A DNA stretch of 64,000 bases from Psammoneis japonica (taxonomy: Eukaryota): the NCBI GenBank assembly GCA_008632985.1, contig QPGO01000006.1, positions 617,138 to 681,137 on the forward strand, given 5' to 3'. Position numbers and translations under genes: made by a program. Below the pieces are notes generated by a model. That model was given only the letters and a program-made list of their open reading frames with translations, was not told where the DNA came from and searched no databases. Positions 1 through 64,000 of the stretch are shown in pieces. Position 1 is the stretch's first letter, and every line of letters starts with the position of its first letter.

Positions 1-2608
1 GAAACCAAATAAAAATGAAATCCGAATTAATGCACAGGACGATATGGATGTGTCCGGCGGAGACAGCAACGAGAAATTTATAGTGGTTGCCCGCGAGGAT
101 GGAGAGAACTGGCCAACCGTGGATACTTCCCTCGGAGACGGGATTGAAAGAGTTTATGTGATAGGAGTCCCAAAGGGTAAGAGCCTCACCATTCGTGGAG
201 GCGATGGCAATGACGAACTTTGGCTGGGTGCCACGGGCGAAAACCCCGAGGATCCAGTGATTCCTCTAGTGTCGAATAGCTTGCAGTGGATTGGGGGAGC
301 TGGCAACGACATTGTGCATGCATTCTTTACGGCCGAAGGCGTATACGATCTTGAAATTCTCGAAGATTCCGATGGAATCAACACCGCAGAAATCGCTTGT
401 GTAGACACTGCGTGTGCAATTCGGAGTACGGAAGACAGCATAGCAAGCATGCGTGCTACAACGAACTTAACAACATATGCCGAGAAAATCAGCATTCAAA
501 TGGAATCGGCTTACGTTCATGCGGTAGTGTTGCGGTTGGCCGCCAACGAAACCAGCGAGGTGCATTTCGACGATACGTTTGCTGTAATGGATGTTATTGG
601 CGGAACAGAGGCCGATAGTGAGTGTATCTTATGCATTTGCGTCCTTTAGCAAACCTGCATTGTGCTCACCTTCCCCCGTTGTATGCGTTTTTCAGTGTTC
701 TTCGTTGGGCTAAGATACGACTCACCAGAGACCGACGATGCCCCAGCGGATTTGTTGAGTACAACTGACGGATATCTCTCCAATGGAAACTCTCATCCCA
801 TCACGATTAACGGTGGCGGAGGCAACGATGAGTTCACAGTACGCCGGAACACTCAAGTCCTTGATCTAAACGGCGACTCCGGTGACGATACACTGATTGT
901 TGAATCGTCGCTTGCTTCTCCTGGAACGGAGATGCCAGACTATGTTGTTAACTCGTTGGTTGATATGAGTGGAGGCACTGGAAAGGACTCCATCTTCATT
1001 GTGGTGAAGAGGGAAGAGGATTACGTCGCGACACCCAAGGAAATTCTTGGTGGTGGCCTGTCGATAAAGTATAAAACCATCGAGGCGCTGAATGTCGGAG
1101 CAAATGAGCAGATCACGGTTCTATCGATGGATCAAGATCAAGTCTTGCGACTTTTGTCGCCAGATGGATCAGTCGTGCCCAACTCAATCAATCCTCTGAG
1201 TATCGATCCAATCATCTCCAAGAATCTCCGTGGGCACCGTGGAATCATACAGCATGAGGTATCAAGTGACGATCCCGCCTACAACAACCTATACGTGGAG
1301 GGAGTCGCATTCAACGTGCTCGATAACGACGGCGACTTTGCATACATCGGCATCCTGCAGTCAGAAGAGTTCCATCTTATGAATGAAGATGGAGTTGGCC
1401 GCTTTGAAATCTCTGTTTATCCAACTCGAGAGCCAAATGGCACCGTGGCTGTTGATCTAGTTGCGCCAGCGGACGTGGATGGAAACCAGATGCTTCAGCT
1501 GAACGGCGCGACTACTGCTGCAATCACGCTAATATTCGACAGTACGCAGCCGCAGCAGGTCGAGGTCTCTTACAAGACTAGCAGTGCGCCGTTGGAAGTT
1601 ACAGAGCGTGACCTCATGATCAAGATATTATTGAACACGGACTCGACGACCGACGAACGGTTTATCACAACCAAGCAGTCTATCCTACCCATCCACATTA
1701 CGCTCATTCCGGGCACCAATTCTGAAATGGCAAAGTCTGTTACTATTTCCAAGTCCGTTGAAGACTTGTTTGTAGTGGAAGATTCGAGCGTCACTGGGCC
1801 ATTGACTGACTCTTATGACTTGATCTTGCGCCCGTGTCCCGGTTCCGAGACTGCCCTAAATGGCGCATTGCGCATTGGAGTCTCAGATGTTACCCAAGAG
1901 GGGCAGGTTCGGCTCAATGGTCAACTTGATGAGCTTGAAATCTCCTACAACGACTGGGTGAATGCAGATGATTGCATTGTGACTGTCACTGTCAAAGCGG
2001 TAAATGACACAAAGGGTGAAGGTACCGACTTTGTTACGCTTAGGCACGAGCTCTTGGACCCCGATGGACTGCAGTTGTGGACATTAGACGATGGCACGAC
2101 ACTCGAGGTTCCGGATGTCGTCGTCACCATCTACGATGCGGATGAGCCTGGTGTGATTGTCTATTCGACACAGGCTTCAAGGCGTACGGTTGAAGTTCAT
2201 CCAGACAATGACGTGTTGTCCTCCTTCAACTTGAACCGTGGTGCCTACTTGCTGAGGCTCACAAGTCCGCCAGCAAATGGCACCTTTGTCAATGTCTCCT
2301 TGGAGTCATTGCCAGTTGCAAGTGACTACTCGTCTCCTTCAATGATGATGCCGACCCGAAACACCAGTGCGCGGGTCCAGGTAACAAGTTTTTTCTCCCA
2401 ATACTTTGTTTTCAACGATGTAACATGGGACGAGTGGAGAATCGTTGATGTAGTGGCTATTGATGATGACGTCGAGGAGGGCGTAGATCTTTTCAACTTC
2501 CCGCCCCTTCCCAAGTATGGACCAGGGTCGTCATCGCGTACGCGTCGAGCTTCCACTACTAACACAAGTACACAGCAGGATCCGCCCTATTTGAGAAAAA
2601 ATGAATGA
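1..2608 (+). CDS. 5'-partial large secreted/surface protein with RTX-like (GGxGxD) Ca-binding repeats and Calx-beta/cadherin-like domains; intron 618-695
   Basis: The frame is open from the window edge. Repeats GGDGNDEL, GGAGNDIV, GGGGNDEF, GDSGDDTL and GGTGKDSI are present. A GTGAGT(618)...TTTCAG(695) intron joins ORF 44..649 in frame to ORF 662..2608. The 3' end is uncertain (low-complexity tail after FNFPPLP). Confidence 0.7.
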
Positions 2609-3221
2609 CGAAACACCTTAAAGAATTAATACCTCAAATTTTTAGGCGAGAGCATCTATGTGACGAGAGAAAAACAAGAATATTTATATACTGTAACAGA
2701 AGAGCGAAACATATGAAGCCCTCCTGTTGGTACTAAAGCAAACATAAGTGCATGTGAAAGGATGGCAATCAAGTAACACTTATGGCTACTGTACTGCTAC
2801 TAGAGACTAGCTTGCCACTACCAAGTGCTAGCTAGAGTAGAGATGATTTGTACCAGTAGCTTAATACCGGTATGTCGTTGGATTTTGCTGTGTTCCACGA
2901 TACATGGCCTTTTTGATTGCTGGGGTATGAGTACTACGCAATCAATTTATGTCGAACGGCGATGCGATTAGCAGGGTAGCTGGAGACGGTTGGCTCAATA
3001 ACGATGTCGCTTTTATGATTTGGGATTTTTTTTCAAGACCATCCTCCTTGTTGTCTACTTCTCTGTATTGGTCCTGTGCCTCTTTCGAAAGTCAATACCA
3101 GAACACAACATTAACAGTAGCGACAAAACGGCGTTGCTTAAGCATTAGAAAGATAAAATAGTTAGCAGATTCTTCGCACGTACATCCTCCCTGGCTCTCT
3201 TGGCTTGAATCAATCCCATCG

Positions 3222-3941
3222 TTACAACTTGGCACAGTTTCGCTTTTCAAACTCTTGTTTCAATTGTTGAGTATTGCAAAGAGCCGGGAAAAAGTGCACC
3301 TGTCCCGGTTTGGCTCCCGCCGCAATCGCCTCTTCCGAGTTTGCCTTGGCCCCGGGCCCATCGTTCCAATTTTCACTTGGCGTTTGCGTTTCCTTAAAGT
3401 ATACTAAAATGGGTCCCTGCGGTTGATCGATCCATCCCTTGGGGAAAAAGTCATAATTGACAAAGGAATCATAGGTCCACTTGTTGGCACCACCAACCAC
3501 AATGTTTTCACCAGTCTCGTCCAAATCGTTTCCCTGCTTGAGCTCAAAGGAATCTTGGGTAAAGACAAATCGAATACGAGCCGTTTGGACGGCAAATAGA
3601 ATGGCCAAGAGCGTCGTAGGAATGCCTAGAAGGATTTGAATGTAGGGAATAACGTCAAATACCACAGCCAAACCGGCAAAAATTGCAGCAAGCTTGTAAT
3701 CCGGATCAATCACAACGTCGGGCAGTTGCGGTGGTTCTTCTTCTTGCTTTGGTGGAGTAAACATGTCGCCAAGGTTTTTGGTCAAGGAACCAAACAAATC
3801 GTTGTTGCTTGCCATGGCGAGCTGCGGCTTGGTCTGGCAGAGCTGCTGCTTCGGGACGAGTGTGGGCGCAACAAATCCATTGGCGGCGGAGGACACGGCA
3901 GCCAACAGCACAGATGATAAAAACAGCCTCATGGTGGGCAT
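3222..3941 (-). CDS. Plastid-targeted DUF3119 family membrane protein
   Basis: Signal peptide plus ANG-FVAP transit start, two TM helices, and the motifs PILVYFKETQ and QVHFFP typical of DUF3119. Confidence 0.85.
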   Translation of the reverse strand: MPTMRLFLSSVLLAAVSSAANGFVAPTLVPKQQLCQTKPQLAMASNNDLFGSLTKNLGDMFTPPKQEEEPPQLPDVVIDPDYKLAAIFAGLAVVFDVIPYIQILLGIPTTLLAILFAVQTARIRFVFTQDSFELKQGNDLDETGENIVVGGANKWTYDSFVNYDFFPKGWIDQPQGPILVYFKETQTPSENWNDGPGAKANSEEAIAAGAKPGQVHFFPALCNTQQLKQEFEKRNCAKL

Positions 3942-4149
3942 GCTGATGATTCTAAGAGTGATTCAACGAATGCTACGATATAAAGGGGTCTCTCACAGGA
4001 GAGCAACGACACTGATAGCAACAAAAATGCGTTGACCGCGTTGACGTGAGCAGTAATGAGAAAGATGATGATGGATGTGCGCCGCCGATGACGTGTTTTT
4101 GCAGAGCTCAATCGCCTTTACTGCATCAGAGAATGTAAATAATCTCCTC

Positions 4150-5400
4150 TGCGGAAGTGCATGACCTTGTTGCACACATGCATCGAACTCAACTCAAAAT
4201 GTTGTTTTTGCGCCACATTCAAACAATCTTTTTTATCCATCACAATTTTGGCACTAAAATGGATTCCATGCCAATCATCCTGAAAATGCCGCTGCGGCCC
4301 TGCGGACCTTGGTTTGGTTTCGACAAATGGAGCTCCCCGAGGCTCCCAGGGTTGTTGCTGCCTTTTGCTGCGCTCTTCTGCAGGGAACATGGAACTCCCA
4401 GGGAATCACCACACATGCCACTTTGTAATGCACGCACTGTGGACATAAATGCAAATTGACACACTGGGAGTTCCCTGTGCTTCCCCCACACGATTTGCCA
4501 CTTGCAGAGATGCACGCCTCCCGCGCGCGCTTCTGCTCCCCCTCTGCGCATCAGCAGCACGTGCAGAACCACACCCAGCAGTCAACTGCAACAAACACAA
4601 CACAGATGACTCTCAATGTCAGCAAGTGACCAAAAGAATGAAAGGTGCACACTGCTGCCAAGAAGCAGGACATTGCCAAATCAACAAAAGTGCGGCGCAG
4701 CTCATTGCTTCGGCAATGGCAGCTGTGCAAGCGGGCCACACTTTGTCAATTTGGTGTGCCTGTTTTTGTGCAACAACTCCAACAGTGCCACAGATTGAGG
4801 ATTGTTTTACACAGAGGGGGTCATGCATGAAGATGTCGTGGCTGGTGGCCCCCCGGTCAGATGCAGCGCTCACAAAACAAAGCCAAGGGTGGCAAACAGC
4901 AGTTTGACAGACACAGGCACAGCACTTGTGGGCATTTTGCCTGGAAACCCTGTTTTCATCTGTTTGGGCCAAGCTGTTGGGGGGTCAACTGGTGTTCGCC
5001 ACCACTCACCCTGCCACATGCACCCACCTGCCTTGATCACAATGCAAGAAATTCAAGTGGAGCTCAGTGAAAATGAGTGGTTATTTCAGTTTGCCTGCAG
5101 TGGCTTTTGCCATTGAATCAAGAATGCCATGCCTCTTCCCATGAAGAACATTTGAACTGCAACATCACATCTCTTCTGTGCTTGAAGGAACACACTTGTT
5201 GGATGTGCCATTTTTTTCCAGACTGCACCACCACCCAGCACCATTTGGAAAACAAGATTGCTAAATTTCAACAATTTTGAGACTGCTTGTTTTGCAAGAG
5301 CCACCCAAGTGCTTGCTTTGGCTCTTGGCGCCACAGTCAGCTAATGTTTGAAGCAGCAAGATGAGCCTGCAGAATGACCAATCAAAAATCAAGGAGACGA
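4150..5400. mobile_element. Degenerate TpA-depleted repeat/TE fragment, family unassigned
   Basis: Near absence of TA, excess TG/CA, and nearly Tyr-free His/Cys-rich ORFs in all frames. No recognisable domain; bounds approximate. Confidence 0.45.
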
Positions 5401-5538
5401 CGCTCGACGTGCAGCTTCTCTTATGACTGACTTTTGCCAACTGGCAAGGAGAGGTTCAATGAGGCAACTTACTATCTCTCGGGAAAGGCTTCTTTGGACG
5501 AGTGCTAGGCATTTGACAAAAAGGCCCTAATCTGTGGG

Positions 5539-6918
5539 TTAACTATTAAAGCGATTCATCAAAAAGACGCGTACCGCATCATCGGTTTCTGGTCCTCGAA
5601 AGTCACTCATTGATGCATAGATACGGCTGACACTCCATCCGTTTTGCAAAATGTTGGTATAGATGCTATGAAGATCGTGCTCGACGGCATCCGAGTCAGC
5701 ACCTACCAGACAGAATAGCAGCGAGGTTCCACGAACACTGGCGGCAATCAGTTGAACAAGAAATTTGCAATAAACATTTCCTCCAAAAGCGCCACAGCCC
5801 CAGTGTCCTGTTGCAACTTGTTTTCCTTCCATGCCCCCAAAACCAGTAATGGCTTTGAGGATGTCACGATCGAATTTGGGTCCCAGAAGCTGATCCGATA
5901 TGCATTTGACACTGTCCGCCGTCGAGGCATCCATGGCGATAATGCTCGTTTTCGAAACATTGGTCGCAGGACCTATCACGCGAAAAGTGTGTTGGAAACC
6001 TTCCCCAGTACAATACGGGCGTACGTTGTCGATCCGAATGGCTTCGTGAACATCCATTGTCTCGCAAAAGAGAATTCCAACGAAACATTCTGGATAAACG
6101 GTAAACAAAAGCTCTTCTTGGGTCACACTGGGCCAAACAGCGCCCACGTGCAAGTCTTCATTGGCAAAATCTACCAACGCACCACATCTATCATTCTGTA
6201 CTTCAATGCCCTGGCGGACAAAGCGGACCGGGGCAATCGAATCGCAACCAGCCAGTGCGTACTGTAGATGAAAGGTTTTTGAAAGCGCGATTCGTCGAAA
6301 CGAGATTTCACAATCACTGAAGCTAGTGACCATTGTAGAAGCTTTTAAATACAGCAACAATCCCTTGGTCCGCTCCTTGGCCACAGGGGTGTCCGAGCAG
6401 AACACCAAATGCCACGACAGGCTTCCGTAATGTGGCACCGTGCTAGTCAAATTGATCGATCGTTCCTCCAACAGAGGCAAACGTGACAGATTTCCCAAAA
6501 AAGCATTGGATAGAATACAAGCAATTTGAGCAGTGTTTAGATGGACGCTGCAGTTACCAGACTTTCGGGAGAGTGTGGGAACGTGTAAGGTTGGAAAGTG
6601 CAACCGGAGCTGCGACGCCGACCGAACAATATTTTGGTACAGACCATTTGGATTGTCAAAGGTAAGGACGTCTTCTTGAGGATCCATCTTTTCCAGATCG
6701 GCTACTGCCGACCGCAAGGCAGGGAGATGGTTGCGTATTTCTGTTTCATCCGAACCTTTGATGCGATTGTGATTGGCAGTGATTATGTTGATCAGTTCGT
6801 CCAGCGATTGGCAGCGTTCGAGCTCATCTCTTCGCCGAGGGTTTTCGAAGAGGTCCAAGCTTCTTTGAAACGAATAAAAGGCGTATTCTGGTGGTGTTGA
6901 GTGACTGTTCCGGCTCAT
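5539..6918 (-). CDS. PARG: Poly(ADP-ribose) glycohydrolase (macrodomain PARG catalytic domain)
   Basis: Motifs VDFAN...TQEELLF, YPECFV, IIAMDA, RDILKAITGF and VATGHWGCGAFGGN match canonical PARG catalytic domain motifs. Confidence 0.85.
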   Translation of the reverse strand: MSRNSHSTPPEYAFYSFQRSLDLFENPRRRDELERCQSLDELINIITANHNRIKGSDETEIRNHLPALRSAVADLEKMDPQEDVLTFDNPNGLYQNIVRSASQLRLHFPTLHVPTLSRKSGNCSVHLNTAQIACILSNAFLGNLSRLPLLEERSINLTSTVPHYGSLSWHLVFCSDTPVAKERTKGLLLYLKASTMVTSFSDCEISFRRIALSKTFHLQYALAGCDSIAPVRFVRQGIEVQNDRCGALVDFANEDLHVGAVWPSVTQEELLFTVYPECFVGILFCETMDVHEAIRIDNVRPYCTGEGFQHTFRVIGPATNVSKTSIIAMDASTADSVKCISDQLLGPKFDRDILKAITGFGGMEGKQVATGHWGCGAFGGNVYCKFLVQLIAASVRGTSLLFCLVGADSDAVEHDLHSIYTNILQNGWSVSRIYASMSDFRGPETDDAVRVFLMNRFNS

Positions 6919-7749
6919 AGTGTCGTTTGGGCTTGTATTGTAATTTGTAATGTTGTTATCTTTTTTTGATATAGAGATGATGAATGTTGGGATGATTGGG
7001 GGACGTCTTCGGAAGTGAGACTGTCGAAGAAAGTTACGTAGAATTTGTACTAAAACAGTCTGTCAATCAGTGCGATTGGGTATTTGGGACCTCTGGACAG
7101 ATCCTACGTGTTTTTTTTTTGCGTACAAATTGTACTGGGAAAACCCCAAACGAAGACGCCCCCCATGATGCATGATGCAGAAAGCAGAAAATCTTTCTCG
7201 CACGCACCTACCTCGCACCGGCACTCGTCGCTTTCAAGTCCCGAGTCCCGCTGGTTTTTTCCATCCCGAATGAAGTTACCGTACACTCTAGCTACTGCTC
7301 TACTAGCTAGATAGATTAGAGTGTTCTTACCGACCCTCACGGGTCATGGGTCTAGGGTTCTCATCCGTTCGTGCTTCAACACTCGACTCAATCACGATTC
7401 GCCGGCCCGATCAGCTTCAACCCTCAACGCGGCCTGGAGGCCTGTGCTTTGATGCTTTGATGATGGGGTTGCGGGTGTTCTCGTCCGCCAAGGTAAGAAA
7501 CACTTTTGCATCATTGTTGCACTTGTGATCCATGTCATGCCAAGACAACCAAGGCTTTTTCACCATGGACACCCCCGCAAATTGGTGCGGCGGCTCACAA
7601 ACAGAAACACGAGGGATCGGTCTCTCAACGTGCGAGGAGCATCTGCGCCAAGGAGAACAGAGACATTCTGGATGCATTCCATTCAATCAGTTATTCAATG
7701 GTCTGTGGTTCTCACTCTACTTTCGATCGTGTCCAGAGTTGATGTTGTC

Positions 7750-9142
7750 AATCAGGAAAATGAGCATTTGTTGGATCCAGAACAAGTTGGCAATGCGGAC
7801 GATCCGTTTGGCGTCGCTCTTGCGTGTGCATTGGGCAGCATTTTTGCACATCGTCATGTGGCTCAGATTTGGGCTGATGCAAATGTGACAATTGGTGATG
7901 TGACACATGAGGAGGAGCATCGTCCCATTGACTTTTCTCCCACACATCACCGACGAATCGATGGTTGCTCTGACAACTGTGCCGAACGGACGACTCGATT
8001 CAACGTGGAGGAGTTGAGAGTGTTGCATGATTTGTTTGAGCCACCCGACATGGTTCTTGGGCCATGCACTCATGGGCATCATTGCCAATTCACTGGTGAG
8101 GAATTGTTTTTGTTTTCCTTGACCAAGGTGGCACTTGGACTCGACAACACCGTGTTGGTGGATGACCACTTTGGAGGCAGGGATTTGACTCGGTGGTCGC
8201 ATGGATGCGGTGGTTTTTGATGCATCTTGATGATGGATGTGCTCCTGTCATTGGACAAGAAGCACTTCAGAGATGGGTTGATGATTTTCCATTGTTCGCC
8301 AGAGCAACAGAGCGCAAACTGAAGCAACGGGCCACTTGGACTGACCCAGATGCTGATCAAGCACACAACGTCCCCGGTCTTGTTTGTCCACCAGGGGAAC
8401 TCAACATCATGGGCTTTGTGGATTGTTCAATTTTTGAAACAAACACTCCTGGAACAGGGCCAGCTGATGACTGGCACATGTGCTCCTCGGCGCCCCGACT
8501 TGGACGACGTTCAGCGATCTGTTTGCACAGGCTGCAAACACGTTCACGGAATTAAGACATTGTCCACAGTCTTTCCAAATGGCTTGTGCATTGCACGGGG
8601 TCCTGCTTCAGCTCGCAGGCAAGTGCAAAGTTGTCAGTTCTGTGCTGCAATTGTTTGTCACGTCAAACACAGGCACTCGTCGATTTGCGTTTGATTTTTA
8701 AGTTTCCCAGAGCTGACACCGATTTGCAGCGCTTGTCTGCCGTGAACCAGCACTTGGCAGACATGCAACAAGGACACTTTCAAGATGGCATGGTGCATGC
8801 GGTGCACACAGACCGGGGACATGCTCAACAACAATGTGCACTCCATGCGCATCAACCTGGCCACAACGGGGTGCTGCCGCTCACGTCCATGCAAATGCTC
8901 GAAAATTGTCGGCTCAAGGTGGTGCGCATCACTGTGGAGTGGAGCCATGGCATTGTGTCAAATGTGTTTCGTGTGTGCAGGACATTCTGCCCTTCCATGA
9001 AAGCCCGCATGCTTGCGAGCAGCTTCGTGTGTCTTTTCTGCTGACAAACTGCCACACGTGCTTTCATCACAACCAGATTGGAGCGATCGGCACTTTTGGT
9101 GTTGATCCTCCGTCAATTCAAAACTGCTTAAATTTACATTAG
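7750..9142 (+). pseudogene. Harbinger-type (DDE_Tnp_4-like) transposase pseudogene
   Basis: GFVDCS, QRSVCTGCKHVHGIK (family-typical ..YxGYK..HG.K), GPASARR, AVHTDRGH, RITVEWSHG and LLTNCHTC. Frameshifted; probable intron 8619-8710. Start approximate. Confidence 0.8.
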
Positions 9143-9231
9143 ATACAAACTTAGCATAGAATGTAGCTTCTTGTATCTTTGTGTCATAGATCTCCTGGCA
9201 CTTCCATTGCCTGAAAACGCACTCTAGCAAC

Positions 9232-10450
9232 TTGGCGCGCAACTGCGTTCGTTTTGACATAGAAAAGAGAATTCTGATCTGCTAAAGGCATGGAAACAAA
9301 AATGCTGCCATTAAAAAGTACTCGTTCTGAAGATGGCATTAACACTGTTTATTGTTGCAAAACTCCAATTACTTCTGGAGTAACGCCTGGTTCATCAAAA
9401 CGAATCCAGCAATTTGGCGCGCAATTGCGGTGTCGTTTGGATACACAAAAGACTATTCTGATCTGCTCAAGGTGTGGAAACAAAAATACTGCCATTAAAA
9501 AGTACTCGTTCTGTAGATGTCATTGACACTGTTTGTCATTGCAAAACTCCCATTAATTCTGGAGTAACGCCTGGTTGATGAAAACGCACCAGTGATTTGG
9601 CGCGCAATTGCGGTGTCGTTTGGATGTGTAAAAGACTATTCTGATCTGCTCAAGGTGTGGAAACAAAAAAACTACCATTAAAAAGTACTCGTTCTGTAGA
9701 TGTCATTGACACTGTTTATTGTTGCAAAACTCCCAACAATTCTGGAGTGACGCCTGGTTGATGAAAACGCACCAGGAATTTGTCGCGCAATTGCGGTGTC
9801 GTTTGGATATACACAAAAGACTATTCTGATCTGCTCAAGGTGTGGAAACAAAAATGCTGCCATAAGAAAGTACTCGTTCTGTAGATGTCATTAACACTGT
9901 TCATTGTTGCAAAACTCCCATCACTTCTGGAGCAACGCCTGCCGGCAGTTCATGAAAACGGACCAGGAATTTTTGGCGCGCAATTGCGGTGTCGTTTGGA
10001 CACATAAAACAGAATTCTGATCTGCTCAAGGTATGGAAACAAAAACACTACCACAAGAAAGTACTCGTTCTGCAGATGTCATTGACACTGTTTGTTGTTG
10101 CAAAACTCCCATTGCTTCTGGAGTGACGCCTGCCGGCAGTTCATGAAAACGGACTGGGAATTTTTGGCGCGCAACTGCGGTGTCATTTGGACACACAAAA
10201 CAGAATTCTGATCTGCTCAAGGTGTGGAAACAAAAACACTGCCATTGGAAAGCACTCGTTCTGCAGATGGCATTAACACTGTTCATTGTTGCAAAACTCC
10301 CATTGCTTCTGGAGTGACGCCTGCCGGCAGTTCATGAAAACGGACTGGGAATTTTTGGCGCGCAATTTTGCGGCGGCGTTCGGATGCACGTGACAGAATT
10401 CTGATCTGCTCAAGTTGTGGAAACAAAAATGCTGCCATTGGAAAGTGCTC
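9232..10450. repeat. Tandem array of about 6.5 units of about 183-192 bp between the two Harbinger ORFs
   Basis: The anchor ATTCTGATCTGCT recurs at about 9271, 9455, 9638, 9823, 10014, 10205 and 10397. Units align along their full length. Confidence 0.95.
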
Positions 10451-10501
10451 GGCGACATGAAACATGCATCCTAATTTATGCCAAGCACAGCCTGATCTTT
10501 T

Positions 10502-11581
10502 TCAGGCCTGATCTTTAAAACACTCGTCTTGCAGCTGCTTGCAATGCTCTTGAAACCTTGAGACGTCGAGACCCGCATCCCTGCCCTGCGAGATCATTGT
10601 TGCTGCGGACGCCATTGTGTCCAACTGAAGCTTCCTCTTCTTGCGCTTGTTGAGTTCTCCAATCTCCTCCCTGGATGGGAGGAAAGCCTTGATGTCACTC
10701 AAGACTTTGTCTGCCTTCTCTTGGGTTTTTTCCAAATCCAGCACACGGTCCTTCGACCTGGGCTCCCCCCGCACTTTTCCATCAGGTCTCTCAGAGGGAG
10801 TGACAGCAATGCTTGGGACTGGACGCTTCTTGCTGAATGGTTTTGGAGGTGCAAGTTTGAGTTTGGCTTCGCTTGGAGCATTCGCAGCAGCCACTTCCTC
10901 CTTCCTTGCCGTCGCTTCCGACCTGGATTCTTCATCCTTTTCTGTCAAATCTTTCTGCTCCTTCCACATGGCCAATGCAGAGATCTCACAAGGGGTGCAA
11001 TGCCCTTCTTCCTTGTTTAAAGCACCCTCAGCCAACGTGTCCACAATGCCCCAGCATTTTTGTTGAAAAGTGCGATGCGCAAACTCGCCAGTTGGCTTGA
11101 AATGGCCGCGAGCAGGGCCATCAGGTCCATCGCAGAACTCGTCTAGAACTGGCTGCCAGACTGACTTGGTGGTCGCATCTTTTGAAATGTGCTTGATGTG
11201 CAGATGTGCTTTCTTTGCTTGCATGACAAAGAGCAATTTGCACAACAAGCTCTCGTTCTCGGGTTGCAGCAACTTTGGAAGCTTTGGCTTTTTTGTCGCT
11301 CCTTTCTCCTCATTGATTGAGTCAACCATTGCGCATCCTCTGTAAGATCAATTGAGAGATTTGTGATTTCCAAAAGAGCTGCTTCTTCCCCATCCAAAGT
11401 CGTAGAAGGGGCTGGCCCGGATGCAGAAATGACGCTGGCACTGGGGGTCGACTGTCCTGCTCCATTGTTTGTGCCAGAGCCACCAGATCTGGAAGCTTTC
11501 TTCAACTCTTCCAAAGCCCATGCAAACTTGTGATGCTGTGGGTGCTCAGAAGACATGATGATGTGCTGTGTGGATGCCATG
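10502..11581 (-). pseudogene. Second (accessory, possibly Myb/SANT-like DNA-binding) ORF of the Harbinger element
   Basis: Charged 275-aa ORF with no Tyr, plus an upstream frameshifted segment. It lies inside the TIRs, convergent with the transposase; Harbinger elements typically carry such a second ORF. The Myb assignment is by position and Trp spacing only. Confidence 0.55.
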
Positions 11582-13399
11582 GCTTGATTGTGATGCTCGT
11601 TGTGATGATCAATTGATGTGTTTGTTGTTGCGACAGTGGCGCATTTCGCTTTCGTTGCGGAGTTCTCATTCCACCTGAAAGCGTTTTGCTGTGTCAAAAA
11701 TGCGCAGAATTTGTGCCAGAGGGAATGAATCCTCTTGCAGGTAAAACGGGTTATGATTCACCCCTGAACCTGCAAGAGGGAGCGTTTTCTGAGGGTTCGC
11801 ATGGCTCCTTGCAGGTCGGGTGACGTCAGGTGGCGCGCTGGGATGTTTGCATGGTGACGCACGGTGACGTCCCAGTTCAAAAAACCCGGAAAAGATGTGC
11901 CCTCGAGGGTCGGCAAGAACACTCCATTTTGCCTGGAACAGGGCGGCAATGCGGAAGGCGCAGGTTGTGTTGAACTGACCCGACTGCAGCAAGACCAGTG
12001 TCAGCTCAAGGGGACTGAGTAATTCCAGCCATGTTGTCAGTGAAACAAGCGTTGTTGGGGCCGTTTGGCAAAGACCGCCACTCTCTGTTGCTTGAACAGC
12101 AGGTGTGGTGGTGGTGCAGAGCAACCCTCACAATCTCTGGTCACATTGTCTTGTCAATTTCTCAGTGACTGCAGCATGATTTGCTGGTGTGGTGTCTGTG
12201 TCAAACTTGCAACCACGCATGAGAGATTTGGCTGCAGCTTCTCTCACAGCATGCCACCCCAAGCCATTGTGTGCCACCACCATGCTGCCCTTCTTCCACA
12301 CACCCATGAGAAAAGCAGGGAAAAGCATGTGTCAAGAAATGCGAGTCACTCAAGCAAGGTTGAAAAATGATTTTGCACCAGACTGCTCTGCAGCTCCTCT
12401 TCTGGTGGGTTTGTTTTTTGGCTGGTTCCCCCATCTTGCTGCTGCAAAAAGCAAGTCCACAAAGGGAAGCACCAACTTGGTCAGCAACTGCTCACACTCA
12501 CCAGGTTCTCTGTCATCTCATTGTGCCCTGAGTGATGCCCCCCAGCACCAGAGCACCCCAGCTCTGCTTGAGAAAAACTGCACAGCTTGACTTCTTCATT
12601 GTGAAAAAGGGCGCCCACTTGGCTGAGCACATCCGCGACAGCACCCCCCCCCCCCAACAGAGAGCTTGAGCTCATCAGGACGCGTTCCAGGTCTAGAGGT
12701 GGGACCTCGCAGCACTGAACTGTGACATCGATGGTTTTTTGAATCACGTCGCATGTCGCGCACGCAGATTTCTACGTGATTTTTTCGACATTTTGTGTCA
12801 TTTTACGGTGCACTCATTGAGCGATCCGTCCAACAACTTTTGACATTTTTTGTTGCAGCGCGATTCTTTGAGGATGGATCTACATGCTGCGGTCTGTTTT
12901 TTGGGAGCTCGCAATTTTTAGAAAAAATGACCCGGATGCATCGCAGCAAATGCGCGTGCGCTCGCAAAAAAAATTTCAGCGATCGGTCAAACTTTGTCCG
13001 TTCGCCAGACACCCTCTAGAATGCTTAAACGACAGGTGTGACCATGCGCGACTTTTACACCTTAATGACTGTAGACATGTCTGTAGCCAGTCAAATGCCA
13101 CTCATCGGCATTTCCCAGAAAGTCGCCGCCAATCTCCCACAAGAAGCCCGATTTTAGCGAAAATTTGTGGTTTTTTCTACCTGACAACATGGCATGGGTC
13201 GACAAGTGGCATTTGAAGTGCCAAATGTGCAGCTCTTGCAGCCGTCTAACAGCCCCTGTGAGGGTTTGACGAACGCACACAGCTTGTCACGCAGCCAACC
13301 TAGATGTCGCATTAATCCCACGCAACTGGTGGGAAAATTTATTCACCACACAAAAGGCCAAAGCAAAAGACTCAAACACGTCAGTGACAAAACAAATTG

Positions 13400-16300
13400 A
13401 GCAATTGACATTTGACATGCACATCCATTGCGACGACGACTCCGTCCTGACAAGCGACCCCACAATGAAACCCTTGTCGAAGTCAATCGCACTGCGGTGT
13501 GCTTTGAACTCCTTGACAAGTTTTTCAATTGCCTCCAGAGACATGGCATCCTGCTTGATCTCTTGAGAGATGTCAGGCTGTGAAAGAACCATGCAAGCAC
13601 AAATGTGTCGTCGAGCGCATCAAGAAAACTTGCGAATTCTCTCGGTGGCAAGTGCATCGGCCGATGATGATTCTCGCACCAGTGCTCTAAAGTTCTTTTT
13701 TCCCTTTTTCCTTGACAAAGGTTGCAGACAATGGTGTTGCTTTGCCAGTCCCCAGGAATGTTCCATGCCTTCCCCAGCCATTTCTGGATGACACTTGGGT
13801 GTTCGATTGATTGTTGCACCTGTTTTTTGACCCATCATTTGCAACAACGTCTCCTCGTTGACAAAATCATTGCAGGCAGACATCAAGTGCAGCAGAGATG
13901 TGGACTTGTCAATCTCGCCGTCTGCACCCTTTGTGCCATCCATTGCACACTCACTGGGGTTGTTTGGATCAATGAATCCACGCTCGTGCAAGATTTGCTT
14001 CAAACCTTTTGCTTTGTCGCACCATCCATGCTTCACTTTTTGAACCGTTTCTTCCACAGGTGCATTGTTGATCTTGGCCACATCAATCAAATCGTCCTTC
14101 TTCTTGCCCCTGATGTTCTTGATGTTCTTTTGCAGGAGTTTGTCACAGAGTTCAGGGCGCAAAAACTTCCGAGTTTCAGTTTCTCCTGCGACAGGTGCGT
14201 CACACTTCTCGGCTTGTCGTTGCTCCGGTGTCATCCAATGCGGCCCCTCATCATTCTCACCAAAAACCATTGTCTGCATTGATCCTGCAGACAGCGCTCC
14301 AATGGCCTCAGCATGTGGGCCTGGAAAGCCCTCTGCCTGCAGAATCTCAGCAGGGTGCATTTTGCTCTGGCTGCCACCAACGCCTGTGTTCATCGTGTGT
14401 TTGTTGCAAATCAGTCCGTCGGCTCTCTGCTTGTCATGCCCGCAAGAATGGTCAAAGAGGAAATGACATTCAAGCTGCGGATGCATGACCTTCAAACAGT
14501 CAACACAATCCTCCAGCTGGATCAACAGACGTGTTCCAGGTCTAGGTGGGACCTCGCACTGCTGAACTGTGACATCGACAGTTTTTTGAATTGCATCGTA
14601 TGTTGCGCACGTACATTTCTACGTGATTTTGGCGAAATTTTGCATCATTTTACAGTGCAATTGTCAGGCGATCCATTGAACAACTTTTAACATTTTTTTC
14701 TTCTACGCCATTCTCGAGTGTCTTAAGAATGGTGCAGGGCAGGTGCATTGTCCAAAACTTCGAGTACGAACAGAGATGTGTGCACTGCAAACTTGGCCGT
14801 TCATTTCATGTCGAAGACAAACATGTCCATTGACCAGAGTACGAACTACAGAGCTCGCACGTAGAATTCTACGGGGCAAATGTCACAAAAAGTCCCACCT
14901 GGGACTGGAACCCGTCAACATGTGGTTGCAATTCCAGTGGCCTTCATTGTTGGCGCCATGTTCAAACTCACGAAGAAATGGGCTCTCAGTCAGTTTTGGC
15001 TCATGTTGCTTTTTACCAAACACCACTTCTGCGGCTTCTTCATCAGTGCAGCACTTGCCTGTGCGAGTTGCACCCGTCTCTGCAAGCTGCTCTTGTGACA
15101 CATCGGCATCACGCATGAGGCCAACCTCGCGGCACTGGAACAAGGACTCCATTGCGCCTTCACCATCATCTTTTGGTGGCAGAGGTCTTTCACTGTCAGG
15201 ACCTGACCAAGATTTTGTGCTGAGTGAGCACTGCTTGAAAATGGCTTTGTCTTGTCCAAAGATCATAACTGGCTTTTCATTTGGGTCCTTGCGCATGCTT
15301 TTGCTCCCCCCAAACTGCACAGACAGCTTCTCGGCAAGGATTGGATGGGCAGGGTCCATGACAGTGTCGATGTGGTGTTCCACAAAATCGTCCCCATCAA
15401 CTTGGCATTCACATCCCACTTTGGCTGGGAGTGCTTCAGCCATCATCAGGTCCATTGCAATGGCTTTTGGTGGCTGCATCCAGCGCAAGGTACGCCGTTC
15501 TTTCGTGAGGCATCTGCGGACCATTGCATTCCTGTGCCTCACATTTTCCGGTCGTTCATGATTGTCAACGCAGTGCATCTTTTTGTTTGGTCTACATTTG
15601 AAACCAAACTGGTTCATCCAATTAGAAACAGCATTGGAGGAGATGCTTTGTTGGTTTTCCCTGGTGAGCAATCCATGCTGATTCAGGAACTCCCGTTCCG
15701 ATTGAAAAATTTCCTCCCCACTCTTGCGGCGGCCTTCATTCTCTCTCTTTAAGAATTCTGGTGCAAGTGTTTCATGGAAGTGGTCTGTGGCCACCTCAGC
15801 AGAAAGTCGAGATAGATTGGATGACACAAACTTGATGAATTTCCGCTTCATCTTCGGGTGTGCTTGGAATGCCGGTGGATCTCCCTTTCCTTTTGGGCGC
15901 GGGTGCGGAAATGAATTTGGGCACCTAAAGATCTCACGCCACACAGCTGCGGTTTGGCAACTTTTTACAAAGTTGACACCTGCACCGCTAAGATCATCCA
16001 TGGCAAGCTGGCAACACTGCAGCCAGGCAGTCTTCCCTTCCGGCAGCCTCTTCAAGGCGCAGTCCAGAGCAACAGTGAGATGCTGGCATCGCAGTCGCAT
16101 CATGTGCACGTCGTTCTGCGCACAAAGATCATCTGGATCCCCACCTTCAATGACTTCTCTCCATCCATCATGAGATGCAAAACCAGTTGCCAACTTGTCA
16201 ATCCATTTCTCTGTAGCAGCTTTTGCACTCTCCCCGTTTGCTGCATTAAAAAGACACTTTGCCCTCTTGTCGTCCCAGCAGCTGCCGACAATCTGGGTCA

Positions 16301-17026
16301 AATTGTCAGTGTCAGAGTCCTCACCAGAGCTTTCTTTTTCTTCTTCTCCTTCTTTTGATGCGTTGCTGTTTGCATCTTCTTTTCTTTTCTTTTCTTTTGC
16401 TTGTGCTGGTTTTTGCTTGTCATTTTTACCAGCGCCAATGCATCATGCGCCAACGGCCGTTTGTTCATGCTGTCTCGAGTTGCCGCTTTCTCCTCGTGTT
16501 TCTTCAAAGTCAGCATCACATCAGTGAGTTCTTTCATCTTTCCAGGAACAAACTTTGGCACTTCTCCTTCTTCACAGGCACAGTGCACCACGACGTTGGC
16601 ATTCTTCTTGCCATTGTGCTGGCCCTTGAATTTCTTGCGAAAAATTCCCTGCGTGTTCTCATCTGCTGTGTCTTTGTCAACATTGGGGAAACCCTTGGAC
16701 ACTGCTGAATTCAGTGCTGACGCATTCAAGGTCATGTCCTTGTCAAATGTGTGTGCTTCTTTTAGCATGTGGACAAAGCAATTTGCTTCTGTCCATTTGT
16801 GATGAAACGTGGGGGTCTTGCATGCCGCCATGAACTGGGAAGTGACAATTCCGGCAGGTGTCGATCGAGACACTCGGAGCACATCACCTTGGTGGCTCAG
16901 AATGACAGTTTGTGAGCGATCTGCAAACAAACCTCCAAGTGGACGCAATTGGGAGTTGTCAAAAAACGCACCTTTCGGGCAGCGCCATTTTGGTTCGATG
17001 CTCGTGCTTTTCCCCATGCTTTTCAT
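13400..17026 (-). pseudogene. DDE transposase pseudogene (IS630/Tc1-like), interrupted by a MITE
   Basis: Triad-like motifs IFGQD(K), FLFDHSCGHD and RTPKCHPEMAGEGMEHSWG, then RKFS*CARRHICAC and HRSAIDFD. Removing the MITE and one TSD restores NHMLIQLEDC in frame. Ends approximate. Confidence 0.85.
14528..14916. mobile_element. 389-bp MITE, TIR GACG(T/G)GTTCCAG, 4-bp TSD AACA
   Basis: AACA at 14524-14527 and 14917-14920; inserted in the transposase reading frame. Confidence 0.92.
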
Positions 17027-17447
17027 GTCCAGAAACGGCCGCCGATGACGTCATTTTTGAAACGTCACAAAATTCTAGCATGTTCCACACATTTTCTGCG
17101 GCATCTGCATTTTCTGCATGACAAGCTGCAAGTGTTTGGGGGTGTTCCGAGGCAGGTCAAAACAACACGGTGAAGTGCGGGAAATGCGAGCTATTTTAAA
17201 TTAGACCACAGCACGTAGATCCATCCTCAATGTCTTGCTAAAAGAATCGCACAGGGCAGGCGCATTTGCAAAAACGTCAAGTGGCAAGAGGCACAATTGT
17301 GCCACAAACTTGGCCATTCATTTGATTTTGAAGACAAATGTGTCCATCAATTAAATTCTTGCACTGCGGAGCTCGCACGTAGAATTCTGCGGGCCCAATG
17401 TCACACGGAGTCCCACCTCTAGCAGCTGGGGCTGGAACGCATCTCAG

Positions 17448-20400
17448 ACCCTCTCTCTGGCTGACCAAATGTCCTCAACCGCACCATTGCCCACCACCTT
17501 GTTTTTGGACACACCACACACACATGCACACCTCACAGCCACACCAAGATGTGCGCCATGCCCACAGAAATGAGCCAAAAATGTGGTTTTTCATCATCTG
17601 AAAAAAGAAAAGGAGCTGCTGCTGCTCTTTTTTCTGAGGCATGACGAGAGCAATTTTTGAGCTGCCCTGCAGATCAAGTTCATTTGCAAAGGAGAGGCAG
17701 CACTGTTTGAGCAGCCGCCACGTGCACAGGGTGCCTCTCTTGGCTGTTTGTCCACAGAGCTGGCATGCACAAAGTGGAAGCAGGACTTTTTTCTTTCTCC
17801 AATGGACACACAGTTTGGGAGGGGTGCACAGGCTTCCAGCCAAAATTCTGGCTTGGCCTGTTTGCACCATGGCTTGTGCTGCTTCAACAAGAAACTTGTC
17901 ATGGGTGCCCATGTGGAGGAGAAGATGAACAACCAGAAAGAGATCCAATCCCAGATCCCTCACTTGACTTGCAAGGCTGGGCCACACAAAAAGCTGCTGC
18001 TGGCCAGCTCTGTGCAGTGGGAGGGCTGGGTGCCTCCCAAAAAAAGATTCTTTGCTGGGCACAAGAGAGAAGCACCCAGCAGAAACATCTTGGTGCAACT
18101 CATTGCACCTCCTTGTTCTTGTTGCACAGCTGGTGTGAAACAAATCTTGCAAAGGATGCTGTGAGCTGCTGGAAAAAAACCAAGATGTGGCCTTTTTTCA
18201 AGGTTTTGAGAGTTTTGCCACAAAGCGGCTTCACACAGCCCAAACTGAGCAGCAGCACACAAGTGTGCTGCCACACTTCATTGTGGCCTCTTTTTTTTAA
18301 GTTTTGCAGAGCATGCTGGCACCTTTCAGGTCCAGCAGGGGCACATGTTTGCTTGCAACAGGAGCACCAAATGCTGGTCTGTGTGTGTGTGGGCAGCATG
18401 GCAACACAAAAGAAGATGGAAAGCCCAGGTTGGTGCTGTGCAGCAACTCTGCACATGGCCACATTTTTGCCACATTGCTGGCTGCATGCTCTTGGCCATC
18501 ATCAGGCTGTTTTGGCACTTCTCCCTGCCTTTTTCTTGTGGCTTGCATGACAGGTTGAGTTGACAGAGAAATGGCACACGTGCGCTGCTGGCCCGGCAGC
18601 CAAAAACTGCTGAGCATGTGTCACCCAGCTCAATCTCACAATTTCCTCTGTGCTCTCTCATCGCAAAGCAATGTTTGTGATTTGCCAGAGCCAAAGAAGC
18701 AAAGCAAACCACATTTTTTCAGGGTGCTGGGGGGTCTTGCAGCTGGCAGGCAGGGCAGAGGGGGGGACAAAGAAAAAAACAGAGAGCGCTGGAAGAGGAA
18801 GAGCACACAGCCCCCCCCCCCCCCGACGGGTTCTAGTCCTGGAGGTGGGACTTTTTGTGACAAGCTCCGCAGCAAAATTGTCAAGCAATGCACACATGAA
18901 TGATCACCAACAGAAAAGAGGCAATTTTGCGAACGCATCTCCTCCTCCACACTTGAAGCACATTCTTTGCAGCAGAGTCCATCACACATCAAGACCCACC
19001 CAAGATCTCCATCCATGGAGACACCACAATGTTTGCACATTTCGGAATTGCGCGCCTCTGAACATCAAAGAACACGTTGAACTTGTCACAAAAAAATCTT
19101 CACTTTTTTTCAAATCCGAACAGTTGATGAGTTCAGCGCATGAACCAAAATGTCCAACAAGCCGAGGCTGATGCAGAGGTCGTGATTTAAGGTGGGTCAT
19201 CCCCGCGTCCATCCTAGAAATTGTCGTGGCATTTGAACAAGGATGTTTACAGTGTTTGTTTTTGAACACAAAAATCACCCACATTCACCCCCGATCACGC
19301 ACGAAAACGAGAACATCAGGCACCGTGATCGAAGCACGATGATGACGGCAATGTCGACATGAGTCCAAAACGCAGTGGTCCGTGCGCAAACATTTGATGC
19401 ACATGTGACCTTAGACACACAACAAGCATAAAATAAATGAAAGTTGACGCACGGCCCACCTCCATCACAGACTTATGGCTTGATGTTTTCACCACGGTGA
19501 AGCACGGTGGAATTCAAGAAAAATCATGCAAATCATGAGCCATTCGGCCAAATTCGAGCTAAAAAAAGTGGGGGATGACCCGCCTTAAGACCCACGCAGA
19601 AATGTGCATGATTTGAGTGCTGGAGATTAGACCGTGCTGCGCAAGGGCCAAGATTTTTCTGGGGGGTAAAAAGGGCGACAATCGACTGCTCTCGTCGTGC
19701 TCTTTCGAACACGATGCCTCTCAAATTTTTTCGACCAAAAGAAAATTCCACGCACTTTTTGCACTGCGACCCATGACAGGCCTCAACTTGTGCTGGGTCT
19801 TGTTTTGGGATGGACTCTGTGCCCGGGCACATTCTTCAGACATCAAAGAACACACCCAGTGCATTTTCATTGACATGAGTGTAGATGACAGAAAGCCTTT
19901 GGCTTTGCAAAACACGCAGTGTGGAACAATTTTTTACAACAGAACACGTGGAAATGCACACGCGAAACATGCTGTGGATGACAAAAAACAATTGTGTCAC
20001 AGTTCAGCAGCACGAGGTCCCACCTCCAGCAGAGCTGGAACACATTCCCCCCCACATCCACAAGCCCAAGAGCACCAGTGAAAAAATCACATTCTCTGGC
20101 ACCTTTCATGTGTGCACCGTGAAAGCCTGCTGTCTTGATGAGCAACAACCAGCGGCATCATGAACGAGCTTTGGGCTGTGGGCCTGTGCACAGAGCAGCT
20201 GTGCCAGCACCGAAATTGATTTTCTATGACAAACATTTTAAATGTTTCAAAGAACATGCGTGCATGCCCAAAAGTCATGAGCTGATGATTTCACAAACTG
20301 GAAGTTGGGGACGAGGAGCGGCTGTTGGGTTGTGGTGCACCCAGGCCACACAGCCAATTTTCATTGCTTTTGTTGGCAGTTTGGGGTGGAGTGTTCCATT

Positions 20401-20550
20401 TGTCTTGATGCTGCAAAATTCAGATTTACCAAAAGCATCACGAAAGAGACTCCGGGACAGACCGCCGGAAGGAAAGGAAGGCGAGGGCAGGGAGGGCGGA
20501 AGCATTCGTGCTCGTAGAACGCAATGCTGCTGCCGGTATTTCAAACGGTA
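17448..20550. mobile_element. Degenerate TpA-depleted host repeat (continues at 11929-12674) into which the nested elements inserted
   Basis: TA-depleted, with no assignable domain; bounds approximate. Confidence 0.45.
18825..20047. mobile_element. Non-autonomous member (about 1.2 kb) of the same GAC...GTC family, opposite orientation, inserted in a poly-C tract
   Basis: Starts GACGGGTTCTAGTCCTGGAGGTGGGACTTTTTGTGACA and ends GTCACAGTTCAGCAGCACGAGGTCCCACCT...CTGGAACACATT(C); CCCC on both sides. Confidence 0.75.
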
Positions 20551-20938
20551 CTGAAATTCATTTGCTACAGCCATGAATACATTTCAAATACATCAAAGAA
20601 CACGCAGGCCCAAAAGTCATGTGCTGATGACGTCACGAACTTGGAGTCGGAAACGAGAAACGATTGGGTGGTGGCCTATTCTGATTCAGTACAAACCACG
20701 TAGAAAGCTACGCCGACAATCGTCAGTCGTGACGACACAAATTCGCAGACGCTCGGTTCAGTTCGCATCGAGAACTTGCTTTATTCCAATGGCCATCAAC
20801 AGCTGCTGCGGCTAAAAAAAAAACAAAAGCGTTCCATATACCAACAACAACAACACCGCTCTGTCAGCTACAAACTGCTAATTTGCTATTATTACACCCC
20901 TCCTAAACACACACACACATCCTACTACTTACTGCAAC

Positions 20939-22924
20939 ATGAGATTTCTTGCAAGCGCATTGGCAATGCTTCTTCTGGCGCACAACAACTCGGCTCGTGC
21001 CTTTCTCGCTCCGACTGCAAAATCAACAAGAAGCATATTGTTACGTTACAAGGATAATCAAAAATTCTTGGAAGATGCCAGTGATTTGATGAATGCCATG
21101 AAAATGTCGAGCGTGGCAGAACCGCCTGTAGAAGAAGCAACAACAGCCATGCCAGAATTGGGATCGGATGGTATTTATCATCTACTCAACGAAGAGCAAC
21201 ACAAGTAAGTTTTAATACATAAACTGTGTGTTTTGAATACATAAGTTTGTTGTACATAAGTCATTCTAACACAATTCTATAACTTCTTATTTCATAACAT
21301 TACAGAGCATTCTTGGCAGCTCATCCGGACAAACTTGTGGTGTTAAAGTTTTTTGCTCCGTGGTGTCGCGCGTGCAAAGGCCTCGAACCGAAATTCAAAG
21401 CCATTGTCAATGATCCAAAGTACAAGGACTTGCCCATTGTGTTTTGTGACTTGACGGTACAACACAACAAGGCCTACATCAAATCCCTCGGTGTGTTGGC
21501 GTTGCCCTCGATTCATCTCTATGCCGGTTCGGCCGGTTTGATTGAAAACTTTCCCTGTGGACCGAGCAAGGTGCCCATTTTGAAACGCAAATTAACAAAA
21601 CACGTCAATGATTACATTGATGCAGCGACCAAACAACTCAAGGAATTGCCGGAACTCATGGAAGAATCCGATTGTGAGACGGAACCCTGTATTGTACGGG
21701 CCGTAGTGGGTGGTGTCATGGTGAGTGACGCGCAGTTGGATTATCTGCGCAACGAGGTGCCCTTTTTCAAGGACTTTACCGAAGACGAGTTTTATGGTCT
21801 CATGGAAAAGGCCAAATTGGAAACGTTTGAACCCGGCAGTGTCATTATGCGTCAGGGCAAACCGGGCAAACGATTCTTTGTCATTCAAGAGGGACAAGTC
21901 GAAGTGGCCGTCAAGACGGCCTTTGAGGATCCCCTCACGACACCGCCGTCGTATTTGGGTGCCGTGGTGAATCGACTTGAGGCCAATCAGTATTTTGGAG
22001 AACGTACATTGATTACGGGTGAACCGCGTGCGGCGAGTATTCGTGCCGTCGAAAAGACGCGGTGCTTTTGTTTTCATCAAGACGACATTCCGTCTTCGTC
22101 GGTGCTGAGTGGTAAGGGAACCGCAACCAGTGAGCGGATCCAACAAGTCAATGACAAGTATGGTGTGGATGTCTATGATATTGATTTTATCAAGGATCAA
22201 TTTACAAGAGCCAATGTGGAGAATCAAAAACGAGGATCTGTTAATACCCCGGAAGTCATTCGAGGCGTTGACACGGATTCCGATGTTGAGGACGATGTGT
22301 CTGTGGAATTACCACCGCAACAACAAGAACGGTTCGGCTCTCCGCGAGACGAATTGATTATTCCTCTTTTGGTTCGTTTCAAGTTGATTCGTCATGCCGG
22401 CACGGTGTTTTGATTACATTATGCAAACCAAACCCAAGTGGGGTGACGCTGGTGAATTGAAGCGACGCACCATGTTGGTGGAACGACTTACGATTGCGCA
22501 ACGGGTGGAATTTACAGATGTCTTTAACATTATTGATTCAGTGGTGACGGACAGATTGAATTGATTGAATTGAAGCGTGTTATGGAAAGCATTGGAGAGC
22601 ACAAGACGGATGAAGAGTTAAAGGAAATGATCAACAAGGGCGACCCGTCTGTCGATGGCAACACGGTCATTAGCTTTCAGACTTTATGGGAATCATGGCG
22701 GAAGCGGAGTTTTATCACTTGTTCAAGGATACCTTTAGCGCCTTGGACAAGTACAATTCCGGTTATGTCAAGGCTTCGGATTTGGACCGCGTGCTTGTGG
22801 AGTGCGGGATTTGATTAGTGACGACCAAATGGTGACCATTATTGATGTGGAGGACAAGGACATGATGATCGATTACGATCAATTCTCACAAATGCTTCTT
22901 GGAAGTGGACAAGCCACAGTGTAA
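20939..22924 (+). CDS. Plastid-targeted thioredoxin-like (WCRAC) + cyclic-nucleotide-binding + EF-hand protein; intron 21205-21305; four apparent 1-bp indels in the 3' part
   Basis: ARA-FLAP presequence; FFAPWCRACK; cNMP motifs IMRQGKPGKRFFVIQEGQV and YFGERTLITGEPRAASIRA; EF-hands DxSGDGQIELIEL and LDKYNSGYVKASDL, recovered by correcting frameshifts near 22398, 22540, 22680 and 22796. Confidence 0.8.
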
Positions 22925-22944
22925 TTTAATCCTACTCGTACGAA

Positions 22945-23220
22945 CTCTAGTAGACTACATGCAAGAACACTCTCTCTCTAGCTAGTAGTAGCTATAGCTA
23001 CTTCTACTCTAGCTAGAGCTAATAGCTACTCTAGTCTTAGAAGTACTTACTACAGCTAGCTAGCTACCTCTACTCTAGCTAGGGCTAATAGCTACTCTAG
23101 TCTTAGAAGTACTTACTACAGCTAGCTAGCTACATCTACTCTGGCTCTAGTAGAGCTAAGACCTACTCTCTCTAGCTACTCTAGAGTAGAGAGTCTTAGA
23201 AGTACTTCTACTTCTGTACT
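22945..23220. repeat. CTAG/CTAC-rich low-complexity tract with an internal direct duplication
   Basis: GCTAATAGCTACTCTAGTCTTAGAAGTACTTACTACAGCTAGCTAGCTAC at about 23018 and 23084; partial third copy near 23190. Confidence 0.85.
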
Positions 23221-23426
23221 CGTGAGATCATCGTCACGTGATGTGAACTACTGGTTGTTCCGTCCCACGACTGAAAGGAACACCGATGCGCGTAGCACGC
23301 CATACAAATCCTACGACAGATTGAAGAACTGCGAAACTTGTTCTCAACGCGACTTCCGATCTTGCTCGGTATCGCCAATAATTTCTTTTTTCGTCCCTTG
23401 TTTGGGAAGAGAGTTCATCGCAAGCC

Positions 23427-23927
23427 ATGTCTTTTTCATCTTGTATTGCCTCATTTGAAGACCAGAGAGGAACGTATGAAGCCTGCATCTACGGCAGTAG
23501 CTTTGTCATTCTCATATTCGTCGGATTGCCCATGCGCTGTGCATCGGATGCCGTCAAGCAATATTGGGCCAGGCGCTTGCCCTTTGAGCAACTCGACGAT
23601 CAACAAAGAATTGAAGCAAAAAGTCTCTGCAAAACCGCCATGATCCTTTCTCCGATTGGAGTTCTTGCATACATTCTGTCAGTGATCTTTTTCTTTCCAA
23701 AATGCTCCTGCCAGGACCCCCAAGCCTGCGATATCTGCCGAGTACGAGTGAATGGGATTCCTTTCGGGAGTTGTTACAAGTTTGCAACGGGTCTAGGAGC
23801 TCTCGTGGCACTTATGTTTCTTTTAATCTCCTTCTCGGCGATCAAAAAGATGCGTGAATTGAATGGTTATTCTTCGCTTTCGAGCGTGAGATATGAGCAT
23901 GTTGGACGTAGTACGGAAATGGTTTAG
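23427..23927 (+). CDS. Small hypothetical membrane protein (about 3 TM helices, Cys-rich loop)
   Basis: ATG-initiated 166-aa ORF with normal composition and hydrophobic segments; no family recognised. Confidence 0.5.
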   Translation: MSFSSCIASFEDQRGTYEACIYGSSFVILIFVGLPMRCASDAVKQYWARRLPFEQLDDQQRIEAKSLCKTAMILSPIGVLAYILSVIFFFPKCSCQDPQACDICRVRVNGIPFGSCYKFATGLGALVALMFLLISFSAIKKMRELNGYSSLSSVRYEHVGRSTEMV

Positions 23928-24265
23928 AAAGAAACGCAGCTTGTGGGAATTGTTGACGAATTTGTAGGTAGTCTTCAGGAATATTAAATTTGCAGTAGTA
24001 TCGCTCTTCACTCTAGATCTGACTACTAGCTAGATTCTACTCTAGGTAAAACCTAAACTTCTGTTGGATCCTCGTTCCCCATCGGTTGTAGAGGCTCTCT
24101 CCCCTACCACTGCAGTGTAGCACACCAAATTGCATCTACAGCTCAGTACTGGCTAGACTCTAGAGTAACCCTCAAATACTAACACTAGCTCTAGTGAGCT
24201 AGAATGTAGAGAGAGAGAGACAAGCAAAGTACAAAAAGCAAAAAGTACAACCGCACGAAAATTGA

Positions 24266-25636
24266 AAATGACTCATCAGACCAAATCAGACTCCTCGTCT
24301 GCCGTTGGTCAGTGAATCAGAGCTCGAGTCATTCGTTGATGTCACCGTAGAATTCTACACATTTCTGGTAACGAGGTCCGCAACACGTGAGATAGCCGAG
24401 TCACGCGAGAAGCAAACAACCATCACACTTTTCACTCTCTTCTCGTCTCACAATTTCGAAAAGTAGCCAAAACAAGCTAAACCACAAACCAACAACCTCA
24501 AAACATGACCCTCAAGGCCTTCACTTTGTTCCTCGCAACCATCCTTGCGACTTCCAGTGCCTTTACTTCTCCCAATGCACCTTCATCGTCAGTCCGCACT
24601 TCACCACTCAATGCTTACGTTCCAGACGGCCTCACTGTTGAGCAATACCAGGAGATCAAAAAGCGAGACAACAGGTTCCAAGGCAAAAACCTTGGTGCGT
24701 TGGGACCAAGAGGCTTTAAATCAAGATCGATGCAATCCTGGCAAGAAGCGTACGAAAAGGGACTCACCGGTCACTCGATTGCTCCATTTGGATATCGCGA
24801 AAAGCTCAAGAATGGTGAAATTAAGAAACAAGACGTTCCATACATGGTGCGTGGTGGATCCTGGGATAATAGCGATGTCAAGGGTGCCAAAAGAAAGACA
24901 TGGTTGAAATCCGACGTCGAATACGCAAGGGGTGGATACAAGAAGGAACAATCTGTTTCCATTCTGGGATCGGGATTGGGATTCGACTGGACTGGAACAA
25001 GACCCCGAGAGGAAAACTTGAAGCGTGTCGTTCCAGGCCTCAGTTAGACTTTCTTGTTTTATTGTAACACATGTAAATTAGAATATACTTCATTATAGAG
25101 TTTAATCTCCTACGAAATCGTTTTCCCGCCTTCCAGACTCAAGTAAGCTGTAGAGTGAGTAGAAAGATATGATTCCTTGACTATCTCCCTCTAGCAATGT
25201 TGATCACTCCATTTTATGCCAAAAAGTACTTGAAGTGATTGCGCATGCCACTGCCTCGTTTTCTCTGAACTTGCAAGTCACACTTCCTTCTTCGTACCTT
25301 AGATCTGAAGACGCAGAAGCGACCATTACACACCAACAACAGTTGCCATGTTGCTTCAGCACTCTATCTCTTTGACAACACTAGTCTACAGCACAACATA
25401 CCATATTAACCAAAATTCATATTTGCCTTCTCTTGTCAACTGTTTCTGTGGTTACCCACAGCACTCTACGTCATCCCCGTACGAAAACTTCGTTTCCGAC
25501 TCCAATACGCTTAGAGTGATTGAAAAATACAAACCACGGACTCTGCCGACGTGAGGCTATTAAAAGCTTCTTCTCATAGCCAAGGTTCCGAATCCCTTTT
25601 CGGCAAGGACCTTTGAGGGATCGCACAATTTGAAGC
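24266..25636 (+). repeat. Segmental duplication, copy 1 (promoter + gene + 3' region), paired with 31040-32478
   Basis: Alignable from AAATGACTCATCAGACC to CAATTTGAAGC in both copies. Confidence 0.9.
24505..25047 (+). CDS. Conserved algal plastid-targeted protein of unknown function, copy 1
   Basis: Signal + SSA-FTSP presequence; YVPDGLT, RGFKSRS and PYMVRGGSWDNSDV motifs; near-identical paralog at 31296. Confidence 0.85.
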   Translation: MTLKAFTLFLATILATSSAFTSPNAPSSSVRTSPLNAYVPDGLTVEQYQEIKKRDNRFQGKNLGALGPRGFKSRSMQSWQEAYEKGLTGHSIAPFGYREKLKNGEIKKQDVPYMVRGGSWDNSDVKGAKRKTWLKSDVEYARGGYKKEQSVSILGSGLGFDWTGTRPREENLKRVVPGLS

Positions 25637-25692
25637 CATCCCTATGAAGTACGCGCAAGAAGCGACAGCAGCATATTCTTTCGTCCAAAACC

Positions 25693-26640
25693 TCATTCAG
25701 TGCTAGGAGCTTCAGTTTCCACCTTGGTTCGGACTGTCGAGGATCTGTTTTTTGTTGTTGATTTTGCTGCTGATCCTGATACTTCCGCTTCTGTTCTTGC
25801 TGTGGAAGACGTCGGTGGCGGATCTTTCAAAAGCGTCGGATTGTTGCTATTCGTACTCTCCCACTGATCCCTTCGCAAGCAGCATTTCAAAAAGGCTACA
25901 CACCTGTCAAGACAAGAGAACTTGAACGCCGTCGCAATTGGGGAACAACAGTGTCGCATCTTGCCACAGAGCCAGTCAATCCGCAAGATGACATCGTACA
26001 AGATCACAAGTTTCGTTCGTCGTCCATATCGATTCAGGGAAATCAACAAATCCAACAAAATCGGTAGCATGACCAGCACCACCATGACGGATACAGCTAA
26101 AATCCAATAGCCGCGGTAGTTTTCCTTCATTTGAATATTGGCCGTGATTGCGACAGAAGTCAACAACAATACCAGTGCAACATTCGATATTTGCCGTCCA
26201 ATCTGGACGAGGAGTTCTTCATACCACGTCGGGGTGGGCTGTTCTCGTTGCAGATACAGCGCATGGCAGTATACGGCACACACAAAGCCACCAAATGCCA
26301 TGAGTTGTAGCGCCAAGGCATGCGCTTCTTCATCGTTGTCAATGATTTGCTCGACGAACTCGCTGGCAAAGGCAATGCCAAAAAGGGTAAAACCAGCAAG
26401 GAAAGTATCGACTTGAATCTGCACTTCCTCACTCCTATCCAGCAAGGCAATGCGGGCTTTGTCTTTGGTGTTTTGTTCTTCTTCTTCTTTGGTGGCCCTC
26501 ATTTTGGCCGCCTGAAGTTCTTCTCTGCTCCGCTGCCCCTGTTGTTGCAGCTGTTGTTCCTCGTTCTCCACACAAACCACAGAGGCTTTTCCATACAGTT
26601 CCGATGACATCTTATACATGAGCAATGTATCAAAGCTCAA
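25693..26640 (-). CDS. Hypothetical membrane protein (N-terminal coiled coil, about 4 TM helices); start codon uncertain
   Basis: 315-aa ORF with normal Tyr usage and four hydrophobic segments. Confidence 0.6.
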   Translation of the reverse strand: MSFDTLLMYKMSSELYGKASVVCVENEEQQLQQQGQRSREELQAAKMRATKEEEEQNTKDKARIALLDRSEEVQIQVDTFLAGFTLFGIAFASEFVEQIIDNDEEAHALALQLMAFGGFVCAVYCHALYLQREQPTPTWYEELLVQIGRQISNVALVLLLTSVAITANIQMKENYRGYWILAVSVMVVLVMLPILLDLLISLNRYGRRTKLVILYDVILRIDWLCGKMRHCCSPIATAFKFSCLDRCVAFLKCCLRRDQWESTNSNNPTLLKDPPPTSSTARTEAEVSGSAAKSTTKNRSSTVRTKVETEAPSTE

Positions 26641-26999
26641 AGCGATTGGTGCTATCTGCTATCCAGTGTCAATAGGCTGAGAGTGATAATGGAGAAAAGT
26701 GCGAATTGGGTTTTGTCGGATTCTTGTGCGAAACGCGGAAGGCGATTTTTGAAATCAACAGTACTCCCTGTACTCTCTAGCCTTGTATCGATCCGACAAC
26801 AAGGGTGTGGTAGAACGAAGTGATAACACGATGGTTATTCTCTCGTTGAGGCTTGCCAATAATGCCTCCTCTCGATCGCAACAGTGAGAAGCTGTGAAAA
26901 ATCGGCGTCAACTGCGGTCTGTGCCTCGCACCACCAAGTCAGTGTAGGATCGGGTTCGATGTTGATTCCCAAAACACCTGTCTCAGCCGGCTCGCAGGT

Positions 27000-27480
27000 A
27001 AGTTCATGATCCACTTCCCAAGCTTTGGGGAGAGGCTTCCATGCAGTGGCTTGGCAAAGAAGTCAGCCATTATCTTTTCCCGTTCTTGGGCAGCATTGAA
27101 TCCCCTTGCACTTCTTCCTTGGCCTTTTCACTCTGCCGGTGATGAAGAAATGCGCAAGGGCTGAGTGCACGTCGGCCGCTGGATGCTTGCCCATTCTTCT
27201 TTGGTGGCACGGCACTCTGTTCATCTCAGCAGATGACACTGTCCTTCACATTGCACCCCTGGGCCAAAAGAAAGCTCCCCCCTGGCCCGCACACATCTTG
27301 GGTGTCCTCAGTGCGTTCTTGCTTTTGGCCCCTCTCATTCAACAAGTTTTTTGAATTTGAAAGTGGGATTTCATGGTTGTTGACAAGAGTTTTTCTGCTT
27401 TTCTCAAAGCCAGATGTGCCAACAACACTGTGAAGTTGCCAACAGCTGCCAGGTCTCTTTGTCAAATGCTTGGCAAGAGC
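27000..27480 (-). mobile_element. Ty1/Copia pol 3' remnant (RNase H)
   Basis: Minus strand reads KNGQASSGRR...HFFITGRV...IQCCP...IMADFFAKPLHGSL...IMN, matching Copia RNase H (YFFI.DR, YCPT, M.ADFFTKPLQG). Confidence 0.75.
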
Positions 27481-27559
27481 TCCATTTGGTGTGTGGCTCA
27501 ATTAGAGAGCTGGGTGGTGTGCTCAACAAGAGGGAGCTGCACAGGGAAAAACTGTGCAC

Positions 27560-29600
27560 ACAGCTCTGCAAGGCATTGGTGCTTCTGTTGAAACATTGGG
27601 GTCCAACAGACAGTTTTCACAGGACAGACAGACAGAGTTGCCACGCAAGAAGACAAACTGACGATTGTGGATGACATGGCAAGTGTTTGCACTCACAACT
27701 CCTTGGGTTGAGCTGTGGGTCTTGTGCTCCCTTTTTAGTGTCTGCCCAGTTGATGCAGTGGCAACAGCCACAGTGACAGTCATGTGTTTGCAAGCCACAC
27801 TGTGAGTTTGGAGACAGTGAGACCAAATGTGCGCCAGTTGCTGGCAGCAAGCCATGAAGTTCTCCAACAACACAGAAGCCAAAAAACAACGGCACGGTGC
27901 TCAAGAAAGCAGCAGTGTCATTCAAGGGCTGAGAAGTTGAGAGGAATTTGCAGAACATTGGCTGGAAAGTTGAGAGGAATCCACAGACAAGGGCTGGAAA
28001 GTCAAGAGGAATCCAAAAGGAAAAAGCCAGGAGGTGTCAACAGGAATCCAAAGGTGCAACTTGTGTCAGCAGATTGCAGCAAATGAGCCTGCTGGAGTGA
28101 GGGTAAAGACACAACAATCTCTGGTGAGCTTTGCTGTTGAAGAAGCTGTCAAGGGTCTGCTGCAGAAGGTTGCAGCAAGGTTGTGTCTGGGTTGGTGAGA
28201 CAGAGTGCACAACTGCTGGCAAGCTGTGGAACTCCAACACAAGTCCCAAGAAAGGTGTGGGCAAGGACACAGCTGGCCTGAGTGCAGGAGCACAAGTTAA
28301 AGGAGTGCATGCATGACACCATTGCCAAGTCAGAATGACAAGCAGATGAACACACAGAGACCATGAGGAAGATTGGCGAGTGTGTCAGAAGAATGTTTTG
28401 GCCAGAGATGCAGGTGTCAGCATCAAGCATCTCCCCTGAGGCAGGAGAGCATGCCAGGAGAGCTGGAGATCATCCATTGGGAGATGCCACATTGGAGAAG
28501 GATGAAGCAGCCTGTGGCATGTGAAACAGAGTGCACTCTACAAGATGCAGAAGGCAACGCCAGTTGTTGCAGTTGTGGGGCAATGTTCAAAGGTCATTCA
28601 TTGTGATCTTGAACAAGGAGTGATGGAGTTTGTGAGAGTTGCAAAGGAGTGGGACATGGCAGCACTGCTGGACATTCTCAAGCCAATCATGTTTGATGCA
28701 AATGAGAAGATGAACTCACATGTCCAGGTGGTTGAGGCTCAGAAGCAGTTGGCACTTGCTCATCAAGGTGAAAGAGAGGCACTTCAAGATTGTTGCAGCT
28801 GGTTTTTGAGCAAGATTGAAATGGCGCAAATGTCCTGTGGCAGGATCATCCAAGAAGAAATTTCCAAGAAAGAAGAGAGGTTCAGCAAGGATGCTGATGA
28901 CACCTGGAGTTAAGAAAGGAACAAGTTGTCAGCAGCGATGTTGATGGAAGGAGCCAAGGACTGTTGGCATGTCTTAAAAGACCTGCGTTGGTGGCTCACA
29001 TTGGGGGTTGACACACATGCCCCAATTCATTCGGCCAAGGAGACACTGCAGGTGTTGGGCACCTGCACACAGCACCAACAAGAAACCTGAGGGCACAGCA
29101 CAAGTTTTGCACAAAACAACTGGAAGATGACCACATGCTGGAAGTGCAACAAGGTTGACATGTCTCAGGAGGGATTGCCCTGACCCTGACAGCAATCATT
29201 TGTCAGTGGAGTTGGATGATGTGGACCATGGAAAGTGATGGAATGGTCAACAGGGTGTTGAGCGGCATGGTTTCCAAGTGGGATCCTCCTGTGCCAGATG
29301 CACATGAGGCCAGTTGATTGAGAACACTTGTGTCAAGAAGCGTGCTGGAACATTTGGGGTTGGAGGCAGTTTTTGCAGGACAGAGACCAACAGAGTTGCA
29401 GTGCAAGATGCATCAATGACTGATTGTGGATGACGCAGCAAGACTCTTGTGCTCACTTTTTAGCTTTTGCACATGGTTGACATGGCAGTGAAGGCTGCAG
29501 CAACAGTTGTGTGTTCATGAGCCACACGGTGAGTTTAGAGATGTCAAGACTGAACGTGTGCCAGCCAGCAAGCCACAAAGCTCCAACAGCTTCCCCCATC
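27560..29600 (+). mobile_element. Copia-type gag remnant flanked by direct repeats (about 27560-27870 and 29320-29590)
   Basis: AVVGQCSKVIHCDLEQGVMEFVRVAKEWDMAALLDILKPIMF resembles Copia gag. Both flanks share ...CTTGTGCTC(A/C)CTTTTTAG.... Homologous to 44040-45770 (-). Confidence 0.6.
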
Positions 29601-31030
29601 TCCTGCCTGCTTTCGACGCACAGATTGAGTGAAACCATGCCTCTCATCCCAGGTGAGACAGTGTGGCCTGTTCTGAATGACTGGCAACAATGGGGTGCAA
29701 GCAAAGTGTGAATGGTCCTTGCCACCAGCTGATTTTGACACTTTCAAACTCAGGAGCCATCCAGAAGTGTCGGCCAATGTGGTGCTCACAATCATCTCAA
29801 GCAACAGCAGGGGGCACACTCCATTCTTTAGGAAGACATCTTCACATGGCTGACCTTGCAGAGCATGTTCTGAAATTCTTTGCAGCAAACATGCATGAGC
29901 TGAGGCAAGTTGTCATCTTGAGAGTTGCCAGTCAAAAAACTGCATTGTCCACTGTGGCTCTTGGCGAAACACCATGGTGGATGAACTCAGAAGCTGGAGT
30001 CTGATGAGCAGCATTAGAGAAGTTGACACCACATGCAAGCCCCAGCTGGCAAGTCATCACAACAAAGACTGGGCTCCCAAAATGACATTTTGTGATCTGG
30101 GGCTCAATCAATGACAGCACACTCAGCACCAGTGCAGCACAAGCAGCCATGGCCACAATGTGCAGCAATTGTGAGGGGTGCAAGGGGATGGCACCATGCT
30201 CCTTTTGCTCATGTCTTGTGCCAATGTCTTCAGGCAATGTGCTGGGACAAAAGAGACACTTGGATGCTGTGGAAATGGGAGGGCCTGTGCTGCAGATGGC
30301 TGCTTGCCCAGCTGTTGTTGTGCATGACATGGAGAATGACTGACAAAGCAAACTCATTGAACAACTTGACAATTTCATTTGCTTTGCAGTTGGTTTTGAT
30401 GGAGTCAGAGGCACCCGCTTGGACTTGCAAGACAGACGGGAGAGTGCTTTCCAGCCCCCGCGAAGCAACTCCATGTGAGGTTTGAAGAACACATGCTGGG
30501 AGAGGTGGCCAGAGTGAGTGCAGGCTGCTTGCTTGTGAAGCCTGAGGCCTGCCCAAATCATTGCTGCAACACTCTCAGCCATTCTCATTCAAGATTTGCG
30601 TGGCTTTCCTGGGCACGCAACTTTGCAAGGAGCTTGGTCCACAATCTTTTTGATTTCCATGATGTGGGCAGAATCTGTCGCACACTTCATGGCAGAAAAG
30701 CTTCTGACAGATGGCATGGCACAATGTCTTGAGGTGGGGGCTGCTCTCCACAAAGCTCTCCTTGGGTTTGGTGCAGCTGAAATTCTCAAAAAAAGGACCT
30801 GGGTTGCACACAGCATCCGCGGTGTCTGGTGCAAAGGTTGCTCGGCCACAGAGGTGGGCACAGGCCGGGGGGTGAGAGTGCGTGGTGGCAAATGTGAACA
30901 AACATTGCAGCGGTGGTCTCTTTGTCATCAGTTTGGCGCCATGGTGATTCTGGGCACAAAAGTTGGTCTGTCGAGACTACGCAACTCCCTGAGATCAAAA
31001 AATGGGGAGACGCAAGCAAAGCAAAACACA
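29600..31030. other. TpA/CpG-depleted degenerate sequence (TE or mutated pseudogene)
   Basis: Composition only. Confidence 0.4.
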
Positions 31031-31039
31031 AACCGTCGG

Positions 31040-32478
31040 AAATGACTCATCAGACCAAACCAGATTCGTCGTCTGCCGTGGTCAGTGAATCAGAGCTCGA
31101 GTCATTCGTTGATGTCACCGTAGAATTCTACTCATTTCTGGTATTACAGTCTGCAACACGTGAGATGGCCGAGTCACGCGAGAAGCAAACAAACTACCAC
31201 ACTCTCACACTTTCACGCCCATTGATCTCACAATTTCGAAAAGCAGCCAAATAAGTCAAAACCACAAACCTACACCAAACTGACAACCCCAAAACATGAC
31301 CCTCAAGGCCTTCACTTTGTTCCTCACAACCATCCTTGCGACTTCCAGTGCCTTTACTTCTCCCAGTGCACCTTCATCTTCTTTCCGCACTTCACCACTC
31401 AATGCTTACGTCCCTGACGGCCTCACTGTCGAGCAATACCAGGAGATCAAGAAGCGAGACAACAGGTTCCAAGGCAAGAACCTTGGTGCGTTGGGACCAA
31501 GAGGCTTTAAATCAAGATCGATGCAATCCTGGCAAGAAGCGTACGAAAAGGGACTCACCGGCCACTCGATTGCTCCATTTGGATACCGCGAAAAGCTCAA
31601 GAATGGCGAAATTAAGAAACAAGACGTGCCATACATGGTCCGTGGTGGATCCTGGGATAATAGTGATGTCAAGGGTGCCAAGAGAAAGACATGGTTGAAA
31701 TCCGATGTCGAATACGCAAGGGGTGGATACAAGAAGGAACAATCTGTTTCCATTCTGGGATCGGGATTGGGATTCGACTGGACTGGAACAAGACCCCGAG
31801 AGGAAAACTTGAAGCGTGTCGTTCCAGGCCTCAGTTAGATTCTTGTCGTTGTTACAATTATAGAAATTAGATTATATGTCATTATAAGTGTCTTCTCGTC
31901 TTCAAAACTCAAGTCAGCTTTAGAGTAAGCAAAACGATATTGCGGTGTTATTCACCTTGTTCGTTTCACCCGAAATCTTTACAAGTACTCGTTAGTAGCT
32001 CCCACTTGCAACTTGCATCGCTGCATTGTTTGCCAAAAAGTATCTCTCGTTTTCTCTGAACTTGCGAGTCGTACTTCCTACTTCGTAACTTAGATCTGAT
32101 GACGCAGAAGCGGCCATGAAACACCCAAGACAGTTGTCACGTTGCTTCAGCACCCTTTGACAACACTAGCCTACATACAGTACAACATTTCAAATTAATG
32201 CAAATTCATTTTTGCCTTCTCTTGTCACTGCGAACTATTTCTGTGATTACCTAAACCGATCTATGACACGCCTGTACGAAAAACTTCGTTTCCGTCTCCA
32301 ATATGCTTGCTAGTTTGCCGGACTGAACGTGACGAGTGATTGGATAATACAAACCACTGATTCTGCCCACATGAGACTATTGACAACTCCTTCTCGTAGC
32401 CAAGGTTCCGTATCCCATTTCGGCAAGGACCATTGAATGCACGGAAGGGTGAAGAGGAGGGATCGTACAATTTGAAGC
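31040..32478 (+). repeat. Segmental duplication, copy 2
   Basis: See 24266-25636. Confidence 0.9.
31296..31838 (+). CDS. Conserved algal plastid-targeted protein of unknown function, copy 2
   Basis: Differs from copy 1 at three residues, all in the presequence. Confidence 0.85.
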   Translation: MTLKAFTLFLTTILATSSAFTSPSAPSSSFRTSPLNAYVPDGLTVEQYQEIKKRDNRFQGKNLGALGPRGFKSRSMQSWQEAYEKGLTGHSIAPFGYREKLKNGEIKKQDVPYMVRGGSWDNSDVKGAKRKTWLKSDVEYARGGYKKEQSVSILGSGLGFDWTGTRPREENLKRVVPGLS

Positions 32479-32555
32479 TGTTGGCTTCGAATAGCAACGC
32501 TCTGGTGGTGAAAATAGGCAGCTTAGAATGAGACGATGGATTTATTGGCGGCATG

Positions 32556-33218
32556 TTATTCAAACAAAACATTGCGTTCCACTTTGCTTACCTTATCATC
32601 ATTCTTTTCCTTGTACATTTCCCTCAGACTCAAGACACCCTGTGCCAGTTCGGCTGCAATGTACATGAGCCAGGCACGACACGACCATGCCGACAACCTA
32701 TTGGCATTGGTACGCTTGGTGACGGGGAACACATCGGGTGCCTTCCACTGAATATATGCCGCGTGTTCCAACGGATAATAAAGCACCATGCTCCAAGCCA
32801 TGAATTTTCCCAACAGATTCCTGAATCGACTACTACTTTTGCTATATGCATCATTCCTGGCGGCTTGGAGCGCCTCAGGCAATCCATACATGCGGAGAGC
32901 GTAGCGGACAAAGCTCAGTTCAGCATAAAACTTGTAGAGACCTTTTCTCTTTTTGTCCGAGAGTTTTGTACTGACAAGCCACATGGTCCACTGTAAAAGC
33001 TTCAATCCCTTATCTTGATTCAGAGGACTCGACATGTACTGTACATAATTCGCCAAGAACTTGTCAAAACGAGATTGCACCTTGGATGCAGGTGGCTCAA
33101 GCAGAACATCCTTTTTCGGCTTTTCGCCCTTGACCTCGAAAAACAAATCGGCACTGCCTTTGGAGGCGCCGCTGTTTTCGCTCCCTTCATCCAACAAGAG
33201 TGGCTCGTCACCGGACAT
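32556..33218 (-). CDS. PEX11: PEX11-family peroxisomal membrane protein (possible intron 32591-32522 extending the CDS to 32261)
   Basis: NQDKGLKLLQWT, LSFVRYALRMYG, LYYPLEHAAY and LSAWSCRAWL resemble PEX11 motifs. A GTAAGC donor and CTAAG acceptor are in frame with ORF 32261..32572. Confidence 0.7.
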   Translation of the reverse strand: MSGDEPLLLDEGSENSGASKGSADLFFEVKGEKPKKDVLLEPPASKVQSRFDKFLANYVQYMSSPLNQDKGLKLLQWTMWLVSTKLSDKKRKGLYKFYAELSFVRYALRMYGLPEALQAARNDAYSKSSSRFRNLLGKFMAWSMVLYYPLEHAAYIQWKAPDVFPVTKRTNANRLSAWSCRAWLMYIAAELAQGVLSLREMYKEKNDDKVSKVERNVLFE

Positions 33219-33599
33219 GGCTAAGGACTATGCTTACGGCAACAACAACACTGATGGGTGTTGGCTTGTTGTTGTGTGGTATGTGGTATGATATGTCGAC
33301 GCGTTCCCCTGCAGAACCATCGCATCATGACATTGGAGGTGTCAAAACTGGGTCGTGGCTTGGTGGTGACGCGCAAGAGCACGACGTAGAACTCTACGCA
33401 CTTTTGATCCGGGATGTGAGACGTAGCCACGACTGACAAGATGAACCACTTCCACAGCATGCAGTTTTCGCGACCACACAGCGCAGAGCTCCACCGGTGC
33501 TGTAGATCGGACAGCATCTTGAAGCGAAATGGGGTGGCGAGACAACGGACTGTGCATTGCATTAAACTCACATTTCATCACGTCAATGTGCAATCAAAT

Positions 33600-36500
33600 T
33601 GCATGCCACACAACATTGGCACCAAGCCACACGTGGCTCTGTTTGCCACTTCAAATGCTGCGAGCTCCTCAGCCTCACAACAAAGCCTCTCATCACACAG
33701 CTCTCAAAAACTTGATGGGAGTGGACTCAATTGAATGTTTTTTTTCCAACAACATGCACCCTCTGTTTTCTTGGTTGCATTCTTCCAGTCCATCCTGGCT
33801 TTGGCAAGAAGAAGCTTGCTCGCTCAGCTGCTCTCTTGTGTGAGTTTTTTCGACCATGCCAAATGCAGCAGCAGCGGAGACCTGGACATGTGAAAAAGAG
33901 GGGGCAGTGCACATGCACAGAAAAAACTGCAAAAAGATCAGCCACTCCAAAGCTTTGCCTCAATGACCCACCATCAGCTTTGTTGCATGTGGTCGTGTCA
34001 TTGTGCCCGTGCCATTGCTGCTGCACAAAACGCCAGAGCACACTGCTTCATCCACAATGGGCATGGCAAGTTGCCAGCCACTGCTGTGCATCATTTTGAG
34101 GCACAGCAGAGCCATGATGCAAGGCAGAGCAATGCTGCATTTGTTCATTGATGCCAGCTGGCAGTCTTGGAAATTTGGCCATGTGAGGCAAGAAGTGGCC
34201 CAGCTCAACCCGTGGTTGATTTTGTCACATGCTGCAACCACTGTCATGATTGACAACTTGAGACATCATGGTGCCATTTGAAGAAGGCTGCGGTGCTGTG
34301 CATGATGCTGTGGCAGAGCAAGCCAGAGTTGGCACCACTCCTCAGGTGTGAAAACATTTGTGAACTCTGATGGACAAAAGACTTGAGATCCAGAGCTCTC
34401 CCACAAAGTCAGGTGGCAGGGTTGAGGAAGACAAATGGCTGGCTGGAGTCAACCAGCATTCATGCCAAGGACAGTGTTGCACAGAAATGATCTGGTTTTG
34501 CATCATTTTTGCACTGGGCTTCCACCATGTTGTTGCTTGTCTGCCACTTGACTTTGCTTCAAACATTTCTCCATCATGGAAGACAACTTTCAAGCTGATG
34601 TGCAGTCATTTTCCATGCTGCAGCAAATGGAAAGTGTGATGCAGCCATGGCCAACAACAACAAATTTCCCAAATCAGTGGGAGAGTCTGTGTTGCTGGTG
34701 CATTCGCTCCAAACAAGAAGGAAACAAGCAACTGTGTGGATCTTTCCAGCCAGCATCATCATCATCTCATTTGTTGGCTTTGAAGGAAGCTGTGTGCAGG
34801 ACATTCTAAAACAGAAACAGGAGAGAAAACAACTTGCTTGCACAGCAAAGGGAACGAATCTGTTTGAGGACATGGATGACTTCATGCTGTGCACAGTTGT
34901 TGCAGTTGGAGCTGGCTGTCATGCCAACCCAGCTGGAGTGTCTGACATTGGCACAGCCAAAATTTGGGATCTTGTTGGAGAAAATAATTTGTGCAGAGCA
35001 ACAGTTTGAGCACAGCGCTGTTTTCAGGAGACAGGCTTGCCATTGGATGTCTTCAGGGTGCAGCAGGCATTGGCGGTGCTTTTGTGCAAGCCCAGAGACA
35101 CTGTTGATGATGATGCCAGCACAGAAAACAAAAAACACATCCACAACAATCCTCCTCCACCAACCTTTCCATCATGCTTCTTCAAACAATTTGGCAGCAG
35201 CAGCTCTGTGCAGGCCAATGAAAGCCTCACACCAGCTCAATGCTGCAGCTCTAAAGTGAGCCCTCATGCCCTCACTTCTTCATGGAGGATGAAGGTGTGT
35301 GCATGTGTCATGTTCTTGCATTTGCAAGCATTGCATTGTGACAGTTTTGTGTCTCCAGAGGATGTTGCCAATGGTGCACAAAGAAGAGGAAAGCATGGAT
35401 CAGGAGTCCTGGTTGGAGAGTGTCTCTGATGACTGGGTCAAGTGTTTGTCTGCTGACAATGAGCCAGAGTCTGCTGTGCAGAACACAATTGCTCAACTTG
35501 TTCTGTTGGAGATGACAAGGGTGGGGCTTCTGTTGAAAGTGTGGCAAAGATGTGCAAGAGGAGCAGGTTGACTCCAGTTTGGATGTGTGGTGGGCACAAA
35601 TGATTTGAGTGCAGAAGATGCAGAAGAGCTTCATGACACAATTGCTGTTCTGAAGCATTTGCAAGAATGGTTGCCATTTGAGGATGTTGAGTTTCAACTT
35701 CAAGAGACAACAAGTGTTCTGGATGATTTGTGTCAAAAGATTGAATGAACAAAGGGAAAAAAAAAATTTAAAGTGCTGCTGCACCTTTGCCCAGCAACTC
35801 TGGCACCAGCTGACCCACACTTCCAGTGCACCCTGTGTGAGGGGTGAAGCAGAACTTCATGCAAACAGCTGGTTGTGGTGCCTCCAGATGGAGACGCCCA
35901 ACAGAAATGAAAGGAAGCAAAACATTTGGATGCCTGCTTGAGACAAATGGGGTTGATGCAGCAACACATGGAGGAGATTGTTGCTTTCACATGGACTGGA
36001 GATGCATCTGCCATGCCAGAGCAGCAAAGAACAATCACTTTCAGAGTTTGTTTTGGGAACAGCAAAGGGAAGGAAGTCAAAACATGATGATTGCCAAACC
36101 ACTGGCTGCCTCCAAGAAATGCAACAGCAGAAAAATCATTGCATGCAGCAGGGAGCTTGATTTGCTGGCAAGTGAGGGAGGGGTTGTCCATCCAGGACTG
36201 GGAGACAAGAAACAAATGGGAGCACTTGATGATGTGACAAGTTGGTCATCGGGAACAATGTTTTTCACACACAGAAACCATGCCGGATCTTGCACAGAAA
36301 TGCTGACATGTGCAGCAAATGGAAGACAGTCAATTGGTGCCAAAGGAAGGCTTGCACTCACACTTTTGTTTTGGTGCCACAACAGAAGCAGTGCTTTCAC
36401 CACATGTGGTGAAGGACTTCATTGGCCAATGGGAGCAAAGAGAGTCATTGAAGACAGATGAGTGTGGGCACAAGAAGCTCCGAGATTTGAAAACAAATTC

Positions 36501-39500
36501 ATTGGTGGTGTTTGCTGAAGAGCATGGAATTTGCACTGAAATCCATGTGGGGTGTTTCTTGGATCTGCAGAAAATGACAACAAAAAGTCAACGAGCATGC
36601 AACCCACAATGAGTCAATGCCAGTCATTTTCCACTCAGTGATGTTGCTCAACACGCTGAACCAAGGGCATGTCATTGACAGAAATGGCCAGAATGGTCTT
36701 GGGAGACCCAGCAAAATGCTGTCTGAGAAGGGTGACATCAGTGTAGTGAGAGCGCACACAGAAACACAAAACACATGTGGGGCTTTCTGGTGGGCAGCTG
36801 CTGCAGATTTGCAAAGGATTGAGCTCAGCATCAATGGCATGGCAGACTTTTTTTTGTCATTGGATGAAGAGAGTGAAGCAGAGGTTGCATCTGATGTTTG
36901 CATTCTTGCCATGTTGGCTGCACATGATGGTGCCACAGATGACACAAGCATGCCGTCATTCCAGTGCACACTGCCAGACATTCTTGTTCAAAATCTGTCA
37001 GGGTTCCAGAGTTGACAATGACAAATGGTGAACAACAACTGGTGTGATGGGCACGCCATCATTTGGAAGATGCCCTGTCGTCTCTCCCGCCAGCAAAGAT
37101 GATGGAACAATTGAATGATTTGGTTGGAGGGCTTGGCATGCATCAAAACCAAAATCCATGCACCAACAAAAGGGGGGCATCACCACACCCATGTGCTTGC
37201 ATTTCAGACAAAGCCTGGTTTGTTGCAGCTGTGATTGTGGGTCAGGAAGTTGCTGTGCTGAGCTCATGGTTGATCATGTTCATGTGTTCAAGCAGCTGTG
37301 CAAAAACTGCCCCACTTGCTGTTGAATGATCTCACATTCTGTGCTCTTCACAAGCTTGCCATGGTGAGATGGAGGAATGCACCAAGCCTGCTCTTGAAAG
37401 TGAGATGTAAAGAAGATTCTTGTTGATGACTTGCTGCACAGCTGGGGGTGGTTGTGAATTCAACCTGGTGTGGTGCTGTCATCAATGAGTCAAAAATGAC
37501 ACAGGAGCTGCTCAACAGCTTTGCTGTTGGAGTTAAGAAATCCAAAATGATGCCAGAGCCACTGCCCATGGGGCAAGTGCGCAAACTGCTGAGGCAGAGA
37601 TCACAAGTGCACCAGCTCTTTGTAAAAGACAACCCAGCATGCACAGAATGTGACAAAAGTTGAAGATGACAACAAAGTGGCAAATGGCAGTGCAGCTTTG
37701 AGTGCAGCACCCACTGGGCTTTCCAGCTTTTATTTGAAGATGGCTGCCAAGAATCTTTGACACAAACAAGTCACAAGAGCCCAGACCTTTGAGGGGAACA
37801 GCTGGCTTTTGACTGGTGCGGGAGCATTCCAATGCAGATGCTGTTGGCACCCAGCTCCCATTTGGAAAAAACCAACAATGCAAAGAGATGGTGTTGCTGC
37901 TGTCAATGAAGCATGCACAGGAGTCACAGAGCAAGCCTGCAAAAATGAAAGCTGCTGCCAAGACAGCACAAGGGTGGTGTGCAGAGCAATGATGAGGAGA
38001 GCAAAGTGAAGAAGCAGAAGAAATGACTGTGAGAGTGTGTTGCATGGGGCACAAGAGTTGCTGTTTTGGAAATGGGCGTGGCAAGAACAGTGAGCTTGCT
38101 CATCAAATGCATTGTGTCAGCCATCACCCTGCAACATGCCCTGCTGCAGTTGCCACAGCAGACAACAAAGACAGAAGATGGAAGTCATGCCATGTGAAAC
38201 TGACTCTGCATCAAGAGTCATTGGCGCCAGTCTTGGTTTGTTGAGAGATGGCAAATGCAAGGATCTGTGATGCTGTGACAACCATGGGATTCAAGAGAAG
38301 AGAAAACATGCACCAGATTCATGACTCCAAAGACTGGCAGATCACATGTCAGAATTGGTGGCACCTTTTCACCCCACAAATTGGCTGTGCTGCCCACACA
38401 AAGTCGCCCCCCTTGGCAGATTTGTCAAGCAAGCAGTGGCAAGGGCACAGCTGTCGAGAGAAGGAAAGCAACTTGGGGAAAAATGAAGCAGCCATGAATT
38501 GGCAGCATTGAAGCATTTGGGGGTGCTCTGAGGCAGGTCAAAACAATGCGGTGAAGTGTGTGAAGTGCAAGCTCCTGTTTTGCATTGGACTGCAGCACAC
38601 AGATCCATCCTTGAAAATCATGTGATGATTGCAGTGTGCTTGGTTTGTTGGGAGATGAAAAACACAAGGATCTGCAGTGCCACCACAACAACCATCAGAT
38701 TTAAGAGAAGAAACCATGTGCCAGCTTCATGACTCCAAGGACCAATGGACCACACTTCACAGTTGAGTTGCAGCCGGTCACCTTGCAAGTCAGTTGTGCC
38801 ACCAGCACGAAGCTGTCCTTGGCAAATTTGTTGAACAGTGGCTGGGGCACAATTGTCAAGAAAAGGAAACTTGCAGAAATTGAGCAGCCGCAGCAGGAGG
38901 ACACAGCAATTGGTGGAGTGGATGGAGAGTTGGCAGCATTGCAGCTGGGCAAGGTTCAAAGCTTGGAAGCTGGTGGAAAGAAGGGTTTGATGGGTCACCC
39001 TCAGGGCAGAAAATTTTGAAGCAAAATTTGCAACACCAACTCTCTAAGCTGCTCAGCCAATGCACATGCAAGGGACTCTCCCAGAAAGAAGAAAGCCAGA
39101 ATTGCACAACAACCAAAGAGCTGCAAGACTTGCCAAGAGAGACAGAATGATCCTGTGGTCCCACCAAACAGCCTCTGCCCAGAACAAGTCTTTGAGCAAA
39201 CTGGTTTTTTTGACTCACTTTGTTTGCTCTGTTGCTGTGTGTTGCAGTTGTTTGTGGCACAGGTGCAGAAAAAGTCAACATGAGTCATGTCAGCTTGCCC
39301 ACTTGGCCTGAAGAGTGATGTGCATGCTTCAAGCAAGTTTGTGTGGAGTGTGACAGTCGCTCATGTCAAACAGCAGCCTTTCCAGCAAAAGTGCAATGCC
39401 ACACCAAAGGTCATGAAAAGGCACTGGCATCAAAAATTGCAGCAGCCAAGGTCATGCGCAGCAACTGGCTGAGTGAAAAACTGCAGGATGAGAAAATGGG

Positions 39501-40480
39501 TGGGACATCGTGAAGGGAGCTGTCCCATCATCTGTGACAGTGTTGCTGCAGCACCTTGTGAAAAAATTACAACTGCCAGATGCTGAGCCACTGCACCTGA
39601 TTTGCTCCAGTTGCTGCAGAATTTGCCCACTTGCAAGCAATGTGAGGCTGTTTCAATGAAAATGTGGGTTGCTTGAGGCACAGCAGCAGCAAACGCAAGA
39701 GAAAGATGACAGCAGAGGGAGCGTCCTTCCTCAACATCCTGGATTGAGGTTGCCAGCCACATCGTCAGCAGCACAGTGCGCGAGCACCAGTTTGCACTGC
39801 AGCCCACATTTTCTGAGAAAAAACATGCAAATTCACAGTGTGTGCAAAGTGCTCCAGTCATGTCAGCGGCAGCAAATGGGTCTGGCAATGACACGAAGCT
39901 GTCTGTGTTTTTGGGTTGACGGGGGTCAAATGTGGCGCCAAGGTTGGCTTGAGCATGGACATGCAGTGTGCATGTGATGCCTCACTTGCCTTTGAATTTC
40001 AGGCCAGCTTTGTGCACAAGCCTGCAGCACAAATGGGGCAGCTGCTTTTCAGCAGAGCAACACAAACAAAACCTGGCTGTTTTTGGTTTTTTGGGTCTCA
40101 CATGTTGTCTCTAACTCACCTTGTTGTCATCTGACCTCACTCATCATCGGTGCAATGCAGTGTGCTGGGTTTTTGACTTTTTGAGTTTTGAGCAATGCAA
40201 AGCTGCTCTCCTTTTCTTCAATGCCCAGGTCTCCATTTTGAATTCGCGTGTGTGGTGGCAGAGTGATCCCCGCATGCCCGCTTTGTGTGCCTCCCTGGTG
40301 TTTGGCGCTTGAGTGTCTGACTTGGTTGGGGTTGCAGAGTTGTTCTGGCCATGATGGAGTCTTCATGGTGGTCACTGTCTTTTCCATTGCTTGGTTGTTC
40401 AGGCAAAGTTTCGTTGGATGGCATTTCTTGTTTCTTTGACTTTTTTGGCATGCTGCAGATCACATCATGATGCGAGCATT
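33600..40480 (+). mobile_element. Large (about 7 kb) heavily degenerate element, TpA- and CpG-depleted, with XPG/FEN1-like nuclease remnants
   Basis: FQADVQ (about 34585), GKCDAAMANNNKF and VGAGCHANPAGVSDIGTAKI (about 34900) resemble XPG-I EADAQ / G.vDav.s.DsD / H3TH GCDY..G..GIG..K. Termini not found. Confidence 0.5.
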
Positions 40481-41174
40481 TTTAGGGTCCTCCCTCAACA
40501 TGGAGGGGCATGACTGTTGTGAATCCGTCCTAAGTGAGGGCCAGGGGGGGCAGCAGAGGACGACAAGACCAAGAAAGCGAGTGTCTTTTTATGATGGTCA
40601 TTCTGTTCTCAACGACTTTTTTCAGGCGACAGAGTCTTTGGGGTGGTCATTCTCTTTTCCGTTGAATTTCTGTTTGGGCATAATTTCATTGGACGACGTT
40701 TCTTGTTTCTTGGGCTACTTCACACTGTCAACGACTCTCTCTGTTAATTAAAAGACTCTCTCTGTTAGAGACAAAAGAGCTCTCTGCTGTGTACATGCTA
40801 CTCTCTAGCTAGAGAGCGAGCTTTTGCTTTTATGCCTCGATGGCATCTATCTTCGGTCATTTCAAGCAGACACGTACCGTACTGTAAATAATATACACAC
40901 AGGAGAATTATTGTCATTCTGGTCGGTCACGATGACTTTTCATTGAGAAGATTGAGTGAGTCTTGTGGTCATTCGCTTTTCCGTTGTGTTTTGCTTGGGC
41001 AATAATAATATTTCATTTTTTGATCTTGTTTCTCGGACTCACTTTTTTTAGTCTGAGTGTCATAAAAGGGACAAATAAGTGCCCTTGCCGCTAGTCTACG
41101 TATCATCCAGTACCATCGGTACTGCCGACAAGACCAAATAAGAAAAAGGCATATATAATAAATACAATAATGCC

Positions 41175-41266
41175 AATGTCAGTTGCTATGTCTCAAAAAA
41201 TGTCAGTTACTATGTCTCAAACAATGTCAGTTGCTATGTTTCAAACAATGTCAGTTGCTATGTCTC
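41175..41266. repeat. 24-bp tandem repeat x about 4 (AATGTCAGTTGCTATGTCTCAAAC)
   Basis: Read directly from the sequence. Confidence 0.9.
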
Positions 41267-41427
41267 TGTACGAAGAACATACTATGTCCTACGTAAGATT
41301 ATCGGGTGGTTGAGGCAATCTTATCTTGATCGGTGGATTGGTTTCAGTCTTCAATCCTCACAATTTCCTCGGTCTCATTTTTTTTTATTCCTCCAAACTA
41401 TCATAGACAACGAAGCTTCCGGCAAGT

Positions 41428-42802
41428 ATGAAGTATTCCATCGCCTCGTCAGCGTTTATGCTACTCTTTGTTTCCCCTTTCTCTTCCGCAAAGTTGTTCC
41501 GTGGGGTAGAGAAACGTGTGGAGGCCGACCGTCAGAAGCCTGAGGTTCCTCAACCTTGCACCGCCGACAAATGGGTCGATGTCACCATCAATGGTTGCAA
41601 CTTTCTTGCCATCAAGGAAAAGACCGAAGAACTCCTTGAGGAAGCTGGATGTGATAACGAATGGGATTACGAACTCAAACTCCTCATGAGGGCGAATCAC
41701 GCGAGACAAGCTCTAAGCAAAATCAAAGTGCTTTGCATGGATCTTTGGGATTCAGTTCAGCACTCTAAATGGACAGACATCAAGGCCGAGTTCAATCCCG
41801 ATTTCATGGAAGAATATATGGAAGGTCTTGGCTACTTGAACAGTGAGTATTGTCTATAATGGGATCACCAGGTGCTTTCTTTCCTCCTCTAACTTAGCCA
41901 ATGCCTCTTGTGACGCAACAGACGAGACGGGCAACTTTCGAAACGCCAACGGTACGGACCCTCGTAAAAACGATCCTTATGAAACGACGGAGCGTTCCTA
42001 TCAAGCGGGCCAAGCTGTCAAGGACTTCTACGAAACCACTGCCAAGAACTCAAAGAACTCGGTATTGACTGAGGTGGAAAGTTTGGCGGACTGCGAGCAT
42101 CAAGCCATGATGTGCTGTTTTGGTCGAGATAGACAGTTTGGAGATGGAGCTAACAACGGCGATTGCGAAGAAGACGATTGCGATGATGCGAACCCCCAAG
42201 ATAACTCTAACCTTTGCTACGTGGACGATCCCGAACCATTCACCGAGTATCCGAACGACACCGAAGGCCAAATTCATTGTCATGGCATTGCTTGGTCTCG
42301 TGACAAAAATGATTTTACGGCTAAGCTCCGCTTCAACAACATATTCTACGTTTCCATGTATGACCACATGTACACCCGTGGCTACGTCGGACCCACCGTT
42401 GACGACGTCAGAATGTGTGGCTGTGTCGAAGACATGAATCCCGTTGTCCGTGCGGATTGCACTGAAATAGTCGCGACTCTCGATGTTAAAGTCACTTATG
42501 ACGAAAACGAAGGGTTGAGTGTGCAAAAGAGTAGCAACCTGGAAGTGACATACCAACAGTGTCAAGGAATCAATGGAGTTCCTGCAGAAGCAAATGATCT
42601 TGCGTACTACATCAGGCGTCTAGTTCACGAAGGCAAAATGAAAATCGGCACTCAGAATGATATCTACGAAACCGTGGTAGGATTCGATGATGAACAGAAC
42701 CAAGACAATGAAGCTGCCTGTGAAGCGGCCGTGGAGCGATACAAAGCCTACCAAGATGAAGACTATGATTCGTCAGAGTTTGATTGGGACAATGCGTATT
42801 AG
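41428..42802 (+). CDS. Secreted Cys-rich protein of a diatom-type family, unknown function; intron 41843-41921
   Basis: Signal peptide; an in-frame GTGAGT...ACAG intron joins the two ORFs; motifs MMCCFGRDRQ, DNSNLCY, IHCHGIAW, FYVSMYDHMYTRGYV and MCGCVEDM. Confidence 0.8.
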
Positions 42803-42899
42803 ATACCATTCGAGGAAAGTGTTGGAAGACGAACATGCACCATTGCCACTACGCAGATAGATATTAGCTTGAAAACCTTAGGTGACGCTTTCATGTGAC

Positions 42900-45800
42900 T
42901 ATCAGCATTGTAAACGATGCACATATGTGCACATGTAAATGTTGTGGCAGCATCACAAACAATTGCAACCCAACTCACTACGTGTTCCCAAGCACATTGC
43001 TAACCTTGGACAAAAGTTGCGCGACGATTCTCAGCACCGACAAAAGAATCAAGTGAATGCCAATGAGGAAAAGTAGAAGAGCAACAGATAGAAAGACATG
43101 GCAGCCAGAAGATGAAACAGATTGTGAGAGCAAACCTGTGAGTCCACTGCTGGTAACTCTCTCTGCCGGTGGAGTGAGCAGAGAACTTAAAGAGGATGTC
43201 GACAGCTCTTTTCGCCTGAAGAACAGAACACAGGCCTCAGAGACCACAGACCACAGGACACACACAGCAACAAGTGAAAGCAATGGGCAATTTCACCCAC
43301 AGCTTGCAAATGTTTCCCTTTCCCTCTGAAAAAACATCAGCTCTCTGACACTTGAAGATGAGACTGAAAAAAAATGTTGCAAACACAACAGCCCGACTTC
43401 ACACCAAGCAGAACAAGGCCAATCTTCATTTTCAATGTGCACATCACAAGGAAACCAACAAATCTGCTCCTGCTGCAGCCAGTTTTGCAGAGAATCCACC
43501 AAAAACTCAACAGAACATTTGCACTGCTGTTGCCAACTTGGTCAGTGGACTGAGACACTCCAGCATGCAGAAAGTGTGCCTCAAATGGGGTTTGACTTTA
43601 CGACCATTTTTGGAGGTTGCAGAACACTCCAGAACTCCAGTTCTCTCATTTCTTGAGCTCTCATCAATGCACGGCCCCAAAGCACCTCCAACAATGTTTG
43701 CTGCCTCTTGTGTGCAAGGCTCTCAGGGGCAAACTCTTGCAGCACACTTGATGCATGGCTGGAGCTTGATTTTGGGCAATTGCAAGTTTTTTTTCATCTT
43801 CCTGAGGATGGTCACCATGACAAGGATGCAGAGGCATGTGATGAGGGCACCAATTGCCCAGGAAACATCTCTTGTTTGCGTCATCTGGCACACTTGAAAG
43901 GGCAGCCAAGCTTTCACAGGATGTGTTGGTCTGTGAGGACAAGACAGTGGGTGCAGAAAGGGCCAACACATGGCTTTTTGCCATCTCTCATTGTTCATCA
44001 AGGCGCGCTGCCACAGGTGCACAAAATGTCACACACAGTTCTTTTCTGCTGTTGGAAAATCATGGCTTGCTTGCTGGCTGGCACACGCTTTTGATCTCAC
44101 CAACCCTGGGCTCACTGCACATGGCTTGCAAACACACATCCCCAATGTTGTTGACTGCCATTGTCAGGTCAACTGGGTGCAAAAGCTAAAAAGTGAGCAC
44201 AAGACCTGCAACCCAATCCAAGTCGCAAACACAAATTTGCCACATCATTGACCGTCATCAGCACATCCTTTGCTGCAATGTTGTCTGTCCATTCTGTGAA
44301 AACTGTCCCTCATCCCAATGTCCCGACACACTCCTTTGCACAAGCCATCAGTTGATTGGCCTCATGATGCATGTTGAGCATGGGAGGATGACACTTGGAA
44401 ACCATGCTGCCCAGCGTTGCTTCAAATGCTCTGCTGATTCCTGTGGCACACATCACTGAACTCTGCCATTGATTGACCGCAGCTGCTGTTGAGCAAACAA
44501 CAATCCTTCTTCACACGTGCCCAACCTTGTTGCATTTCCAGCACTTGATCTGCTTCTTTTTGTTTTGCACAAAGCTTGCACCCTCACAGGCTTCTTGTTG
44601 GCTCTGCACATGTCCAACACCTGCAGCGCCTCCTCAGCTGAATTGGATCAATTGTCTCAGCCCCCAGTGTGCGAGCTGCCGGTGCAGGTCTTTCAAGAAA
44701 TGCCAATGTTCAATGGTGCTTTTTGCTGGCATTGCCACCAAAAACTTGTTCTTTTCTTCACTCTGGGTGCAATCAGCATCCAAGCTGAGCCCATTTTCTT
44801 TCTTGGTGATTTCTTCTGGGGGACGACTCTTCCACAGGATGTCTCCACTGTCTCTTCAATGCTCATGAAATGATTTCAGCAATCTTGAGCAGCCTCCTCT
44901 CCTTCACCCTGTCAAATGAGTGCCCACTGCTTCCAAGCCTTGACTGCCTGAACATGTGAGTGAGTCTTTGCATTTGCATCAAACAAGATTGACCAAAGAG
45001 CCCCCAACAATGCCGCCATGTCCCGCTCCTTTGTGACTCTCACAAACTCCACAACTCCTTTGACCTTGTGACAAATGGCCTTTGTGCACTGCCCCACGAC
45101 AGTGTCAGCAAATGCCTTCACCTTCTGCATCCTGCAAAATCATGCATTGTTTTGCATGGTGACAACATTGCTTGCCCCAGATTGCCTTGTTCTTCTCCAG
45201 TGCAGTCACTTCTTGCAGTGGATGCCCCAGCTCTTCTGGCACACTCTTCTGCCTCAGAAACACTGACACCTGCACCCCTGGCCCAAACATTCTTCCGACA
45301 CACTCGCCAACTCCTTGTGGTTTCCTTGCAACCATCTGCCTGTCACACTGACTCAGCAATGGTGCCACAGCCACACCCACTCCTTTGGATCTTTTGTGCT
45401 TCTGCGCTCAGTCACATCCTTGCACATGTCAACCCAGCCCAGTGCAACCTTGGCGCACCCTCTTTCAAGAAAAATCCACAGCTGCCCCACAGCAAAGCCC
45501 TTCAGAGAATTCTGTTTCTTTTTCTTTGAACAGCACCACTCCTTTGGGTGTCGTGCCATGATCATTTGGCTGTGTGTGCTTGAAATCACTGCCACTGAAC
45601 TCACTGCACAGCTTGCAAACACACTCCCAATGCCGTCAACCACTGTTGTCATGACAGCTGGGTGCAGAAGCTAAAAAGTGAGCATGAGACCCACTCAACC
45701 CAAGTTGTGAGCGTAAACTTGCCACATTGTTGACCACATCAGCATGTTCTTGCTGCAGGCCAAAGTGCCAATTGCAAGGAGGCACTCATCATGTCGTCCT

Positions 45801-46200
45801 GTGGGTTCTTTTGCTTTTCATTGGCTTGGTCTTCACGGAGCCAACCAGTGTCAGGATGAGTTCCAGCTGTGATCAATGGAAGAGTGCAGTTTTGCTTGTG
45901 GCTCACCAGCAGAGGGTCACAAGAGGCTTGTGCCGGGTTTGTTTCTTGCAGAGATGTGTTCAAAATCTCGATGTGATGGAATGCGGCAAAATCACAAGAG
46001 TGACGGTGGCAGCACTTTGCTCTCTCTCTCTCTCTCTCTCTTGGACCAGCAAAGTTGTCATGCAACTGACAAGGTGGATCATTTTGGTCTTTCACGCAAC
46101 AGGGAGAAAACCACACATGCATTTACAAAGAGAATTGAAAATTCCTGTTAGCAAACCCCAACTTAAAATGCAAGGTCTGTTATGCTGCCGTGGCAAATCA
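42900..46200 (-). mobile_element. TpA/CpG-depleted block containing a second gag remnant flanked by direct repeats (about 45600-45770 and 44040-44345)
   Basis: Minus strand TVVGQCTKAICHKVKGVVEFVRVTKERDMAALL is homologous to 28560-28750; the flanking repeat is homologous to the 27560 and 29320 repeats. Confidence 0.6.
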
Positions 46201-46795
46201 TGGTGAAGCGGATCCATCTCAATGTGTCTTGTGGATCGTTTTACACAACCATGATGGACAAATACATCTTTTCTGTTACTCGCGCAAATACAGCAGTTGT
46301 TCAGGACACGACCAAGTGCGAGTGAGTTCTTCTCAGTAGGTGGATTTTCAGCAAAGACACGTTCAAAAAGATCTTGGGCATTTTTCTGATGTTCTTTGGG
46401 AACGGATAGGTTTCGGCAAAACAGGCCCCAGCGTCTTTGTGTGCCTTCCAACATGTCATGAAATCGCGTGGCAGTGTATTCGGTGATACGGTCAATTTCT
46501 CCTTTGTCGGTTCCTCACAAGGTATCAACGTAATCTCCAGAGAATTCAAACCGGCTGTTTGGCAGGTATCTTTACCATTTCGGACACATGACGTGTTGCG
46601 CATAGCTTCCCATGGAACGATCTCCAACGCAATGGAATCTTGATAGCTCAGCCTAAGTATAGATGAGCGCCATGTCTTTGCGTTCTAATAAACCAAGCAG
46701 CAGATCTGGATTTTGCCGCCTCTGTTACATCGATTGCCGAGAAATTGATCTGCCATATGGGTTGTAAAGTTATTCGACGCATCCACCTTGACGAG

Positions 46796-47905
46796 TCACG
46801 GAATCGAGAGGCCACACATGGACGACAACACTTTTGTTATATCCTCCAAGACTGGCAAATTTTTCGGAGCGTTGCAAGGATTCTTTTTTAACCAATCCGG
46901 CATGGCCTCGACAAAGAGTCCGCCATACAAGGGTAGCGTCGCAAAGAACCATACCATGCTCATATTGGCTCTCACTAACAATGGAAGCTTGGAGAACCAA
47001 ACGGATGACTCGATTGCATTCATCCACAATGCTTGCAACAGAAAAAAGACTAGAGCTCGCACTACGCCGCGTCCAAAGGTAAAGTGCGCCACCCAAGAAT
47101 GCAAAAGACCGCTCGCAACAAAGCACAGCAAAACAGAGCTTGACTTGGTAAAATGTCCATCTTGTTGCGCGGGTATGTATACCGTTTCTTTGAGAAGCTC
47201 GTTAATGAGCCGATTGTAACGTCTTCCCCACAAGTCGTGCAGTGACGTTGAGAATGCGGGATAATTGTGCATGGGCAACATTCGGAATCTTCCCAAGCTT
47301 GCAAGACTCACTACGATGCACTGCAAGTCGTTAATCCATGCTGAAGCAATAATGGTGAGTGAAAACAGAAACAAGAGCTTCATGTAAACTACAGCATCCT
47401 TTTCTTCTTGATTAGCAAGAACCAAGGAGTACTGATACAAGACGGGCAAAACGACGAGTTTGGCAGCCGCCGCCACCAAATACTCGAGATTCCGAATCAA
47501 CAACCAAAACAATGGGGGAGGATTCGGTTCTCGCGAAACAGGGAGAGCATAGTAAAGAAAGCTGCCGGTAAATCTCATAAAACCCAATATCGGACGCGAC
47601 TGCTTCTCCTTCTTCTTTTCTGAATTTGCTTCGGATACCCCATTCTTCTCCTCGTCCGCGGTATTGTTTGGAAAAAGTATTAGTTGAGTCAATTTCAAGG
47701 GCATTATGGACGCTAGTACCGCCATCATCATGGTCTCTAGTGCATGAATAGGCATGTCGTGGCAAAATGGAGCCAAAAGATACGCAACCCATAGCGCCAG
47801 AACTAGAGCAAGCTTTAGCTGTGGAGTGCCAAGTCGAGAGCAAAGGTAGGAAAGAGGCAGGGCTACGGCGCTAGTCACGCCTAGTGTCGCAAGGAGAGAA
47901 GACAT
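46796..47905 (-). CDS. Membrane-bound O-acyltransferase (MBOAT_2 / wax synthase-like)
   Basis: Multiple TM helices; PAFSTSLHDLWGRRYNRLINELLKETVYIP and FVASGLLHSW (catalytic His). Confidence 0.85.
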   Translation of the reverse strand: MSSLLATLGVTSAVALPLSYLCSRLGTPQLKLALVLALWVAYLLAPFCHDMPIHALETMMMAVLASIMPLKLTQLILFPNNTADEEKNGVSEANSEKKKEKQSRPILGFMRFTGSFLYYALPVSREPNPPPLFWLLIRNLEYLVAAAAKLVVLPVLYQYSLVLANQEEKDAVVYMKLLFLFSLTIIASAWINDLQCIVVSLASLGRFRMLPMHNYPAFSTSLHDLWGRRYNRLINELLKETVYIPAQQDGHFTKSSSVLLCFVASGLLHSWVAHFTFGRGVVRALVFFLLQALWMNAIESSVWFSKLPLLVRANMSMVWFFATLPLYGGLFVEAMPDWLKKNPCNAPKNLPVLEDITKVLSSMCGLSIP

Positions 47906-48143
47906 GTTCACTCAATAAGATGATGTTTACTTGGTGGGGAACGGAAGAAGTTTCAAGTGTGCCATTGTGTCGCGAACAGTCGACGGTCGGCACTTTTGGA
48001 ACAAAACCGGTGAAGAAACCCGGATGTCGTGTCGGATGGAGTTTTTCGAAATTTTAAAGATGCGCGGACAAACTGACATCCGAACTACAACCGCTCGTTC
48101 CTACGTTCCAGGTTCCAGTGTGTTGTTGCTTTTGCCTCTTGCC

Positions 48144-49085
48144 ATGATGCATCGCTTAGTACGGGGCGGAAAGACGCTTTCATTCCTTTCTCTAGTCCTT
48201 CTTTTTCCGACGTATGGAGTATGCGTAAACAATGCTTTTTTACCATGCCCCCAAACTGCGTTTGTTTGCAGACAGTCAAGAAGAATTTCGACACTGTTTC
48301 TCACACGACGAGCTGCAGGCGCAGCCATTGACGCAGCAACAACAACCAAAGCACGTGAATTGAATTTTTGGGGACAGAATCGCACGCGAGATGAAATTAT
48401 ATCACACGTATTTAGCACCATAAATATGACTCAGGTACAGGTACTCTCTGCTGAGCCTCCTTTGATTGTTGTTCATGACTTTGCATCGAAACGAGATTGT
48501 GACGAAATTATGGAGGCGGCAATTCAGTCTGGAAATCTAAAGAGATCCACCATGGGTGCGGAACAAGAGGAATCAAAAGAACGAACTAGCAGTACAGTGT
48601 GGTTGTCGGAACAATACTGCAACAGCACCGACAATATGAGAGCACGGCACGTTTTGCGGCGCCTGGCAGACTTGGTGTCGCGACTGTCGGAAATGCCATG
48701 CGGGAACATGGAGAATCTGCAAGTGGTAAAATACACTCCTGGACAAGAATTTACAATTCATACCGATCATTTGGATTCGTTCAATGATTTGGAGGTCAAG
48801 GGGCGGTTGTCGACCTGTCTGATTTACTTGCAGGAACCCACGAGTGGAGGAGAAACACGTTTTTTCGAGTTTGATCAAAACGTACCACCGCGGCAAGGGT
48901 CTGCTGTCTTTTTCTGGAATACTTTGGAACGACCAGGATCACCCGACTATGATCCAGAAATGTTTCTGAATGTCGATTTGAGGCTACGACATGCCGGTCT
49001 GCCAGTGCTGGAGGGAGAAAAATGGATCTGCAATCGATGGACCCACCCCATCGACCTTGGATCGGGTGTGAGGGGTCTAAGCTAA
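48144..49085 (+). CDS. Prolyl 4-hydroxylase-like 2OG-Fe(II) dioxygenase
   Basis: RTSSTVWL, ENLQVVKY, HTD, GGETRF, HAGLPV and EKWICNRW. Start taken at the ATG preceding a signal-like segment. Confidence 0.85.
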   Translation: MMHRLVRGGKTLSFLSLVLLFPTYGVCVNNAFLPCPQTAFVCRQSRRISTLFLTRRAAGAAIDAATTTKARELNFWGQNRTRDEIISHVFSTINMTQVQVLSAEPPLIVVHDFASKRDCDEIMEAAIQSGNLKRSTMGAEQEESKERTSSTVWLSEQYCNSTDNMRARHVLRRLADLVSRLSEMPCGNMENLQVVKYTPGQEFTIHTDHLDSFNDLEVKGRLSTCLIYLQEPTSGGETRFFEFDQNVPPRQGSAVFFWNTLERPGSPDYDPEMFLNVDLRLRHAGLPVLEGEKWICNRWTHPIDLGSGVRGLS

Positions 49086-49149
49086 ATCTAGAACTAGATT
49101 TATTTCATTGCACAATCTCTCTACTGGCAGAGTTTCTTTAGATAGACTC

Positions 49150-52100
49150 TAGACCTGTGAGCTGTGAACATCATGGCATGGAGGAGCGAGAGACCAGTCA
49201 GGTCACCACTGGCATTCGCACACCTGGGATTTAGTGCCAAGAGTGGACAGTTTGCAAAATGCAGGACTGTGGACCTGCCATTGGTGAAGAAACATTCAGC
49301 AAAAGCTTGGGGCATCAAGTGAGCCATCATGCAAGGCTGAAGAGTGCAGCAGTGGAGCACAGATGAGCAGTGCCAGTTCAACAAACAAAGCTGATGACCA
49401 AGCTGAGCACAGTTGTGAACCTTTTTGTCACTCACCACACTCAGGAAAAAAGAAGAAGAATGAAGCCCTTGTGTTCCTGTTGCAACATTCCCTGCAATGC
49501 ACACCACAGAGAGCACTCTTTTCTCCAGCACTGGCTGGTGGTGGATCAAGTGTTGCAAAGAAGGCTGACATTTGGGGGGCTGCAAATTGTGCCTTGAATG
49601 ATTGCCAGGGGAGTGATGTTGGCACATTGTGTCACTCATCAAGTCATCAAATGCAGGGGCTCAAACTCATTTTTGCAAGACACAGTCACTCAAAATGAGA
49701 CTTGGTGAACACCCCAACAGGCATCAACAGGCATCAAGAAGAAAACAGCACCATGGCATCCCAAGTGAGGGCTTGAAACCCATTGTTGTGTTTGGTTGCA
49801 TTGGCAAAGCAACTGCATGTCATTTCATTGCTGTCACATCAAAGTCATGGCATGAAAACAAAAAGAGCAAATTAACTCATGAACACCATGCCCATCACCC
49901 AAGCACACCAACAGCCCTCCCAGCACCAATTGTGGTGCTGTCCCACACATGTGTGGTGTGTTGGCATTGGCAGGTGGCAGATGAGCATTCAGACCTTCAT
50001 TTTAGGGCCTGGAAAGTGACTTGCAAGTCAGGTGAAACACACCTGCTTCCACAATTTCCCACCATGTGTCTTTTGTGCCAGCCAGTTTTCCAAAATGAAG
50101 TTTGAATCTTTTTTCATCTGCTGTCTTTTCTGCACACACACACAGCTTTGAGTGCAACAGCATGGGGATGAGGAAACAAAGGGTGTTAAGAGCAGCACCA
50201 GCAACAACAGAGACATCACAACAATGGCAATGGCAACAGCATCTTCAGCAGCAACAACAAGATTTAATGACAGCACGTTTTGCTCTGGCTGCATTTTCCC
50301 TGCTGCTGAGTGCAGTCTCATTGCCCACAAGTGACATCAAAGAAAAGCACACATTTTTTGGTGCTGCCTTTTGCTGCATGTCAAGTGATGCATTGTTGTC
50401 AAAGGTGAGTCAAAAGCAGAGCTGCCAAAATTGACCAAAATGTTGTTGTTGAAAAAAAAACGCCCTTTCCACACCCACTGCCAGCAGGACCATTTGGAGA
50501 CATGTTGAGGTTGCACGATGTTGCAAATCATGCAATGCTGGTTTTTGCATTTGCTCATTTCTGCACCCCCAGCTCATCATTGGCAAACTGTCCAGAGTGC
50601 AGGAGAGTTGTGGCCAACCAGGCTTTTGTCACCTGCTGTTCATGATGTGGCGTGCTTTGCAGAGTGCCACATTCAGTCATGCATGCAGACTTGGCACCCC
50701 CATCATCAATGCACCACTGCTTTGACACAAGTGCTTTTGCTTTGAGAGTGCCCCTCTTGCTTGGCCTCTCATTCTCTTTTTGGGAATCAGCTGTGAGGGC
50801 AAAACCATGTCACTCCTCAAGCTTGCTGCATGTCCAACAGCAGCCCTCCTGCACTTGGCATCACTTCCAGTCATGAAAAATGGGGCAGGCCCCCACTTGG
50901 CACACAAAACACACACAACCTTCAAGCGCACAGCACATGTGGCACATTTCCACTCATCACAGAATCATGCAGACACAGTCTGCATTTTTTAAGTGTCAAC
51001 ATTGCATTTGTGGACACAGAACAAACACACTGAGAGCAAGGTGTGCAAAAGCACTCGTGATGATTTGCAGCTGTCAGTGTTTGACAAAAAAAGCACCAGG
51101 TGCAGTTTCGTTTTTTTGCATCTGCAGCCCCTTGTGAGCCACTGCAACTGCTGGCATCTCATTTCCTGCCTGGCAGCAACCAGGTCATGCCCAGAGAAAT
51201 GACATCCAGGGGCATTTTGTGAACATGTGTTTGAGTGCCTGAGATGAGGCTGCAGCACAAAAGACCAAAGCAACACTTCCCAAGAGAGAAAGGTGGGCTT
51301 CAACCATTGGCAGTCTGGCACAATCATTGCCTTTGCGTGTCAAAAAATGATGTGCACTTGGTTTCTTTAAAAACAATGGCATGCAAGGGAACATTGTGAA
51401 CATGCTGGGCATGACTCAGAGGAGGCCACCAGAGTGTGGCTTTGTTCATTCATTCTCACCAGCAACTCCAAGCCATGAGTGGGAAGGGGCACAGGGAAGG
51501 CCAAATGTGCAGCTGCTTTTTTGTCATTGTCAAGCAATGCAAGTAAAGAAAAAGCTGCCAGGCTACAAGGAAAAAGTTGAAAAATGGTGCTCATTGGAAA
51601 CAACACCCCCTGAAGCTGTCGGGCGCGTCAGCTTTTTGCTTTCCAATGCTGTTGCTGGCAAGAAAAAGGCTGAGCTCAACAAGGCCTTTTTTCTTTTTTT
51701 TTATGGCATCACACACAACAATCTCAACACTGTGCTCAGCTCAAATTTCCAAGACATTGAGTGTGCCCTCGGCAAAGCACCGGGCAGCCAGGGAGGGCAC
51801 AAGCACGGGAGCTGGAGCAGAGGGTGCCACTTCTTTTTGTGCAGCACACTGGCTACATTGACAGAGATTGAAGGCACAAAGGAGCCGGAGTGGAAAGTTG
51901 CAGCTGGTCCTGATGAGCAACAGAGACAGTGCTGTGCTCTGCCACAAAGACTGCGGTGAGAAGCGACATCTTCTTCAAGGCTCTTCAAATGAAGGGGGGG
52001 GAGATAGAGTGGGAACCCAGCTGGACTTGAGTTCGATCTGGTCAAGACACACGAGAGGATGGGGAGAAGATGCCATCGTTTGCGAAAGTGACCAGTGGGG

Positions 52101-52200
52101 CAAAGGGGCAACAATGAGGAAACTGCTGCCAGCAGCGATTGTTGTCAAATGCAGAGGGATCGGGGTCGAAACACGTTGGCTGTTGTTGGCTGGGTGACCC
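49150..52200. mobile_element. Degenerate TpA/CpG-depleted element (possible hAT-like remnant near 51650-51770)
   Basis: Composition. FFLFFYGITHNNLNTVLSSNFQDI weakly resembles hAT FFY...FN.V.S..F; family not secure. Confidence 0.45.
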
Positions 52201-52508
52201 GTAACCCGGATTCCGGGTTCGACCATGTAGGCAGGCCTCTCTATCTACCGTCATTGCACCACTGCTGTACCTTCAGAGTGCCCTCACGTGATGTGTTTCT
52301 GCACATAAACAACATAGCCCTAGGGTACACACATATAAAAAATCACGATAGATGTTGAATGTTGACGAGCGAACCCGTGCTTGACACGACAGTCGACACA
52401 TAGAGGCTGAAGGGTTAGGAAAGTTCGATTGAGTGAAGCACGAAGAAGCGAGACCTGAGACAACATTGCATTGAGACACAGTCACTCTGCGAAGCGCGAA
52501 GCCAAACT

Positions 52509-55463
52509 ATGGGCAACAACGCTTCACTCGAGAGCTTGTCGACGGAGGACGTTGCCAGAGCCGTGGCAGGACAGGGAAAAAACTTTGAGAAGTATGCAGA
52601 GTTGGTTCTCGATAATGGCATTAGTGGTGATATTCTGGTCGACATTGAAAACGAAGATTTGGCAGAGATATTCGATGAGTTGGACGTCAAGTCTAAGCTA
52701 CACCGCCGAGTCTTGACCAAGCTTCTCGAAAAGGCACGAGCTGTGAGTGTTTCGCCGGAGATTACTCCCGAGGGCGAAGCAAAGTACAAAACCGAAATTA
52801 CTCACTATCTTGAAGCCATTCCCCAGAAGGCCATGAGCGAAGACCCGGCTATTCTTTATGCTGGAGTGCATCTAATCGTTGACGAGAATAGTGTGGTCCC
52901 GATTGGTGCTCTTGCTCGACAGTCTGACGGATCGCTTGTCGCAGATAAAAGCTATATTGATAAACTCCAGTCCCCTTGTCCTGCGCTTGCCATCAATGAC
53001 AAGAATGAAACGTTGGTGACAAAGGTAGACACAGAAATGAGCGATGGTAGCTTGGAGTATAGAGGGGTTGTACTACACGACAAGAATAATGCGAGGATCG
53101 GAACTGTATGCGCTTATTACAAGAGAATGTCAGGAGGGGGTACAAGCTGTTCTGAAGAGTGCATTAACGCCAGTCTGGAGCTTTTGGCTGGTCTAGCCAA
53201 AATGGCTGAGGAATGCATGCAGGAGGGAAAATCTTTGAAGAAGAAAAGGGAGTCGATGATCGCTCAAGTAGAAGGCGAGCTTTTGGGGAAGGATCCAGCA
53301 GGTGAAATCCTGATTCCCGGGGTAGAAAGTGAAGACCTTCCACCAGTGACATCATCCGACGTAGCAGCATTGGTCTCTAGTCGCAAGCAGAAGGAAGGAG
53401 AGGAGTTTGATACGCAAAAGCTAAAGGTTGCTACGGAACATGTAGCAACGGAGGAACAGCGTGCTCATCTAGGCGCAAGCTTCTTTGAAGCATTCGATGC
53501 ACTCAAGTTGAATCGTCCTCCGGTTCCCGACCATGATCTGAAAAGATGTGCATCAGTTGAAGCCCTAGCGCTCCAGGACATCCAGGCTGATGACCCTGCG
53601 CTTGAAAACTTCAATCGATTGCTCAAAATGATTCAGCGCCTATTCAAGTGGTCTTATGTTCGCATTCAGATGGTGAGCCATTCTCGCGTTTATTACTTCT
53701 GCGAGGTGTTTGACGACGACGTTTCAACAAACTTCAAGGACTTTATCTGCAATGCTGGTGAAGCTCTTAGTTTCAATAAGGATGGTAGCACTTTGGTAGG
53801 AGTGATGCCACGAAAGTACGCGTTTATGTGCAACTACGTCGTTAACGCGTCGCAGGTCTTTGTGGTTCCAGATGTGGCCAACGACGTTGCATTTTCAGAA
53901 TACTACAAAGGTACACCTGTTCAAGCATATCTCGGAAACCCCATCCTCAACGAGCAAGGAATGGTCGTAGCGGCAGTTACAATGATTGATGAAAAGCCGC
54001 GGTATGATTTTACCAAAGCCCACGAAGTCCACTTGACGAATGTGACATCCATTATCGAACAAACCATTGAAAACTGGTCGTTACGACACAACATGAAGAA
54101 GCTTGAAGATGAGCGCCTATCCCTTACTAAACGCCTCTTGGTCACAAAGGTTGGTCCACCAGAAGAAGAGGCTGCCATTATCTTTACAGATGTTCAAGGA
54201 TCGACTTCACTCTGGGAGGCAAACGCAGAGGCGATGGAAGCTGCGCTCAAGATCCATGACACGATTATGCGACGCTGTATTGCTGAAAAGGATGGGTATG
54301 AAATCACTACGGAAGGCGACGCGTTCCAGATCGCGTTTCATAGTCCCGTTGATGCCATTGCGTTTGCGCTCATGGCTCAAATGGAACTTTACAACGCAGA
54401 ATGGCCTGCTGGGATTCTTGAACACCCCGACGCATGCGCCGTACCAAATCGTTCATTTCACGGTCTTCGAGTTCGAATGGGGATCCACTATGGTCCGGTT
54501 TTTACGACGGTACATACCGGGACGGGAAGGACTCGGTATATGGGCGAGACTGTCAAGATAACCAAAAGCACCGAAGGCATGTGCCACGGCGGACAGATTA
54601 TGGTAACAGAGGATGTTTGGCGTTCTGCATCTGGCATGAGGGAAGCCTTTGGAGTGGCTCCACAAGTCATTGATCTCGGAGTTCACGTCATGCTGACGGG
54701 AGGACAAATCACAGATGGGGTGATCGCCAAGCGTGTGTTCCAGTTGGTCCCTGGTCCTGTTGCTTATGACTACTTTGGGACGAGACGTGAGGAAGCGTTT
54801 ACGTCGGGCAATGCCGAGGCTAGCGTAAAACGAATGTCACTGGGCGCTTCTTCGAAGGGACGACGCTTCCCGCCGCCGATATCGAAGGGCCAGCTTTCCA
54901 AGTCCTTCCACGATGCTCACACAACTGACGGGAAAGCAACGTTTGTCTTTGTTTATCCAGTAGGATTAAAAGGTCTTAGCGGAGAGACGGAGTTAAATGT
55001 TCTGGCGACGCTAGGAAAGTCTGTGAGGTCAGCACTTAACGATTTTAATGGCTACGAATGCAAAGAAGAAAATGGCATGTTCTTCTGCACTTTCGCGACC
55101 GACTTTCCCGCGGTTCAGTTCGGTCTGTCGCTGCTGGACCATCTTGCTGGCCTCCCACAAAGTCCCAGCGTAGACTACAAGAGATTGGTGAAAGTTGGAG
55201 TTCATTCTGGCGAGTTTAGCTGCTGTGGGCCGCACGCTGTTACAGGCCGTGCCGATTACTTTGGTTGTGTCGTTAACCGAGCAGCACGTGTAGCCGGAGC
55301 AGCCGAAACGAACCAGGTTTGGCTCGGTACCGTGCCAGATGGTTCCGTTGCGATGGCTCCGGATCACTTCGGAGATCTGATCACAACTAAACTTGAGGGG
55401 GTCAGACTTCTAAAGGGAGTAACGGAGGAGATGGCATTGTTTTCTTGTTCTTGGACTTTGTGA
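52509..55463 (+). CDS. Soluble class III nucleotidyl (likely adenylyl) cyclase: SAM-like + GAF + two cyclase domains
   Basis: SAM-like DNGISGDIL...LDVKSKLHRRVL; GAF CNYVV...FVVPD...AYLGNPI; cyclase 1 FTDVQGSTSLWE, TEGDAF, GLRVRMGIH; cyclase 2 ECKE, VKVGVH, GRADYFGCVVNRAARV. Confidence 0.9.
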   Translation: MGNNASLESLSTEDVARAVAGQGKNFEKYAELVLDNGISGDILVDIENEDLAEIFDELDVKSKLHRRVLTKLLEKARAVSVSPEITPEGEAKYKTEITHYLEAIPQKAMSEDPAILYAGVHLIVDENSVVPIGALARQSDGSLVADKSYIDKLQSPCPALAINDKNETLVTKVDTEMSDGSLEYRGVVLHDKNNARIGTVCAYYKRMSGGGTSCSEECINASLELLAGLAKMAEECMQEGKSLKKKRESMIAQVEGELLGKDPAGEILIPGVESEDLPPVTSSDVAALVSSRKQKEGEEFDTQKLKVATEHVATEEQRAHLGASFFEAFDALKLNRPPVPDHDLKRCASVEALALQDIQADDPALENFNRLLKMIQRLFKWSYVRIQMVSHSRVYYFCEVFDDDVSTNFKDFICNAGEALSFNKDGSTLVGVMPRKYAFMCNYVVNASQVFVVPDVANDVAFSEYYKGTPVQAYLGNPILNEQGMVVAAVTMIDEKPRYDFTKAHEVHLTNVTSIIEQTIENWSLRHNMKKLEDERLSLTKRLLVTKVGPPEEEAAIIFTDVQGSTSLWEANAEAMEAALKIHDTIMRRCIAEKDGYEITTEGDAFQIAFHSPVDAIAFALMAQMELYNAEWPAGILEHPDACAVPNRSFHGLRVRMGIHYGPVFTTVHTGTGRTRYMGETVKITKSTEGMCHGGQIMVTEDVWRSASGMREAFGVAPQVIDLGVHVMLTGGQITDGVIAKRVFQLVPGPVAYDYFGTRREEAFTSGNAEASVKRMSLGASSKGRRFPPPISKGQLSKSFHDAHTTDGKATFVFVYPVGLKGLSGETELNVLATLGKSVRSALNDFNGYECKEENGMFFCTFATDFPAVQFGLSLLDHLAGLPQSPSVDYKRLVKVGVHSGEFSCCGPHAVTGRADYFGCVVNRAARVAGAAETNQVWLGTVPDGSVAMAPDHFGDLITTKLEGVRLLKGVTEEMALFSCSWTL

Positions 55464-55521
55464 CTGCATTGTGGGAGAGGGTGAAAGGGCAAAAAATCCA
55501 TCTTCGATTTTAGCAGCACGC

Positions 55522-57312
55522 CTATGCCTGTCGGCGTTGGAGGTTGACAAGTTTCTGAAAATTGGCTTCGCCCATAACTTCATATAGGTGCTGCATTTGC
55601 TCTTGTCTTGTCGAAACTTTGGCTTCGTGAACTGAATTGATTGCAACTTTGTATAGGGCGTGCAATGCTTTGCTTGTGTTGTCCTCCGATGAAGCAATGT
55701 CTACCGCCATTCGAAAGGACTCTGCGGCCATTTTCCACTGTTGCTGCATTGCGTGCGCACCTGCCAAACTGAACCGTGCTTGAAAATGGTTGGGATCCAG
55801 TTTAAGGGCGCTTCTGTAGTATTTTAGTTCCGTTTCATAATCTCCCTCACTAAGCACTCCCAAGTTGCAGTAGGCAAATGCCCTAGCTTTTGTCGAAAAT
55901 CCAGGAGTCTGAATTATCTTTTCATAACAATTTCGTTCACCTTCCGTGTCTAACAAGAGCACATATCAAACGGTCAAAAAAATCAAAGAGCGTGTCAGGG
56001 ACTTGCAAATGCTGAACTCACCTCCAAGATTCGCACACACGTGAGCGTACGCCATCACTGCGCTTTCGTCCCCATCATCCACCTCCAAGCAGAGACTTAA
56101 ACACTCCTTGGCCTTTTGATAGTCTTGTTGGTCGACGCATAAAACCCCAAGACTATAAGCTACTAATCCGTTGTATGGGTTGACGTGGCGCAAACAATGA
56201 TTTAACACATCCATGGCCTGTTCATTTTTCCCTTGTTTTTGCAAGACATTCGCCAAATGGGAGTAGGCGCCATCAAAATTAGGATTCAGCACTAGCGAGG
56301 CCGTGAGTGCTTCTTGCGCCTCCTTGTATTTTCCTTGCTCAGCCAATTCCGCTCCCAATCCAATCAACATGCGAACGTATTCCACCTTTTTCCTGTGCAT
56401 GCAAAAGCCACCAATAATATATCTGGTGCCACTCGTCACGGCATGTCCGCAATGTCTCACGCCCCCGGGTCGGACCGTGACATGACCTTGCTTCATTTCA
56501 ATCAAAGAGTCCTCGACTGGTTTACCATTCACCGTCAAGCCTTCAATCCACGTGCCACCGCCCTCGTAGTCTCCTCCCATTGCAATTGTAAAGCTAAGGC
56601 AACCGCTATCTGTGTGAATTTCTGTACGTTTTCCCGTTTCGGTTGTGTATTTGAAGAGATACGAACTGTCCACAACAAGGTCCTTGTCGGAGCAAAAGTC
56701 GGGAAACTGCTTGGCCAAGAGAGGAAATAGCCGCGTCTTTACCATTTCATTGAACCATTCGTGAACTTGTGGAACGTCCTTGATCCAGAATCCAGCCACA
56801 TTGTACTGACCAGACGGCAGCTTGGTCCATTCACCACCATGGTGTTGAGCAAAGTAGTCATTGGCAGCGCGAATCACGTGTTCACATTCCTGCGGTTCAA
56901 ACAATGGAGTTGCTTCTGTATCGTCCTCTCCTGCAGCACCCCTCGTGACAAAAATGGTGTTGCCCAGTTCTCCTTCGAAATCAGGTAACGTCCATTTTGA
57001 ATCTTTGCGACTGCAAACACCATAGGTATCCAACTCAACCTTTGGAGGACTCGTTATCGTACCGTCCTCTGGTGTCGTTTCTTGAGCAGACCAATAGGCA
57101 TCTCGTGCCGCTTGAACATTTTCCATATGACGTTCTTTTGCCCGATTCATGTATTTCTGCACCGTCTCGCGATCCATGGACTCGAGCCATTTGGGTTTGG
57201 CGTTTTGAGACGCGCCACCTCGCGTCTTCAAAAAGGGTCCATCTGACAAAATACTGCCATGGCCGGTTGTCAAGAGTAGTGGTCCGACCGCAAGCGCAAA
57301 CAATCTCGTCAT
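55522..57312 (-). CDS. Secreted/organellar 2OG-Fe(II) oxygenase with C-terminal TPR repeats; intron 56021-55950
   Basis: Signal peptide (MTRLFALAV...TRGG); HTDSG...YEGGGT...RHCG...GTRYI; TPR repeats. An in-frame GTGAGT...TTAG intron links ORFs 55966..57426 and 55522..55962. Confidence 0.85.
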
Positions 57313-57573
57313 GGTCCGGCCGTCAAAGTCCGATTGACGATTTTCGAATTTTTTTGTGATGCGATCTGGATCCGGGTTGTTCAAGTTAAGTCGCTCGCGA
57401 GACGCGCGCGGGCTCGACGAAACCAAGTCCGTACGGCGGACAGTTTATGTATGGCGGGAAAACACGAAAGTGAGTTCCATCATCATCATCCTCGCGGCCA
57501 TCCGCCATCCACCATCTGATTCCCGGACCCACCTGATCCTCTTCTTTAGATTGCTGTTTTCATTATTGTCATC

Positions 57574-58245
57574 ATGCCTCGTGGAAAGAACTATGTGAAC
57601 AATCATAAGGGCATGGCGTTGCAGGCGGGAAGCAAGTCGAGCAAAATGGTGGAATGCTTCTATGGAGCCGGATGTACACGAAAGGATTGCATTTACCGTC
57701 ATCCCAGCAGAAGCTCGTCTTCGACAAGCAATCAACAACCCAGCAGCAAGGAACCGTGTCACGCCTTCTTGGCAGGAATTTGTACCTTCACAGATGGAGG
57801 CTGTCGAAAACGGCATCCACCGAAAAAAGAAGCCGAAATGCTTATTGCCAAATATCAGAGAGTTTCGTGTCGATACGGAGACAAATGCGCAACGAGGGGT
57901 TGTCTGTATAGGCATCCTCAAGATGAGACTGAAGATGGAACAGAATATGATGATGTAGGATTTGCAGCACCGCCGGGAGGAACCACCAATATGGGAGTGC
58001 CGACTTACGCTTCTCCGATGATGAATTCCGGTGTAGTGCCGAATAGCGGTCATGTAGTGGCCCCCACTGCTGCAACATCATCTTTGTGGAGGCCAGCTCA
58101 GCCGGGTGTCTCTTCTTCTATATCTTCTGAATCATTCAGAGCACCGCAATCGTTCAATCCAATGCCCAGCACTGACAACAACAGCGGTGCTGCTGGTGGC
58201 TTGTCTGCGTCTGCAAAAGAGTGGACGCCGTCGTGGCAAACGTAG
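57574..58245 (+). CDS. CCCH zinc-finger RNA-binding protein with C-terminal PAM2-like motif
   Basis: Three fingers (CFYGAGCTRKDCIYRH, CHAFLAGICTFTDGGCRKRH, CRYGDKCATRGCLYRH). The C-terminal LSASAKEWTPS resembles PAM2 LxxxAxEFxP. Confidence 0.8.
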   Translation: MPRGKNYVNNHKGMALQAGSKSSKMVECFYGAGCTRKDCIYRHPSRSSSSTSNQQPSSKEPCHAFLAGICTFTDGGCRKRHPPKKEAEMLIAKYQRVSCRYGDKCATRGCLYRHPQDETEDGTEYDDVGFAAPPGGTTNMGVPTYASPMMNSGVVPNSGHVVAPTAATSSLWRPAQPGVSSSISSESFRAPQSFNPMPSTDNNSGAAGGLSASAKEWTPSWQT

Positions 58246-58749
58246 TGTGAGATTGCTTCAACACAAAAGGCGCGGATGGACACCGTTCTGAAAAATCGTT
58301 CTTTGTGGTTGTGGACAAAAACAAAGCGAAATGGCGAAAGGAAATTGCAGCATGTGAATAAGCTAATTTCCCCCCTACCTATTGAAACATTCGACTTTTT
58401 TTAAGAGACTTCTAAAATGGTAGGACACTGAAAGTTATCGCTACAGCAATGCACTGCGTAAGACAAGTGTGGACAGAGGATACCGACCGGCTGACGTCCT
58501 GCTGCATATGACAAGAAAGTCCACAGTACAACTGATTTGAGGCCGTCGATTGTCGTCAACACACTACGAACAAAAACTCTTCAGATTGTTTGCACCGTCA
58601 CCATGCACGACCAGGATGAGTGCCATTTTTTTATAATAAATAGAGGAGTTCCTCTGGGTCCAGAGTCACCCATTCTACCTGTCTTCGGGAACACCACACT
58701 TGTTTTAGGCAAACATCGAAAAGGCAACCACCGCAATCGCCCAAAGGAT

Positions 58750-61700
58750 GAAAGGGCCATGCCAACAGATGAGGAAACACACCCACTCACAGACGATGTG
58801 GTGGGTCGGTCGGACTCTCCCTGGGTGCCAAATCTGCGGCAATCTTTGATCCCACAATCTTGGCCAAGGAGTTGCAACTGAGGCAATCCAACACACCCAG
58901 CATGGGCATGATTTGTCTGTTTTGGGCATTGATGATTTCACCCAGCAGAGTGTCCCACATGATGCAATCATTGCACTTGTCATTGGTCAGGTCATTGCGC
59001 GACAATTTGTTGGTCTCTTCAACAGAGCCTTGGCCATGTTTGCAGCACTCTGATGGTGCAGAATCATTTGGCAGATGTGGAGGCCACCTTGCATGATGAA
59101 AAGTTCTTTGCCTCCTGCTGGGCATTGTTGGCGCCAACAAAAACAATTGCTTTGGGGCACCCAGCATTGGGGAGTTCAAAGCAGTCCAGGTCAAAAAGGC
59201 ACCACATGCCTTGTCAAAGGTTCCAGAAACACCACAGTCACACCCCTTGTTGAAGCATCTTAATCTGAAATGTTGTGAGGTACCTGGATGCATTGAAGAA
59301 AAGATGCTTAAACTTCAAACATGGCTTGCAGAGTGACTCTCTGTGAGAGTGGAGTTTCACCATCATTGACCTCTCACCATCATTTTTCATCTCACTCTTT
59401 GGAGTGAATCCCTTGGTTTGCATCATTTAATGTTTGGCATCAGCAGGTGCCTGTTGTTGTGCAAGTTTGCAGTTCACACATTGATGTCATTGGCAACCCC
59501 CACTGCAATTGCAGGTTGCCAATGCAAGTGTGTTGAGTGGCAAAGGAAGTGTGCCAGGACTTCTTTTTGGTGACACTGACTTGCCAACTCAACATTTGCT
59601 CCAAAGAGTCATCAGCACTTTGTTCAGAGCTTGCAAACAATGACCCACACACAGTTGATTGAATGCCTTCTCTGCACAATGAATGGCCGAGGAGGTGGCA
59701 ATCATGACAACCAAAAATTTCATCCTTCATCCCTGAACAGTGACACTTGCAATGTGCTGCTTGAGCAGATGCAAGTGGAGAATTGCGGAAACAGTGCAGT
59801 GCTCAGGTTGCTTTGACAAACCCCATTGTTGCCAAACCCACAAGGATGACAGGTTGCTTTTTGCATCATTGGCTGCAATGTTGAATGCAAAATCAATGAT
59901 TGAAAGACACACATCCTCATGTCCAACATTGATGGCATGTCAATGGTCAATGACACAATGCTTGAGTCATTTCATGAGTGTCTGCATGGATCAGCCAACA
60001 CACTCCATTCTTGTGATCAAACACACTGCACTCATCCAATGAAACGTCAAATGGATCACCACTGCTTTGGCCCTCTGGAGCAATTGGTTTGTGTTTAAAA
60101 ATGCAAGCGCAGGTGAAGAATCAGTGATTGTGTGAGCAACCATGGGACCAACATGGCAATTGCCACAAAAATCAATCAACAACAACAACCCATTGCACAG
60201 TTCACAATGCCTGCTCTGGGTGCATGATGAACATCACAGTGCAGCGGCTCTGACAAAGCAAACAAATGCTGCCATGACAGCAAAGAATTGGTTGACAGAC
60301 AAAACAGAGTGTCAAACAGCATCAAGAGGTTCCAGAGCCGACTGTGTCAGCAACAGCAGGCCAGTCCCCAACAGCAAATGTCTGCCTGTGATTGTGACAT
60401 TGTGTGCCAGCATTTGCTCATTTTCTCACATGGCCAGCATGCAGAACAAGCACAGCCTTTGGACCAAGTTGTGTGGATGGCAGACAGCTCTTGGCAGGTG
60501 AAGCATCATGCCACATCATCATCAATCACATGCAAAGGGTGTGCACCATTCCCTTTGCTGCCAACCACCTTGGCTCTCTCTTGGGCACTTTGTGCCCACC
60601 AACTCCTCTTTGACAGTCTTTTTGTGAATCCCCATTTGGTTCCAAAGACTTCAAATTCCTCTTTTCAGCAAGCCAACAAGCACTGCCTGTTTCCATTGAG
60701 ATGAACTCCCCCCAACAAAAAGCCTTGCTTCTTTCAGCAACTGCTGTTTGGAAGTCTGTCACTGAAGTGTGCTTGTTTAAAAGCCACTCAACACTTTCTG
60801 TGCCCCCTCTTCCATTTGGGAGGAGGCTCACAAAACAAGGAAGAGCACAACAGCATGTCTGGCTGCATTGTTTTGGTGTGCAAAGCTGTGCACCAATGAG
60901 TGTGACACTTGATCTTTTGGCAGATTGCAAAGCCAACAAAAAGCACAAGAGTTTTGCAGTCATGGGCTGTTTGTCATGGGCATGCACAAAGTTGAGCTGG
61001 CTGACTGACAAAGAAAATTGACACAGAAGAAAAATGCAGCAGATGCAGGAATCTGAGCTGTCAGATGCTTTGTGGGGATTGGCAGTTGATCAAATTTAAG
61101 TTGAAGGATTGTCCTCACCTGTTGGTCTGTCCCTTTTCCCATGGATTGGCTTTTTGCATCATGGCCACAAATCATCACTCTGTGTGGTTGAAGGGCTGCA
61201 ACCAACCTTCCGCCAGCGTGCATTTTGCTGTTGCTCAGCTGAAAAGGTTTTTTTGTCTGCATTTCTAAATGCTCAATTTGCACTGGCAAAGATTTCAGCA
61301 CACCACAATTTTGCCCCCCCCCCCCCCAAGAACGGGACCAAACTCATTTTCTTTTTCAATGAAATTGGCAAATTTTTTTGAAGCCCAGCAACTTGCATGA
61401 CAAGAAGGAAGCACAAATGCCTGGGGCACACTGACCGGGCATGGCATCCATCAAAAAGGACACAAGCCACAACTTGCTGTGTGGCGCAATTGTCAGGTTC
61501 TTTTGCAACATGAGCCTGGTCAACTGCAGCACCAGTTTCAGAGAAACAGCAACAAAGCACAACAGCAACTTGTGCCATTGCCAATGTCCAAACTCGCTGT
61601 GTTCAAAAATTGCAGCATGAAGATCACCAACAGATGCATGTGCTTGTCCCGCCATTGGCCCAATGTTCTTCACATTTTCTTTGTCAAAAGATCACAAAAA

Positions 61701-62300
61701 ATGGGCTGCATCAAATTGGTGAAATTCATTTCTTGTGTGCACTTTGAAAGTGCTTTGGCTGTTGAGGTGTTGCGCAGATCAAATGAAGTGCAACAGGTGC
61801 TGTGCTGTTTTTTGTCTTTTGTTGTTCTCATTCATTGCACACAATGCTTGTCAATGGCAACAAGACCTTCCATTTTTGTGTGTGTCCAGAATCTGATAAA
61901 AAGTTGTCAGCATGCATGCAATTTTCTGAGTGGTTGTGGATGTCCAGCCACAGGAATTTTAAAAAACCACCATCTTTGTGACAGCTGACCAACTCTTGCT
62001 GGCAATCACCATGTGCTGCTGTCCATCAACTGGCAACACCCCCTGACAATTGTTTTCAGTTGCACCAGTGCTTGGCAACAAACAAAATGGGTGCAAACGG
62101 GTGAGAAAATGGATGCAGGTGAGCACAATTGGGTGCAAATTGGGCACAACTGGGGTCACTGTAAAAAGCCAACAATGACCACACTCCACCAAAAAGCTTT
62201 GCAGGAGTGCTCAACAGTCAAATGTGTTGCTGGGTTAAAAGACATGTGTCATTGTCAAATGCCCTGCAGCTGTTGTGAGTTGTCTTCATTCAATGGCAAA
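58750..62300. mobile_element. Degenerate TpA/CpG-depleted repeat block, unassigned
   Basis: Composition only; contiguous with the Copia remnant. Confidence 0.45.
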
Positions 62301-63746
62301 TTTCACAACTGTTTGACATCATGTGCCCAAGTTGTGTCCAGTTTGTGTCCATTTTATTTGACCTTGTTTGCAGCCATTTGTGCAACAGTTGGGGGTCAGC
62401 AAAAAATCCACATTGAATGTGATGCCATGCCATGATTTCAGTCAGACCCACCATTTTACATTTTTGCACACACTCTTGCACAACAGTGTCTCCCAACTTC
62501 TCTCTCAACCTGACCTGCAATGCATGATGGTGCTGCATGTTGGAAGAGCTGTGTCAGCCCACAACACAGATGCTGCCACAAAGGCAAGCCACTGGCATGC
62601 ATGCAACACCATCATGCACTGGCACAATTCACAAGGTCATCAGTTTTCATCACTTTCCCATTCCATTGCACTGCCACTCTTCTGTCCACAACATTGTGCA
62701 ACGCATTTGTGGTGTCAGCATCATGTTTGGGGACAAAATTCCACAGCCCATCACATGCAGGGGAAATTTGATGCCAACTGCAATGGGAAAAGATCATCAT
62801 TTTGTTGGCTGAGTCAATCAAGCTCAAGTGGCTTGGCAAGAATTGTTTCAATCAAATGGTTTGCATGGCTGCAGGCTGTGACACCATGGGAACTGCTGCC
62901 ATTTGAGGTGTGCTTTTGCACTTCTTGTTGCCCTTGTTCTTTTGCTTCTTTGACAGAATGCTCACATGCTTCTTGCCCTCTTTTAGCTCCTCAACACAGT
63001 TGAAGAGTTTTTGGCTTGGAGCAAATGTGTGCAGTCTGATGTCACTGACCTTGAACACTGCAACCTTCTCCCAAGTCTTTTGATCTGGCATCTGGAACTC
63101 ATCCACCACTCAGTCATCACAAGTCACACAGCACTTGTTTTTTGTGTCCTGCAGGCCAAGGACATTTGCCATGGCTTTGTCCAATCCAAGCTGCATGTCT
63201 CTTAATCCTGGTGTTGTGCAGTCTTCATGCACTGGAGTGTCTCCTGCATCAGTTGACAGGTCAATCTTGATCCTTGCTGGCTGCATGTTGTGCACTGCTT
63301 TCTGACTTGCCACCATGCCAAGGGCAGAGCCATTGTCAAGGATGATCTCATCCAAATTGATGCTTGCATTGGCTTGAATCATGCTTGCCTCTGGTCTCAT
63401 GGCAACCAGCTGCATTCTGTGCCATGCAGCACCTCTGCTTCAGCCAGAACAGGCAGATTTTGATTAGATCTGGTGGTGTTGATGCTCACATTGTTGCTGT
63501 CCACCAATGAATTGTCAACATTTGTGCCTTGCATCTGTGCATGGCTCTTTGCCCTGACGTCCATTTTTTTTTTTTTCAACGTTCTTTCACCAAAATTGTC
63601 ACAAGCAATGTCACCTCTGTGGCCACATTCTGGGGACTTGTGGCCCTTCATTCCACAACAGTGACACATCAGTTTGTCACTCTGGTTGCTCTGTTGAGCA
63701 TGACTCTGGTCCTTCTGGATCTCTTGTTCAGTGTTCCAGTTGCCGC

Positions 63747-63781
<35 letters not shown>

Positions 63782-64000
63782 GTTGTTGTTGTTGTTCATT
63801 CCTGTCATTTTGGTTTTGATCATTTCTTGCAGAGGCACTCCATTGTTTGAGAAGATTGTTGTCCTTTGGATGGTCAAGCAGTTTGTCCATCACCTTGTCT
63901 GGGGTTCAAGCAGCAGGCATCCCAACCCAGACTGCAGTCTCTCACAAAGCTCTTCTTCAGGCTCTTGCAAAAGTGACCATCACTGTTCCCCATGAGCTGG
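62300..64000 (-). mobile_element. Ty1/Copia gag-pol remnant (zinc knuckle, aspartic protease, pre-integrase)
   Basis: CHCCGMKGHKSPEC zinc knuckle; IILDNGSA...LSTDAG...AMANVLGL...KNKCCVTCD matches the Copia protease region (ILLD..S, ANILS, KYRVTYD). Confidence 0.8.
63748..63796. repeat. (GTT)n microsatellite within the Copia gag region
   Basis: Read directly from the sequence. Confidence 0.95.

Follow-up and report, generated by a model that had tools for sequence, protein, structure and literature searches.

Hypermutation at TpA, acting in place on transposon-derived and repeated DNA, dependent on the neighbouring bases and joined in some segments by CpG decay, is the likely source of the TA-poor DNA that makes up 34.7 kb of the window, the whole 64 kb stretch of DNA analysed here. 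Integrated elements of a diatom-like nuclear region would have had TpA changed to TpG or CpA through T:A to C:G transitions, and in some segments a second process, the decay of CpG to TpG or CpA, would have acted on top of this. The loss of TpA is fastest in R-TA-Y, intermediate in mixed flanks and slowest with T before and A after, above all in TT-TA / TA-AA. The evidence base consists of the window, one further contig from a metagenome (L043) and five tyrosine-poor database relatives.

TA-poor segments of the window

An HMM on TA occurrence delimits ten TA-poor segments, 34,745 bp altogether. TA has an observed/expected ratio (o/e) of 0.01-0.11 across all ten, and CA/TG are present at about 1.6-2.1 times expectation. 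Five of the segments have CG o/e of 0.38-0.72 (class A) and the other five 0.10-0.22 (class B).

4256..5421, TA-poor segment, class A; TA o/e 0.08, CG o/e 0.38; HMM on TA
7354..9128, TA-poor segment, class A; TA o/e 0.05, CG o/e 0.72; HMM on TA
10063..12772, TA-poor segment, class A; TA o/e 0.07, CG o/e 0.54; HMM on TA
13341..14542, TA-poor segment, class A; 1 TA per 1202 bp, CG o/e 0.61; HMM on TA
14871..20514, TA-poor segment, class A; TA o/e 0.11, CG o/e 0.51; surviving R-TA-Y GGTACG (R at 15490)
27072..31120, TA-poor segment, class B; TA o/e 0.05, CG o/e 0.22; TA+CG density and HMM
33564..40482, TA-poor segment, class B; 13 TA per 6919 bp, CG o/e 0.14; TA+CG density and HMM
43189..46123, TA-poor segment, class B; 4 TA per 2935 bp, CG o/e 0.21; TA+CG density and HMM
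49151..52201, TA-poor segment, class B; HMM on TA
58707..64000 (to the window end), TA-poor segment, class B; one surviving R-TA-Y

The initial annotation had described blocks of transposable elements in the second part of the window. Set by TA+CG density, these are five (27201-30850, 33551-40450, 43101-46100, 49151-51950 and 58751-63950), with 59 TA and 168 CG in 21,550 bp and CA and TG at about twice expectation. Their description as transposable elements stands in part: some of the annotated range is multi-copy in the source reads and two copies of a terminal-repeat element are present, but no Pfam domain was found in 98 ORFs, and the blocks have no recognisable transposon protein domain. 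Large parts of the blocks are single-copy at a likeness of at least 80%, and are possibly old repeats. Host genes are spared by the TA loss. A spared PARG ORF (5539-7062) lies between the segments 4256-5421 and 7354-9128, and the segment at 49151..52201 begins 66 bp past the stop of a 2OG-oxygenase ORF (47919-49085).

The base composition of the TA-poor DNA is barely altered, with a GC of 0.488 as against 0.468 elsewhere in the window. The purine/pyrimidine skeleton is retained, the totals of N-[YR]-N match those of the controls, and the change is restricted to the two self-complementary Y-R steps. Generic GC-biased drift, against which the initial annotation had argued, is ruled out by these features.

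Sequence context of the residual TAs

All 16 N-TA-N tetramers were counted. Among the 59 TAs of the five blocks, 39 are Y-TA-R, 19 have mixed flanks and one is R-TA-Y, where the N-T and A-N dinucleotide frequencies of these blocks predict 19.1, 29.0 and 11.0 (chi-square p=6e-8). An earlier tally by eye of two thirds YTAR and no RTAY is borne out at 27.2-30.9 and 33.6-40.5 kb (17/25 and 0/25), and the lone ggtacc noticed near 59280 is indeed the sole R-TA-Y of the five blocks (GGTACC, 59279-59284). The window DNA outside the blocks has 201 Y-TA-R, 541 mixed and 301 R-TA-Y sites (n=1043). When the HMM segments are used instead, R-TA-Y accounts for 2 of 123 residual TAs compared to 338 of 1197 in the window remainder (Fisher p=2.8e-14), and Y-TA-R for 69 of 123 compared to 239 of 1197 (p=1.2e-16). 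The scarcity of R-TA-Y holds separately inside and outside the range of the initial annotation, is found in both classes (class A 1/65, class B 1/58), and is replicated in the unrelated metagenome contig (2/48). As a control, 73 unmutated relatives of one element have 19% Y-TA-R and 30% R-TA-Y in 13,251 TAs.

The ratio of TA to CA+TG in the same flanks gives the hierarchy of contexts. In the TA-poor DNA it is 0.063 for T..A, 0.038 for C..A/T..G, 0.015 for C..G and 0.003 for G..C, with 0/961 for A..C/G..T and 0/394 for A..T. R-TA-Y flanks together retain 2 TAs beside 1,942 CA/TG steps. The R-Y-R-Y skeleton is equally frequent in TA-poor DNA and controls, therefore the scarcity of R-TA-Y is not due to a shortage of sites. 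The difference between RTAY and YTAR survives normalisation by the window remainder, by the unmutated relatives and by the same-flank CA+TG pool.

Most of the residual TAs in the HMM segments are TTA/TAA (99/123). T is found at position -2 in 51% compared to 28% (p=1.5e-6), while C at -1 is neutral (24% and 24%) and a 5' purine sensitises. CTAG is absent among the residual TAs in the range of the initial annotation, although it is a Y-TA-R; in L043 the commonest residual contexts are CTAG (7) and GTAG (7). The main protective feature is a T at -1 and -2 (TT-TA / TA-AA). The proposal that Y-TA-R resists and R-TA-Y is nearly gone is therefore correct in its counts, but the class Y is too coarse. 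These data support the view that the residual TAs are far from a random sample and report flank-dependent TpA loss. Being left by neighbour-dependent loss, they would show, at steady state, which sequences the process prefers.

Direction of the change

One affected gene was compared with homologues.

13410..16879, reverse strand, transposase-like gene of a large unnamed family; ORFs 14883-16442 and 13620-14618

Tyrosine makes up 0.3% of its C-terminal ORF, compared to 2.8-5.6% in 19 homologues. At 19 conserved tyrosine columns the window sequence has His in 8, Cys in 8, Leu in 2, Phe in 1 and Tyr in none. Reverting CA/TG to TA/CG undoes 31 of 86 replacements at conserved columns, compared to 10 under a control rule at R-Y steps. 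Replacement of Tyr by His or Cys is also seen at the protein level in the unrelated metagenome contig and in database proteins. The direction of change at the protein level is from TA to CA/TG. No reverse-transcriptase domain was detected in this gene.

Changes in place

Repeated sequences within the window record the change in copies of common origin.

27586..29578, forward strand, terminal-repeat element, first copy; direct terminal repeats 27586-27878 and 29445-29578, internal part 28278-29420
44041..45751, reverse strand, terminal-repeat element, second copy, inverted
17130..17230, forward strand, short repeat, less-mutated copy; partner copy 38511-38614
9242..10451, forward strand, tandem array, period about 183-193 bp, straddling a TA-poor domain edge

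The two copies of the terminal-repeat element are 69-71% identical in four letters and 86% in purine/pyrimidine letters; across repeat copies overall the values are 69-80% and 86-95%. The first copy is multi-copy in the source reads. A Gag-like character is no more than a weak lead. Transitions per site are 0.27-0.29 at Y-R-step sites and 0.11-0.24 elsewhere. When the two copies are compared, 52 of 204 CA/TG steps are doublets with CA in one copy and TG in the other. Such doublets are also found between the terminal direct repeats within one element, at 10/40 and 13/27 CA/TG steps. Because the direct terminal repeats of one element differ in this way, the change occurs on integrated DNA, in place. 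A linked 1.3-kb duplication (24261-25617 and 31035-32437) is unaffected, with 81-89% identity, no depletion of TA and doublets at 0/145.

The short repeat at 38511-38614 has CA/TG at 4 TA and 4 CG sites that are kept by its partner at 17130-17230, with no reverse cases. The edge of a TA-poor domain runs through the tandem array, in which successive copies have 8, 8, 7, 7, 4 and 1 TA across the domain edge while CG stays at 7-8. Both products, TG and CA, occur in the array at T-TA-T, T-TA-C and G-TA-A. In nine of the ten TA-poor segments CA and TG follow one another almost at random. Long single-strand runs are not seen, and TG equals CA on each strand.

CpG loss

The class B segments have a domain-confined conversion of CpG to TpG/CpA, which is inferred to be the usual loss of methylated CpG by deamination. 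Depletion is strongest at TCGA and ACGA/TCGT and weakest at GCGC. The flank preferences of the two losses differ, with R before T in TA loss but Y before C in CG loss. TpA loss also occurs without CpG loss, in the class A segments as well as the tandem array, and methylated-CpG decay is ruled out by this as the cause of the whole pattern.

Authenticity and continuing variation

Contigs built from the accurate reads of run X1, which is possibly the assembly's own source run, match the blocks at a word depth of about 60-69 with 0-12 differences (for example, 7,511 bp on 36690-44197 with 6 differences). Among the matches listed, all nine differences between the locus's own contigs and the assembly inside TA-poor segments are CG or TA versus CA/TG, and eight of the nine are CG versus CA/TG. 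This suggests that the TA-poor DNA is still variable.

It is highly improbable that the pattern is a sequencing or assembly artefact, such as miscalls at modified bases, or that compositional selection or GC-biased conversion has generated it instead of mutation. Modified bases can produce systematic long-read miscalls, and the agreement with X1 is not independent if that run is the assembly's own data. However, contigs built with k=31, up to 7.5 kb long at a depth of about 67, reproduce the TA/CG-free sequence and are unlike noisy or strand-discordant calls. The replacement of Tyr by His/Cys recurs in the metagenome contig and database proteins, and CA-versus-TG doublets together with an excess of transitions are mutational signatures. 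GC is also nearly constant.

Candidate activities and alternative explanations

To judge from the sequence pattern, a dedicated enzyme aimed at silenced chromatin may be responsible for the TpA hypermutation, and the candidate activities would be adenine deamination on 5'-TA(Y) or thymine modification on 5'-(R)TA. A changed A in TAY and a changed T in RTA are indistinguishable, because they generate the same survival pattern on opposite strands. The target of about 5'-TAY suggested by the initial annotation agrees with the order of survival (R-TA-Y, then mixed, then Y-TA-R) and with the return as TG of some 72% of the TA+CG lost in Y..Y flanks, an estimate that assumes a control-like ancestral composition. 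The polarised cases are mixed: tyrosine codons preceded by Y gave His 3 and Cys 3, and the tandem array has both products. The choice of the changed base is only weakly biased, and near even where polarised, which counts against a strictly strand-specific TAY enzyme. A deaminase of the TadA/ADAT kind acting on the A of 5'-TAY in DNA, as a special case of TpA hypermutation, is put forward with considerable doubt. It would explain why R-TA-Y, with TAY on both strands, is almost gone and Y-TA-R, with TAY on neither, survives best; the bias to TG in Y..Y flanks and two polarised sites (C-TA-T to TG and G-TA-G to CA) are in agreement, and the natural TadA site is U-A-C-G. On the other hand, mainly Cys would be expected at the Y-preceded tyrosine codons, a TAY rule does not predict the influence of T at -2 or the differing behaviour of C and T at -1, and the natural members of the family act on tRNA or other RNA. 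Enzymes of this kind have a deaminase fold with zinc-binding H(C)xE and PCxxC motifs. No match to a deaminase family was found among the 14 window ORFs scanned. Thymine modification fits equally well as adenine deamination. The T in 5'-(R)TA of silenced DNA might be modified, for instance by TET/JBP-type oxidation to 5hmU/5fU, pair with G and become C, with the same predicted survival pattern since RTA is TAY on the other strand; as a separate account this is judged unlikely. The two targets, the T of TpA and the 5mC of CpG, would then both be 5-methylpyrimidines, and in dinoflagellates 5hmU is described as silencing transposable elements, with thymine replaced preferentially in TA and TC (PMC11572971). 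The sole 2OG-oxygenase ORF of the window matches PF13640, however, and not the TET/JBP family, the flank preferences of TA and CG loss are unlike, and class A segments lose TA without CG.

The residual TAs could also be partly new. In its full form, which is rather less probable again, this explanation has all old TAs removed regardless of flank and the present TTA/TAA made by a cytosine deamination preferring a 5' T (TCA to TTA), which would also remove TCG. The predominance of TTA/TAA, the enrichment of T at -2 and the depletion of TCGA and ACGA/TCGT in class B fit. At sites outside Y-R steps, a pair of copies has accumulated about 0.15 background transitions per site since it diverged. On some 5,000 CA/TG steps this would make more TAs than are present, therefore many residual TAs must be young by this arithmetic of our own. 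Yet flank-blind transitions from the CA+TG pools would give about 25% R-TA-Y, so flank-dependent removal is needed in any case. TTAR and TTAY number 63 and 36 where TCAN abundances predict about 48 and 51 (hand arithmetic; chi-square about 17, 3 d.f.), contexts other than TTA/TAA account for 24 residual TAs, and CTAG and GTAG predominate in L043. Some residual TTA could nonetheless be new TAs from C to T changes at TCA rather than survivors; these sites are at synonymous third positions and so are not polarised. A scarcely credible alternative is ADAR-like A to I editing of double-stranded element RNA, followed by reverse transcription into new copies. ADAR prefers a 5' U, and some affected repeats resemble LTR-type elements. 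The terminal direct repeats of one LTR element are identical at integration, but here they differ by CA-versus-TG doublets at 23/67 CA/TG steps, which contradicts editing before integration provided that the repeats are the ends of one element. The transposase-like gene, in which no reverse-transcriptase domain was detected, is affected, as are the tandem array and whole intergenic stretches, and neither strand has an excess of TG or CA products. ADAR favours a 3' G, which protects here, and ADARs are not known outside animals.

Comparison with known systems

TpA hypermutation as proposed here resembles RIP of ascomycete fungi, in which dense, dinucleotide-specific transitions accumulate in integrated transposon and repeat DNA, neighbouring genes are spared and copies are left differing mostly by transitions. 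RIP responds to duplication of a sequence and depends on a cytosine methyltransferase of the RID/DIM-2 type, at a premeiotic stage. It changes C:G to T:A, mostly at CpA, which creates TpA and a deficit of CpA/TpG. The dinucleotide shift in the window is the opposite, with TpA destroyed by T:A to C:G changes, CpA/TpG accumulating to about twice expectation, Tyr replaced by His/Cys and GC not lowered; the RIP signature is therefore absent. The linked duplication is untouched, and long single-strand runs are missing.

The basidiomycete context of CpG hypermutation is reportedly TCG. Like that process and the decay of methylated CpG, class B loss converts CpG to TpG/CpA with Y-CG-R most affected, and the polymorphic sites inside blocks are mostly CG versus CA/TG. 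The window differs in that TpA loss is more complete than CpG loss and also occurs without it. ADAR and APOBEC likewise hypermutate mobile elements, deaminating bases next to preferred neighbours. They act on RNA or single-stranded replication intermediates before integration and leave strand-coordinated clusters, whereas the changes here are post-integration and even on both strands. Clustered APOBEC-type C to T changes at TC/CC were not found, the main change being at TpA. TadA/ADAT and laboratory adenine base editors share the A to G outcome and the need for a T 5' of the edited A, but the near-symmetric choice of product and the effect of position -2 are different. CpG hypermutation of transposable elements in basidiomycetes is described by Horns et al. 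(2012, PMC3318451). Dinoflagellate 5hmU is a thymine modification of transposable elements in a related eukaryotic supergroup, and in the parts of that source devoted to it is treated as an epigenetic mark rather than a cause of T to C hypermutation (PMC11572971).

Implications

Mutational genome defence is known from fungi, where it changes cytosine to thymine. In-place removal of TpA by T:A to C:G changes over tens of kb, with a flank selectivity of two orders of magnitude, would serve that purpose by a second chemistry. Any enzyme responsible would act on adenine or thymine in duplex DNA. We know of no natural enzyme that does so, and a literature search likewise found none, nor any report of such a TpA-removing process; genome engineering reaches such editing only with laboratory-evolved deaminases. 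Tentatively, some diatoms may have a natural chromatin-targeted A:T to G:C editor at TpA in duplex genomic DNA, with a preference for R-TA-Y, serving as a mutational defence against transposons and perhaps coupled to or identical with the CpG-removing activity. Such an activity would amount to a base editor of natural origin, for adenine or for both adenine and cytosine, and would mirror fungal RIP. The measured flank hierarchy provides a fingerprint for testing candidate enzymes or DNA modifications.

Affected elements lose tyrosine codons and TAA/TAG stops, and keep long false ORFs. They evade domain searches (Pfam 0/98 ORFs) and nucleotide-level repeat finders, as copies drop to about 70% identity yet remain 86-95% alike in purine/pyrimidine letters.

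Extent and composition of the TA-poor domains

GC content is about 0.48 across the entire window, and the ORFs are long and intron-free, encoding PARG, thioredoxin + cNMP-binding, MBOAT, 2OG oxygenase, guanylate cyclase + SAM, and TPR domains. The best database relative of the PARG ORF is a protein from the diatom Grammatophora oceanica (51% identity). Given these ordinary eukaryotic domains and the diatom PARG relative, the window is therefore treated as diatom-like nuclear DNA. When binned at 2 kb and 500 bp, the window shows long stretches with TpA at 0.00–0.11 of expectation and CpA/TpG at 1.6–2.1 times expectation. A two-state HMM based on TA alone delimits ten TA-poor segments, covering 34,745 of the 64,000 bp, which fall into two classes by their CpG observed/expected ratio (o/e):

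Class A, 4256–20514: five segments, outside the range 27400–64000 described in the initial annotation, CpG o/e 0.38–0.72
Class B: five segments, all within the range 27400–64000, CpG o/e 0.10–0.22

Because class A keeps much of its CpG, the losses of TpA and CpG are separable, that of TpA being the more complete. In no segment of the window has CpG been lost without TpA loss. The GC content of TA-poor DNA is 0.488, vs 0.468 in the rest of the window, and pyrimidine-purine (Y-R) steps are equally numerous per flank class in TA-poor and normal DNA. The segments thus resemble ordinary sequence whose TA and CG have been rewritten to CA or TG, which bears out the initial argument against generic GC-biased drift.

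Host ORFs are spared by the TA loss and the domain edges are sharp. The PARG ORF (5539–7062) lies between two TA-poor segments, one ending 118 bp before it and the other beginning 292 bp after it. Likewise, a TA-poor block starts 66 bp past the stop codon of the 2OG-Fe(II) oxygenase ORF (47919–49085, plus strand; PF13640, E=5e-15), for which Pfam gave no TET/JBP family match. A TA-rich 66-bp tandem repeat is present in normal DNA at 22995–23146, about 4 kb from a TA-poor domain, with a TA o/e of 1.34 in its 500-bp bin. The plus strand has a purine excess at 28001–29000 and 36001–39000, inside the blocks, where GC skew reaches +0.26 and AT skew +0.19; the choice between CA and TG does not account for this excess.

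Flanks of the residual TAs

From a tally by eye of two blocks, it had been claimed initially that roughly two thirds of the residual TAs are Y-TA-R and that none are R-TA-Y; the recount is 17 of 25 and 0. The same bias is seen across the five blocks of the initial annotation (27201–30850, 33551–40450, 43101–46100, 49151–51950, and 58751–63950; 21,550 bp), and non-block DNA has the opposite tendency. The R-TA-Y deficit and Y-TA-R excess remain when tetramer counts are normalised for composition. The single GGTACC reported near 59280 is located at 59279–59284. Since class A lies outside the range initially described, it is an independent replicate of the flank bias.

Flank classes of residual TAs (mixed, all other flanks)
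DNA	n	Y-TA-R	Mixed	R-TA-Y	p
Five blocks, observed	59	39	19	1	6e-8
Five blocks, expected from own flanking dinucleotides	–	19.1	29.0	11.0	–
Non-block DNA	1043	201	541	301	–
Class A	65	32	32	1	2.9e-8 (R-TA-Y)
Class B alone	58	37	20	1	3.8e-7
Metagenome contig L043	48	24	22	2	1e-5 (vs 73 unmutated relatives)

For the HMM-defined TA-poor segments vs the rest of the window, R-TA-Y makes up 2 of 123 vs 338 of 1197 TAs (p=2.8e-14) and Y-TA-R 69 of 123 vs 239 of 1197 (p=1.2e-16). As a further normalisation, residual TA was divided by the CA+TG count for matching flanks within TA-poor DNA, which is the right denominator if TAs are in a steady state of creation and loss. By flanks, TA/(CA+TG) descends from 0.063 (T..A) through 0.038, 0.021, 0.015, 0.012, 0.012, and 0.005 to 0.003 (G..C), and is zero in two classes, A..C/G..T (0/961) and A..T (0/394). 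By hand arithmetic, a uniform ratio would predict about 31 R-TA-Y and 27 Y-TA-R, where 2 and 69 are observed.

With strands symmetrised, position -1 of residual TAs, compared to control, is T in 54% vs 22%, C in 24% vs 24%, G in 15% vs 29%, and A in 7% vs 25%. Position -2 is T in 51% vs 28% (p=1.5e-6), and positions -3 to -5 have no significant base bias. The protective context is thus a run of T before the TA (a run of A after it), and a purine sensitises. TTA/TAA accounts for 99 of the 123 residual TAs. CTAG occurs six times in class A and is among the commonest contexts in L043. The initial rule, that Y-TA-R resists and R-TA-Y is nearly gone, should therefore be seen as a fair first approximation; C at -1 is neutral, -2 also matters, and CTAG is found 0 times in the range from which the rule was drawn. 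The observation that residual TAs are flank-biased is itself confirmed and strengthened.

Direction of change in a transposase-like gene and a short repeat

The direction of change can be read from a gene in class A:

13410–16879, minus strand: transposase-like gene, with ORFs of 519 and 332 aa

The two ORFs are parted by a TA-containing insert at 14619–14882, which is related to 12678–12868. No further copy of the gene was found in the window by tblastn with 168 family proteins. The family is large and unnamed, with 1,142 relatives at E<=0.001 and proteins of 600–1100 aa, and its sole Pfam family is SAP, on some members. Five unmutated homologues searched against Pfam likewise gave no family apart from SAP on one; sequence matching gave no relative of solved structure and the literature no match to the motifs of the family. 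The name is a putative one, based on family size, copy number, and motifs that we take to be of the DDE type.

Tyr is reduced to 0.3% in this gene, vs 2.8–5.6% in 19 homologues, and the ORFs stay open despite the near-total loss of Tyr codons. Tyr is present in half or more of the homologues at 19 columns; the residue in the window is His in 8 of these, Cys in 8, Leu in 2, Phe in 1, and Tyr in none, the His and Cys codons being CAY and TGY. Other replacements are Ile to Met (ATG), Arg to Cys/His/Gln, and Val to Ala (GCA). Reversion of CA/TG to TA/CG undoes 31 of 86 differences at conserved columns, compared with 10 of 86 for a control rule at R-Y steps. Of the 17 residual TAs in the ORF, 12 span a codon junction with a synonymous third base, and hence are not polarisable. 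A short repeat changes in the same direction: four TA and four CG of the less-mutated copy at 17130–17230 are CA or TG in the class B copy at 38511–38614, with 0 reverse cases. This repeat, possibly a miniature element, is dispersed in both orientations (12678–12920, 14527–14900, 17130–17418, 19945–20043, and 38511–38629); the class A copies retain TA and CG, and the class B copy is without them.

Changes between repeat copies

Repeat copies in the window are 69–80% identical in four letters and 86–95% identical in purine/pyrimidine letters. Between the element copies at 28278–29420 and 45411–44254, 52 of 204 CA/TG steps are doublets, with CA in one copy and TG at the same step in the other. 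Doublets are the expected product of the independent resolution of one TA/CG, or of repeated passage through TA/CG. They also occur when the direct terminal repeats of each element are compared with one another (10/40 and 13/27). An LTR-type element integrates with identical terminal repeats; these doublets therefore arose later, which speaks against a route by RNA editing. A direct segmental duplication of 1.3 kb (24261–25617/31035–32437), 81–89% identical and not TA-depleted, contains none (0/145). Transitions and transversions number 434:116 in the block pairs vs 91:55 in this control duplication. Per site, transitions amount to 0.27–0.29 at Y-R-step positions and 0.11–0.24 elsewhere.

One domain edge is straddled by a tandem array:

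9242–10451: tandem array of six to seven units of about 183–193 bp

Across the edge, TA per copy is 8, 8, 7, 7, 4, and 1, with CG constant at 7–8. A single G-TA-C site has turned into CA in one unit and TG in another, and both products are found at several contexts. Close to its start, each unit has an (AT)n-like stretch, and no two copies have resolved it alike (ATACACA, ATGTGTA, ACACACA, and so on). CA and TG follow one another almost at random in 9 of the 10 TA-poor segments, with no sign of long single-strand tracts. The 52 doublet sites form 19 runs vs 26 expected (P=0.025), a weak effect upon which nothing is built.

Among 98 ORFs of at least 90 aa from the five blocks, Pfam gave only two weak, sub-threshold matches, Prominin and DUF5904, which are taken as chance. 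The ORF at 28506–28910 is nearest to unnamed Bacillariophyta protein clusters (0.96), with Retrotran_gag_2 at just 0.80; its possible likeness to the latter is a lead rather than a finding. The ORF at 35841–36458 has no relative in the protein-cluster comparison (best score 0.79).

Support from read data

Of three sequencing runs compared with the window, X1 contains 0.98 of the words sampled from 46100–56000, X2 covered 8 of 30 bins, and X3 matched none. On 27001–47000, k-mer contigs from X1 have a word depth of about 60–69 and 0–12 differences each, the longest example being 7,511 bp over 36690–44197 with 6 differences, an agreement that is not independent since X1 may be the assembly's own source run. 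Strand-discordant miscalls at modified bases would not be expected to yield long exact contigs at this depth. Summed depth climbs to about 1,100–1,900 at 28335–29001, 35672–36338, and 43676–45009, and 598 of the 1,264 contigs placed on the region are less than 90% alike. The raised depth and many divergent contigs show that parts of the blocks are dispersed repeats. Copy differences among the placed contigs comprise 681 transitions vs 314 transversions. Among the 40 differences listed (of which there are 957 further), 22 belong to the window's own contigs; nine of these are within TA-poor segments, all of them CG (8) or TA (1) vs CA/TG.

Comparison with known systems

The closest functional analogue of the TpA loss is fungal RIP, although its dinucleotide shift is the reverse of that in the window, where duplication alone may be an insufficient trigger. 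For the CpG layer, the likeness is to CpG decay in basidiomycetes and to that driven by methylation. Open full-text literature, searched for combined TpA/CpG hypermutation of transposons in diatoms and other organisms, gave no description of it; the papers found dealt only with fungal RIP, virus dinucleotide bias, and ADAR.

Editing of the ADAR or APOBEC type is contradicted by both the post-integration doublets and the strand symmetry, and GC-biased conversion is rejected because GC is unchanged. Selection on RNA against UpA/CpG would not reach the non-coding stretches that are affected, and an o/e of 0.02 is too extreme for it. The dipyrimidine rule of UV photoproducts could fit Y-CG, but predicts that Y-TA is sensitive, contrary to the data.

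Probable mechanism of TpA and CpG loss

The repeat-rich domains, and these only, have undergone a dinucleotide-specific, flank-dependent, post-integration change of TpA to TpG/CpA; CpG decay forms a second layer that is separable from it. The flank dependence supports the initial proposal of a sequence-selective mutator. By hand arithmetic, survival of R-TA-Y below 1%, vs about 0.15 per pair at non-Y-R sites, means that sensitive TpA was lost faster than background by about two orders of magnitude. A similar calculation for about 5,000 CA/TG steps gives more new TAs from background transitions than are now present; removal has therefore gone on, and the residual TAs represent a steady state.

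The TpA loss may be carried out by an enzyme aimed at silenced chromatin. This would either deaminate the A of 5'-TA(Y), or modify the T of 5'-(R)TA, which would then mispair. Both chemistries fit equally, since these are one duplex motif read from opposite strands. The initial choice of 5'-TAY on the A strand is therefore compatible with the survival pattern, but a changed T in RTA fits equally, with Tyr codons preceded by Y having become His in three cases and Cys in three. If the ancestral composition resembled control DNA, TG now stands in place of about 72% of the TA+CG lost from Y..Y flanks. From the near-symmetric products and the effect of position -2, it may be that the flanks influence how the TA step as a whole is shaped or opened, and are not read strictly as a one-strand trinucleotide.

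The flank preference of CpG loss is opposite to that of TpA, Y-CG-R being the most depleted and GCGC the least, and CpG loss is absent in class A where TA loss is complete. CpG loss is therefore read as a different, slower process, which would most simply be the deamination of methylated CpG. For the TpA mutator, a TadA-like enzyme is a possible candidate on the basis of its substrate motif. A passage in Iyer et al. 2011 (PMC3239186) describes deaminase-SAM-tudor proteins as restricted to stramenopiles, and one in PMC11572971 describes 5hmU, with a TA/TC preference, as silencing transposable elements in dinoflagellates; for the mutator in the window, both could serve as leads only. There is a real chance of a new enzymatic activity on duplex DNA, and the phenomenon is rated as a form of mutational genome defence that is new in its TpA loss.

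Occurrence of the signature beyond this genome

When metagenomes were scanned using the alignment of the transposase-like family, 80 loci were found, with median TA o/e 0.69 and median CG o/e 0.74. Of 889 500-bp metagenome windows, three have TA o/e <0.15, all in L043, a TA-poor contig of 2,806 bp with 38% protein identity to the window copy. Its residual TAs have the flank bias seen in the window, its protein has His and Cys at the conserved Tyr positions, as in the window, and its part 1601–2806 is also CpG-poor. CpG loss alone is present in four loci (L039, L053, L055, and L067), with CpG o/e 0.03–0.26, TA o/e 0.44–0.48, and a lower GC of 0.39–0.42, as expected of methylated elements in other hosts. 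In public collections, 5 of the 168 family proteins have Tyr at or below 1.1%, and Cys and His are raised in four of these five.
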